A stretch of DNA of 64,000 bases from Chiloscyllium plagiosum (Eukaryota): contig NC_057752.1 of assembly GCF_004010195.1 (NCBI RefSeq), forward strand, positions 541,908 to 605,907, written 5' to 3'. A model generated the notes under the pieces. The model searched no databases. It saw only the letters and a list, made by a program, of their open reading frames with translations, and was not told the origin of the DNA. The position numbers were made by a program, and so were the translations under genes. This document shows, one piece after another, positions 1-64,000 of the stretch. Within the stretch, counting starts at the first letter, position 1. Each line of letters opens with the position of its first letter.

Positions 1-266
1 CCTGATCTCTCCACCCCCACCCCACTCCGGCCTATCACCCTCACCTTGACCTCCCTCCACCTATCGCAATTCCAACGCCCCTCCCCCAAATCCCTCCTCC
101 CTACCTTTTATCTTAGCCTGCTGGACACACTTTCCTCATTCCTGAAGAAGGGCTTATGCCTGAAACGTCGATTCTCCTGTTCCTTGGATGCTGCCTGACC
201 TGCTGTGCTTTTCCAGCAACACGTTTTCAGCTCTGATCTCCAGCATCTGCAGTCCTCACTTTCTCC
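1..266 (+). mobile_element. Penelope-like element terminal (pLTR) segment with hammerhead motif
   Basis: Ends ...CCTGAAGAAGGGCTTATGCCTGAAACGTCGATTCTCC...CAGCATCTGCAGTCCTCACTTTCTCC; the same segment recurs at 3443, 8336, 14860, 15843, 47245 and 50749. Confidence 0.75.
137..173 (+). ncRNA. Minimal type I hammerhead ribozyme motif (PLE-associated)
   Basis: CTGAAGA core, GGGC-TTAT-GCCT stem II, GAAA, palindromic ACGT stem III, GTC cleavage triplet; stem I is short and imperfect in this copy. Confidence 0.6.
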
Positions 267-268
267 TT

Positions 269-935
269 TTGTATTTGAGACAAGAGGAACCAGGGTCTGT
301 GCGTGAGACAAGAGGAACCAGGGTCTGTGCGTGAGACAAGAGGAACCAGGGTCTGTACTTGAGACAAGAGGAACCAGGGTCTGTATTTGAGACAAGAAGA
401 ACCATGGTCTATACTTGAGACAAGAAGAACCAGGGTCTGTACTTGAGACAAGAAGAACCAGGGTCTGTACTTGAGACAAGAGGAACCAGGATCTGTATTG
501 AGACAAGAAGAACCAGGGTCTGTACTTGAGACAAGAAGAACCAGGGTCTGTATTTGAGACAAGAAGAACCAGGGTCTGTACTTGAGACAAGAAGAACCAG
601 GGTCTGTATTTGAGACAAGAGGAACCAGGATCTGTATTGAGACAAGAAGAACCAGGGTCTGTATTTGAGACAAGAGGAACCAGAATCTGTATTTGAGACA
701 AGAGGAACCAGGGTCTGTATTTGAGACAAGAGGAACCAGGGTCTGTATTTGAGACAAGAGGAACCAGGGTCTGTATTGAGACAAGAGGAACCAGGGTCTG
801 TATTTGAGACAAGAAGAACCAGGGTCTGTACTTGAGACAAGAGGAACCAGGGTCTGTATTGAGACAAGAGGAACCAGGGTCTGTACTTGAGACAAGAAGA
901 ACCAGGGTCTGTCTTGAGACAAGAGGAACCATGGT
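269..935. repeat. Minisatellite, 28-29 bp unit (TGTA[T/C]TTGAGACAAGA[G/A]GAACCAGGGTC), about 23 copies
   Basis: Direct tandem array read from the sequence; explains the repetitive minus-strand ORFs at 108-944, 227-922 and 409-867. Confidence 0.95.
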
Positions 936-1519
936 CCAGATCATGTATTTGATTTGAGGAAGCTAGGGTCTTTGCAGTTAAGTAGCAATAATCCAGGGTC
1001 TTGCATGTCTATTGCCTGGAACCACCTAAACTATTTTTTGATTTAACTGAGGCTTAAACAACACCAAAACATATGCTGGAGGAGCTGGAACTGAATTTAT
1101 GTTTATGAGTATTAAAATGCCTGTGCTCTGTACACTGCCCCTTGTACACAAAGATCAAATTCAAATATAATTATTATTTGCTCATGGTTTTTCAATGATA
1201 AGGGCAATCATTAAAATCCTGTATGTAACGCACCACTTTAATTAACACAATGTTGTTAAATGGCAAAAGAACATTAGGAATTTGAAGGGAAAAAGGTCAC
1301 AAAGATTGCTGCATGTTCTCAGTGAGTGACCTCTCACTGAAAATAAACTGTGAAATTCTCCCTAATGAAGTTGTAGTAAATGTACTGCTCAGTGTGGTAC
1401 GATGACATTCAAAAACAGGAAGGTCTGAGGTTTCTATCCTTCAGTTGTCTTATGTTAACTGATTTTTTTTGACAGGATGGCAATTGGATAGCAACAATAT
1501 ACCTTTATAACATTACCTG

Positions 1520-2118
1520 TTCCACCACTACCTCAGCCCCTTGTCTGTACCCTCAGGCATAGCTTCATTACCTCCACACTTAACTGTTCCAGTGCACTCA
1601 CAGCTGACCTCCCATCTTTCACCCTCTGTAAACTTGAGGTCATCTGCAATTTCGCTGCCTGTCTCCCAACTCACTCCGAGTCCTGATCACCTCTCAACCT
1701 TATGTTAGTTGACCGACGTTTGCTCCTCATTAAAAAGTGCCTTAAATTTAGAAATCTCACGCTTGATTTCAAATTCCTTTCTGACCTCAACCCTTATTAG
1801 CTCTGTACCCTCCTCCAACCTCTGGGATCTCTGCACTTCTCCAACTCTGGCCTCCTGTGCATCCTGACTTTCACCACTTCACCATTGGTAAGCACACTTT
1901 CAGTTGCCTGGGCCCTAAGCTCTGGAATTCCCTCCTTAAACCTCTCACTTCTCTCTGTGTTCTCAAAGCATAAACTCTATTTCCTTGACCAAGCTTTTGA
2001 TCCCCTGGCCTAATATCTCTCTCTGTGACTCAGTGTCAACTTTCATTTCATAAAACTCCAGTAAAATGCCTTGGAATAGTTTACTGTGTTAAGGGGGCTA
2101 TATAAATGCAAGTCGTTG
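1520..2118 (+). mobile_element. Old L2-type LINE 3' fragment
   Basis: CCTAAGCTCTGGAATTCCCTCC motif and GCTATATAAATGCAAG tail typical of L2 3' ends; boundaries approximate. Confidence 0.6.
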
Positions 2119-2974
2119 GCAGTGGCAATCAAATTTAGGAGACAAACACAAATCTATGGCTGAACACTGCGTACATATGGGTATCAGATAAGAACAGAAT
2201 TATATTCAACTGCAGTGGCCCCAGTGGCATAATAGCCTGTCAAAGATCACTGTGAGGATTCATGCACAAAGGCTTGCTCCTTAAATGAGGGACAGAATGG
2301 CAGACACAGCTGTGAAACTGGACCCCATTAAATTGAGGAGGACGGAGGGGGAGAGTGCTACTGAAGAACGTAATGCTCTGTGGATTCTTAATGCAATGTT
2401 TCAACTTCACAGTGTGACATCCTGTCATTATCCTTAATTACTGAAAAAACTGCCTCCCTCTGTAATTTACACACAGAAAGAAGGAGCTATCTATAGCGCA
2501 ACCTTTACAAACAAGGAGCTTTTCTCCTTCGTCCACTGTTAACAGGTTACTGCACAAAACGCCAGCTTTGCCTACAAATGCAGTGCCACCTGTTAGAAGT
2601 GAACAATTCAGGACTTACAACTGGGGGAACAGCTCTGTCCCAACATAGAAAACAATAGATTCTTTCTTCACACTGGATTTCTCTTCTCAATAATGGAGTG
2701 GAAACAGGGGAAGCTGTGACTTGTAGGTCAATTTGACCATGCGGATTAATAATTGAAAGGCAGTACTAGGTATTAGACTGGAGATGATGAGATTGCAGTT
2801 TGCTTGTAAAGGAACTGCAAGTTTAGTAATTCCCCAGTATCTGCTTGGATGAGTAGCAACAAATACTTTGCATTGAAAATGAATCATCAATGCATTGGTT
2901 TCTTCAGTTGCGTTTGCATGTTTTATAACCCTTTCCTGACAGTTTCCTGGCCAAAGCCCAGTTGTGATCATTAG

Positions 2975-4200
2975 AGTTATAGAGTCATAGAGATGTACAG
3001 CACGGAAACAGACCCTTCGGTCCAACTCGTCCATGCCAACCACATATCCTAACCTAATCTAGTCTCATTTGCCAGTACTTGGCCCATATCCCTCTAAATC
3101 CTTCCTATTCATATACCCATCCAGATGCCTTTTAAGTGCTGTAATTGTACCAGCCTCCACCACTTCCTCTGACAGCTCATTGCATACACGCACCACCCTC
3201 TATGTGAAAATGTTACCTCTCACATCCCTTTTATACCTTTCCCTAATCCTATGCCATCTCGTTCTGGACTCTCCCACCCCAGGGAAAAGGCCTTGTCTAT
3301 TTATCCTATCCATGCCCCTCATGATTTCATAAACCTCTATAAGGTCACCCCTCAGCCTCCGATGCTCGAGGGAAAACAGCCCCAGCCTATTCAGCCACTT
3401 CATATAGCTTAAATTCTCCAACCCTGGCAACATCCTTGTAAAGCTGAAAATGTGTTGCTGGAAAAGCGCAGCAGGTCAGGCAGCATCCAAGGAGCAGGAG
3501 AATCGACGTTTCGGGCATGAGCCCTTCTTCAGGAACATCCTTGTAAATCTTTTCTGAACCCTTTCAACTTTCACAACATCTTTCCGATAGGAAGGAGACC
3601 AGAATTGCATACAATATTCCAAAAATTGCCTAACCAATGTTCTGCACAGCTGCAACATGACCTCCCAACCCCTGTACTCAATACTCTGACCAATAAAGCA
3701 AAGCATACCAAATGCCTCCTTCACTATCCTATCATCCTGCGACTCTACTTTCAAGGAACTATGAACCTGCACTCCAAGGTCTGTTTGCTCAGCAACACTC
3801 CCCAGGACTGTACCATTAAGTGTATAAGTCCTGCTCTGGTTTGCTTTTCCAAAATGCAGCACCTTGCATTTGTCTAAATTAAACGCCATCTGCTTCTCCT
3901 CAGCCCATTGGCCCATCTGATCAAGATCCCATTGTACTCTGAAGTAACCTTCATCGCTGTCCACTACACCTCCAATTTTGATGTCATCTGCAAACTTACT
4001 AACTATACTTCCTACATTCACATCCAAATGACGAAAAGCAGTGGACCCAGCACTGATCCTTGTGGCACTCCACTGGTCACAGGCCTCCAGTCTGAAAAGC
4101 AACCCTCCACCACCACCCTCTGACTTCTGTCTTAAAGCCAGTTCTGTATCCAAATGTCTAGTTCTCCGTGAATTTCATGAGATCTAACCTTGCTAACCAT
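2975..4200 (-). mobile_element. CR1 LINE, 3' part of ORF2 (RT) and tail, decayed
   Basis: ORF fragments SKFADDIKIGGVVDS, DLGVQVHSSLKV, LEYCMQFWSP, LGLFSLEHRRLRGDLIEVY; (GACTCTAT)-type tail near 2975-2990. Confidence 0.92.
3443..3533 (-). mobile_element. 91-bp Penelope-derived insertion with hammerhead motif, inside CR1
   Basis: Flanked by perfect 14-bp duplication AACATCCTTGTAAA (3429-3442, 3534-3547); minus strand reads CCTGAAGAAGGGCTCATGCCCGAAACGTCGATTC. Confidence 0.85.
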
Positions 4201-4635
4201 CTAAACCTTTAACACTATGGCAGTCCCAGTCTATGTTTGGAAACTTAAAATCCCCTACCATAACTACCCTATTATTCCTACAGATAACTGAAATCTCCTA
4301 ACAAAATTGTTTCTAAATTTACTGCTGACTATTAAGTTGTATTGAGGATTTTGCTGTGTCCAAATTTCCTCAAAATAGCAGCCCTCAGTCAAAATATGTG
4401 AATTGTAGTAGCCATCAATGGCCAACCTCACACCCTCACTACACAACAGTACAATATTTCAAACATAGAATGCCTTGTCATGAATCCACATCCGTCACAG
4501 ACCTGTCCCCTGTCCCAAGATTCATTGCTTAGCCACTGCCAAGTTTTCCATTGTTCAGCTGGGCTGACAAAAAGAGTGACATTTATGTAGTGCCTTTCTT
4601 GATCTCAGAATGTCCCAAAGAGCTTTACAGCCAAT

Positions 4636-4787
4636 CAAGTGGGTATATGAATAGGAGGGATTTGGATGGATATGGGCTGGGTGCTGGCAGGTGGGACTAC
4701 ATTGGGTTGGGATATCTGGTCGCCATGGACGAGTTGGACTGAAGGGTCTATTTCCATGCTGTACATCTCTATGACTCTGTGACTCTC
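4636..4787 (+). mobile_element. CR1 3' tail fragment inserted in a DeuSINE
   Basis: GGACGAGTTGGACTGAAGGGTC...CTCTATGACTCT tail, same family as 2975-3120. Confidence 0.75.
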
Positions 4788-4854
4788 AGTACTTTTTGAA
4801 GTGCTGTTGCTATAGTTGTGTGGGAAACACAGCAGAGAATTTGTGCACAGCAAT

Positions 4855-5150
4855 CTGGACTATCTGTAAGATGCACTGCAGAAATTCACAAAAAGATCCT
4901 TAGACAGCATCTTCCAAACCTACAACCACTTCCATCTGGAAGGACAATGGCAGCTGTTCACCATCCTGACTTAGAAATATGTTGCTGTTTCTTCAGTATC
5001 ACCAGGCCAAAAATCTGGAATTCCCTCCCTAAGAGCATTTGCGTGTCTATCTCCAGCACATGGGCTGTAACAATTTAAGGAAGCAGCTCACCACCATCTT
5101 CTCAAGGGCCACTAGGGACAGGCAATAAATGCTGATCCAGCCAGCGACAC
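4855..5150 (+). mobile_element. LINE 3' fragment (CR1/L2-group family with GCAATAAATGCTGGCCAGCCAGCGA tail)
   Basis: Homologous to 18830-19250 (-) and 20255-20795 (+); tail interrupted by the solo LTR at 5151. Confidence 0.65.
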
Positions 5151-5860
5151 TGTGGGAGAAAATACGGATCCCGGCCTCCCCATGACATGGCCACAAAACA
5201 GACAACACAAAATGTCTGCACTTAGCCACTAAGCCTATCACAGTGCCTCAAATTGGCCAAACCAGCTGCCCCAGACATCACACATACCTCAGATATGACT
5301 CATCCAGCCCCAGACCAAGAGAATATACTTCTTCAGATTAACTGATAATGAACCTCCACTCCACAATGGCCCAGCACCTCTGATGTCCTTAGGGCACAGC
5401 AGCTCCCACTGGGAGTCAAGCCTTCACAAAGGGTACTCAGACAAGGAGGCACCAAAGGTACTTCGCTTGCCCCCTCAACAATACGAACACATTGATACCA
5501 GGATGAAACCCACTAACACCTACTCCAGCCAAGGATCGGAATCTCCTGAGTCAATTAAGAAACTCATTGTCAGACACCAGACACTTGAATCTTTTCAATG
5601 AATGAACTTTATTTCTCTTTGTTGTACAACTCATGCCATTGTCTCATAACTCATCCTTCATTGTTGTAAGGGTATAAAACACCACTGTATTCTCTGTTCG
5701 GGGAAGAAGCTGTGGTTCCTTCTGAACAGCCTGTCAGTGACTGTTTCAGTGGGGTCAAGTCTCTTCCTCAATATCGCTGTTTGTTAAATAAATCCTTGTC
5801 AGTTCTCAGTCCGATCTGTGTGTTTGAGATCTCTGATTAATTGGGCTAAATTCTCCGACA
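5151..5860 (+). mobile_element. Solo LTR (710 bp)
   Basis: TG...CA ends with inverted termini TGTGGGAGAA / TTCTCCGACA, 5-bp TSD GACAC/GACAT, TATA-like GGGTATAAAA near 5670 and AATAAA near 5787; interrupts a LINE tail. Confidence 0.85.
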
Positions 5861-5884
5861 GACATCCACAACCATCAGTGAATT

Positions 5885-6085
5885 TAAAAAAAGGATAATC
5901 TGTTTTTGGTGATGTTGAGTTGAGGAATAAATGTTGGCTTAGGACACCAGGGAGAACTGCCCTGTTATTGTTTGCAATTGTGTCATGCAATCTTTTGAGA
6001 AGAGCAGATAGGACCTCATTTTAATGCTTTATTTGAAAATCAGCATTTCTGATACTGCAGCAGTCCCTCAGTCCCACACTGGAAG
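5885..6085 (-). mobile_element. DeuSINE-like (SacSINE1/AmnSINE1-related) fragment
   Basis: GTTGAGGAATAAATGTTGGCTTAGGACACCAGGGAGAACT is the reverse complement of the Deu core seen in other copies in this window. Confidence 0.6.
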
Positions 6086-8079
6086 TGTCGAAGACTGCAG
6101 TTCATGGCCATACACAAGCCTTAATGCATGTGGGTCTGCACAGACAGCATACTGCAGCATCTGCAACCAGGGAGAACAATGCATACGTGTCTCATTGGGT
6201 GCCTGGGTGCTTGACATCAGGGTGCTTCTGAGAATGGACAAACTTCCCCTCCTGCATTACTCCCTTATCGGCCAGGTTTTACAGTAGCACTCCCTTCAAA
6301 ATCCTGCTGCCCATCTTCACAAGTGCACTGCTCCCTTGCCCAGAGCCTGCAGCACCTAGTCCCGAATACTAAACAACATTCCTCTTAGTTTTTGTGGGTG
6401 GACCCAATGGACTGAATGTCCCATGCCCTTGACTGATATGATTGGACAAACCAAGTTAAGATATACCCAGATTCCTAAATGGTGTCCATGCATCTCCTCA
6501 TGAGCCCTATCCTCTGGTTTTGCTGCTACAGAACCAATGAAGTTACTGTGATCCACTTCCTTGACTGCAAAAGTATAGACCACATGAAAACACCTCTGAC
6601 ACCCCTAATCAGGTGTCTGAGCATGTTGAATGCCATTGATGGGTATGGGAAGCTCCCCTTGATTGGGACCCTCTGATTTATGCATGCTTCTGTGGACTTC
6701 ATTGACGACGATTCCCCATTGAATTGGATACATGGCTGCCTATTTGCTGCATATTATGTAGTGTGTTTGCCATGTAAGCTTCTGGCCCCCAGAGCAAGTG
6801 TGAGACTGATGTAGCACATTGCCATACAACAATAATTACGTACTCAAGGCTGAGGACTGCTTCGCATCGACACAAGTGGCCTAGCTACCTATCTGCGCTA
6901 ATTGGCGTGGCAAGGCCAGGTAAAGGAGGGATCCTGTGAACAAGCAGATAGGTGCTAAATGAGTAAGCACTAAGAGAGCAAGTGACTACACTTGAGTTGC
7001 AACCTAATCCAGTCATGAGTTGGGTGCCTGTCCCTGTGCACAAAATGTCTCGATGCAGCTTTTCAATGAAAATCTCAACATTGAGATGAGCCTCGCTTCA
7101 CTTGTCTCCTGATTCTGCCATACATCTAAATATAACCCAGGTCGTTCATACCGCTGTAAGATTCCACCCACAATCTTCCAACTCAGAGCTGTGCTGTCCA
7201 TTGAACCATGCCTGACACAACAGCAGGGATTTCCACCTCCTGATGTTTGAAGAAATCCTTTAATTATAAAAGTGATGTCTGCTACCTGATGCTGAAGGTA
7301 ATAAGTATCTCTGATGATTCCTTTAAATCCACAGCCAGTATCACAACAGGATAGAGCCTCCTTGCAGCATCTGAACATGTACTTCTCTGATAGGCCCAAG
7401 ATATTGGGCCAACTGACTCCCAGGGTCTCCCTGGTAAGCCCAAAAGGTGACAGATCTGTGTGACAAACAACCATACCAAGAAGTGTGGTGTTACTTACAG
7501 TTGGTCCTAATGTTTCATCCAGCTCTCAATAGTGACTCCAAGTGCCTCAACTGGCCAGCTCAACCTCGTGAACGTAACCTAGGGGTAACTGTCAAACATT
7601 TGCCAATTCCAGGTCTCTGAAATCCAATCACCGACAACGTTGTTACTCAACCAGAAGAGGGGAATTCAGTAATAATATTTGTAGACTTGCTGATAGTCTT
7701 TTTTCTGTTTGCCCCCTCTATTATATTCTTGCAGCCCTCCCCTTCTTCCACTGATAGTACAGTATTTACAATTGCAATTACGGTTCAAGTTAAATGGACT
7801 TACAACACTAACAACAACTTGCATTTATATACTACCTGTGCTGTGGTAACATGTGTGACATAGTCTGAAGCTACAGAGAATGATGGTAAAGGTTCCAATT
7901 TTCTTTCCATCATATGGCTGACCAAGAATCTCTCCCGTTCTTACTGCCTGCCATTGGCATGTGCTGGTAGGATTCCCATATTGATAAATCAAACTGGTCA
8001 TATTATGAATACACCTTTCTTGTCCATTAAGTCCTGAAGTAGGAGGCAGGAATGCTACCCACTGTACCACAGTACCTTG

Positions 8080-8540
8080 TTAAAACAAAAACAGAAATTG
8101 CTGGCAAAACTCAGCAGGTCAGACAGCATCTGAGTTAATGTTTCGAGTCTGGTGACTCTTCACCAGAACTATTAGCAGCTCAGAAAAAGTGATATTTATG
8201 CTGAAGGTGAAGTTAGGGGATGGGGTAAGTGAGCAGATAGATGGAGATGGAGCTAAAGAGAGAGAGAGATAGGAGGGGGAGGTGGGAGGAGAGATAAATA
8301 AGACAATTAAGGATAGCAGGCTAGGACAAAAGAAAGTGAGGACTGAAGATGCTGGAGATCAGAGCTGAAAAATGTGTTGTTGGAAAAGCGCAGCAGGTCA
8401 GGCAGCATCCAAGGAGCAGGAGAATCGACGTTTCAGGCATAAGCCCTTCTTCAGGCTAAGACAGAAGAAAACCTGAATAAATGAAAATACGATTAAACAG
8501 TAAGAGAGAATGGATGAGCTGTACTGAAAGCAACCCTTCT
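8080..8540 (-). mobile_element. Penelope-like terminal fragment with a nested second PLE insertion (about 8336-8451)
   Basis: Inner copy flanked by imperfect duplication CAGGCTAGGACAAAAGAAA / CAGGCTAAGACAGAAGAAA; both carry CTGA..GAAAC hammerhead-like cores on the minus strand. Confidence 0.7.
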
Positions 8541-9854
8541 AATGCAGAATGCTGAAGTAGTCCAAATTGAGGGAGCAAGGCAATGGAGGGATTTAAGTAT
8601 GAAGATGAGAATCCTACATCCAGTCTAACTGATTTGCAGCCTACTAGTATAAGTGATTACCATTATGTTAAATGAACTGCAATCTGTGAAACAGCTCTAA
8701 TAGCAACCAAATGTGTTTTAATACATGGACTGTCATTTACCACATGACTGTAAGTCAAGGTGAAAATCACTGGCAGATTTGAAATTCTTGGTGTCTTTAA
8801 TATTTTTTTCTGGGTTGTCATTAATCAATATTAGATTTACTTTAATTTTTCTTCTTGCATCGTTGATAACAAAAATAATATAACTTAACGATAAATTGCA
8901 TGCAGCAAACTTCACCAAGGAGCATTGCTGTGACCATCATTAACCTTTTCACCCCAGAGTTGGCATCAATTACTGCCATCCGTAAACCATCTCTGAGGCA
9001 GAAAAAAGCAAATTCGTTGCATGGATATTTCTGAAGTTCTTAATGATATAAAATATTTGAATAGGGCAAGGCAACCTCCTCCAAATCGTGATTAATTCTA
9101 AATTAATTGATATTTTCCCCTTCACTCCCTAGTCCCATGGGCAAATCAAAGGTGGAGTGAGGTGAAGACTTCAGAAAAACCTCAAATCTGTTGATTAAAA
9201 AATAGCAACATGCATATCAGTTCAACTATATTCCACAAGGTGAGAAGGCTGGAGGCTGTTTTGCTCGTTTCCCAAGGCTATCAATGATTGCAGACTGATC
9301 CCAGGACTGTTATCATTTAAAGGGATAAGTATAATAACAAAATGTTTGCAAACTTGGTCAGGGTGACTTTCAATTTCTCAAGTTTGTGGGGTGGGGGACT
9401 GTGTGAGCATCATTAGGGGTTTTTCAGAAGGCATCAGTATTTAGAGAGGCTCCCCTGCAGTGTGTCAGTAATTATAGAGATTCCCTGGCAGTGTGCCAAT
9501 ATTTATAAGGGTTCTTGGGAGTATATTTCTGTTCAATGGGAAACCCAGAGAGTGTATCAGGAAATAAAGAGATTCTTTGGGAGTGCGTCAATATTGAAAG
9601 GGGATCCCAGATCACAGCACTTGTCCTTTTGTCATCTGCAGCCCACCAGGAGAATGTTATCATGCCCTGAACCTGAAAGTGGTCTGGGCCTCTCCGTAGG
9701 TGGGCATCACAGGCACATGATTGACATTGGCCTATTCAGTATCCAGCCTGAATGTCTATCCCATAATTACCAATTCAATCTGTTATTCCTCCATTCACTG
9801 ACTGGGATTTAGTAGCCAGGTTGTACAGGATAAAGAAAATGTTTGTTCATCACT

Positions 9855-10580
9855 GGCCCCATGGTAGGGCCTTAAGGGGTGTAGTGAAACAGAGGGATCT
9901 TGGAATTCAGGTTCACAGTTCTCTGAAAGTGGAGTCCCAGGTGGACAGGGCAGTGAAGAAGGCTTTTGGCACACTGGCCTTCATCAGTCAGAGTACTGAG
10001 TAACGAAGCTGGAAAGTTATGTTGCAGTTATACAGGAAGTTGGTGAGGCCACACTTGGAGCATTGTGTTCAGTTTTGGTCACCTTGTTGTAGGAAGGATG
10101 TTATTAAACTGGAAAGAGTGCAGAAGAAATTTACAAGGATGTTGTCTGGACTCAATGGTCTGGGTTATAGGGAGAAGTTGGACAAGCGAGGACTTTTTTC
10201 TTGAGAGCGTAGGAGACTGAGGGGGTACCTTATAGAGGTGTATAAGATCATGAGAGACATGGATAGGGTGAATGCACTCAGTCTTTTTTCCAGGGTTGGG
10301 GAATGGAGGACTAGAGGGCATCGGTTTAAGGTTAGAGGGGAAAGAATAAAAGAGAACCTGAGGGGCAACTTTTTTACACAGAGGGTGGCACGCATATGGA
10401 ATGAGCTGCCAGCGGAAGTGGTTGAGGTGGGTACATTAACAACATTTAAAAGGCATTTAGACAAATACATGGATAGGAAAGGTTTGGAAGGAGATGGGCC
10501 AAGTGCAAGGAAATGGGGTTAGCGTGGATGGACAATTTGGTCAGCATGGACCAGTTTAGGCTAAAGGACACTATGACTCT
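9855..10580 (+). mobile_element. CR1 LINE 3' fragment
   Basis: DLGIQVHSSLKV, LEHCVQFWSP, RGHRFKVRG, NFFTQRVARIWNELP; near-identical subfamily copy at 16003-16750 (-). Confidence 0.92.
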
Positions 10581-12084
10581 CATATTCCTCCTTGTTCCTC
10601 GGGACATCCATGCAAAAGCGGTTTGGTCTGACAACATTGAGCTATGCCACAGAGTGAGTTTTAAATATTTAACTGTAGTGAATGGACAAAATGTATTCAC
10701 ACAATTTTCAGGAGTATAATACCATGGTTAACCATCCTGCCAGATTAATGCTTCTAATACATCTCCTGTACTGTCTCAGTTTGAAACTTTAATCCAAAGT
10801 GATTTCTTCTGAAGTCCAAGTTTTATTTTGAGACAGGTCCACCTTGTGGTGCATTACTTTCCTGTGTTGCTGTCAGGATTTAAGCAGCAACTGACTGTGG
10901 TTGTTTGCTCTCTGACCTACACTGGTACTCAATCCAGTAATGTGTCACCTTTAGAATCTCCTTCTCCTTTTTAAATCCCTCCATGCCTGAAGTGCCCCTC
11001 CCCAAAATCTTCATAACCTCCTTCAGTCCTACAACCCACGGAGATCTGTACATTCAGATAACTCTAGCATCCACACATCTGCCAATTGCCTCTTACATTC
11101 ATGTTTAAAATCTGTAAAGACGCATTGGCCCAGAGAGAAGCAATGAAGTGAGTGTGATTGTGTAACATAGCATGGAAAATTGGAGGGCTGTAGGTACAAA
11201 TCTAATACCAGAGATTTGAGCATAAAATCTTGGCTGATACTCCCAGATCATTATTGATAGAGTGCTGCACTGTCTAAGAGGCTTTTTTGGATAAGGTATT
11301 AAATTGAAGCCCTACCGGCCTTCTCAGGGAGACGTAAAAGGCCCAATGGCATTGTTTCAGAGAATAATAGAATCACAAAAGTGTTATGGCGCAGAGGGAA
11401 GCCATTCAGCTCATCATGCCCGCACTGGTAGATATATGATATAGATATATAAATTAGTTTGAAGGGCAGTCACTATTATTATGTAAGAAACATAGCAGCC
11501 AATTTAGACACTGTTGAGTCCTATAGAGAGCAAACCTGTGAAGGATTATTTCTTCTTGGCTGGTTGAAGGATGAAAGTTGGCTCCAGGACATCAGCCTGC
11601 TCGTTTTCAAACAGTGCCCACGAGCCCTGTTACATCGACTTAAATAGGCAGTCCAGACTTTAGTTGAATATCTCATCCACAGGATATCTCAGCACTGCAC
11701 TGAGTTTGTCAGCTTAGATTATGCCTTCAGAGCGGACGCTGAAGTCAACCTTCTGATTTACCACATTTTTAACTAAATTGCCAACTATTTATCAGCCTCA
11801 CTGTTTGAAATTTGAGAGTCTTTCAGGACCTTTCAAAGAGGATAGGCAGGATAGACAGCTTCCATAGATAGAGGAGAAAAGGAAAGGAAGAGCTGCAGAA
11901 TATTATTTATGTCATATTTAAAACAGCAGCTGGGAACTATTTGTTGTTTTCTATCACTTGAGGAGCTGGGTAAATTGAATAATTATTGCAAAAATACTGA
12001 GTTTGTCAGAGCTCCAATTCACTAACTCTCTTGCTTGGTAATAAAATGTATTTGGTAAGCAAATGTTTGAGACCAACTCCATCT

Positions 12085-12725
12085 AGTTCGTCAGAGATCG
12101 TTCCCTCCGGGACAACCTAGTCCACTCCTCCATCACACCTAACACCTCTCCCATCACACACGGCACCTTCCAATCACACCTAACACCTCTCCCATCACAC
12201 ACGGCACCTTCCCATCACACACGGCATCTTCCCATCACACCTACCACCTCTTCCATCACACATGGCACCTTCCCATGCAATCGCAGAAGGTGCAACACCT
12301 GCCCCTTTACCTCTTCTATGCTCACCATCCAAGGCCCCAAACACTCATTTCAGATTAAGCAGCATTTCACTTGTACCTCTTTCAATTTGGTCTATTGCAT
12401 TCGTTGCTCCCAATGTGGTCTCCTCTATATCGGAGAGACAAAACGCCGACTGGGTGATTGCTTTGCTGAGCACCTTCGGTCTGTACGCAATCAGGTCCCG
12501 GACCTTCCCATGGCTTGCCACTTCAACACACAATCCTGCTCCCATGCCCACATGTCTGTCCTTGGCTGCTGCAATGTTCCAGTGAAGCTCAACGCAAACT
12601 GGAGGAACAGCATCTCATCTTCCAACTCGGCCCGTTACAGCCTGCCGGTCTCAACATTGGATTCAACAACTTCAGATGATTATCCCATCTCGGGCCTTCT
12701 GTTTTCATTCTGCTCCGTAATTTTA
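12085..12725 (+). mobile_element. Penelope-like (Neptune-type) element, GIY-YIG endonuclease end
   Basis: TFPCNRRRCNTCPF Cys motif followed by NLVYCIRCSQCGLLYIGETKRRLGDCFAEHL. Confidence 0.88.
12130..12275. repeat. Local tandem amplification (CCATCACAC-based 20-21 bp subunits) inside the PLE
   Basis: CCATCACACCTAACACCTCTC and CCATCACACACGGCACCTTC alternate several times. Confidence 0.8.
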
Positions 12726-12834
12726 TTTATTTATTTTTATATATATTTCTTTCACTGTTCCGTACCTCTTATTTCTTGATTGTCTCTCTTTCTCTCGCTC
12801 CCCACTCTCCCCCACATATTTTGTCACATACCAC

Positions 12835-13334
12835 NNNNNNNNNNNNNNNNNNNNNNNNNNNNNNNNNNNNNNNNNNNNNNNNNNNNNNNNNNNNNNNNNN
12901 NNNNNNNNNNNNNNNNNNNNNNNNNNNNNNNNNNNNNNNNNNNNNNNNNNNNNNNNNNNNNNNNNNNNNNNNNNNNNNNNNNNNNNNNNNNNNNNNNNNN
13001 NNNNNNNNNNNNNNNNNNNNNNNNNNNNNNNNNNNNNNNNNNNNNNNNNNNNNNNNNNNNNNNNNNNNNNNNNNNNNNNNNNNNNNNNNNNNNNNNNNNN
13101 NNNNNNNNNNNNNNNNNNNNNNNNNNNNNNNNNNNNNNNNNNNNNNNNNNNNNNNNNNNNNNNNNNNNNNNNNNNNNNNNNNNNNNNNNNNNNNNNNNNN
13201 NNNNNNNNNNNNNNNNNNNNNNNNNNNNNNNNNNNNNNNNNNNNNNNNNNNNNNNNNNNNNNNNNNNNNNNNNNNNNNNNNNNNNNNNNNNNNNNNNNNN
13301 NNNNNNNNNNNNNNNNNNNNNNNNNNNNNNNNNN
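12835..13334. other. Assembly gap (500 N)
   Basis: Run of N. Confidence 1.
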
Positions 13335-13763
13335 CACTGTTTTGAATAAACTACAAGTTAGAACAGTAGTACAAGAAATTATTACATGTATAACTTTCTC
13401 AATTAGAAGAATTAACATATGGTAAACATTGAATAATATACAGTGATCGCACCCCATAGCATACATCAAATAGCAAATGCAATCATAACAGTTACCACAG
13501 ATTTCTCAGTAATTCCCCTCCGGATATTAATGGCACTGTGGGATATCAAATCTCATTAAATTTCAAGCAATTACAATTCTTCATTGATCCTGTCTTAACT
13601 CCCTCTTGAGCTGTTCCATAATTGTCTGTTTCAATGGTTGCCCCTGTTCTAATTGATCACGTTTCTTTCCTAGGTTTTATGCCCCTGAACTCAAACTACA
13701 CTCCAGTGCTCATTCATGATCATAACTCCAGCTCTTCACTGACCAGTAACTTTACAAAGTCCG

Positions 13764-13992
13764 TGGTGAAATAACTCCCCATAGGCCAGTATCCTGTCAC
13801 CAAGTGACCCTTCATTTATGCATGGAGAGTCCTCTGCACGGATCCAGCTCCCTCAGAGCCAGCTCTGAGTGAACAGAATGTCTGATACTCCTGTTATGTC
13901 AGCCAGGGCTCCCTGATCGGGGCTGTTAATCTGGTCCAATCAGGGAACTTATTCTGAGGTTCATCTGGCTGACCTCGTTTATAATTACTACA
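13764..13992 (-). mobile_element. Short solo LTR of a Gypsy family
   Basis: Minus strand begins TGTAGTAAT; shares AGCCAGCTCTGAGT and CAGCCAGGGCT(C/T)CCTGAT with the LTR at about 46720-46905 that adjoins Gypsy pol; left end and TSD uncertain. Confidence 0.6.
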
Positions 13993-14177
13993 CCTGGGAC
14001 TTTTCCAAAGCTCCACTCCAGTTTTATGAAGCAAATATTACTGAGTGTTTTTCAGCTCCCACATTCGGCTTAACTGAAGTATTAATGCTTACTGGCTCCT
14101 TCCAAGCTTTCCTCCAACACAATCGATCACCTTCCCACTTTGACTCCAACCCTTAACTACTTTGTCATTTCTGTCAG

Positions 14178-14480
14178 AACGCTGACTGGGTGATCGCTTT
14201 GCTGAGGACCTTCGGTCTGTACGCAATCAGGTCCTGAACCTTCCCGTGGCTTGCCACTTCAACACACAATCCTGCTCCCATGCCCACATGTCTGTCCTTG
14301 GCTGCTGCAATGTTCCAGTGAAGCTCAACGCAAACTGGAGGAACAGCATCTCATCTTCCGACTAGGCACGTTACAGCCTGCCGGTCTCAACATTGAATTC
14401 AACAACTTCAGATGATTATCCCATCTCGACCCCTCTGTTTTCATTCTGCTCTGTAATTTTATTGTATCTTTTCCAGCATT
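14178..14480 (+). mobile_element. Second copy of the Neptune-type PLE 3' segment
   Basis: About 95% identical to 12442-12725 (about 14 mismatches counted by eye). Confidence 0.85.
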
Positions 14481-14609
14481 TTCTCTTTTTTGGTTCCATC
14501 TCGTTCACAACTATTCTGACAGCAGAAGTTAGTTAGCATTGGGGGAATCACATGACCACATAGGATACCATCAATAATTATTCAAATAAGCCAAAGAACA
14601 TCTTTTATG

Positions 14610-15225
14610 TCAGCTGTGACTGCATAAGTAGCACTTCTGCCTCTGAGTCAGAAGATGGTGGATTCAGATTCCACTCCAGTGACATAAACATATCATCTAA
14701 ACTTTGGCGTAATGCAGTACTGAAGGAGTGCTGCACTGTCAAAAGTGCTATCTGTCAGATAAGATATTAAACAAAGGCCCTATTTGCCTTCTGCCAGTCA
14801 TATAAAAGATCTTGTTTGAAATGGAGAACTGTTCTTCCTGGTATCCTGAGCAATGCAGCATCAGGAATCCATTCCTGATGAAGAGCTCTGGCCCAAAATG
14901 TTGATTCTCCTGTTCCTCGGATGCTGCCTGACCTGCTGTGCTTTTCCAACAACACACTCTTGACTCTGATCTCCAGCATCTGCAAACCTCACTTTCTCCT
15001 AACATCATCAGTGAGCCTTTAGATGAAGCGCTGGTGGTATGGCCTGCTTTCTATTTATGTGTTTAGGTTCCTTGGGTTGGTGATGACATTTCCTGTGGTG
15101 TTTCCTACATTACCTCACTGCCGTGTTTCCTACATTATAATATCACACTTCAAAAGTACTTCATTGGCTGCAAAATGTTTTGAGATATTCTGAGATAACG
15201 AAAGGCATGATAGAAATACAAGTTT
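14610..15225 (+). mobile_element. DeuSINE-like element split by PLE fragments (about 14857-15000 and 15020-15100)
   Basis: tRNA-like head, Deu core, TTTCCTACATTA...AAAGGCATGATAGAAATACAAG tail; inserted PLE begins with fold-back CATCAGGAATCCATTCCTGATG. Confidence 0.65.
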
Positions 15226-15842
15226 TTAATTTCTCCCCTCCGTCACTATGCATGCAAGGAATTAGTTTGATATTCACCTCTTCAGGAAATATACAACCAG
15301 TCATAAATACAGAAGGCTAAAAATATCTAGAATTTTCAAAAAGTACAGAAACCATGGAAAAGTAAAAACCTGCATTGTACATGGATGTACCAGAGATGAT
15401 GCTAATCATATCTGAATTTAATCATCACAGGGTAATGACCCAATGAAAATTACAGGCTGACAGCACAAGGAAACATTTACATAATGCGTAAAAATAGAAG
15501 ATTACATTCCATGGCACCGGCATTAATACTTCATAGGATACCCAATAGCAAACAAAATTACTTTCCAAATGCTTCACAAAATATGGCAAGACTTCTCAAA
15601 CTGGGCATTGGGACTCCAAGGTGAGTTTGTGAGTTGAGATTTTGCGATCACAATGGCTAGCACCCCCTTTTTACCCCACTCTCACCGGTCTTCTCTACCA
15701 CACCTCTGCTTTGCTCGGTTTTCTCCTCGCACTTCTCAGGTTTTACCAAAGAGCCATGACAATTGTCAGTCCTTGATATGAGGGAAAACATTTGGGGAGA
15801 ACTGAAGTACAGATTAGTAAGTAGAGGTCTATAGGGCTGACT

Positions 15843-15967
15843 AGGAGAAAATGAACACTGCAGATGCTGGAGATCAGAGTTGAGAGTGTGGTGCTGGAAA
15901 AGCACAGCAGGTCAGGCAGCATCCGAGGAGCAGGAGAATTAACATTTCGGGCATAAGCCCTTAATCA
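15843..15967 (-). mobile_element. Short Penelope-derived insertion with degenerate hammerhead motif
   Basis: Flanked by GGCTGACT duplication; same segment as 141-266. Confidence 0.75.
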
Positions 15968-16002
15968 GGCTGACTGTAGAACTTTGCAGGGAAAGAATGA
16001 TG

Positions 16003-17470
16003 TCATAGAGTCACAGAGACATAGGTGCTGCAGCATTGAGACAGGCCCTTTAGCCCAAACTGGTCTATGCGGACCAAATGTCCACCCACAGTAACTCCAT
16101 TTCCCTGCACTTGGCCCATCTCCTTCCAATCCTTTCCCATCCATGTATTTGTCCAAATGCCTTCTAAATGTTATGTACCCGCCTCAACCACTTCTGCTGG
16201 CAGTTCATTCCATATGTGTATCACCCTCTGTGTAAAAACGTTGTCTCTCAGGTTCCCTTTTATTAAATCCCCTCTAACCTTAAACTGATGCCCTCTAGTC
16301 CTCCATTCCCCAACCCTGGGAAAAAGACTGAGTGCATTCACCCTATACATGCCTCTCATAATCTTATACACCTCCATAAGGTACCCCCTCAGTCTCCTAC
16401 GCTCTAAAGAAAAAAGTCCTCGCTTGTCCAACTTCTCCTTATAACTCAGACCATTGAGTCCAGGCAACATCCTTGTAAATTTCTTCTGCACTCTTTCCAG
16501 TTTAATAACATCCTTCCTACAACAAGGTGACCAAAACTGAACACAATACTCCAAGTGCGGCCTCACCAACTTCCTGTATAATTGCAACATAACTTTCCAG
16601 CTTCTATACTCAATGCCCTGTCTGTCTGTGACTCTACTTTCAGAAAACTGTAAGCTTGAACTCCAAAATCCCTTTGTTCCATTACATTCCAAAAGGCCCT
16701 ACCATTCACCATGAAACTCCTACCTTTATTTGACTTTCCCAAACGCAACACCTCTCACTTATCCATATTAAACTTCAATTGCCATTTCCTGGCCTGCTTC
16801 CGCAGCTGATCAAGGTCCTGCTGCAATTTCTGATAACCTTCCTCACTATCCATGATACCGCCTGTTTTAGTGTCATCAGGAAACTCACTAATCATGCCTT
16901 GTATGTTCTCATCCAAATCGTTGATATAGATAACAAATAGCAATGGGCCCAGCAATGATCCCTGAGGCACTCCACTAGTCACAGGCCTCCAGTCCAACAA
17001 ACATCCTTCCACTATTACCCTCTGCTTCCTACCATCAAGCTAATTTTGTATCTAATTTGCCAGCTCACCTTGGATTCCATGAGATCTAACCTTCCAAAGC
17101 AGCCTACCATGTGGAACCTTATCAAAGGCCTTACTGCAATCCATATAGACTACTGCCCTGCCCTCATCAACCTTCCTGGTCACTTCATCAAAGAACTTTA
17201 ATAAACTTATGAGGCATATTCTCCCATGCACAAAGCCATGCTGATTGTTCCTAATCAAACCTTGGCTTTCCAAATGCATGTATATCTTATCCTTCTGAAT
17301 CTTCTCAAGTAACTTATCTACTACAGATGTTAGGCTTACTGGTCTATAGTTCCCAGGCTTTTCTTTGCAGCCTTTCTTAATTAATGGCACAACATTCGCT
17401 ACCCTCCAGTCTTCCGGGATTTCAACTGTGGCTAATGATGATGCACAAATATCAGCTAGGGCCCCCGATA
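16003..17470 (-). mobile_element. CR1 LINE ORF2 RT region and tail, decayed
   Basis: [61 protein letters not shown]. Confidence 0.93.
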
Positions 17471-17799
17471 TATGATGAGTCAAACTTAATGAACTGCATC
17501 GACCATCAACATTTGCTAATGCCACTTAGATTTATTGATTTATTTGAAGAATATTTGCTAATGAGGGGTTCCAATGGATGAATTCCTCTGCAGCATCCTC
17601 AGACAGGACTTTGGAACCTGGCAAACCAAGGTATGAATTTGTTTAACTGACATGTAGACTGTGTTTGCCTTCTGTAATGGAGCGTGAGTGTGGCAGTTAA
17701 AACTGCCCAAGAAGAGGCTGAGTGACTTAACTCTTGTAGCCATCAAAGACATATCAGAAATGACTTCCTACTCAGATCCCTTGGCATCATGGTAGCCCA

Positions 17800-18320
17800 C
17801 AAACCTACCAACACACTTAAACAGCGACTAATGAACCTAAAGGATTATTTAGATAGTACCAGCAAAACTAAAGTCATTTACAAGATACCATTACAAGAAC
17901 TGTAAAAAACACTACATTGGACAAACTAGCAGGAAACTTGCCACAGGATTCATGAACACCAACTGGCCACCAAAAGACACTACCCACTATCACTTGTTTC
18001 TATACATATGGACAAAGAAGGGCATTACTTTGACTGGGATAACACACACATCCTAGGACAGGCAAAACAAAGACAATGAGAATTCTTAGGGGCATGGCAT
18101 TCTGACCCCAGAACTCCATCAATAAACACATCGACTTAGATCCTATCTACCTTCCCTTCAAAAAAAGAACCAGAAATGACATCACCCACGTTAAGAAACC
18201 AAGACCTATAAATAGAGAGGCAGGACATACCACAGGCGCTTCACTGGAGACTCTCACTGATGATGTTACCCAGTATGGTGATGAAATGTCTGAAAACAAA
18301 CCTTCCAGCTCAGCAAGCAA
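17800..18320 (+). mobile_element. Penelope/Poseidon-type PLE 3' end (GIY-YIG remnant plus terminal hammerhead)
   Basis: Frameshifted VIYKIP...C..HYIGQTSRKLAT.IHEHQLATKRH; ends in CTGATGATGTTACC...GAAATGTCTG. Confidence 0.82.
18254..18293 (+). ncRNA. Minimal type I hammerhead ribozyme motif
   Basis: Stem I TCA/TGA, core CTGATGA, stem II GTTACC/GGTGAT, GAAA, ATGT (likely decayed ACGT) stem III, GTC cleavage triplet. Confidence 0.7.
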
Positions 18321-18329
18321 AATAAAATA

Positions 18330-19930
18330 CTTATCTTGTAGCCATTGTATTTATATGGTAAGTTGAGTTTCTGATCAATAGTAACCCCCAGAATGTTGAT
18401 AGTGGGGGATTCAGTGATGGTAACATCACTGAATGTCAAGGGGCAGTGATTAGATTGTCTCTTATTGGAGATGGTCATTGGCTGGCATTTGTGTGGTGCA
18501 ATTGTTACTTGTCATTTGTCAGCCCAAGCCTGGATATTGTCCAGATCTTGTTGCATTTGGATATGAACTGCTTCAGTATCTGAGGAGTTGCAATTGGTGG
18601 CTGAACATTACGTGGTAATTGGCAAACATCCCCACTTCTGACATTATGATGTAAAGAAGATTGTTAATGAAGTAGCTGAGGATGTTTGGGCCTAGGACAC
18701 TACCCTGAGAAACTCCTGCGGACATGTCCTGGAGCTGAGATGACTGACCTCCAACAACCACAATCATCTTCCAATGTGACAGATATGACACCAATCAGTG
18801 GAAAGTTTTATTACTGAATCCCATTCTTTAAAAATTTATTCATTTGTGGGATGTGGGCATCGCTGGCTGGCCAGCATTTATTGCCCATCCATGGTTATCC
18901 TTGAGAAGGTGGTGGTGAGCTGCCTTCTTGAACCGCTGCAGTCCACCTGCTGTGGGTTGACCCACAATGCCATTAGGGAGGGAATTCCAGGATTTTGACC
19001 CAGCGACAGTGCAGAAATGGTGATGTATTTCCAAGTCCGGATGGTCAGTGGCTTGCAGGGGAACTTGAAGATGGTGGTGTTCCCCTATATCTGCTGCCCT
19101 TGTCCTTCTGGATAGACGCAGTCATGGGTTTGGAATGTGCAGTCTGAGGAACTTCGGTGAATCTCTGCAGTGCATCTTATAGAGAGTATATACTGCTGCT
19201 ATTGAGTATCTATGGTGGAAGGAGTGGATGTCTGTGGATGTAGTGCCAATTCAGTAGGCTGCTTTGTCCTGGATAGTGTCAAGCTTCTTGAATGTTAGTG
19301 GTGCTGCATTCATCCAGAACGTGGGGACTATTCCATTATACTCCTGACATGTGCCTTGTAGATATTCGACAGGCTTTGAGGAGTCTGGAGGTGAATTACT
19401 CACCACAGTATTCCTAGCCTCTGACCTAACCACTGTGTTTATATGATGAGTCCAGTTGAGTTTCTGATCAATGATAACCCCAGGATGTTGACAGTGGGGG
19501 AATTCAGTGATGGTAATACCATTAAATGCCAAGGGTAGTAGTTAGATTGTCTCCTATTAGGGATGATCATAGCCTGACATTTGCGTGGTGCAAATATTAC
19601 TTGGCACCTGTCAGCCCAGGCCTAGATATTGTCCAGATCTTGTTGCATTTTGATATGTTCTGTTTCAGTATCTGAGGAGTCACAAATGGTACTGAACATT
19701 GTGCAATCATTGGCGAATATCCCCACCTCTGACCTTATAATGGAGGGAAGGTCATTGATGAGGCAGCTGAAGATGGTTGGGTTGACAACAGTTTTGATGG
19801 GGCTCCTTAACACCACTGTCTGTCAACATGGTTTCGATGTCAAAAGTTGTCTCTCTTCTGTCACCTCTGGAATTAAGCTCTTTTGTCTATGTTTGATGGC
19901 TGTAATGAGGTCAGGAAGTGATTTCTCCTT
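18330..19930 (-). mobile_element. Two adjacent LINE RT fragments (CR1/L2 group)
   Basis: GVSQGSVLGP..FINNL, INDLPSIIRSEVGIFANDCT, ILGVTIDQKLN; tail of the second copy near 18830. Confidence 0.8.
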
Positions 19931-20254
19931 GACCACCACCCTCCCCAGCACCACCTTCTATTTTCACCAATACACTGTCCATTGCACTTTGCAGAATTAA
20001 TTGACAGTGGGCAGGAATGTAGTTTGTGATGTTGTCTACCTATTGAAACAGATAATATCTTTGGCTAATTTATTACTTTGTTTTTCAATCCCTTCAACTG
20101 GAAAAGGATTTCTGCCAATTGGGAGTCAACTACAAGGTCAACAGTGGGCAAGGTTTATTCTATTGTGGGTGGCCATCACTTACATATTCACTAAAATATT
20201 TGATTACTTACTCAAAACAAATAAATAAATACAATTATCAGTGCCAGCAGTGTG

Positions 20255-20795
20255 TCTTTCCACAAGATGTACTGCAGAAATTCACCAAAGATCCTCAGAC
20301 AGCACCTTCCAAAACAACAACCACTTCCATCTGGAAGGACAAGTGCGTAGATACATGGGAACACCACTGCCTGCAAGTTCACCTGACCATCCTGACTTGG
20401 AAATATATTGTGAAGAGAAAGCAGAGTTAACATTTCAGGTCCAGTGACTGTCACTCAGAATGGTTCTGAAGAGGTTACACTGGACCCAGAATGTTAATTC
20501 TGCTTTCTTTCCATGTATGCTGCCAGATCTGTTGAGTTTTTCCAGGAATTTCTGTTTTTGTTTCTGATTTCCGCCATCTGCAGTTCTCTGGTATTTTGGG
20601 AAATATATTGGCTTTCCTTCACTGTCACTGGGTCAAAATGCTGGAATTCCCTCCCAAAGGGCATTGTGGATCTACCTGCAACACATGGACTACAGCAGTT
20701 CAATAAGGCAGCTCATCACTACTTTCTCAAGGGCAACTTAGAAAAGGCAATAAATGCTGGCCAGCCAACTATACCCACACCCAACAAGTGAATTG
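20255..20795 (+). mobile_element. LINE 3' fragment interrupted by a fold-back PLE insertion (20411-20598)
   Basis: Same family as 18830-19250; insertion flanked by 12-bp GGAAATATATTG duplication. Confidence 0.75.
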
Positions 20796-20899
20796 AAAAA
20801 ACTACAATGCAATGTTTAAGTTTGAGAATCCTGGGCAATCACCTTCAGCATGCTGAAACTGACATGGCAAACATGTTCATCAAAGGACGTGGAAGGAGG

Positions 20900-22085
20900 T
20901 GTTCAGACTCTACCATTATTAAATTTGATATTGAGTCCTGAAGGCTGCAGGGTCCTCAAGTGGGAGATGAGATACTGATCTTCTAGCTTGTGCTGAACCT
21001 CGCTGGAATAGTGCAACAGGTTCAACACAGAAATGTGTTGGTGGCATGTTGAAGTGGCAGGCAACGGAAAGCTGGGGGTCATTTTTAAGGACAGAACATA
21101 GGTGTTCCGCAAAGCAGTCACCCAGTCTGTGTTTTGTCTCCCCCATGTAGAGAAGTCTGCATTGGGAACGAGGAATACAGTAGAATAGATTGAGTGAAAT
21201 GCAGGTAAATCGTTACTTTACCTGGAAGGTGTGTGTGGGGCCTTGGATAGTGAGGAGGGAGGTGGTAAGCAGGCAACTGTTACACCTTCTGTGATTGTAT
21301 GGGAAAGTGGGGAAGTGTTGGGAGTGGAGGAGGAGTGGACCTGGGTACCCTGGAGGGAATGTTCCCTCATAGAATCATAGAATCCCTACAGTGTGGTAAC
21401 AGGCCCTTTGGCCCAACAAGTTCACACTCACCCTCTGACGAGTAACCCACCCAGACCCATTCCCTACTCTATTATCCTATATTTACCCCTGACCAATGCA
21501 GCTAGCCTACACATCCCTGAACACTACGGGAAAACTTAGCATGGCCAATTCACCTAACCTGCACATCTTTGGACTGTGGGAGGAAACCGGAGCACCCGGA
21601 GGAAACCCACGCAGATAGGGGAGAATGTGCAAACTCCACACAGATAGTCGCCCACGGCTGGAATCAAACCCAGGTTCCTGGCGCTGTGAGACAGCAGTGC
21701 TAATCACTGGGCCACCTGGCAACCCCTGTGGAAACAAAAATAGAAATTGCTGGAAAAACTCAGTGGGTCTGGCAGCATTTGTGGAGAGAAATCAAAGTTA
21801 ACATTTCGGGTTGAGTGACCCTTCCTCAGAAATGTGCAATCCCTGTGGAATCCCTGCAGAATGCTGACAATGGAGGGGAGCAGAATATGTGTCGTCCCAT
21901 TGGAGGTGGCAGCTTATGATCCTTTGGTTGCAGGGGCCAGCAGGGTGGATATTGAGGACCAAGGGGTCGATATTGAGGACCAAGGGGTCCCCATTGTTGT
22001 GGGAAGGAAGAGAAGGGGTGAGGCCAAACATGCAGGAAATGGATTGGACAAGGCCAGACAGGTGGAACACCTGCAATGTTCTGAT
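20900..22085 (-). mobile_element. Neptune-type PLE fragment, interrupted by a SINE and a PLE terminus
   Basis: MGETKHRLGDCFAEHL..VACHFN GIY-YIG segment, homologous to 12270-12680. Confidence 0.78.
21369..21720 (-). mobile_element. HE1-like tRNA-derived SINE with CR1-derived tail
   Basis: Minus strand has A/B boxes GGTGGCCCAGTGATTAGCA...GGTTTGATTCC, body TGTGTGGAGTTTGCACATTCTCC, tail GGATTCTATGATTCTATG. Confidence 0.88.
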
Positions 22086-22309
22086 AGTTCAATGCATTGA
22101 AGTCAGATGTGAGTGCTGTGTGCTGGGGTAACTGAGAAGTGCACGAAGTAACCACAATGGTACCAGTTAAGTTCCAGGTTGATTTCAATCCAGAACAATG
22201 TTCAAGGATAGAATCCTGCGACAGAAAGGAGTAGGATTTTGGCTGGCTGTAATCTGACACTGCAGCTTCATAAATGGTCTAATTAAAATTTTGTCTGTTT
22301 AGCAAAGAC

Positions 22310-23045
22310 TGTAGGTTACTGAAAAAGCTTGCATTCGTATAACACCTTTAACATTGTAAAACCTCAGAGGTGCTTCACAGGCTCGTTTGACATTGAGTAA
22401 CATACATTTTAGGGCAAATGTGGTAGATTTTAAGGAGCTATTTAAAGAAGGCAAGAGAGGCAAAGAAGATTTAGGGAGGAATTTCTCAAACTTATCGCCT
22501 AGGAGGCTGAATGCATGGCTACCAGTGGTGAAACAATTAAAATTACGGATGTGCAAGAGGCCAGAACGAGAGAGTCTGAATATTTAGAAGTGATGTCAGC
22601 CTGGCAGGACTTTACAGAGCTTGGGACTAAGTAAGGAGACCTTGAAGGGAACTGAAAAGCCATGGGTGAAAATTTAAAAATCAAAGATGTTGTTTAACCA
22701 GGACCTAATATAGATCAGCAAGCACCTGGGTGAATGTGACCTGGTGCAAGTTTAGATACATGCAGCAGAGCTTTGGATGAACTTACACTTATGGAGCGTA
22801 AAAGATGGGAAGCTGACCAGGTGAATGTTGGAATAGTCCAGCCTAGAACTAACAAAGACTGGGATGCAGGTTTCAGCAACAGATAAGGCAGAGAAAGTTG
22901 AGCGATGTCATGGCAGTGGAAACAAAATGGTACTAGTAATGATGTGGATATACACTTGGAGGCTCACCTTGGGATCAAATATAACACCAAGGTTGCGAGT
23001 AGTCTGGTTCAGTTTTAGACACTTGTCAGGGTGAAAGATGGAGTC
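22310..23045 (-). mobile_element. Old L2-type LINE 3' fragment
   Basis: Reverse-complement homology to 1520-2118; CAACCTTGGTGTTATATTTGATCC (NLGVIFD) on the minus strand near 22975-22996. Confidence 0.65.
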
Positions 23046-23084
23046 AATTTATTGTTCAAGATCATGACAAGGAATATTCCCTCT

Positions 23085-24060
23085 CCTGTTTCTGTTGCGA
23101 TCCAGCCTACAATGGTGGTATCACCAGTGAACTTGTACACAGAGTTAGGACAAAATTTGGCCACACAGTCATGAGTGTGCAGGGAGTATTGTAAGGGGCT
23201 GAGAACACAGTCTTGTAGGCTGCCATTGTTAAGAATTATCGTGGAGGAGGTGTTATTGCCTATTCTGACTGATTGTGGTCTGTGGATCAGGAAATCGAGA
23301 ATCTAGTTGCAGAGGGCCAAGCAGAGACCGAGGTCTCAGCATTTGGAGATTAGTTTGTTTGGAATTATAGTTGAAGTGTTCTTAAGGTGAAGTTATAGTG
23401 TTGAAGGTGGAGCTGTTGTCAATAAGTAGGAGTCTGATGTAGGTATCCTTTTTATCTCGATGTTTTAGGAATGATTGTAGGGCCAGGGAGATGGCGTCTG
23501 CCATGGACTTGTTGCGACGGTAGATGAATTGCAAGGGATTAAGGCAGGCTGAGAGGCTAGATTTGATATGAGCCATGACTAACCTCTTGAAGCAGTAATC
23601 ATTGAGGCACGCTATATGAGTTTTCTTTGGTACTGGGATGATGGTGGTCTTGAAGCAGGTGGGAACTTCAGATTATAATAAGGAGAGGTTAAAGATGTCA
23701 ACAAATACTCCTGCCAGCTGGTATTCGCAGGATCTGAGTGCACAGCAAAGGACTGCATTTGGGCCAGTCACTTTCCGTGGATTCACTCCCAAAAAGGCTG
23801 ATCTGATGTCCGCAGCAGTAACTGAGGGAACAAATGCATTCGAGGCTGTCGGGGTGGGTGACACTGTTTCACTGACTTTCTGATGAAACAATCGTAAAAT
23901 GCATTGAGCGCATCAGGTAGGATGTATTTTTGTCCCCTATTCCATTCTGCTTTGCTTTGGAGCCCGTTATGTCATGTAGGCCTTGCCATAAATGGCGGGT
24001 GTCTGTGTGGTTAGTTTGGGTCTCTAGCTTAGTCTGGTATTGCCTCTTGGTATCTTTAAT
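23085..24060 (-). mobile_element. Rex1/Babar-type LINE RT fragment
   Basis: [42 protein letters not shown] and QLAGVFVDIFNLSL motifs characteristic of Rex1. Confidence 0.82.
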
Positions 24061-24605
24061 GGAAACAGGAAGGGAAGGAAAAGAATGAAAACTGGCATTC
24101 ACCTTTCACAGCCACAGGATATCCCAAGTGCTTTACAGCCAAATAAACAGTTTTGAAGTGTGCTTACTGTTGTAAAACAGGAATGTCAGCAGCCAATTTG
24201 CATACAGCAAACTCCCACAAACAACAATGTGATAATGGTTAGAAAATTTGTTTTATAATGTTGATTGCAAGATAAATATTGACAGGACACCAAGGATTTT
24301 CCCCTCCTCTTTGTTGAAATAGAAGTAGGGAATCTTTCATATCTTAAGTGCAGCATTTATGCAGTACTGCACTGGAGTGCCAGCCTCAATCTTTGTGCTT
24401 TCGTCTCTGGGGATCAGTGGAGGAGTTCCTCAGGGAATTGTCCTCAGCTCAATCATCCTCATCAATGACCTTCCTTGTCTGACTTCCCCAACCTGAGGAA
24501 ATAGTTTCTCTGTGTCAACCCTATCGACTTCTTTAATCACCTTAAATACCTCAATCAGATCACTCCTTAATCATTCTATATTTGAGGGAATAAAAACCTA
24601 AAAAT

Positions 24606-25074
24606 GGACCTGATCACTGTCTGGAACATGGTCGAATCGCGTCGCGCCTACCCTCCGGCTGGAGTAGCGGCTGTCGTCAGGGAGCCGTTGCTCAGGAATC
24701 CGCACCTCCGTACTCGCGGGTTCGAGTGGCTGTCGGAGGGGAGGGCCGCGGCGGCGAGGGTGACCAGGGTCGGGGACGTGCTGGGTGCCGGGGGCCTGGG
24801 CGGGACGCTGCCGCAGGACATAGCAGGCAGGGCGGCGGTAGACGTCCAGTACGTGGCCACCGCCATCCGACGCCACAAAACGGCGGTGCTCGGACCCGAC
24901 GTAGTACACCAGTTGGAGGACGCTCAGGTGTGCGGTGGGATCCCGACCGAGCTCACCCCAGCCCGGACGGAATTTCACATTGGCCCCAAGGTCCCGTACT
25001 TCCCGCGGGAGCCTGTGCCCCACAACCTGAGCCGCCTCCGAAATTTTAACTTTGTTTCGTTGGAAAATAAAAAG

Positions 25075-25114
<40 letters not shown>

Positions 25115-25293
25115 AACAGAAGGTTCTTCCTGGTGGTGGAAATTGAATAAAGATTGGTGCACTTTGTGTCTTTCACTGTGTCTCACACCTGCACACACAC
25201 ACACCATGGGTGCTGGGGAAAAAAAAAAAAAAAAAATAGGGGTTCACACAGCATTGTCCTTTAAAAAGGAAAAAAAAAAGAAGAAAAAAAAAA
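24606..25293 (+). mobile_element. Young GC-rich Tx1/L1-clade LINE insertion (ORF2 fragment, A-tracts, poly-A tail)
   Basis: 17-bp duplication AATAAAAACCTAAAAAT (24589-24605, 25294-25310); open frame LITVWNMV..REPLLRNPHL..VTRVGDVL resembling the Tx1 ORF2 C-terminal region; many intact CpGs. Confidence 0.8.
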
Positions 25294-25824
25294 AATAAAA
25301 ACCTAAAAATCTCATAATTTAAATGGGTAACTAGGGACAAAATAAATCAATTTGATTACTTTACAAAAAATAAAGAGGTTTAGTAGTATTTAGGATATTC
25401 TGTTGGTGTCTTGCATGAAAATAATTGATATCCTTAAATGATTCAAGACACACAACTGAACAAGCGAGACTGTGTCCCTTTCACCCACTTCTCTGCTTCA
25501 GCCCGTCACTTAAGAGCTGTTACCTTTAGATTGTGTACGTTTGTACACAGACGCTCTGCCTTGACAAAAATACTGAGGTCCAGTGTGTGTAACCAATAAC
25601 TCTAGACTGGACTAGTATATTATTGGTGTGTATTTTGTATTAACAATTGATGATGGTGGATATCCAAGTAACAGCACAGTCTCAAGTCTGACAGCTCAGT
25701 TTGTGCCAATTACAACTCACAGTCTGACACTTTATTTATTTTGGTTGATAGATTTAAATGGCAAGGATTTTCCTCTTTCAATATTTCACCAGAACATTTG
25801 TGAATGTACCTTTGGATGTCATTG

Positions 25825-26125
25825 GGTGGCATGGTGGCTCAGTGGTTAGCACTGCTGCCTCACAGCGCCAAGGACCCAGGTTTGATTCCAACCTTGGATG
25901 ACTGTCTGTGTGGAGTTTGCATGTTCTTCCCATGTCTTCATGGGTTTTCTCCCACAGTCCAAAGATGTGCAGGTCAGGTGAATTGGCCATGCTAAATTGC
26001 CCATAGTGTTAGGTCCATTAGTCAGAGGGAAATGGGTCTGGGTGGGTTACTCTTCAGAGGGTTGGTGTGGACTTGTTGGTCCGAAGGGCCTGTTTCTACA
26101 CTGTAGGGGAACCCAATCTAATCTA
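25825..26125 (+). mobile_element. HE1-like SINE
   Basis: GGTGGCTCAGTGGTTAGCACTGCTGCCTCACAGCGCCAAGGACCCAGGTTTGATTCC head, CR1-type tail. Confidence 0.88.
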
Positions 26126-26146
26126 TCGGCTTTGTTTGTACTGCTT

Positions 26147-26335
26147 CATAGAATCCCTACACCGTGGAAGCAGGCCATTCAGCCCATTGAATCCTGCTGA
26201 CCCTCTCCCACCCAGACCCACCCATTTACCCTATAACCCTGCATTCCACATGGCTAATCCACCTAGCCTTCACATTCTTAGATACTATGAGCAATTGAAC
26301 ATGGGCAATTCATTTAACCTTTGGACTGTGGGAGG
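26147..26335 (-). mobile_element. HE1-like SINE, 3' half (split by the Gypsy element)
   Basis: Ends TTGGACTGTGGGAGG; continues at 32595 as AAATGGGAGC..GGAAACCCA. Confidence 0.8.
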
Positions 26336-26970
26336 TGTCACAAAGCTAGTCCCTTTTTTTCTAAAAGATGTTCCTTGTCTCATGGAGACTCTGTCCTTGA
26401 CTTTTTTCAGAGGGGCAATCAACTGGGCTGGGCTCCGATCAGACTGGTTTGGTACAGAGATGAAAAGGATTTTGAGAGGCCATTTGTTTATATATAAATA
26501 GATGAGACTTCAGGCCAAAGTCATCACGTTTTAGAAGTGACCTGTATAAAGAAAGGGGAGTGGTCAGCTCTCTAGCTGAGCTGAGCAGTTTAATTCGATC
26601 TTGAATTGGTTGGAAGTTCAAAAGGGAGCTGTGTGGAAACTCTCTCTCTCTCTTTTCTGCCCTTTAACTTCAACCTATAAGCATGTGTTCCATTTATATT
26701 GGTTTTTTTAAAGGGATGTTATGTATATTCGGAACTGCATAACTAAGTCGAGTTGGATAGGTTGAGTTCTGTAGGGGTTCTTTATTCTGTTCTTTGTGTT
26801 TCATTGTGTAATTTTGTGAATAAATTTTTGTCTGTTTTAAAATCTAGTAGTCAACCTAGCTAGCTTACATTGGGTAATTTCCGCTGTACATTTACCGAAA
26901 CAAATTGCAAAGTTATGATCTGAGCTGCCTGCTTAAGAATGTATTGAGTGGTCTGGCTTAGTCCATAACA
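26336..26970 (+). repeat. 5' LTR (635 bp)
   Basis: TG...CA, direct repeat of 31947-32590; followed by TGAGGGCTC, a degenerate tRNA-Pro-like primer binding site. Confidence 0.93.
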
Positions 26971-27070
26971 GACTGAGGGCTCTTTGTGGAATTGTAAACA
27001 GCGAGTGGTAGGTGCTAGCGTATTTATTTCGGGTGTTGGTTTGGTTGGGTAGACAAAGCTCAGGATAGTA

Positions 27071-28320
27071 ATGGCTCTTTCAGTCGACAGAAGTTTTCTG
27101 GATGTGGATGCGGTGACTTTGGAAGTTTAGCAAAAAGTGAATAAGACCAAGTTGCAAGAATTAGCAGAGAAGCTGGAATTGGAACTGCCTGCTTCTGTGA
27201 GGGAAGGGGAGATAACTACAGCAGTAGCTCATCATTTAAACTTGCTGGAGAAACCATCAGAATCTATAGAGATGGCAAGAATTCAATTGCAAATGAAGCA
27301 GCTTGAGTTAGAGGCAAGAGATAAGAAAGGTCGGCAGAAATGAAACAGTTTGAGTTACGATTAAAAGCAGAAGAGAAAGAAAAAGAGAGAGCTTTTGAAC
27401 TTTAAAAACTGACACTTGAAAAGGAAAGTCAGCTTAAAAGGCTGGAGATAAAGGCTGAAGGTAGGCTTAGTGAGGATGAGCAAGCCCCTGGTAGTCAGAG
27501 GCCTAGTGAGAAACTGTTTAAGTATGTTCAAGCATTGCCTCAGTTCAATGAAAAGGATGTGGAAGCCTTTTTCATCTCATTTGAAAAGGTGGCTAAACAA
27601 ATGCAGTGGCCAGTGGCAATGTCGGTTTTGTTGATCCAAACGAAACTTGGAGGCCGGGCTAGTGAGATATTCGCATCCCTCTCAGAGGAGGTATATGGGG
27701 AGTGTGAGGAGGTGAAAAAAGCCATTTTAAGTGCATATGAGCTTGTGCCAGAAGCCTATAGACAACGTTTCAGCAATCTAAGGAGGGACCCTGGTCAAAC
27801 CTACATTGATTTTGAAAGGTTCAAACAGAGTGATGTTGATAGATGGATAAGAGCTTTAAAAATAGAGCAAACCTATGATGCCCTTAGAGAGGTAATTATT
27901 TTGGAGGCATTCAAAAATTCATTGACTGAAGTAGTGTGAACTCATGTGGAAGAGCAGAGAGTTAAAACAGCAAGGTTAGCAGCTGAAGTGGCTGATGGTT
28001 ATGAGCTGGTCCATAAACCACGGTTTGGCTTCCAGAATCAATTTCAGTCCATGAGGGATAGAAATTGGGGCAAAGAGAAATCCTCACGTGGAAAGGGAAA
28101 GGTAGATCTCAGTGAAAATCATATGGATAACTTACCACAGGATAAGAAAAGAAACCTTGAGGAGGACAAAGAAGTTAAAAAGCTCCAGTGTTTTCATTGT
28201 AATAAAGTGGGCCACACAAAATCACAATGTTGGTGGGCTAAGAGAAAGGCAGATGTCGGAAAACCAGACAAGCCTGGAAGTTTTGTTGGACTAGTAACAA
28301 AAAGCACAAGGGGAACTTAG
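27071..28320 (+). pseudogene. gag remnant (capsid/SCAN-related region and CCHC knuckle)
   Basis: PQFNEKDVEAFFISFEKVA..VKKAILSAYELVPEAYRQRF; CX2CX4HX4C; in-frame stops. Confidence 0.85.
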
Positions 28321-28324
28321 ACAA

Positions 28325-28760
28325 ATGCCTCAGAGTGTACAAGATGTTCAGAGCTTGATCAAGGAGGAAGTGCCAGATTTGCTTAAAAAATACACATGCA
28401 AGGGTAAAATTTATCCACATACGCCAGGAGTAATAGGTAAGGAGGTTACAATATTAAGGGACACAGGATCCTCTCAGTCTGTAATGCTGAAGGATGAGGA
28501 GTTATGCACTCCTGAGGGACTATTGCCAGAAAAGGTACTGGTAACAGGAATTCATGGTGAGACAAAAAGTGCTTAGTTATGTAAAGTGAGGCTAGAGAGT
28601 CCAGAGAAGAGTGGAGAATTTGTGGAAGGAGTACTGGACAAACTCTCAGCTCCAGGGATACAATTTGTCCTTGCAAATGATATAGCTGATTCACCAGTAA
28701 ACGTGCTGCCTAATCTAGTTGAAAAGCCAGTGGAGACGTAGGTAACTGAAAACATGGAGA
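28325..28760 (+). pseudogene. Aspartic protease remnant
   Basis: VTILRDTGSSQSV active-site motif and FVLANDI; internal stop. Confidence 0.8.
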
Positions 28761-29130
28761 ATGTTTATCCAGGAATTTTCCCTGATTGTGTGATCACAAG
28801 ATCACAGAGGCACAAGCTGAAGCAGGAGGGACCAAAAGGCACAGATAAGGAAGCTGACATAATGTTATCTGAAACTTTCTTTGATCAGATAAGTGGAACA
28901 GAGAAGGAACAAATAGGTAAACATGCAAGCTTCTTGAGCTCTACTAAGCTGATTGAATTACAGCAGAAAATGAGGATTTAAAACAGTTATATCAAAAGGC
29001 ACTTACTGAGATTGAAAGTGAATGCATTCCTGTGTGTTATTACTTTGCAAATGATGTCTTTATTACACATTCAAGGAGACCATCACACATTCAAGCAGAT
29101 GAGTAATGGGCAGAGATTCATCAAATTGCT

Positions 29131-30190
29131 TTGCCAGTAGGGTATAGAAAGGAGATGGTGCGAGTGATGCATGAGCTACCACTTGGAGGTCATTTAGGGG
29201 TGAGGAAAACACAGGCTAAAATACAAAAACATTTTTACTGGCCTGGAATACACAAAGATGTAGTTGAATTTTGCCAGATGTGTCATACATGTCAGCTAAT
29301 CGGAAAACCACAGGCAGTAATGAAACCTGCATCTTTAATACCTATTCCAGCATTTGAGGAACCTTTCACAAGAGTCTTGATTGATTGCGTAGGTCCCCTA
29401 CCTCAAACAAAAAGTGGGAATAAGTATTTATTAACAATAATGGATGTGTCAACTAGATCTCCAGAGGCAATCCCATTATACAACATCACAGCTAAAAGGG
29501 TTGTAGAAGAACTACTTAAATCCTTTACTAGATATGGACTACCAATAGAGATCCAGTCAGATCAAGGATCAAACTTCACATCCAAACTATTCAAGGAGGT
29601 TGTGGATAACTTGGGAACAAAGCAATTCAAATCTACTGCGTACCATCGAGAATCGCAGGGAATGCTAGAGAGATGGCATCAAACACTAAAGACCATGTTA
29701 AAGGCTCATGGTCAGGATTATCCAGATGATTGGGATAAGGGAGTTCCGTTTGTACTTTTTGCGATCAGAGATGCTCCAAATGAATCAACCAAATTCAGTC
29801 TGTTTGAATTAATTTTTGAGCATAAAGTAAGAGGATGGTTAAAATTGGTTAGGGAGAAATTAATAAGTCAGAATTCAGAGACCACCCATTTGGACTATGT
29901 GTCAAATTTTAGAGAACGATTAAATAGAGCTGGAGAGTTGGTTAGACAGTATTTAAAAGTATCACAGCATACAATGAAAAAGAAGCAGATAAGAAATCAC
30001 AAATTCGCAATTTTGCAATTAGGGATAAGGTATTGGTGTTACTTCCAGTAACAGGTGAGCCTTTAAAAGCAAGGTTTAGTGGACCGTATCAAATTGAGAA
30101 GAAATTGAGTGAAAGTGAACTACTTGATAAGGACTCCAGACAGGAAGAAATCTCACAGTGTGTCATGTGAATGTCCTCAAAAGGTATTCT
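29131..30190 (+). pseudogene. Integrase remnant
   Basis: HELPLGGHLG..CQMCHTC (HHCC), IDCVGPLP, IQSDQGSNF, LERWHQTLK, GPY motif near 30080. Confidence 0.92.
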
Positions 30191-30427
30191 GATAGGGAAG
30201 GAAAGCAAGAGGAGAAGGTGTTCATGATTACAGCACAGAAGGAAGAGCCAAGTTCAGAGGATTCTGAATTGGACATTCCTCAAATCAAATTGGACAATGA
30301 GGAAATTGTCAAAAATTGGGATAAATTATTGAGTTACCTTCCACAAAAAAATTGAAATGACCTGAAAGAGTTATTACTATCACATGGAGAGATATGCAGA
30401 AATAAACTGGGAAGTACTAACCTAATT

Positions 30428-31770
30428 GTGCATGATGTAGATGTAGGAGATGCTGTTCTGATTAAACAACATCCTTATAGGCATAACCCTCTAAAGTTGG
30501 CACAGGTTCAGAAGGAGATAGAGCACATGCTCCAAGATGGCATAATCGAAGTGAGTTACAGTGACTGGAGCTCACCCAAAGTCATGGTGCCAAAGCCAGA
30601 TGGTACCCAATGGTTATCTGTGGACTATCGCAAGGTCAACACCGTTACAAAGACTGATGCATATCCAATTCCACGGTTGGAGGACAGTGTTGAAAAAGTG
30701 GGACAAGCAACTTACATTTCTAAGTTGGACTTGCTCAAAGGCTACTGGCATGTACCTCTGTCAGAGAGCAAAGGCAATTTCGGCTTTCATAACACCAACT
30801 GGACTATATCCGTTCAAGGTCATGCCATGTGGTGTGAAAAACGCTCCAGCCACATTTCAGAGACTGACTAATAAGGTCATTGCCGGTTACCCAAGTGTGT
30901 GGAATATATTGATGACCTGGTGATTTTTAGTAGTCATGGAAGGAACATTTACAGCATTTATCGGACTTGGTTCAATTGACTTTGGAAGGCAGGCTTGGTA
31001 GTAAACCTAGCTAAAAATGAATTTGCCAAAAACCCAAGTCACATTCCTGGGCCATGTTATTGGACATGGACAAATGGCCCCACAGGATGTGAAAATGAAA
31101 GTAATTGGGGAATTTCCCACACCATTAACGAAAATTGCTGTACTACAGTTCCTGGGTCTGAGTGGATTTTACTGAAGGTTTATGCCGAACCTTAACAGTG
31201 TGGCTGGTCCACTCACTGAATTGTTAAAAAAGGGCAAGACGTTTCATTGGACAGTGGACTGTCAAATGGCATTTGACAGCCTAACCGAACACCACACTCT
31301 TGACTGTAATCTCCAGCATCTGCAGTACTCACTTTCCTCTAAAATCTGTGTTAACCACTGCCCCGATATTAGCCACACCAGATTACAAGGTGGCTTTCAA
31401 GGTGGTTATCGATGCCAGTGATGAGGGTGTCAGTGCGGTGCTCCTGCAGGAGGATGACAAAGGAATAGAAAGACCCGTCGGGTATTTTTCCAGGAAGTTG
31501 AACGTTCATCAACAGAAATATTCAATGGTGGAGAAAGAGACTTTAAGCTTGGTGTTAGCATTACAACATTTCAGTGTTTATATTACCAGCAACGCATTGA
31601 GACAATTGTACACACAGAACACAACCCATTGACATTTGTGGAAAAATTTAAGGACAAAAATGCCAGACTTTTTAGATGGAGCTTGTTGTTGCAGCTATTC
31701 AATTTGACAACTGTGTATGTTGCAGGTCGCAAAAACGGGATTGCTGATGCATTATCGAGACACGAATGAG
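30428..31770 (+). pseudogene. Reverse transcriptase and RNase H remnant
   Basis: WSSPKVMVPKPDG..VDYRKVN, KLDLLKGYWHVP, MPCGVKNAPATFQR, YIDD near 30905, IDASDEGVSAVLLQ, EKETLSLVLAL, ADALSR; frameshifts. Confidence 0.92.
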
Positions 31771-31946
31771 ATATGGAGGCATTTGGTGGTGGCTGTACCA
31801 TGGCCTGAATTTGTATGTATTTGTACGTTTGCATGTTTACAGTTAGTATAGAGTATATATGTGTTTAGACTCCTAACCAGTTCTGGAAGGGTTAAAAATG
31901 AAGCCATCTTTTGGTATTGATGGTTCTATTTTTTAAGGGTGGATGG

Positions 31947-32590
31947 TGTCACAAAGCTAGTCCCTTTTTTTTTCTCAGAATTGTTCCTTGGTTCAAGGAG
32001 ACTCAGTCCTTGATATTTTCAGAGGGGTAATAAACCGGGCCAGGCTCCAATCAGTTTGATTTGGTCCAGAGATGAAAAGGATTTTGAAAGGCCTTTTGTT
32101 TATATGTAAACAGATGAGACTTCAGGCTAAAGTGGTCATGTTTTAGAAGTGACCTGTATAAACAAAGGAGAGTGGTCAGGTATCTAGCTGAGCTGAGCAG
32201 TTTAATTCAGTCTTGAATTTGTTGGACGTTCAACAGGGAGCTGTGTGGAAACTCTCTCTTTTCTGCCCTTCAACTTCAACCTGTAAGCATGTGTTCCATT
32301 TATACTGGTTTTTAAAGGCATTTTGTTTCTTGGGATTGTTGTGTATATTCGGAACAGCATAATTAAGTCCAGTTGGATAGGTTGAGTTCTGTAGGAGTTC
32401 TTTATTCTGTTCTTTGTGTTTCATTGTGTAATTCTGTGAATACATTTTTGTCTGTTTTAAAATCTATTAGTCAACCTAGATAACTTAATCTGGGTAATTT
32501 TAGCTGTACACTTACCGAAACAAATTGCAACATTATAGTCTGAGCTGCCTGCTTAAGAATGTTTTGAGTGGTCTGGCTTAGTCCATAACA
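31947..32590 (+). repeat. 3' LTR (644 bp)
   Basis: Preceded by purine tract AAGGGTGGATGG; direct repeat of 26336-26970. Confidence 0.93.
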
Positions 32591-32594
32591 GAGG

Positions 32595-32735
32595 AAATGG
32601 GAGCTCCCAAAGGAAACCCATGAAGACACAGGGAGAATGTGCAAATTCCACACAGACAATCACCTGAGGCTGGAATCGAAACTGGGTCCCTGGCGCTGTG
32701 AGGCAACAGTACTAACCATTGAGCCAGCATGCCAC
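32595..32735 (-). mobile_element. HE1-like SINE, 5' half
   Basis: tRNA-like head on the minus strand; joins 26147-26335 across the GAGG TSD. Confidence 0.8.
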
Positions 32736-32784
32736 CAAAGGTATTTTTGTTATTTTCATATTTTTTCAGTGTCATCCTTCAACG

Positions 32785-33245
32785 TTGGCTGTGCCTCAGA
32801 AGGTGGCACTCTTATCGCAGAGCCAGAAGATCATGCGTTCAAATACTACTCCCTAGATTTGAGCACAAAAGTTAAAGCTATTAGTAGTACTGAGGGACTA
32901 CTGTACTGTTGGAGGCATTGCCTTTGAATAAGGTGTTAAACCTCATCTGCCCTCTCAAATAAATGTCATGATCCCGAAGCAGGATTTCAAAGAAGGGCAG
33001 GAGAGTTAATCTTGGTGTCCCTGGAGCAATATTTATCCCTCATCTCTCAACCAATATCGCAAAAACAGGTTGTCTGGTCATTATCACATTACCATTTGTG
33101 ACATCTTACTGTGTGCAAGTTAGCTGCTACATTTCCTACATCATAACAGTGAATACATGTCAAAAGCACTAAACTGTAAAGTGCTTTGGAATGTCCTGTG
33201 TGATTTTGAAGGGTGCGATATATATAACGTATAACGACAAGTTTT
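32785..33245 (+). mobile_element. DeuSINE-like element (near full length)
   Basis: Deu core GAAGGGCAGGAGAGTT..GGTGTCCCTGG..AATATTTATCCCTCA..TCTGGTCATTATCACATT and L2-type tail; further copies near 11200, 11460, 24085, 41870, 43570, 45140, 55500, 56315 and 63760. Confidence 0.7.
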
Positions 33246-33779
33246 CTTGAATGTTCTCATGTCATCTTCAAGTATGAATTTGTCGTATTGTTTGCACTCT
33301 TCCCTCCAAATTAGAAGGTCATGGAGGCAAGCCCCAGCTCCAGGACTTGAGAATATAATCGAGACTGACATAATCCTATGTGATTATGTTTCTGCAAAAC
33401 AGGATGGAACATTTTACTAGATATAAAATGCTATGTAAATGTACCCTTCTGTTGGCATTTCAGTGCAGTACTGCGGGAGTGCTACATCATTGGAGGGTTG
33501 TCTTTCAGATGAGGCTTTAAACTGAGGTGCATGGTTTGAAGAAGGGCAGGGATAGTTCTTCCTGGTGTCCTAGCTAACATTTGTCCCTCATCCAACACCA
33601 CCATGACTGCACAATTGACTGTGATATTGTCTACTTGCTGCAGATTTACACTTAATAACATTTAATGTTATCTGTGGTTCCAGCCTAGTTGAAATATGCC
33701 ACGTGCCAAGGGGTGGGGAGTATGGGGATTCTGCTCATGTTTAATGGTAATGACCTCTTATGCACCACCAGTTTCATTT

Positions 33780-34660
33780 GCTCCAACAATGTTGGCCATG
33801 CGTTTAGCCATGTAGCCTCAAGAAAACTTAAATCTTTTACCAACCTGTTCCAGGACAAGTTCTGGTCCGTCCCAACATTAAGATCAATGGAGAAATTCTC
33901 CCTAAAGTGGACCATTCCCTGGGTAGCTGCTCCCATCTAAGACTGACATCAATGCAATGATTCATTATTGCAACCTATCTGCAAGCGCTGCCTTTGGACG
34001 CCTAAGGATAGGAGTCTTTCATGACCATGACATCCATGTGTATATGGCAATCACCCTTTGAACTCTTCTGTATGGATCCAAAACCTGGACAACATATAGA
34101 TGCCACTTCAAAGCCCTTGAGAGGTACAATCAATGCTGTTTGAGACAGATTCTCTGAATCAATTGGGAGGACAGGCATACTAACATGAGCCACTGAAGCA
34201 ACCAGTAACACAAGCATCAAGGCCATGATCATCCAAAGCCAATTTCACTGGGGCAGCCACATGTTTAAGATGCCTGAGTTCTGATTGCCAATGAAAATGT
34301 TTGGCCAGATCAAGGAAGACACTTGAATGAGGGGAAGACAAAGGAAATGTTTCAAAGATTCCCTTAAGGATTCCCTCAAGAAATGTAATATAGGCATCAA
34401 TGTATGGGAGACCTCCTTCAGAAGAAACTGACTTGCAAAAAGCACCTCTATGAAGGGCAACAATTCTTTAAGAACACCCACCAGAAAGAGGAAGTATGGA
34501 AAATGAATTGGAGAAAGGAATGCGAGTGATGTCAAGGCCAAGGACCAATTCCACCTCCCAGAAACACCTGAGAAATGTGTGGTCAGAGATATGGCTGAAG
34601 GACTGGGTTCATCAGCCACACAAGGATGCACAGAACCCATGACTGATGATACGGAATTTC
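33780..34660 (+). mobile_element. RTE-clade LINE 3' fragment, decayed
   Basis: GCAAGCGCTGCCTTTGGACGCCTAAGG (ASAAFGRLR), RQILxINWEDRHTN, GRQRKCFKDSLK motifs. Confidence 0.75.
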
Positions 34661-36059
34661 CTCAGTGGACTAGTGAGTTATTGATGACAACAGCGAGCCA
34701 TATAGGCATGAAGCTCTGGAATTCCCCCCTCAGCCTCTCAACTCTACTTTCCTTCTTTAAGAAGCTCCTTAAAACCTAACTCTTTGATCAGGTTTTGGGA
34801 GCCACCTGCCCTAATATCTTTCCACGTGTCAATTTTCATCAATGTGAAGTCCCTTGGGATGTTTTACTAAATTAAAGATGCTATATAAAATGCAAGTTGT
34901 TGTTTTTGACTCCTCTGTTCAGCAAAGGGAGAAGAATCTGTCCTAGATACCCCAAATGAGATGAAGAACACAGTACCAGCAGAACCAATGAGCTCAGATC
35001 CATATGAACAATCAATCAGTCAGTGAAACAGCCCGAAAGGACCCGAAATCCACTAATATCATTCTGAAATTGGTAAACGTATATTCCAGGACTATTTTGG
35101 GGAAAAGAAAAAGCTTCTGTTTCAAGTGGAATTTATTAGCATGGTTTTATGGAAAAATGCCTGGCATTGGAAAAAGACCACTTATGACACAATGGCTACC
35201 AAGTTAAGAGGATTATACTTGAAAATCAGGATTTACATCACTACATCGTGCTTGGTTACTAATAGTACTTGCTTTGAGTCAAAGACTGTGACTCCAAGTG
35301 TATAATCCAGGTTGAAGGGGCTCTTGTGATGCAGTGGTATTGTCTCTATCTCTAGGTCAAAGGGTCCAGATTTAAGACCCACCTGCCCAAGAGATGTGTT
35401 ATAACATGTCTGAAGTGGTTGATTTAAAATGATCTAAAACTGGTGCTACAGTTCTGAGTAAGTACTGCAGTATCAGATGAGACATTAACTAAAAGCTCCA
35501 TGTCCCCTCACGGATGGATCTTATTGAACTATTTAAAACAGAGGCCAGTTTTATTTGTTATTTTATATATTTATCCCTTATCTAAAATTACTTATTATTT
35601 CATTGCCGTTTTGTGACGGAAATACTGCATTCCAATTAGCTCCTGCATTTTGGTATATTTTAGATTTCAGAACAGATATTGCATTTCATTGTACAGTATG
35701 TGAAGTTTTCTTTAAAAGTTTTTTCCTCCACCAGAGCATGGTTTAAATAAAAATGGTTGTCCTTTAGAACAACTGTCCTCCAGAAACTGAGAATGACAAC
35801 AATTATAACTAATTTCCACCTATCAGCTCAGAAGGATGTAAAAATAGCGGCAACTGGCCAGCCAGTGAGCAAAAGAGAGACCTGCCATGAATTGGATTCT
35901 ACCAATAAGCAAAAGCAGAAAGGAGTGGATTCCTGCCGTCAATCATGGCAGGCGGAAGGACAATGCTCTGGGAATGACCTCATGTGACTGACAAACTTTA
36001 GTTAGTTTTAGCAGGAGTTTTTAAAGGTTTAGTTAGCTTTTTAAAATAATTTTTTAGAT

Positions 36060-37260
36060 ATTTATTGATCGTAGGCGATCGTTAAAATCAGTTTGTAGTA
36101 CCAGGCGATTCTAAGACTTGGAAAGATTATGATTTTTATTGAATGATTATTCTTTCGGAAATCTTGGAATACTTTACTAGAAGTTTGCTGCACGTTGTAA
36201 GTATATCGATGGACTTTTGTAATGTAATTGCCCAATGAGACGATTTGAAAAGGCGAACGGGACCAGTTTGTGACCGCCGGAGTGATTTCTAAATGGCTAC
36301 CTCGCGAGCTTGCGCCCGCCAAAGCGAAAGGAAATCAGTTAGTGTTAATTAAAATAGACAGTTAGGGGGAAATGCGTGATTTCCACCATAAATTGTAATT
36401 TTTGTCGAGTGTATATATTATTTTTTTAGAAGAGTCCTCTCCCTTTGCAGCAGTTAAGGGTCTGCTGGAAGGGCGACAAAAGGATTGCTTAATGCCGCCA
36501 CGTGCGAGAGATCTAACGTCGGTTTATCTAATTTGCTGTCAAATAAACAGAGAATTTAATCAAACGTTTTAAATTTTCAGCGTAATATCTCATGTCTCGT
36601 TTTATTCTGACACGAGGGAGAGAGAGAGAAGTCTCCCTATTCCTTCCCTCCCCATTAAGGTGATTCACCTTTTCACAGTCTATAACAAATATTATTATCT
36701 CAACGCCGAATCGTTCAATCAAAAACGATTTGAGAATTAATTAAAGCCTTCTCCAAGGAAGCCCTGCCCGCAGCGGCTCGGTGTTTTGCTGGGGAGGATT
36801 GTGCATTAGCTCTGGCTAAGATGGCAGCAATGCGTGTGCTTAGGGTTGGATTTTGTTTAAAACACGAATCGTTTTTCGGATCTGGCACAGCCATCAAAAC
36901 TAGCTTTCTTTTTAGGGTTGTGGTTATTAAGATCTTAAACAAGAACTTTTTTATGTAACACAGATAAAGTGGTCACTGCTCACTTAACGTTTCCGTAGTG
37001 CTACTATATTGCAAAATGAGTCTGAAGGGAAGGGCGCACTGAATTTAGAGGCTGAGGTCGGACTTCATTCAAAGAAGCTCTTGAGCAAATGAGAGGAGGG
37101 GTGTGGCGTTGTAGCAAGAACAATCGCCAAAAGTGGGGAGAACAACGTTTAGGTATAGACGGGTAATATATGCGAGCTAGCTATATCCATGTCCCACGAA
37201 TTAACCAAAAAAAATTAGTGGAGGTTTAACCTGACTGCTGCTCCATGTGCGCTCGACCTT
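36060..37260 (+). promoter_or_regulatory. CpG-enriched candidate CDK4 promoter
   Basis: Non-repetitive CpG-rich stretch upstream of CDK4; CTCGCGAG 36301, E2F-like CCCGCCAAA 36315, E-box CACGTG 36499, CHR-like TTTGAA 36244, YY1-like AAGATGGCAGC 36818. Confidence 0.65.
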
Positions 37261-39389
37261 TCACCCAGGTCAGGTGACTCCTTATGTAGTACTGTACAGA
37301 TTGTGCCTTATGAATACAATAGTGTAATTTCAGATTCTCAACTACTCATGGCATCGGCTCAGAATTGGGAAAAGAGTGATAAAATCAAGATGGTGAGCCC
37401 ACATTTGTTTTGAGAGTGAATTTGGAGTTGGGAGGCTGTTGGTTCAGGAGGAGGATTGGGACTGGAGGCAGGTCATGCCACTGAAATCAGAGAACAGCTG
37501 TAGTGTCTGGGTTGGTTTGTGTGTCTGTTTGCGAGTTGGTGGGTTTAGTCCCCCCTGCCTGCCCAAGGCAGCTGGCGATTGTAAAGAGGATGGGGCAAAT
37601 GTGGAGTGATACAGGAGGTGAGGAGGTGATTGTTGCCCACTGACATTCTGAAAGTCTGAAACCATGCTGTGGTGACACTGGCTGTGTGAGTGGAAGCTGA
37701 AGCAATGGTAAGTGCCTTCAGGTGGCTCTTAAAATTGCTACCATTGCTATCTCCAGTCCCAAAGTGGGAGGAAGTTTTTTTTGGCTTGGGGTGGAGTGGA
37801 GGAAAAAAATGGAGGAAAAAGGAAGAGTTGACAAGGGAATGTGTGATAGGAATTTAAAAAAAAAATTTTTTGCCATAGTGAGATGGTGAATGACAATGGG
37901 CAGTAGCTATACAAAATTGAGACCACAGTGTTTGCCTTCAGTCAAAGAAGGCCTTTCTTTTTTAAAAGATGCTGGAGCAATTGTGCGCTTATCTCCAGAT
38001 CTTCTAAATTCATGAACTTTTTCCAGTGTCTCTAAAGACAGAGAACTGCCACTGATGTCTCGTTGACCCTAACCATAGCTGGAGGTGGCCTTGACATTCT
38101 TATGGGTGATGCACATCATTGTGGGGTTCTCAGATTGTGGACTTATGATTGTGCTGTTGCTTGCTCCTGTGTTTGTGTAATCTGAGTAGATGGCATAGGT
38201 TGGAGAACTGTTGATTTGGTGTTCCTGAAATACATTTAGAAATGATATGATTCTCAAGTCTGGTGCAGAGCGTTAGTGAAAGTGGTGCTTTTGTTAAATG
38301 TATATCTGGAGTATTTGAGATTCTGCTTTTTTTTTCCCTTTTGAGATTGCTCTGTGAATTGTTAACTTTCCAAGCAAATCATCCTGCAACTTTAAAACAA
38401 AATTTGCTTTTCCTCTTGCCCCTGTTTTTTTTCCCACTTTTAATAGTGCTCGAATGGAAACATGAGTGCCAATTAGATGAAGTTTTTGCTGTAATTAAAA
38501 ACAAAGTAATGTGAATGCTGGAGATCTGAAATGAGCAGAAATTGCTGGACAAATGCAGCTCTGACATTCACTTGGTTTTCTGTTCACAGATGCTGCCAAA
38601 TCTGCCGAGTATCTCCAATTTCTCTTTTGCTTGGAGCTATATGTTGGGTTTTGTTTGGATCAAACCAAGGATTTTGCTTTTTTTTGTGTCGGAGCAGTTC
38701 TTTTTGTCAGTCATGTTTCAGATGCTGCTTCGATTATGCAAGCCTTGATGTGTTACTTGAAGCTGTTTGATCCACCGTCTCCTGCCCCATATTTCTCCAA
38801 GGCTCCTCAGGAGTGGGAAGGAGTTCACTCAGATCACTTCTAAAGTGAGGGGAGGGGGAAGTGAAGAAGATGGCAAAGACTGTTGATTTTGAAACTCGCA
38901 GCTCAATTATAAGTCAGTTGACCCTTTTTGAGTTGCCCATTTGACTCAGCTAAGTTATGAAGTTAAATGTTGAACGTTATTCCCCACTTTGACATTTGTC
39001 ACTCCCTACTAAGAGGAAAATACCAAAATAGTTTGGAGGCATCTCCAGAAGGAAATGGTTAATGTTACAGATTAATGACCTTTTGTCAGAAAGATGTAAT
39101 TTTGTAATTTGATAATGTCCAGATAATAAACATCACATAAACTGGCCAAATGTTTGTCAGAGTACCAGGGATAATTCCTCTTCTCTGCCTTAAAACAGTC
39201 ATGGGATATTTTCCAACTGTGTATGTGGGGCCTTGGTGCTCAGCTGAAAAATGGCATTCCCTTACTGCTCCCCACTGAGTCAGAGTTGATACCACTTTAA
39301 ATTCCCTTGCCTCATTTTAGATAACTAGCCATAGTTCATAAAGGTAATTGCCATCAGCCTTCATTGGGTAGACAGTTGGTTATGTCGAG

Positions 39390-40380
39390 TCAAGAATTGT
39401 ACAGCACAGAAAGTGACCCTTTGGTCCAACTCGTCCATGCTGACCAGATATCCTGAATTAATCTAGTCCCATTTACCTGCATTTGGTCTATATTCTTCTA
39501 GTTGAAACTTTATTGCTGGAACAGCACAGCAGGTCAGGACCCTTTGGTCCAACTCGTCCATGCTGACCAGATATCCTGAATTAATCTAGTCCCATTTACC
39601 TGCATTTGGTCTATATTCTTCTAAACATTTTCTATTCCTATGCCCATCCAGATGCCTTTTAAATGTTGTTGTCATTGTACCAGCCCCCACCACTTCTGGC
39701 AACTCATTCCATACACGCACCGCCCTCTGTGTGAAAAAGTTGCCCTCTAGTTCTGGCCTCCCCTGCTGTGGGGAAAAAGGTCTTGGCTATTCACCTTATC
39801 CATGAACCTCATGACTTTATAAACCTCTAAGATCACCCCTCAGCCTCCGATGCTTCAAGGAAAATAGCCCCAGCCTATTAAGCCTCTCCTTATAACTCCA
39901 ACTGTCCAAACCTGGCAACATCCTTGTAAGTCTTTTCTGAACCCTTTCAGGTTTCACAACACCTTTTCCTGTAGCAGGGAGACCAGCATTGAACGCAGAA
40001 TTCCAAACGTTGCCTGACCAACGTCCTGTACAGTTGCAATATAATCTACCAATTACTATACTCCTACACTAGCCAATGTAGGTAAGTGTACAAACGCCAC
40101 CTTCACTATCCTGTCTACATTTGACTCCACCTTCAAGGAACTATGAACCTGCACTCCAGGGTCTCTGTTCAGCAACACTCCAGGGCCTACTTGGAGTATG
40201 TGTCCTCGCCTGATTTGCCTTGCCAACAGGCAACATCTTGCATTTATCTAAATTGAACTCCATCTACCACTCCTCGGCCCATCTGATTAAGGTCCCATTG
40301 TGCTCTGAGATAAACTTCTTCACAGTCCAATTTTGGTGTCACCTGCAAACTTGCTACAAATTCCTCCTATATTCATATAT
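39390..40380 (-). mobile_element. CR1 LINE 3' fragment with internal 86-bp duplication
   Basis: Homologous to 2975-4030; 39415-39500 repeated exactly at 39538-39623. Confidence 0.85.
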
Positions 40381-40744
40381 ACATTGTGGGAGGGTGGTGC
40401 TCTCATGGTGCAGTGGTAGTATCCCTGCTTCCCTGCTAGGAGATCCAGGTTCAAGTCCCACTTGTTCCAGTAGTGTGCTCCACATCTGAACAGTTTGATT
40501 AGAAAATATCTAGAAATGAGTTGGGGTTCTTGTGGTACAGTGAGTGTTCTACCTGCCCTGGACTCTGAACAGGTTGACTTTAAAACTATCTATAGCTTGA
40601 GGGGCATCGCTGTGAAATGTGGGTTAAGCTGAGGAGGTAGGGTTTCCATGAACCACTAGAGGACTGAACCTGTGCTTTTGACATTTATTCTGTATTACAT
40701 TCTAACTGACCAAGTTGAGTAGGGCCCCCACAACCTCCTAACAA

Positions 40745-41020
40745 TTGTAAATGTTACAATTGTACCAGCCACCACCACTTCATCTGGCAACTCATTCTGC
40801 ACACGTACCACCCCCTGTGTGGTACGTGTATGGAATGAGCTGCCAGAGGCTGGTACAATGACAACATTTAAGAGGCATCTGGATGGGTATAAGGTTTGGA
40901 GGGATGTGGGCTGGGTGCTGGCAGGTGGGACTAGATTGGGTTGGGATATCTGGTCGGCATGAATGGGTTGGACCGAAGGGTCTGTTTCTGTGCTGTACAT
41001 CTGACTCTATGACTCTATTG
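40745..41020 (+). mobile_element. CR1 3' end with 5' fold-back inversion
   Basis: Arms 40749-40811 and about 40819-40870 are reverse complements; ends in CTCTATGACTCTAT tail. Confidence 0.75.
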
Positions 41021-44000
41021 CCTTTATGTGCAATCAAACCCTTTTTGTAATCTTAAGGAAAATCCAAACTGCTGGACCTTGACCCTTTTGTATCCGAATT
41101 TGACTGACTCAGGAGGCTGAAGACAGTGCATTAAATGGAGACAAAACAGTGAGCATTGCTTGCAGCTTTGACACGCTTCTCTGAATTCTGGAATGGTTAC
41201 TGTGCAAGAGGAGACCATTCAGCCCATTGTCTGTGCCAACTTTCTCCTCTTTCTTGCTTTCAACCCCTCCCTCTGGCTTCCATTCAGCACAGAGTACGCA
41301 TACCAGATTTGGAGAAATCAAAACAAAGACTTCACTGGAAAATCTGCTAAAATATTCTTAAATTGCTGTTTTTTATTCCCCGTAAATTAAACCTCAGGAT
41401 TGAGCAGAATCTGCCAATGCAGCTTTTGTTGCCTGAGGCAATGAACAGTTGATAACGGAACAGACACAGCTGTTGTCATAGTGATGGCATTGGCTGCTGG
41501 ATGCGAGGTTAATAACTTTTATACATAAAACCTGTGTTTATTTGAAAAGGTTTCTTAAAAATTGCAGGGAAGTTGGGAAAGAGCAGGCAGTCCAACTAAT
41601 GCAACTCTTTCAAGAGCTGGCACAAACACAGTGGCATGAGTAGCTGAGTATGTTGTATGATTCTGTTTCGTCTGAGAATTGAAGCCATTTTCTTTTAAAA
41701 GTCTGTGACTGGTTCATAGGGTACTTAATACTCACCTGTAGATTGAAGCTTTGCTTCTGAATCTTCACCTTTTTTGTTTGTTTTTGTCCCCACCAAACAC
41801 CTTAACTTTAAACAAACACCTTGACTGTGCTAATATGTTGTGTTACAAGTGTCATAAAGTTGAAATGAAAGAGACTTGCATTTATCTTTTCCCTTTTCTA
41901 ACCTCTGGGTGTCCCAAAATACTTTATGGTCAAAGTGGTTTTGAGATTATAATCACTCTTGTGATGTAGGAAGTATGGCAGCTAAGTAATGCATAGCAAG
42001 ATCCCACACAGTAAGTTGATAATAAAATTGTCTTTTTTTTTATATGCTGTTGCTTGAGGGATGATCATTGGCTTGAAGACCTTGGGAAGAACTTCCTTGT
42101 TTTTCAAGTGTCAAGGAACCTTTTCATGTTCACCTAATATTGTGTCTCTTAATGTCTCATTCTCCTAATAGTGCAGTGAAGCACCAGGTGAATGGTGGCG
42201 GTCTCCTCTGAGAACAATGACGTAAAGTACAAACTGCGCTTTAGGTGTTAACCAGCTTCTAGGCAGATTGTGGTCATTGCTGAAGAACTTTGTTAGACAG
42301 TGTCTGTTCTTTTATATTATTTTCTTTTAGGTCTGTATTCTTGGTTATAAGGCTGAACAGCTCTTTAGTCATCTGCAGATGACAATCCACTTGAGTCTGC
42401 AAACTTTTCCAACTTTGCATCCCACCTGGTATCTCCCCTTCTTTTTGCCTCTCTAACCTCCTCCCTCTCACTACAACTGATCCTTCTGTCAAACCACTTC
42501 TCATTAAGAAAACAAACTATCATTGTCCTTGCTTTTGGTTACTTCTACTGAAACATCAATATCTTGGATGATGATTAAAAGTTTTTTTGGGCGGGTAATT
42601 TGATTTATAGACAGTATCACCGTTGAACCTGATCCTGTTTACACCTCTTTGTTTTTGGAAGGCATAACTGAATTGTAGTATGGAGTTGAAGCTTTCGTTA
42701 TCCCTGTGTGTTTTTTTTTGCACAATTTCTCATAATAGTCAGGTGCTAGACAGTACTATAGTGTTTTATGTTTCTGGCCTAATACATAAAATGTGGGTCC
42801 AAATTTCTTGCTGTGACAATTTGATAAGAGTTCAAATTCTCAATAGATGTCATTAAAAATCTGGAAATAAACATCAGGTTTCAGTGAAAATGACCACAAA
42901 GCAATTGGGTTGTTGTAAAAGCCCATCTGGTCATATAATCATTTGCGTCAAGATGTTTGTTTTCTTCGCCTATCTGACCTATATAAGACTCCTATTCCAA
43001 TACCAACTAATTTCTTAACTGCTCTCTGAATTACCCCGTTGTGGAATTACTTTTTTGAGAGCTGCAATGGATGGGCAATAAATGCCAGCTGTGCCAATGA
43101 TGCATCCTGTGAATTCATTATTTCTGAAGATGCAAAGACCATAAATACAGTGCTCCTAATGCCTGGAGTTAGCTCAATTAATATTGACTGAGAATCCTTT
43201 AGACCAGCTGGTTTACTACTATATTAAGGGGTGTCTGTGAAACCAGAGTAGTGGAGTTCTTAGTTTTTAAATGTTACTTTGACTGGAAGGAACTGTCCTT
43301 TCACTACTCCCATCTCTGACAGCAATACCCCATTGCAGGAAGAAGGGAAGGTTTGGAAAGGAGCCACTAGCTGATGTAGTTGACTGTTCTTCCAGCTTCC
43401 CTTTGCCCCACCAAACAATGGCACAGCTAAGATCAGAGAGCTTGCTGGTGTAGTGTCACTTTGTAGATGCTGGAGGCTATTGGTGTCTTGGCGCAATGTA
43501 GGACTCTGGGTGTTGAATTCTGCTGACCAGTGAATGGAGACAAGTAGGTTTGAGTGGCTTTTGATACAGTAAAACCAAGGTCCCATTTGATTAATGAGGT
43601 GAGCATTAAAGACGTCATGGTGTTAGTTGAGAAGGAATGCGGAGTTCCAATCAATATTCACCCAACAGCAGCACCAAAAAGACGCAATATTGGTCTTTGT
43701 GTTTCTGTGTGGAACCTTGCTGTGTGTGAATTAGCTGCTGCATTTGCCTAGATCTGACAGACTATCTGTACTTTGGCTGTAAAGGGTTTTGGGACAACCT
43801 GAGGTTGTGAAAGGCACTCTATAAATGCAGCTTTTCTTTTAATCAAAGAGCACTAGTGTTAGTTGCGTAAGATGTCTTGAGTTTGGGTCCACCCAGGAAG
43901 TTACCTGAGTCAAATCCCAGGCTCTTTGGACATTTAGCATATGTTGGGATTCTCAGGATATGAATATCATTCCCAATTGTCTCTTGAAGGTTAATGACCA

Positions 44001-44375
44001 TCTTAAACTTTGAGGTTTCTGTGGTGAAGGTGCTCCTACAGTACTGTTAGGGAGGGAGGTCTAGATTTTAACTGAGCAGTGATGAAAGAAATGCTGGTAT
44101 ATTTAGGTTAAGACTGTAAGATTTGAAAATTCTTATTCCCCTGTGCCTAACGTCCTTATTCTTTAGACAGTGGGGTTTGAGTGTGGGTGGTTTTGTTGGG
44201 GTTATGATGTTTCATCTGGCTAATTTTTTTTATACTTGTGCAATTCATATGTGAATATTAGATATTTGGGTGGCGAATTGTGAAAAGCAAAAGTAGGACT
44301 TTCTTTTAAAAAATGTTTCTTTTCAATCTACCCAGGTGATAGTGAGGAGGGAACAAGCGCGTGTGTGGTGGCAAA

Positions 44376-44578
44376 ATGCAGCAGTATGAGCCTGTGGCAG
44401 AGATCGGAGAAGGGGCGTATGGTACTGTTTACAAGGCACGAGACTCTCTGAGTGGAAAATTTGTTGCTCTAAAAAATGTGCGGGTTCAAAGAAATGAAGA
44501 TGGCCTGCCACCGTCGACTGTGAGGGAAGTGGCCCTTCTGAAGCGGCTGGAGTATTTTGACCATCCCAACGTTGTAAG
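44376..44578 (+). CDS. CDK4: Cyclin-dependent kinase 4, coding exon 1 (exon starts 44336)
   Basis: [23 protein letters not shown]...[19 protein letters not shown]; acceptor CCCAG at 44335, in-frame stops just upstream of the ATG, donor GTGAGG (phase 2). Confidence 0.95.
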
Positions 44579-45882
44579 GTGAGGGTGTTAAGATTGGGGG
44601 CTTGGGTTTGATCTTTTAGTTTGACTGACAGCGGTCACCTCACTGTGCCTTTGGACATCTTATCCCCTTGGGCTTTGTCATACACGTGTTCACTGTGTCT
44701 CAACGCCTGTGATCCAGGGTATTAATTCACACAACATGGATTACCTCACAATACCAGTCAGCATTTATTAAACAAATATCAGATTACTGGATCCTACCCT
44801 ATAGCTGCTAGGAGTGTGGGAGGTTTTATTTATTTCTCCTATTCTCCTATTCATGGTTTCCTGCTCACCCCCCTGTTTTAGCCAAGTGTGTGTTCGGCTG
44901 TTGGGGGCACCATCAAAATCCAAGCTGAATAATTGATATATTCAACAAAATCACTGGATAGTGACTGACAGTGGAGGTCCTGACCATATGTCCCCTTCTC
45001 AATCCTGGTCACTTATTGCATACTAGCTAACCCAGATTGGAGGTGGAAGCTTCCACCTTCTGATACTTGTGTATAGTATTTCTCCCATTGAGCTGACCAC
45101 TTATTGTTTTTGATCACCTCTACTGATTTGTACATAGATTTTGTACTTGCTGTGATTCAACCTGAGTCAAAAGTTTTTGGGTTAATGTTCCACTCTGAAT
45201 ACAGAGCACAAAAATTGAGGCTGCCGCTCCCAATGCAGTACACATTGTTTGTGGGAGCTTTCTACAAACTATTTGGTCACCACTTTTCCTACACCACAGC
45301 AGTGACTAAGCTGCAAAAAATGCTTTGAGATGTCTTTAACTTTTGCAAGGTGTTTTATAAACACAAACCTTTTATGTTGTCTTGCATGTCCCTGTGTTTG
45401 CTGTAATTAAGAAATTAATTTGCTGCAGAGCTGAATGAACTACTTTTAAGCTTTCATTCCTCAGGAAGTGGGATATAGGGGCCACATTGAATGCTGACTG
45501 TGTAAATGTCTTGTTTCCTCTTTGGGTAGATTGTGAAAAGTTACTGATTTGAACTCCCACCCTGTTAATGCATTTCAAATCAAATGTTTGTGCCTGCCAT
45601 TAAGGCAATGGGATTGTGCCTGTCTATCATGCCTGATGAGTCAGGCATTTGGAATGTAGTTGTGTTCTAGACAGTTTTTGTTTTGCATGTTTGAAGGATG
45701 TGAAGGTCTTGGATCAATTCTGTGATACGGCTGTTGGATCTTGACGCTCTGGCATTGTGCAGCCTGTGGTGGTACCTAATTCACCAGGTGGGGTTGGGGG
45801 CTGGTGCTCTAGGGGAATCTGACCAGTACTTACTATGGCGTGCTGGTAGCACATTGGTTTATGCCATTTTGATGCTGTATCG

Positions 45883-45908
45883 TGTGTGTGTGTGTGTGTG
45901 TGTGTGTG
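45883..45908. repeat. (GT)n microsatellite
   Basis: About 13 GT units. Confidence 0.9.
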
Positions 45909-46717
45909 GTAATCACGACCGGAGTTGGTGGGTAACGGTGGGGTGGGTACCGATCCTACAGTGTCATCCGACCATCGGCAGATATGCTGCATTGCGTGGG
46001 CACATATCTTCTTCTCCTCCTCCTGGGATACTGCATGGGACTCTGAAGAGGGATTTCATTTTTGAGAATCTCAGAACTTTCACAAACTTGTTGTATCTGG
46101 GAGCCCATTGCATGTGCCGATTGAGATGAAAAAGCTGCTGTCAGGAAGTGTCAGTGTAGGCGAACAGACACCATTTCCCATCCAGTTGTCCAGTGTTGCA
46201 TCATACACTGCTTGGTTATCAATCCAGAGAAATGGTATGTTAGCTTGTCAGGGCATGGCAGAGGAAGAGAATGTCCTTCAGACTCCTGTAAAATTTAAAA
46301 GTCCTGTGTCACCAGTTGTCATCTGGCCTCATGGAGGTTGCTAACTTGTTGGCCCACGGTATGATGTTGGGCCTGTGTTGTGGGCCATGACCCAGGAACA
46401 CTTGGATTGCAGGTCTGTTCCAAACCTCCACTTTTGTCAAATCAGGTGAATTTTTTTGGGATGGTCTGCCAAATCCCAAAGCAGTTTGCACAGGCACTTT
46501 GACACAGAAGAAATCTGTGTCAAAGACTTCCTGATTTTATTTGGTGCACTCGGTCTTGTTCTAGCAGTGTGCTGACTAAAGACTAAAACTTGAGTCCTAA
46601 GTGTACATCAGCCTGAAATGATAGAATGCTTATTGTCTGACTGACAGTCTCACTTGTTACACAAATTATACTTTATGCTAGCTAGCTACTTACCAGTTAA
46701 TTTCCCCTGAAGTAAAC

Positions 46718-49320
46718 TGATGTACTACTAGGCACAGAGGCATCCTTTGTTTACTTGTGTACAGTATACTGGCTGTGGTCAGCCAGCTCTGAGTTACCCC
46801 CCCTGAATTGAAGAGATTCTCAGTCCCCTGTTAATATTGTTCAGCCAGGGCTTCCTGATTGGGTTTGTTAACCTGGGACAACCGAGGATCATGTAATCAA
46901 CACGATTCACTTGGTTCAGGCGACTAAGTTCTCTCCACTCCTCTTGCCCGCCTTGGCTGGACTGTAGCCTGTCTCTTGTGTCTGGAGTGTCTCATGAGAA
47001 TTTCCTCCCCTGCCTGGCAGCGTAGAGGCTGCATCCATCTCTGACTCTGAAGTTTCCTTGACGCTAGACGGAGATGGAGAACCTGTGGTTTCCAACACTC
47101 CTTCTGGCTGTTCGGAGGGAGCAGATGTGTTTCACTCCTGCACAGTTTGCGAGGTAACAGCTTTCAGTTGATACATAAAGTTTGTTTAGGACCACTTTGC
47201 CTACCTGAATTTTTGTAAGTCATGAGACCTGACCTCATTAATCTTGGAGACAGTCAGGACTGCACATGCTGGAGATCAGAGTGCAGTGCTGGAAAGTCGA
47301 TATTTCGAGCATTAGCCCTTCATCAGGAATAATTTCTGATGAAGAGTTATGCTTGAAATGTTGACTCTCACTCCTCAAATGCTGCCTGACTGGTGCTTTT
47401 CCAGCACCGCACTCTTTGACTTGCATTAATCTCATTTGCCTTATACCCACACAGGGCTGTTTTCATGGTTCCAGCACCAAACTTGGTTCACCCCAAATTA
47501 AATTGTTTCTCAGGCTTAGAGGAGGCTTGTAGCCAGTATTAGCATTCCTGATGTTGTTTCACAACCACCACCCACCCCCCCTGCTCTAGGAATATTAGCA
47601 TTAATCTGGTGCAGAGTAGTCTTTCCATCAACAACTCTGCTGGAGCTATCCCTGTTGTTGTGTGAGAGTGGTCTTATAATTGAACAGGAACCAAGACAGT
47701 TTGGTATCAAGTGACACAATACGCTGTTGCTTTAAGCCTGCTTTCAACGTTTGGGCGGCTCTTTCTGCTAGACTATTGCATGATGGATGGTGTGGAACTG
47801 TCCTTTCTGTGCCAAAAACTATTCGACTTCAGGAAATACTCACATTCCCTGCTGGTAAATGATATCCCTTTGTCCATGCTCAATACTTCCGGGAGTCAGT
47901 GTATTGCAAGTTATGCTTGCAGCTTCTCCATAGTTATCCCTGAGTTTGCTGAGTGGACTTTATGCACATCTAACCACTTTGGCCATTCATGATGACTGGG
48001 AACATTGAGCCCATGAAAGGACCAGTATAGTTGATCAAGTCAAAGGTTTACCTGGCCATTCTCATAAATGTGGGGCCACTGCTGGTGGCAACTTTTATCC
48101 TTTATTGACAATCTGGGCACTGCCCCACCAATGTACCTATGTTGGCATCCAACTCTGGCCAACAGACATGGCTTCTTGCTAGCATCTTCAGGGGTTTTCA
48201 AGATGGAGTTCAGCCAGTATCTGGCAGTGACCTTTCACTCTGGATAACCACCCTTGCTCTCCAAAGTAACAGGTCAACCTGTCTGGTGATCTGGTTTCAC
48301 CAGGTCCAGAAAACTTTTAATCCTGGTTGTGATGGCCCGCTACCTGCCCCATTACAACCAGCTGTTTTAATTTTGTTCAGACTGGATCTTTGTGTCCACC
48401 GTCTAATATCGTCAGTGATGACTGGAAGAGTGTTCAGAAAGTTTAAAACTGGAATGGACTCTTCGAGTGATGACACCACCAGTGGAGTAACTCAATGAGA
48501 GGTAGCTCAAGGCATCACTTGACTTCCTGGACTGTTCTAACTTTACCTCTATGCACTGAGAGCAAGGGCCCAACGCTGAATTCTACCAGAAACTGTGGGT
48601 GGCACTGCTTTGTCTTCAGTAGCCCTAGCAGGGGTTTGTGATCTGTTACTGTAATAAATTCCTGCCTGTAAAGGTACTGTTAGAACTACTCCACAACAAA
48701 ATGACTGCCAAATCTACCTTCTCTGGGCATATTTACATTCAGCATCAGCTAAAGTCTGGGAAGCATACACTTGGGCCACTGGTGAGTCAATACCTCCCTA
48801 ATATCGTACAGCACTACCTCTCGCTTCAGATTGTAGTGAGCCAATGCCTCAGATGACAGCTGCTTCACTTCCCTGAATGCTACTACTTGGCTACGTGACC
48901 ATTTCCAAGGCTGACCCTTTTTCAATTGCAGGTGTAAGGGTGCCAAGATGGAGGTCGGGCTACGTATGCATTTTCCATAATAATTCTGGGGTTCCTTTGG
49001 TTGCCCTCACTTTATCTTCCAACAAGTGTAACCTCGTTTTGTGACTGTAACCAAAGTAGGTCACTTAGGGTGCCTGGAACACACACTTTTCCCTTTTATT
49101 TTTAAGGCATACATCCACTTGGGAGAAATGCTTAAGCACTATATCCAAGTTCTCTCTTCATTGCTCTTTCTGGTTGTTAGCACATCATCCAGGTAAATGG
49201 CAATTTGGGGTAGCCCTTGGAATGTTCTCTGTGGTCTGCTGGAAAAGGACGAAGCTGATGATACCCCAAATGGCAGTCTTGTACAGAGGAACCTCGATTA
49301 TGCAAACGAGATGGGCAGGC
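46718..49320 (-). mobile_element. Decayed Gypsy element (partial pol plus 3' LTR) in a CDK4 intron
   Basis: Minus strand AIYLDDVL near 49180-49203, LAPLHLQLKKGQPWKWS..LAHYN, LNTLPVITDDIRRWT; LTR-like segment at about 46718-46905 related to 13764-13992; boundaries approximate. Confidence 0.78.
47245..47423. mobile_element. Fold-back Penelope-derived insertion with two inverted hammerhead cores
   Basis: 9-bp TSD CATTAATCT; centre CTTCATCAGGAAT-AATTTCTGATGAAG. Confidence 0.8.
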
Positions 49321-49489
49321 TTTATTTCATTCAGATAATTGATCTCCTCTGGGGCTTGGAGTTTTCTGTGGTCTGCTCCCTGTTCAGGAGACTAGGCAAA
49401 ATTACACTGTGTGCAAGCATCCGCATCCCAAACCTGCCTGCCCTGACCCTGCCCACTCACATTCCCCCCACCCCACCCCGAGAGTTAAT

Positions 49490-49890
49490 AGTAAGGCCCT
49501 GTGGAGTGCTGTTTAACAGCGACCTAGGGGTTTGTGTACGCAGTTCCTTGAAAGTGGCATCACAGATAAACAGGGTAGCAGGGTAATGAAGAAGGTGTTT
49601 AATATGCTTGCCGTTATTGGTCAGAGCATTGAGTATAGGAGTTGGGATGTCATGTTGCGGCTATACAGGACATTGGTTAGGCCAGTTTTGGAATACTGTA
49701 TGCAATTCTGGTCTACCTGCTATAGGAGGGCATAAGTTTAACATGAGGGTGAAGATATAAAAGGGACCTGAAGATATAAAAGGGACCTGAAGGGTAACTT
49801 TTTCTGTCTCTTGGTGGTGTGTGTATGGAATGAGTTGCCAGAGGAAGTGGAGGAGGCTGGTACAATTACAACATTCCAAAAGACGTTTGA
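49490..49890 (+). mobile_element. CR1 3' fragment with internal deletions
   Basis: DLGVCVRSSLKV, LVRPVLEYCMQFWS. Confidence 0.8.
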
Positions 49891-50177
49891 TCAATATTGT
49901 AACACCCCTTGCCTGAAGATTCTATACACTGGAATATTGAACTGCCAGTCCTGTCCTTAGTCAATCATGTTTCTGTTATAGCAATGATACCATATTCCCA
50001 TGTGTAATCATCTCCCTTATTCACAAGGCTCCTTGCATTAAAATAAATGGCCACCAAGCCTTGCTCCCTTATGCCTTGACCTGACTATGTATACTCTACC
50101 TTCCACACTGACTTTGAGTTTTCTATATTTATGCATCACCCCTTGCTGTAACTGCCTGTCCTTCCTTGTTGCTGCAG

Positions 50178-50313
50178 GTTGTTTGACGTGTGTGCGACAA
50201 TGAGAGCAGACAGAGAAACTAAGGTCACTTTGGTGTTTGAGCATGTCGACCAGGATCTGAAAACTTATTTGGAGAAAGCACCGTCACCTGGCCTACCAGC
50301 TGAAACAATCAAG
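50178..50313 (+). CDS. CDK4: CDK4 coding exon 2 (136 nt)
   Basis: (R)[51 protein letters not shown] acceptor, GTAAAA donor; absent from the ORF track. Confidence 0.95.
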
Positions 50314-50524
50314 GTAAAAAGCAAAACTGTCTGACTATTTGAGGCAAGCCTACTGTTTCTTTGACCCTTATTCCAGCCATGTACTAGAAAAGAGGGTGTG
50401 TCAGATGAGGCTATAGTGATGTTCGCTGACCCATAGATGGGACAGGTGACTTCTTAAAAAAAAAAAATACTGTTGAGAGTTCAGGGAGTGTACTTTGATG
50501 TCACTGCTGAATTGACTTGAAATG

Positions 50525-50641
50525 GAATTAAGGGCTACGGGGAGAATGCGGGTAGGTGGAGTTGAAATGCCCATCAGCCATGATTGAATGGCGGAGTAGA
50601 CTCGATGGGCCGAATGGCCTTACTTCTGCTACTATGTCTTA
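50525..50641 (+). mobile_element. Short CR1-type 3' tail insertion
   Basis: GAATGGCGGAGTAGACTCGATGGGCCGAATGGCCT..TATGTCTTATG tail, flanked by TGAAATG duplication. Confidence 0.7.
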
Positions 50642-50748
50642 TGAAATGAAAAATGTCCAATTCTCCTTTTTGTTTAAAAAAACAAGTAGTAACTGAAATA
50701 TGAACAGAAATATTGGACATGCATAGCAAATCAGTCAACATCTGTGGT

Positions 50749-50916
50749 GAGTGGAGTGTGTGGTGTTCGAAAAGTGCAGCAGGTCAGGCAGCATCCTGAA
50801 GGGTTTATGCCCGAAACATCTATTCTGCTCCTCAAACGCTGCCTGACCTGCTGTGCTTTTCCAGCACTGCACTCCATTCTGATCTCCAGTATCTGCAGTC
50901 TTCACTTTCTCCTAGG
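50749..50916 (+). mobile_element. Penelope-derived insertion with 5' inversion
   Basis: 9-bp TSD ATCTGTGGT; inverted arm 50749-50793 abuts CCTGAAGGGTTTATGCCCGAAAC. Confidence 0.8.
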
Positions 50917-51241
50917 ATCTGTGGTAAGTAAAGATTAGTTCTTGTTCCAACGATGCCTGTATTTTATAATTCTTATCATGTTCTTATTGCTGCATACCCT
51001 CTCTCTTCCCCCCCCCCCCCCCATTGTCTGTAATTTCTTCCAGCTCCCACATACCTTTTGACATCCCTGCACTCCTCCGTTCTGGCCATTTCCCATGTTT
51101 CAATCACTCCCCCACCGGTGGCTATGCCTTCAACTATCTGGGCATGCTCTTGTTCCCTCCCTTTTTAAAGGCTCCTTAAAACTAACCTCTCTGACTGCAT
51201 TTTGGCTGCCTGTCCCTATTGTCTCATGCTGCTTAGTAATT

Positions 51242-51440
51242 TCACACAACACCAGGTTATAGTCCAACCGGAAGCACGCTCGCTTATGGAACGCCGCTCC
51301 TTCATCAGACAGCACAACCACCTGATGGAGTGGCGTTTCGAAAGCTAGTGCGCTTCCAATTAAACCTGTTGGACTATAGCCTGGTGTTGTGTGATTTTTA
51401 ACTTTGTACACCCCAGTCCAACACCGGCATCTCCAAATCA
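51242..51440 (+). mobile_element. Fold-back Penelope-derived insertion (different family) with inverted hammerhead cores
   Basis: 12-bp TSD TGCTTAGTAATT; arms TCACACAACACCAGGTTATAGTCCAAC / GTTGGACTATAGCCTGGTGTTGTGTGA; related copy at about 58683-58870. Confidence 0.8.
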
Positions 51441-51891
51441 TGCTTAGTAATTGCTCCAGTAAAGTACCTGAAGGTCTTGTGTAGCATCTTTTGACATGAT
51501 CTAAAAGTACAAGTAGTTGTGTTTTTTTTGGTCACTGACCTGATTTTCTTTTTATCTTAACATTCCCTAACAAGCTCTGGTAGGTTGCAGGGAAATGAGA
51601 AATGAGCAGTGTGAATCATTGTGTCTCTCCACAAATTTGAGCATTGAATTCTGGTACATGGCAGTTTGGGAGAGAAGTTCTAGTATTCTAATCCTGTTTC
51701 TCAATGAAAATCCCAAACCACCAAATTGGGTGACCAAGAAAAGATTTGTTTTCACCACAGAACAGAGTTAAAACACCCATCAGTAACTCAGTCAGCAGAG
51801 TGTTTAATAACCTGGTTGGGGGAAGGAGGTTGTACTTGGCCCTTTCATACAAACTCTTCTCATGGATTTTTTTGTTCTTGTTTGTGGACAG

Positions 51892-52059
51892 GATCTGATG
51901 AATCAGTTGCTGAATGGTTTGGCATTCCTTCATTCTCAGAGTGTGGTGCACCGGGACCTTAAGCCAGAGAACATCCTGGTGACCAGCCGGGGACAGGTGA
52001 AGCTGGCTGACTTTGGCTTGGCTCGTATCTACAGCTGCCAGATGGCCCTCACTCCAGTG
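51892..52059 (+). CDS. CDK4: CDK4 coding exon 3 (168 nt)
   Basis: [60 protein letters not shown] acceptor, GTAAGC donor. Confidence 0.97.
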
Positions 52060-52646
52060 GTAAGCATAGTTGAAGGCTGTAGGCCTTGTAAAGAGGTGAG
52101 TGGACACTGAGGTGTTCAGATCAAGAAAGCCACCAGTTCAATTGCTCCCACTGGGCTAGGTGAGCTGGTCTTGGTGATAATGGTTTGCTGTATGTGGCAA
52201 CTTATTGGTGTAAGGTACTGTTCAGGCATCCCTTGTCCATGGAGCCAGAGCCTGGCATGAATTCTAAGTACAGGAGGAGGCTGCTGGCCCCCCCCTAGCT
52301 TGTTCTGTGATTCAGTCTGATCATAACTGTGTGCCCCATTTGGGATTCAGTTGTATAGCTCCTTTGAAGGACACTGGCACAATGGGCAGACTGGCTCCCT
52401 TCAGTGCTAAATCATTCTGATTCAAAATCCACAATTTATCCAAATTCTAGTCATACCCTTACTTAATTTTGAAATATCAATTTCCATCTTTTAAAATCTT
52501 CAATTCACCCCCAGCTTCTACCACTTTTTTTGAGGAGAGGGTTGGGGAGCAAAAATTGGGAATGTATTGAATTGAGAATCCTAAAAGATCCCATAAGTTT
52601 AAGTTACTTTATACTTGATTGTAATCTGATATATTTAACTCTTCAG

Positions 52647-52756
52647 GTGGTGACCCTGTGGTACCGTGCCCCAGAGGTACTATTGCAGGCAACATACGCT
52701 ACTCCTGTTGACATGTGGAGTACAGGCTGTATCTTTGCTGAGATGTTTCGACGAAG
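52647..52756 (+). CDS. CDK4: CDK4 coding exon 4 (110 nt)
   Basis: [41 protein letters not shown] acceptor, GTCAGT donor. Confidence 0.97.
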
Positions 52757-55700
52757 GTCAGTACTGAAAACCAAACCATTCACTCCAAAGATAGGGCCAA
52801 TGGCTACAGCACAGACTGTTATATGTTGTCCATCAGAACACTACAGATTAATTTTTTTTTGGTTTATTGACTTAGTATGAAATGGCGATTTTAACTGTCC
52901 TGTTGACATGTCCTGGTGCTGTAATATGGTGTTCAGTTTGAAATAGTTGGTTCAAGATTGCAAGGATTTATCACTATGGATTTTAAAAAAAAAAAAATGG
53001 TATTCTATCTAACTTCTGGAATCAGCACATTTGGTTTGTAATTTACACTCAATGTGTCCTGAGTTGTTTGGTATCTCTCACCAGTAGTACTGGATTGTTT
53101 TGCCACCAGAGACCCTAGTGTATTGCAGCCCTGGCAAACAGGAATGTTGTATCGGGAGCATTATTAGAGGGCCATGGAACTCTATATTCTGATTCAGCTT
53201 TCATAATTTAAACCATGTCTCTCTTCCTCTTGCCCCTCTCCAAACTCACATCACCAGTTTTTATACCGATCAGACGAGGCCAGGATGGATTTCTTGCTCT
53301 GATTTGTTAATGTCAAAGAGGGCATTATTCCCCTTGCATGTTCAGTGTCCCTTAGGTGGGAATGGAGAGAAATTGGTCAGCTTCTTAGATTGTTGCTAAA
53401 CAGTGACACCTCCTGGAGACTATATGTTGGTGGTAGCCCTTCAATAGCTAGCTAGCCAGCCAGCACTTTGTGTATGATGATTGGTGATTGTCTTGGGCGG
53501 CTGTGGGCTTCCTTCCCTAGGAAGGGAGCATGTGACTGGGAGAGAATTGGAGGGGTGTGTAACAGGATAGGAGATTTACATTTAAAGCCAGGTTGAATTC
53601 CATACTGTACTTTTAGTCTGTATCTCAATCCAGCAACTGTCTTGCCTCTTACTGGAAGACTCCAAATCACATGTACTGGAGGGTTGCAATTTTCTGAGGA
53701 TGTTTGTGTTTTGTTTGAAGCTTGCAGGAAACTTTTGGAAGTGAGGTAAGTGCTGTAACTTTTCATTTTAAGCATTGTTTTTGAACATGTTGCTTGGTGT
53801 TGAACTAAGGAAACTAACAATTAATCCACCTGTGCTGCACACATGGAACAATGAATGTCAAATTGGTGCAATCAATCCTTTTTTTTCCTTTCTAGCCTTG
53901 CTAGAAAGGAGCCACACTCCACATCAAACCCAGTATGATTCCAGTGTGCTAATTGCAGCATCTGTTTTTAGTGGGGGGTGGAGGAGGAGTCTGATTAATT
54001 CTGCTGCCACCCAGAAATACTCCTAGCTCTTATCTATAAGAGCATAGTTCGAATATATGTACTACATTTGGTTCTTGGGGGCAGATCCACAGATGTGACT
54101 TGGGTTCAGGTATAAGCATGTCTTCTGCTCCTGTCTCATTTGTCTTGTCATTTTGGTTTTGATGGCTTTGATTGAATTCAAAGACTTTGTTTGAAAAAAG
54201 CAGTTCTGAGGAAGGGTCACTGAATTCAAAATATTAACTCTCTGATTTTTCTGCACAGATGCTGCCAGATCTGCAGAGATTTTTCCCTCCATTTCTGTTC
54301 TTGTTTAAAACTTTGTAATTCTATTGCATTAGGTTTTTGGATTGATGTCACCCATTACTTCAATGCAGTCTTGGAATACGTAGTCTGTAACTTGGGAGAA
54401 ATTTGGTGTGTTGTTGATTTAAAATTTTTAGTCACAGAGCTCATGCCTAAGCTTATCTCAAGGTAATGCTTTGATCCTGTCTGTTGCTAGTTAATGAAGG
54501 AACCTGGTTTTTCAAAATTGTAAAATTTATCTGGAAATTCAAAGAACTCCCAATAATGAGAATTAAAAGTATTTGGCAGCTGTAGTTGTAGTTGAATTTG
54601 AAAAAGAACTATTGTAGGAGGAGTGTAACACTGTCAGACATGCTGGGTGGCCTTTCTGACTCATGATGGAGCCACAGACAGACAGACCTGCCTTAGGCTT
54701 TGCCATGACTGACATTGAAGGGTGGTCTTCAGTTTGTGCTGGTTTTGAAACTAATGCTGCATATGTTGAGCCTTATTGTGTAGAAGCCAAGACTCTCTGA
54801 AACCTGCATCATTTACTGAATTCTAGTGTATTTCCCTTTAACAAGGGCAGCAGCTGTTGTCCCGACTTAATCCCTGAAATGAGGCCAAGTTGCTTTTTTT
54901 TGTTAACGGGACTGCATAACTGTAGTGCTTTTTAAAAAAATCTTTTACATTTACAAAGCTACTGTTATGTCAATTGAATCAACTAATACCTCTTTTATAA
55001 TTAGTTCAGTTTTTTCAAGTTGTCTGACTGCATGCTGTCTAGCTTTTCATAAATTGTTTATTGTAGCATGTGTTTGCTTGGTGTTCAGGCTCCTTTTTTG
55101 CTCTGCCTCAACACTACCATAATTGAAACCTCCAAGAGAAACGTTTACTGCACTGGCATGAAATACTTTGTTTTCCTCCCAACAGTTTCTCTTTGACCTA
55201 ATTTAATGAGGTGTGCATGTTGCTGGTAAGCCCAGCACGCTTTGCCCTCTAAGATGGTAATAAGCCACCACCTTGAACTGCAGACTGTGGTATAGGTACA
55301 CCTGTGCTGTTGAAAAGGGAGTATTGAAAGAGCCGTAGTAAATTCTGTGGTGCATCTTGTACAACTATAAGCATCAACCAGAACCATCCGCTTTCCATTT
55401 GTTTGTGGTCCTAGGGACCCAGCAGAGTGGAGTGTTGCGTGGGTTTCAAAAGTCAGTTTCCCCTATTACCCTGATGTCCTCCTCTTTGAATTATAGCGAT
55501 GACCCTGAATAAAGATTATGGGTCAGTGAGACACTTCTGAGTTAGAAAGTTGTGGGTTTGCATCTTGCTCCAGAGACTCGTTCACAAAAATCTCCAGGCT
55601 GACACACCAATGCCTGATCAGGGAATGTTGTCTTTTGGGTGTCATATTAAGTAGGGCTCTATCAGCTCCCTCTATTGAATAAAAAGCACTTTTGAAGAGC

Positions 55701-56052
55701 CAGGGGAGTTATCCCCAATATCTCAACCAATACCTATCCGTTAATTTAAAGGTGTTTTTGCAACATAAAGCACTTATCAGGTTGCTTTTTTTTGGTGGAG
55801 CTTGCCGTGTGCATATTGGCTGTGTTTGCTACATTGCAACAATTACAAGACCTCAAAAGTACTGTAGTACTTTTGCTGAAAAGTGCTTTGGGGCATTTGT
55901 GAAAGGTGCTAAATAAATGCTAGTGTTTTTCCTCTAACTCCTCCTAAAGATGGTTCATTACTTGTAGGCTTCATACTGCGAATGGAGATATGCTGAACCA
56001 TTAGGCTTGTACTGTTCAAATGAAGTGTAACTGACAAACTGTCTTTTTACAG

Positions 56053-56103
56053 GCCTCTGTTTTGTGGGAAATCGGAACTTGACCAACTAGGAAAGATTAT
56101 TGA
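56053..56103 (+). CDS. CDK4: CDK4 coding exon 5 (51 nt)
   Basis: (R)PLFCGKSELDQLGKII(D); TTTTTACAG acceptor, GTAAGT donor; phases match neighbouring exons. Confidence 0.95.
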
Positions 56104-56667
56104 GTAAGTGTATTTGATGTGTACGAGGGAGGTTGGGGGGCGGGGGTGGGGTGTCTTCCAATTTCCAGTGGGTGGACTGAGAGATGGGGCCCTAAACCAG
56201 GCTGAGATTCACTGGGAGGTGGGTACAGGTGGAGGGGGGAGGTTCATAGTGTAACCTGGGGAAGTGCTTTGGGGAGGATAGCAGGAGATTCTGGCTGAAT
56301 AGAGTATGGTGGTACTGACCTGTTATTATTGCATGCGCAAAATTGGCTGTCGCATTTCCTATATTGCAATAAAGACGAGAATTCAAAAATGCTTGTAAAG
56401 TTCTTTGAAAAGTCCTGAGATTGTGAAAGGCGCTATATAAATGCAAATTTTTTTTATATCTTGGCTGATTTACATTTGGCCCTTTTGCACCTCATTGATT
56501 GCTGGCTCCATTTGAAAAATAACTGACTGTTGGCATCTGGGAAAGTTGGTGCATTGCATTGGCTAAAGGCGCAAATCTTAAAATAAAATTGAATTTTCAG
56601 GTTGTTCCTGGTTTTAGCTTGGCTGTAGTACACTGGTAATTGAGAATGGGAACTTCTCTGCTTTCAG

Positions 56668-56803
56668 CATGACTGGGCTCCCGGCAGAGGAAGATTGGCC
56701 AGAAGATGTGACGCTTCCACGAAGCGCATTCCCCAACCATCCTCCGCAATTGGTCAAGTCTTATGTACCTGAAATCGATGATTTGGGAGCAGAGCTGCTA
56801 TTG
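56668..56803 (+). CDS. CDK4: CDK4 coding exon 6 (136 nt)
   Basis: (D)MTGLPAEEDWPEDVTLPRSAFPNHPPQLVKSYVPEIDDLGAELLL; TTTCAG acceptor, GTGAGA donor. Confidence 0.95.
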
Positions 56804-58149
56804 GTGAGATGGACTCTTGGGCAGAAAATTCACAAACTCTCAATTTGAGAATGACATTTCTGGATTTGAAGCATAGGAATCCAGAGGACAGCTCATTTTG
56901 TCACCTTTTTGGCTGAGTATTCATTCCAGCCTCAATGTAGCTGGAATCTGTGTCCCAGGAAAGCAGATCATGGGAGGGTAGACCCTGTTGATCTGAGCTT
57001 TACAATCAAATGGACCTTAAGGTGGCTTTGAGAATTAAATATTTTTGAGAGTTTGTGGTATCTGCCAGTCAGTGTGGATGAGGGTGGAGGGGATATTGAC
57101 AACCAAGCCCCTGTCATTCCTATTTTTGACATGAGGCTGATTACCTTTCCACTCCCTGTGTACTGTACAGCATCTATTTGCTAAGATTTGCTTGAGCAGC
57201 AGTAGAGTGTGTGCGTGTGTAACAACTCTACTAGGCTAAGTTAGTGCAGCAATACTTGATTCCTTTGTTGCCAGCCTGTTTTTTTTAACCTGTCTCTTAA
57301 ACCACTGCATCTTTGACTACTTAAATATCCTCTCCTGTTTAGAGGAGAAACAGTTGGTATAAGGATCACTAATTATGTTGTACAGTAATAACTCCGGATA
57401 TCTGAAGTATGTCATAGAATATCTCCAGATCATTTTATGATAAATACAAATGAGGAAATAGGTTTGATCCATCTTAATTTGTTTCTTTGTCCAATTTGAA
57501 CCTGTACACATTCCTTTTCCACTGACCTATTGTCAGTTTACTTATCTGCTGTTTTACCTTCTCTGCTGCATTTGGTATACACCTTTTTGATGTTTATCAT
57601 TAACATCTGCAAACAAAAACAAGTTTCTCCAGTCATTCCTCGCAAATCAATCTCTTGGTGCAAAAGATCAACATTGTACTTCTTCTCCTGAACTGCAGCT
57701 AGGGCGTGAATGTTGCCTGTTTGTTCTGGTAATTCTTGGTTGCTGCCTGACCAGACCACTCTACAGTTGGAGCATAGCTTCTTCTTCCAATTTATGCTTT
57801 GTTCTTTGGCTAGTTTTCTTCTGTATTTGATTGGCTTTGTTGCTTGCAGCTCACCAGTTGCTGGACATACTGAGTTTTTCAGAGGCAGCTAAGAGAGGAA
57901 ATGAATGGTTATCCTTTCATTGAGCTTTCTTTTATGGTTGTTTTTTTTCATGCAGAATGTCCCCAGTGAGGGACAGACTGTGCTGGAAAGACAGCAGGTC
58001 AGCTAGCTGTGAAGAGAAAAGGTGGGGCTACATCTTAGTTTTTTGCGCATAAAAAAGCAAGTGAGCACCGTTTAAACATGACCACAAAGCTGTTGTGTTG
58101 TCACTTTTTAAAATGCAGCTGATTTATGACTGCCCTTCGGGAAGATCCT

Positions 58150-58945
58150 TCAATCCGACCAGTCCGTGTTGACCATAATCCCAAATAAACTAATCCCACC
58201 TGCCTGCTCCTGGTCTGTATCCCTCCCAACCTTTCTTCTTCTTGTACTTATCAAAATGTCTTTTAAATGTTGTAGTTGTACCCAAATCTGCCACTTCTTC
58301 CTCCAAGTTATTCCACACATGAACAACCTTCTGTTCTGGAAGAGAAAAAATTGCTCCTCGTGTCGTCTTCTAAATCTGTCCCCTCCACTTGAAAAATGTG
58401 CCCTCTAGTCTTGAAATCCCCCATCCTGGGGAAAAGACATCTACCCTTATCTATACCCCTCATTACCTTCTAAACTTTTTGGGTCACTTCTCCACCTTCT
58501 ATGTTCCAGTGGGGGAAAAAAAGTCCAAGCCTATCCAGCCTTTCTTTATAACTCAAACCTCCATACCTGGCAACATCCTGGTAAATCTCTTCTGAACCCT
58601 CTCCAGTTTAATATGCTTCTTATAACAGGGCAACCAGAACACAGTATTCCAGAAAAGGCCTCACCAATGTCTTGTACAACTACGATGTGGAGGTGCTGGT
58701 GTTGGACTGGGATGGACAAGGTCAAAAATTATATGACACCAGATTCTAGTCTAACAGGCTTATTTGAAAACATTAGCTTTTGGAACCTGATGAAGGAGCA
58801 GCGCTCTGAAAGAGTGTGTTTTCAAATAACCCTCTTGCACTAGAACCTGATGTTGAGATTTTTTGACCTTGTACTACCTCAACATGCTGTCCCAACGTCT
58901 ATACTCCAAGGACTAAACAATGAAGGCAAGCGTGCCAAATACCTT
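58150..58945 (-). mobile_element. CR1 3' fragment interrupted by a fold-back PLE insertion (about 58683-58870)
   Basis: CCTGGCAACATCCTGGTAAATCTCTTCTGAACC CR1 motif; insert has CCTGATGAAGGAGCAGCGCTCTGAAAG. Confidence 0.75.
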
Positions 58946-59094
58946 TTTTAACCATGTGATGCAAATATGGTTGATTCCTAACTGGCCTTGATGTGAGTCA
59001 TGCAAACTACCTCATTTGTAAAAGGACAACCGATCATGAGCAATAAATGCCAGACTTGCTAGTGGTACTGCTACCCAGAGGATGAATTAACTTA

Positions 59095-62000
59095 GATGTA
59101 CAACATGGAAATAGACCACTCGATCCAATTTGTCCATGCCGACCAGATATCCTAAATTAATCTAGTCCCATTTGCCAGCGTTTGGCCCATATCTCTCCAA
59201 ACTCTTCCTATTCATGTAGCCATCCAGATGCCTTTTTTAAATGCTGTAATTGTATCAGCCTCCATCACTTCCTCTGGCAGCTCATTCCATACACTCACCA
59301 AACTCTGGAAAAAGCTGACCCTTGCGTCCATTTTATATCTTTCCCCTCTCATCTTAAGCCTATGCCCTCTGGTTCTGGACTTCCCTACTCTGGGGGAGAA
59401 GAAGACCTTCGTTATTCACCCTATCCATGCCCGTTGTCTTTTTATAAACCTCCGTTCCAGGGAAAACAGCCCCAGCCTATTTAGCCCCTCCCTATAGCTC
59501 AAATCCTTCAACCCTGGCAACATCCTTGTAGATCTTTTTTAACCCTTTCATGTTTCACAGCATCCTTCCAATAGGAAGGAGACCAGAACTGCATGCGATA
59601 TTCCAAAAGTGGCCTAACCAACATCCTGTACAGCCTCAACATATCCTCCCAATTTCTGTACTCCATGCTCTGACCAATAAAGGAAAGCTTACAAAACGCT
59701 GCCTTCATTATCCTATCTACCTGCAACTCTTCCTTCAAGGAGCTATGAGCCTGCACTCCAAGGTCTCTTTGTTCAGCAACCACTCCCCAGGACCTTACCC
59801 ATTTAAGTGTATAAGTCCTGCTAAGATTTGCATTCCCAAAATGCAGCACCTCACATTTACCTAAATTTAAACTCCATCTGCCACTCCTTGGCCCATCTGA
59901 TCAAGATCCCATTGTACTCTGAGGTAACTTCCTTCACTGTCCAGCACATCTCCAATTTTGGTGTCAGCTGTGAACTTACTAACCATATCTCTGATATTCA
60001 CATCTAAATCCGTTATACAAATGAGGAAAAAGCAGTGGATCCAGCACCAATTCTCGCAGCATATTGCTGGTCACAGGCCACCAGTCTGAAAAAGTCTTCT
60101 ACACGACCTCTCGTCTCCTACCTTCCAGCCAATGTTGTATCAAAATGGCTAGCGCTCTCTCTGAATTCTGTGATATAACCAGTGTACTATGTGGAACCTT
60201 GTCAAACGCTTTGCTGAAGTCCATATAGACAATGTCCACTGCTCTGCTGTCTTCAATGTTTGTCACTATTTCAAAAAAAAAACTCAAAACAAGTGAGACA
60301 CCATTTCCCATGCACAAAGCCATTTTGATTGTCCCTCATCAGTCCTTACCTTTCCAAATGCACGTAAATCCTGTCCCTCAGGATTCCCTCCAACAAAGTG
60401 CCCACCACCGATGTCAGGCTCACCGGTCTATAATTCCCTGACTTTTTCTTGCCACCTTTTCATAAATATTGGCACCATGTTAGCCAACCTCCAGTCTTCT
60501 GGCACCTCGCCTGTGGCTGTTAATCCAAATATTTCAGCAAGGGGCTCAGCAATCACTTCCCTAGCTTCCCACAAAGTTCTAGGATGTACCAGATCAGGTC
60601 TTGGATTTATTGCTTTAAGACATCCAGCAGCATGACCTCGGTAATATGGACACTCTTCACAATATCATTAGAGAACTTGGAGAAGTAAATAGTTTCCAAA
60701 TCCTCCTTCACAGTAAATACTGCTGCGAAGTACTCTTTTAGAATGCTCCCCAATATCTCCTGCGGTTTCACACAGTTGGCCTTATTGATCTTTTAAGGGG
60801 CCCTATTCTCACCCTAGTTACTCTTCTGTCCTTTAATATTTTTGTAGAATCGCTTTAGATTCTCATTAACCCTATTTGCCAAAACTATCTAATGTCCTGT
60901 TTTTGGCCTCCTGATTTCTCTCTTGAGTATACTCCTCCTGCCCTATACTTGAGGGATTCATTTGATCTCAGCTGTCTACATCTGCCATTTGCCTCCTTTT
61001 TGTTGACCAATGCCTCAGTTTCTCTAGTCACCCAGCATTCCCTGCACCTACCAGCCTTGCCCTTCACCCTAACAGGAACATACTGCTTCTGGACTCTTGT
61101 TATCTTACTTTTGAAAGCCTTCCACTTTCCAACACTCCCCTTTTTTTTAAACCTGTGAACAGCTTCTCCTAGTCAATTTTTGAAAGTTCTTGCCTGATAC
61201 TGTCTGATCTAGGATCCTTTTTTCATTACTATTTTAAAACTAATAGAATTATGATCACTGGCTCCACTACTGACCTCAGTCACTTGCCCTGCCTTATTTG
61301 CCAAGCAAAGGTCAAGTTTTGCTCCTTAGCTATTAGGTACAGCCATATACTGAGTAAGAAACTTTCCTTGCACACGCTTAACAAATTCCCTCCCTCCGAT
61401 CCCTTGACACCATGGCAGTCCCAGTCTGTTTGGAAAGCTAAAATCCCCTGCCATTACAGCTTTATTATTCTTACAGATATGAGATATTTACAAATTTTGC
61501 TTCTCTATTTCCTGCTGACTATTGGGGGGGGTCTACAGTACAATCCCAATAAGGTGATCATCTCTTTCTTATTTCTCAGTTCCACCTAAATAATTTCACT
61601 GGATGTATCCTCTCCAAGTACAGCTGTAATATTATCCCTAATTGAAAATGCCACTGCCCTTTTCTATTGCATCTATACCCTGGAACATTAAGCTGCCAGT
61701 CTTGCCCTTCCCTGAGCCAAGTCTCTGTAATCGCTATGATATCCCAGACCCATGTTGCCAACAATGCCCTGATGAGTTCATCTGCCTTCCCTGGCAGGCC
61801 TCTCACATTGAAATAAAGTTTAATTTATCAGTCCTACCTCATTTTTCTCCCTTGTTCTTGTTTGCTTTGACTATTTGATTTGTTCCATTTCTCAGCTGTA
61901 GCAGTCTCAGACTTTTATTGCCTTTCTCACTAACTCTTTGGGTTCTGCTCCCTTTTAAAAAAAAACTAGTTTAAAGCCTCCTGAATAGTGCTAGCAAATC

Positions 62001-62620
62001 TCTCCACCAGAATATTGGTCTCATTCCAATTTAGGTGCAACCTCTGTCCCACTTCTACAGTTTACTTATATCCTAGAAGAAATTCCAATGATTCAAAAAT
62101 GCTCGACCCTGGCACCTGGGAAGCAACACACCATTCTAATGTCTCATTGGTTGCAGAAATGTCTCTGTGCTCTTAACTAGAGTTCCCTATCACCGTTGAT
62201 CGCTTAGAACCTGACATACCCCTCACTACAGTAGAAAGTCTCTACAGTTACCCGGCTGTCAGTGCTACGTCCATCACACCCTGAGAGTCCATCACACCCT
62301 CAGTTTTCCAAAACCGCATACTCGTTTGAGATGGGGATAGCCACAGGAGACTTCTACACCTACTTGCCTGTCCTTCCTTTCCTAGAGGTAACCTATCTAC
62401 CTGACTTTATCTGTAGTTTTTCTATCTTCCTGAAACTGCCATTCATCCCACCTGGTTCCTGTAAATTCCTCATTGCCTCTACCTGCTACTCCAACCAAAC
62501 CAAACAATCTGATAGGATTTGCAATCAAATGCATTTTCTACAGACATAATGATCAAGAACATTGAAATTCTCCCTAATCTCTCTCATTCAACAGGAAGAC
62601 CACATCACTGCACTAAAGGC
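59095..62620 (-). mobile_element. Near full-length decayed CR1 LINE in the last CDK4 intron
   Basis: Tail near 59095, RT (VDIVYMDFSKAFDKVPH, LEYRMQFWSP), APE endonuclease (WDIIAITETWLREGQDWQLNVPGY), ORF1-like remnant at about 61960-62600. Confidence 0.88.
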
Positions 62621-62942
62621 CATCTCTGCACCATGATAATCTACAGACCTAGTCTTGTTGCTCTAAAAACACTGCTGTAAGATAACTTAATACTTTTGAT
62701 TAGATTTTTAAAATGTAAAACATGAGACCGATCATGGTAAAGCATTAAAAAATGCCCTCCCCTACTCACTTATAAAATTTATTTATTTTTGTTGTAAATC
62801 TGAGTCTTGCAAATATTTAGTTTGAAAAAAATGACCTTGCGCTGTTAAGTCAAATTTCATGTGACAAATTATCAATGAGATTTAGTACTGTGAATATTCA
62901 GGAGCTTGCTGATAGAACGTTGATGTTTTGCTTTCTTTTCAG

Positions 62943-63032
62943 GAGCTATTGGCATTCAGCCCTCATAAAAGAATCTCCGCTTTTGACGCCCTGCGACATC
63001 CTTATTTTCAAGGCCAAAGTCCTGAAGTTTAA
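62943..63032 (+). CDS. CDK4: CDK4 last coding exon (90 nt including TAA)
   Basis: ELLAFSPHKRISAFDALRHPYFQGQSPEV*; TTTCTTTTCAG acceptor; spliced CDS is 894 nt = 297 aa plus stop. Confidence 0.95.
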   Translation, partial: ELLAFSPHKRISAFDALRHPYFQGQSPEV

Positions 63033-63750
63033 GATCGATAGTGAGCTGAGGATAAGAAACTGCCTGTGCCTTTGTCTGCAAATCATCACTTGGGTGCTAC
63101 TGTTACAACTGTCCTACAGACTTGCACTCAGGATAGGGAGGGAGGAGGGGTGTTTCACAGAAAACTGAGCATTAACCAACTGAGGGCTTGTCATAGTTTG
63201 CAAAATGTTTTTCCTTCTCATGTTGATTTGTAAAACCCTACTCCTTTGGCAAAGTGTGTGCAGCCTGAAATGTATAATTGAGTGGCTCTTTCGGGGCATC
63301 TCTCCCCCCCCCCGCACCACCACCACCGTCCAATGCAGCCTTCAGTTGGTTAAAATGACGTATCTTTGCTCTATGCATGGCATCATTTTCTTGATGTGCA
63401 CTAGTTTGCCTGTCCATTTACATGGAAGTCCAACTGGCACTGAACATGTTTCATGCCATTTGAGGAGGTAGTTATGCTGTCTATCCAGCTTCTTTCTTCT
63501 CTCCACCCCCTCCGACCCCCCCCCACTCCTCTAATGGTTTTGTTTAAAAGCATGGTTAGACAATAGTACTGTTTCAACCAACTCCATTTCTATGTTGGCA
63601 GGAATGAAAGACCTTCCTCTGAGGTTATATTAAAATGATTGCAGGTTGCTCCGCATTGCCCAGCAATAATTCTTCTCTTTCTCCCTTGCTCTGTTCTGCA
63701 TGGTCCTCCCCACCCGCCAAAAACAAATGACCAATGCATTAAACTTTCTC
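63033..63750 (+). other. Probable CDK4 3' UTR
   Basis: Unique sequence after the stop codon; ATTAAA variants at 63629 and about 63738; true end unknown. Confidence 0.5.
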
Positions 63751-64000
63751 AAAGGAGCCATGTCCCATGAATCCTGAAATCCTATTTGAACTTGGGATGC
63801 CGTAAAGCGCTTCATAACCAATGAAGTATTTTTGAACTGCAGTTCTTTTTTTTTTAAATTGAAGCGTATGAAACACAAGCCAATTTGCACGCCAAGCTCC
63901 CACAGATAGTGATGTGATAAATGACTAGATCATCTGTTCTTGGACAGTGATTGATTGGGAATGAATGTTGGCCCCAGGACACCAGGGCGAACTCCCCTTG

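Follow-up and report, generated by a model that had tools for sequence, protein, structure and literature searches.

The 90–130-base hammerhead-bearing insertions (family A) found in a 64,000-nt stretch of the Chiloscyllium plagiosum genome (the window) belong, by sequence comparison, to a Penelope element (PLE) that is autonomous and of Neptune type by its domains, and form its pLTR (5′ terminal repeat). These stubs were probably generated when reverse transcriptase, primed internally at +130 or about +95, ran off its template, a linear, uncut RNA whose 5′ end is predicted to be +1. Breakpoints were counted in a 1.54-Mb fixed grid (327 arms, 298 scored), in which copies inside one subfamily are not mutually independent. 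In the numbering used here +1 is the A of TCATTCC, window position 138, and the long 3′ end, +130, is position 267.

Parent element and copies in the window

Longer copies extend upstream via the 3′UTR, GIY-YIG and RT regions and downstream into the ORF start, which places the stub unit between the 3′UTR and the ORF start, with an ATG near +165. The RT domain was recognized by RVT_1 on L055 (E 1.9e-6; 28.2 bits, slightly below the 29.6 cut-off) and RT motifs are present too; the C-terminal GIY-YIG domain matched PF01541 on L053 (E 1.3e-4) and L060 (E 2.7e-4). Cx4Cx2C precedes EN in the translated EN-bearing copies and is absent from family C. A linker Zn-finger is given as a feature of EN+ Neptune-type PLEs in PMC8557442. 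Partial pLTR tandems (L034, L124 and L202) and an inverted 5′ copy with a one-sided tail (83 grid pairs) were also found. The element is very abundant and its copies far exceed chance expectation: the first 0.97 Mb of the grid gave 238 profile hits versus 0 in the reversed sequence, and the grid sample contained 158 events per Mb, which by rough extrapolation would correspond to several hundred thousand insertions genome-wide.

All seven copies named in the original prediction as sharing a common segment were recovered (Table 1). Six of them begin or invert at about −1 to +9, at or near the core as had been claimed; the first reaches the window start, the edge of an assembly gap into which its 3′UTR extends. 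TSDs, put at 8–19 bp for most copies, are at least 8 bp long in five of the six assessable cases (17, 12, 8, 9 and 13 bp), and the copy at 14857–15000 has only 6 bp. Two fragments (31288–31340 and 39500–39538) and sister-family copies at 8083, 20463, 21732 and 54203 had been missed earlier.

Table 1. Family A and family B features identified in the window
Feature	Position	Strand	Basis
3′UTR of Neptune-type Penelope element (family A), 5′ of +1	1..137	+	co-linear with L030, L008 and L040, which continue into GIY-YIG and RT
AT-rich TATA-like island CTTTTATC, −33..−26, putative weak TATA element	105..112	+	TTTAT island kept at −35..−27 in listed long family-A copies
Inr-like TCATTCC, A at 138 = +1, 5′-end pile-up site	136..142	+	breakpoint counts
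Minimal type I hammerhead motif: core 142–148, bulged A 149, stem II 150–161, GAAAC-GUC, predicted cut after 169	138..173	+	sequence; features as in PMC4209133
Copy 1, pLTR +1..+130, 3′ end at long start site	138..267	+	sequence comparison
Short copy, +2/+4..+95 (short start site), TSD 14–17 bp, within CR1-like LINE	3442..3535	-	
Short copy, +4..about +127, TSD 12 bp	8331..8455	-	
Inverted 10-nt stub (+1..+10), then copy −1..+130; no clear TSD (6 bp only)	14859..15001	+	
Short copy, +4..+130, TSD 8 bp	15842..15969	-	
Head-to-head pair: minus arm +130..+94 joined to +44..+1, plus arm +1..about +95; TSD 9 bp	47242..47423	.	
Head-to-head pair: minus arm about +95..+50, plus arm +9..+130; TSD 9–13 bp	50749..50916	.	
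Family-A fragment, 3′ part only; no TSD found	31288..31340	+	
Family-A fragment, middle part	39500..39538	-	
Sister family B copy, CATAAATA at −30 (8200–8193), AGTT-CUG at +1	8083..8200	-	
Family B head-to-head pair	20415..20564	.	
Family B short copy	21732..21831	-	
Family B short copy, starts at AGTT	54203..54305	+	

The predicted hammerhead has the core CUGAAGA and a predicted cut after C169 (+32). The Penelope parentage and the core, both part of the original prediction, were borne out by sequence; no Rfam hammerhead model matched at E ≤ 5, and the motif is of the minimal type, not a canonical type I ribozyme. Among 141 family-A copies, in which core presence holds by construction as they were selected on the core motif, the bulged base is A in 140, the first stem II pair is GC in 120 and GT in 18, and GUC is present in 97. 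The bulged base, G10.1–C11.1 and the palindromic 15.2–16.2 characteristic of minimal hammerheads were all found. The ATTC of TCATTCC doubles as the 5′ strand of helix I, in which three of four pairs are kept and the third is a U-U mismatch in 124/141; T at +2 is invariant (40/40) even though its partner is mismatched in those copies. The helix I pairs of family C differ yet hold. Dimer co-folding yielded no clean double hammerhead.

3′ ends and head-to-head pairs

A single fixed 3′ end had been proposed, with reverse transcription starting about 95 nt past the cut. An internal start about 98 nt past the cut was indeed found, as one of two sites. Of 185 grid arms that match a reference at 90% identity or more, 82 have their 3′ end at +130 (0–1 nt off) and 66 stop 31–41 nt earlier; the latter end, at about +95, equals the known ‘tail’. 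In the window this end, 35 nt short, occurs at 3443–3533 and in the inverted arms 47332–47421 and 50749–50796. Solo copies use either site about equally (46 and 48 of 97). A candidate hairpin around +130, whose 3′ strand lies past that position, formed in 11 of 12 A1 junction copies (predicted at about −11 to −17 kcal/mol), but not in A2 copies, and no covariation was detected.

One arm is long at its 3′ end in 76 of the 83 grid pairs, both are long in 1 and neither in 6, where 41, 19 and 23 were expected. TSDs, 8–21 bp in length, were found for 49 of 80 pairs versus 1 of 240 in the null, and adjacent TSDs in only 14 of 63 solo short copies. The stem-II loop is identical between arms in 30 of 32 pairs. 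As to the head-to-head shape, one cDNA might fold back and self-prime (PMC3846280), with later loss at the palindrome centre, in place of two primers acting on one RNA. Fold-back would likewise yield identical, coupled arms, and palindromic junctions are common among the pairs. It nevertheless appears rather unlikely: in 32 of 74 grid pairs the 5′ reach of the short-3′ arm exceeds that of the long arm by over 5 nt, in four pairs the long arm consists just of +85..+94 to +130 and the second arm adjoins it exactly at about +90, and the even use of the two sites by solo copies also argues against it.

The 5′ end at +1

The 298 scored 5′ ends in the grid comprise 48 at −31 or further upstream, 4 at −30..−11, 16 at −10..−4, 76 at −3..+4 and 48 at +5..+11, with decay beyond. 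The breakpoints are thus peaked rather than evenly spread, as anticipated; within the peak, +1, +2 and +3 account for 20, 19 and 14 ends. The shape of the histogram was unchanged in 168 arms at least 90% identical, which had no ends at −30..−11. As a control, the scoring classed as long 37 of 40 copies that had been called long independently; the remaining 3 are inverted pairs. About 80% of arms consist of the 5′ repeat only, and among 20 ORF-bearing copies 11 start at −1..+12, 6 fall short of that and 3 start upstream. The pile-up base lies 4 nt ahead of the hammerhead core at the 5′ edge of the ribozyme, i.e. RT had already passed through the whole ribozyme. Copies span the predicted cut, in agreement with the suggestion that this site was copied on uncut (or rejoined) RNA. 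Ends at +33..+38 numbered 18 versus 40 over 22 flanking positions (p = 0.057; the interval was picked post hoc and N-adjacent arms were kept).

Paired arms stop or pass together. Over all loci, both arms end near +1 in 67 pairs, both upstream in 18, and 4 pairs are mixed; for the grid with hidden partners the numbers are 42, 8 and 3 (p = 4e-7). Two mixed pairs, L142 and L269, are clear.

Promoter-like words were compared among families. Family B has its best TATA-like word at −32..−30 in 9 of 11 long copies versus 1 of 38 others, with the same TATA-to-+1 spacing as family A, in which the word is weak (top match of the scan in only 12 of 34). TCATTCC is Inr-like by the Inr consensus. By eye, the DPE spacing of Drosophila Penelope had no match. 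Family C, of Poseidon type and also hammerhead-bearing, carries a TATA box at −49..−44, yet none of its stubs begin at the start predicted for it (0/37 ends at −34..−11); 5′-repeat run-off is therefore not a general feature. At −10..+21 family C has 4 of 37 ends and family A 164 of 298 (p = 1e-7), i.e. there is no pile-up in family C. Given the concordance of paired arms, the frequent +1 start of ORF-bearing copies, the family B TATA at −30 and the missing pile-up in family C, the 5′ stop probably belongs to the template.

A longer RNA could instead be trimmed by a 5′–3′ exonuclease, or cut, back to the folded or protein-bound hammerhead, making +1 a processed end and not a transcription start. 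Trimming would account equally well for the cliff, the arm coupling and the ORF-bearing starts, and an end trimmed to the fold would look identical because +1 coincides with the helix I base. An extra G before +1, which would mark a cap, had no significant excess (16/33 versus 27/73 controls, p = 0.29). Trimming is unlikely, however, as it leaves the family B TATA at −30 and the Inr-like word at +1 unexplained, helix I has just 3–4 bp with a mismatch in most family-A copies, and family C carries a hammerhead but has no pile-up. A splice acceptor at +1 was rejected; there is no AG before +1 and short copies share no common upstream exon.

The original prediction attributed the breakpoints to RT stalling or switching template at the ribozyme fold on each pass. 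The peak does lie within 4 nt of the core, and some ends fall in stem II with microhomology, but independent events predict about 16 mixed pairs in 53, as computed from the pair counts, compared to 3 observed; moreover, RT would meet the fold before reaching the peak, which lies at its far, 5′ edge, and family C lacks such a peak. Stalling is largely refuted and very improbable. Least credible is the small non-autonomous retrozyme replicating via circular RNA that had also been put forward: although copies span the cut site, retrozymes derive from pLTRs (bioRxiv 10.64898/2026.07.22.740005) and L124 and L202 are short tandems carrying two pLTRs, it is disfavoured by the lack of a 130-nt unit array (547 arms yielded 16 same-strand neighbours at 400 bp or less), ORF-start and UTR spacers in two related tandems, ORF-bearing copies that begin at the same base as stubs, the absence of an end at +1 in a circle, and the intermixing on the tree of 33 short with 11 long copies (8 changes against a mean of 10.1 after shuffling and a forced minimum of 6), which leaves the stubs no lineage of their own.

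None of the listed records that carry the element is an RNA record. In two raw poly(A) single-cell runs of one sample, X19 gave 2,384 matching reads from both strands, 92% of which continue into unlike sequence, and X20 gave none; the X19 reads have no position where many molecules begin and, as single-cell poly(A) data, are no gauge of start site or expression.

In the run-off reading, +1 would be where Pol II starts, with TATA at −30 and Inr. Staggered cutting of both target strands by the protein would be followed by priming of both ends on a single RNA, each end using one of the two start sites; microhomology would then join the cDNAs head to head. Priming in the 5′ repeat would yield stubs (about 80% of arms, like integrated strong-stop DNA) and priming in the downstream repeat long 5′-truncated copies, with the hammerhead a passenger that stays uncut in the templates actually used. 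PMC11167929 describes uncut RNA as the main substrate, cutting and extension of both strands, and two internal start sites that equal the tail; PMC2377424 and PMC8557442 place the start site within the pLTR. More tentatively, the insertions may record the transposition cycle: a protein dimer would prime both cut strands on one R-ORF-U3-R RNA at sites 35 nt apart, giving the inverted copy and one-sided tail in one step; 5′-repeat priming would give integrated strong-stop cDNAs ending at the TATA/Inr start 4 nt before the hammerhead; only more-than-unit templates (3/20) would restore the promoter; and the slight +33..+38 excess would be a fossil of in vivo ribozyme cleavage.

Relation to known elements

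Most of the element architecture is already covered by the literature. Like the EN+ Neptune PLEs of PMC3846280 and PMC8557442, family A combines RT and C-terminal GIY-YIG with a linker Zn-finger, pLTR partial tandems, an inverted 5′ copy, a 30–40 bp one-sided tail, TSDs and heavy 5′ truncation; unlike those described, most of its arms are the 5′ repeat alone, ending at one base. In these papers the tandem/inverted shape is of undefined origin and the tail is put down to EN resolution or self-priming. Poseidon of Anolis (PAc; PMC11167929) also has two internal RT start sites about 35 nt apart, extension of both target strands and an uncut RNA template. In PAc, which family C resembles in this respect, the ORF begins at stem II and contains the start sites, whereas in family A they lie in the 5′UTR before the ATG and the hammerhead is at the extreme 5′ end. 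Paired use of the two sites, seen in family A, is not described for PAc.

The predicted hammerhead resembles the metazoan PLE minimal hammerheads of PMC4209133 in its core, bulged base after position 9, G10.1–C11.1, palindromic ACGU, short helix I and mostly solitary occurrence, and differs from that set in a stem II of only 4 bp. Non-LTR retrozymes (PMC7229834; bioRxiv 2026.07.22.740005) share the type I hammerhead, pLTR ancestry and small size; in contrast, family A has no tandem units, a minimal rather than canonical ribozyme, no separate lineage, and ends that would be set by RT start sites and the RNA 5′ end. A search of the open literature returned nothing on stubs formed by run-off at a PLE start site, on PLE twin priming or on cartilaginous-fish PLEs with hammerheads.

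The origin of Penelope inverted copies, tails and partial tandems and the role of the hammerhead are called undefined in PMC8557442. The insertions yield base-exact predictions, namely an RNA start at +1, two coupled priming sites and an uncut ribozyme in the templates used. They also carry a warning: most solitary minimal hammerheads in such genomes may be run-off stubs rather than retrozymes, and are better annotated as PLE ends. Two known processes work similarly: LTR elements form minus-strand strong-stop DNA by internal priming near the RNA 5′ end with run-off, and in L1 twin priming a second primer gives the inverted arm. Unlike the products of either process, family-A stubs would be target-primed and directly integrated, and their arms usually overlap in sequence, which would require strand displacement or a second repeat.

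Copies in the window and their parent element

The seven hammerhead-bearing copies predicted for the window were all present, and TSDs of 8–17 bp flanked five of the six testable ones, as had been claimed for most of them. The upstream side of copy 1 continues into a gap. A 28-bp tandem repeat (24 copies, 270–936) starts 3 bases past the 3′ end of this copy. Positions were numbered from the A of TCATTCC (+1, window 138), which places the hammerhead core from +5, the predicted cut after +32 and the long 3′ end at +130. The single fixed 3′ end of the original prediction proved to be double (+130 and about +95), because three of the nine main window arms (an arm being a single oriented copy) terminate at about +95.

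A search of Rfam gave no hammerhead match for the window motif. As predicted, the motif of this family (family A) agrees in sequence with the minimal type described in the available text of PMC4209133, cleavage being a prediction. Among 141 family-A copies, the bulged A was found in 140, a GC or GT first stem II pair in 138 and GUC in 97, the remainder having mainly CpG-type changes.

Many of the 30 best matches to the unit reach upstream into a pyrimidine-rich UTR, and longer family-A copies run on through a GIY-YIG domain, a Cx4Cx2C linker and RT. Four loci elsewhere in the genome (L034, L124, L202 and L072) pass +130 into an ORF start with an ATG near +165. The claimed Penelope origin was thereby borne out. 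With these flanks on both sides, the 130-nt unit is, judging from sequence, the pLTR of a Neptune-type element that is autonomous, and +130 and about +95 are ends internal to that element.

Other features of the window
Feature	Position	Description
Gypsy-type LTR element	26328–32592	two LTRs 87% alike, integrase pieces, broken pol
GIY-YIG-end fragments, other Neptune-like Penelope family	12087–12727, 14175–14463, 20916–21309	20-bp internal tandem
Kinase exon	52640–52760	Pkinase E 1.9e-11
GC-rich stretch	24586–25116	open frames both strands, 53-base A run at end
CR1-like pieces	9985–10567, 16047–16624	inverted to each other, 92% alike, 5.5 kb apart

The kinase exon presumably resembles CDK4/6, by its motif, and the window may be partly intronic. 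Pfam gave no match for the GIY-YIG-end fragments or for the minus frame of the GC-rich stretch, which is perhaps a processed insertion. The two CR1-like pieces are more similar to each other than are the other CR1 copies in the window.

Genome sample and paired arms

The 3.56-Gb genome, shark-like in its repeat content, was sampled with a grid of 160 10-kb stretches at fixed positions on contigs C1–C22 (1,541,652 non-N bases). BLAST matches of at least 50 nt numbered 267 for the core, 31 for the UTR, 28 for the endonuclease, 7 for RT and 2 for the ORF start. For scoring, arms were compared with 68 natural long references. The filter kept 327, of which 298 were scored; the 29 left out (N, edge or reference limit) included 19 long ones. 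All-against-all comparison had classed 40 copies as long, and 37 of them were scored as long again; the remaining three were inverted pairs that slipped into the panel and slightly dilute the 40-copy position table. The density was 212 arms/Mb and 158 events/Mb; provided that the grid is representative, a rough extrapolation gives several hundred thousand insertions for the genome. TSDs were found in 49 of 80 pairs (12–21 bp; null 1/240) and in 14 of 63 solo short copies (null 1/189).

We found 134 pairs, i.e. two head-to-head arms within one insertion, 83 of them in the grid. Of the latter, 76 had a long 3′ end on one arm and a short one on the other, 1 had both long and 6 neither, compared to 41/19/23 expected from solo arms (46 and 48 of 97 at the two ends). 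The stem II loop was identical in both arms of 30 of 32 young pairs, neither arm was contained within the other in 32 of 74 grid pairs, and in four pairs the long arm spans only the tail and adjoins the second arm. The best account of these four results is that two primers, one per cut target strand, were extended on one RNA, which would generate a head-to-head pair. Folding back of a single cDNA (the self-priming idea in the available text of PMC3846280) followed by central loss is unlikely.

At ORF-bearing loci (L283, L284, L287, L300) the inverted arm ends at +130 rather than +95 in four of six cases, which differs from short pairs; this arm may have been primed in the 5′ repeat, the 3′ repeat having served the first primer. 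The Poseidon-type family C (L087, L124, L135, L253 and others) terminates on the 3′ side near +78 and +112 and forms head-to-head pairs, without stubs (short insertions of 90–130 bases).

Position of the 5′ ends

The 5′ ends of the 298 grid arms fell at −31 or beyond (48), −30 to −11 (4), −10 to −4 (16), −3 to +4 (76), +5 to +11 (48), +12 to +21 (24), +22 to +31 (19), +32 to +41 (26) and further downstream (37). The sharp peak that had been predicted, as opposed to an even spread, was therefore observed, with an upstream cliff and a downstream decay. Long arms made up ~20% of all grid arms once the long ones left out of scoring were counted.

The family-A word at +1 agrees with the Inr consensus. 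In the 40-copy table a pyrimidine occupies −1 in 40/40, and T at +2 is invariant despite being unpaired in helix I. The spacing is unchanged in sister family B (128 arms), whose word at +1 is AGTT; where its upstream sequence is C-rich, the best TATA-like word begins at −32 to −30 in 9 of 11 copies, compared to 1 of the 38 others, most of which begin, by eye, at or just past AGTT. The TTTAT island that family A retains at −35 to −27 is weaker. Start sites within the pLTR have been reported for Drosophila Penelope and Chlamys (available text of PMC2377424 and PMC8557442). The stubs likely end at the 5′ end of the RNA, with +1 as the predicted start. Some results count against this start. An extra G before +1, as a cap mark, was looked for, but its frequency did not stand out (16 of 33 cases compared to 27 of 73 controls, p = 0.29). 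Poly(A) single-cell RNA reads were uninformative: in one run 2,384 reads matched, on both strands and mostly (92%) continuing into unlike sequence, with no site where many molecules start, and in a second run from that sample none matched. Family C has a TATA box at −49 to −44, yet no stubs at its predicted start. Trimming of the template to the base of helix I, +1 being a processed end, would give the same end position but is rather improbable.

The original prediction instead had RT stalling or switching template at the ribozyme fold. With 45 pairs having an arm cut short beyond +21 left out, both arms lay upstream of −25 in 18 pairs and near +1 in 67, and 4 were mixed. A search for hidden partners among solo arms added two mixed and several both-long cases; the grid table including them was 8 both long, 42 both near +1 and 3 mixed (p = 4e-7). 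If stalling occurred by chance on every pass, mixed pairs should be frequent; we conclude that the RNA molecule, not each RT pass, decides whether arms stop at or pass +1. One of the few mixed pairs, L142:8979-9609 (16-bp TSD), unites a short arm from +1 with a long inverted arm in which several template jumps occurred.

For a copy to bear the ORF start, reverse transcription must have read through a 5′ repeat. Among 20 such copies (the top 12 and top 8 non-self matches of two lists), 11 begin at −1 to +12, 6 at +21 to +99, and 3 extend upstream. Family C carries a hammerhead (ATG at stem II), but only 4 of 37 scorable arms end at −10 to +21, compared to 164 of 298 in family A, although many long family-C ends are bounded by references. 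Finally, RT would enter the fold from its 3′ side, whereas the peak sits at the 5′ edge. Stalling at the fold is very improbable.

Retrozymes and known elements

Retrozyme criteria were taken from the available text of PMC7229834 and bioRxiv 10.64898/2026.07.22.740005. The proposed small non-autonomous unit with a circular RNA is hardly credible: arrays of the 130-nt unit were not found (16 same-strand neighbours within 400 bp among 547 arms), stubs form no lineage of their own in a tree of short and long copies, and they have a defined 5′ end, which a circle would not have. The more-than-unit copies (3 of 20) may stem from a full-unit circle; tandem read-through or strand transfer could equally account for them. 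L124:2134-2750 and L202:1504-2138 are single insertions in which template jumps produced two pLTRs, split by ORF start and UTR and spaced 334 bp and about 375 bp apart, respectively; these are possible raw material for retrozymes.

The element class and its parts are already known. What is new is the quantitative case for stubs ending at the RNA 5′ end and for both target strands being primed on one RNA; the literature searched, Repbase and supplements being outside its scope, contained no report of run-off stubs or such priming. The Anolis Poseidon element, in the available text of PMC11167929, has two RT start sites and a tail, and the +130 and about +95 ends of family A are alike.
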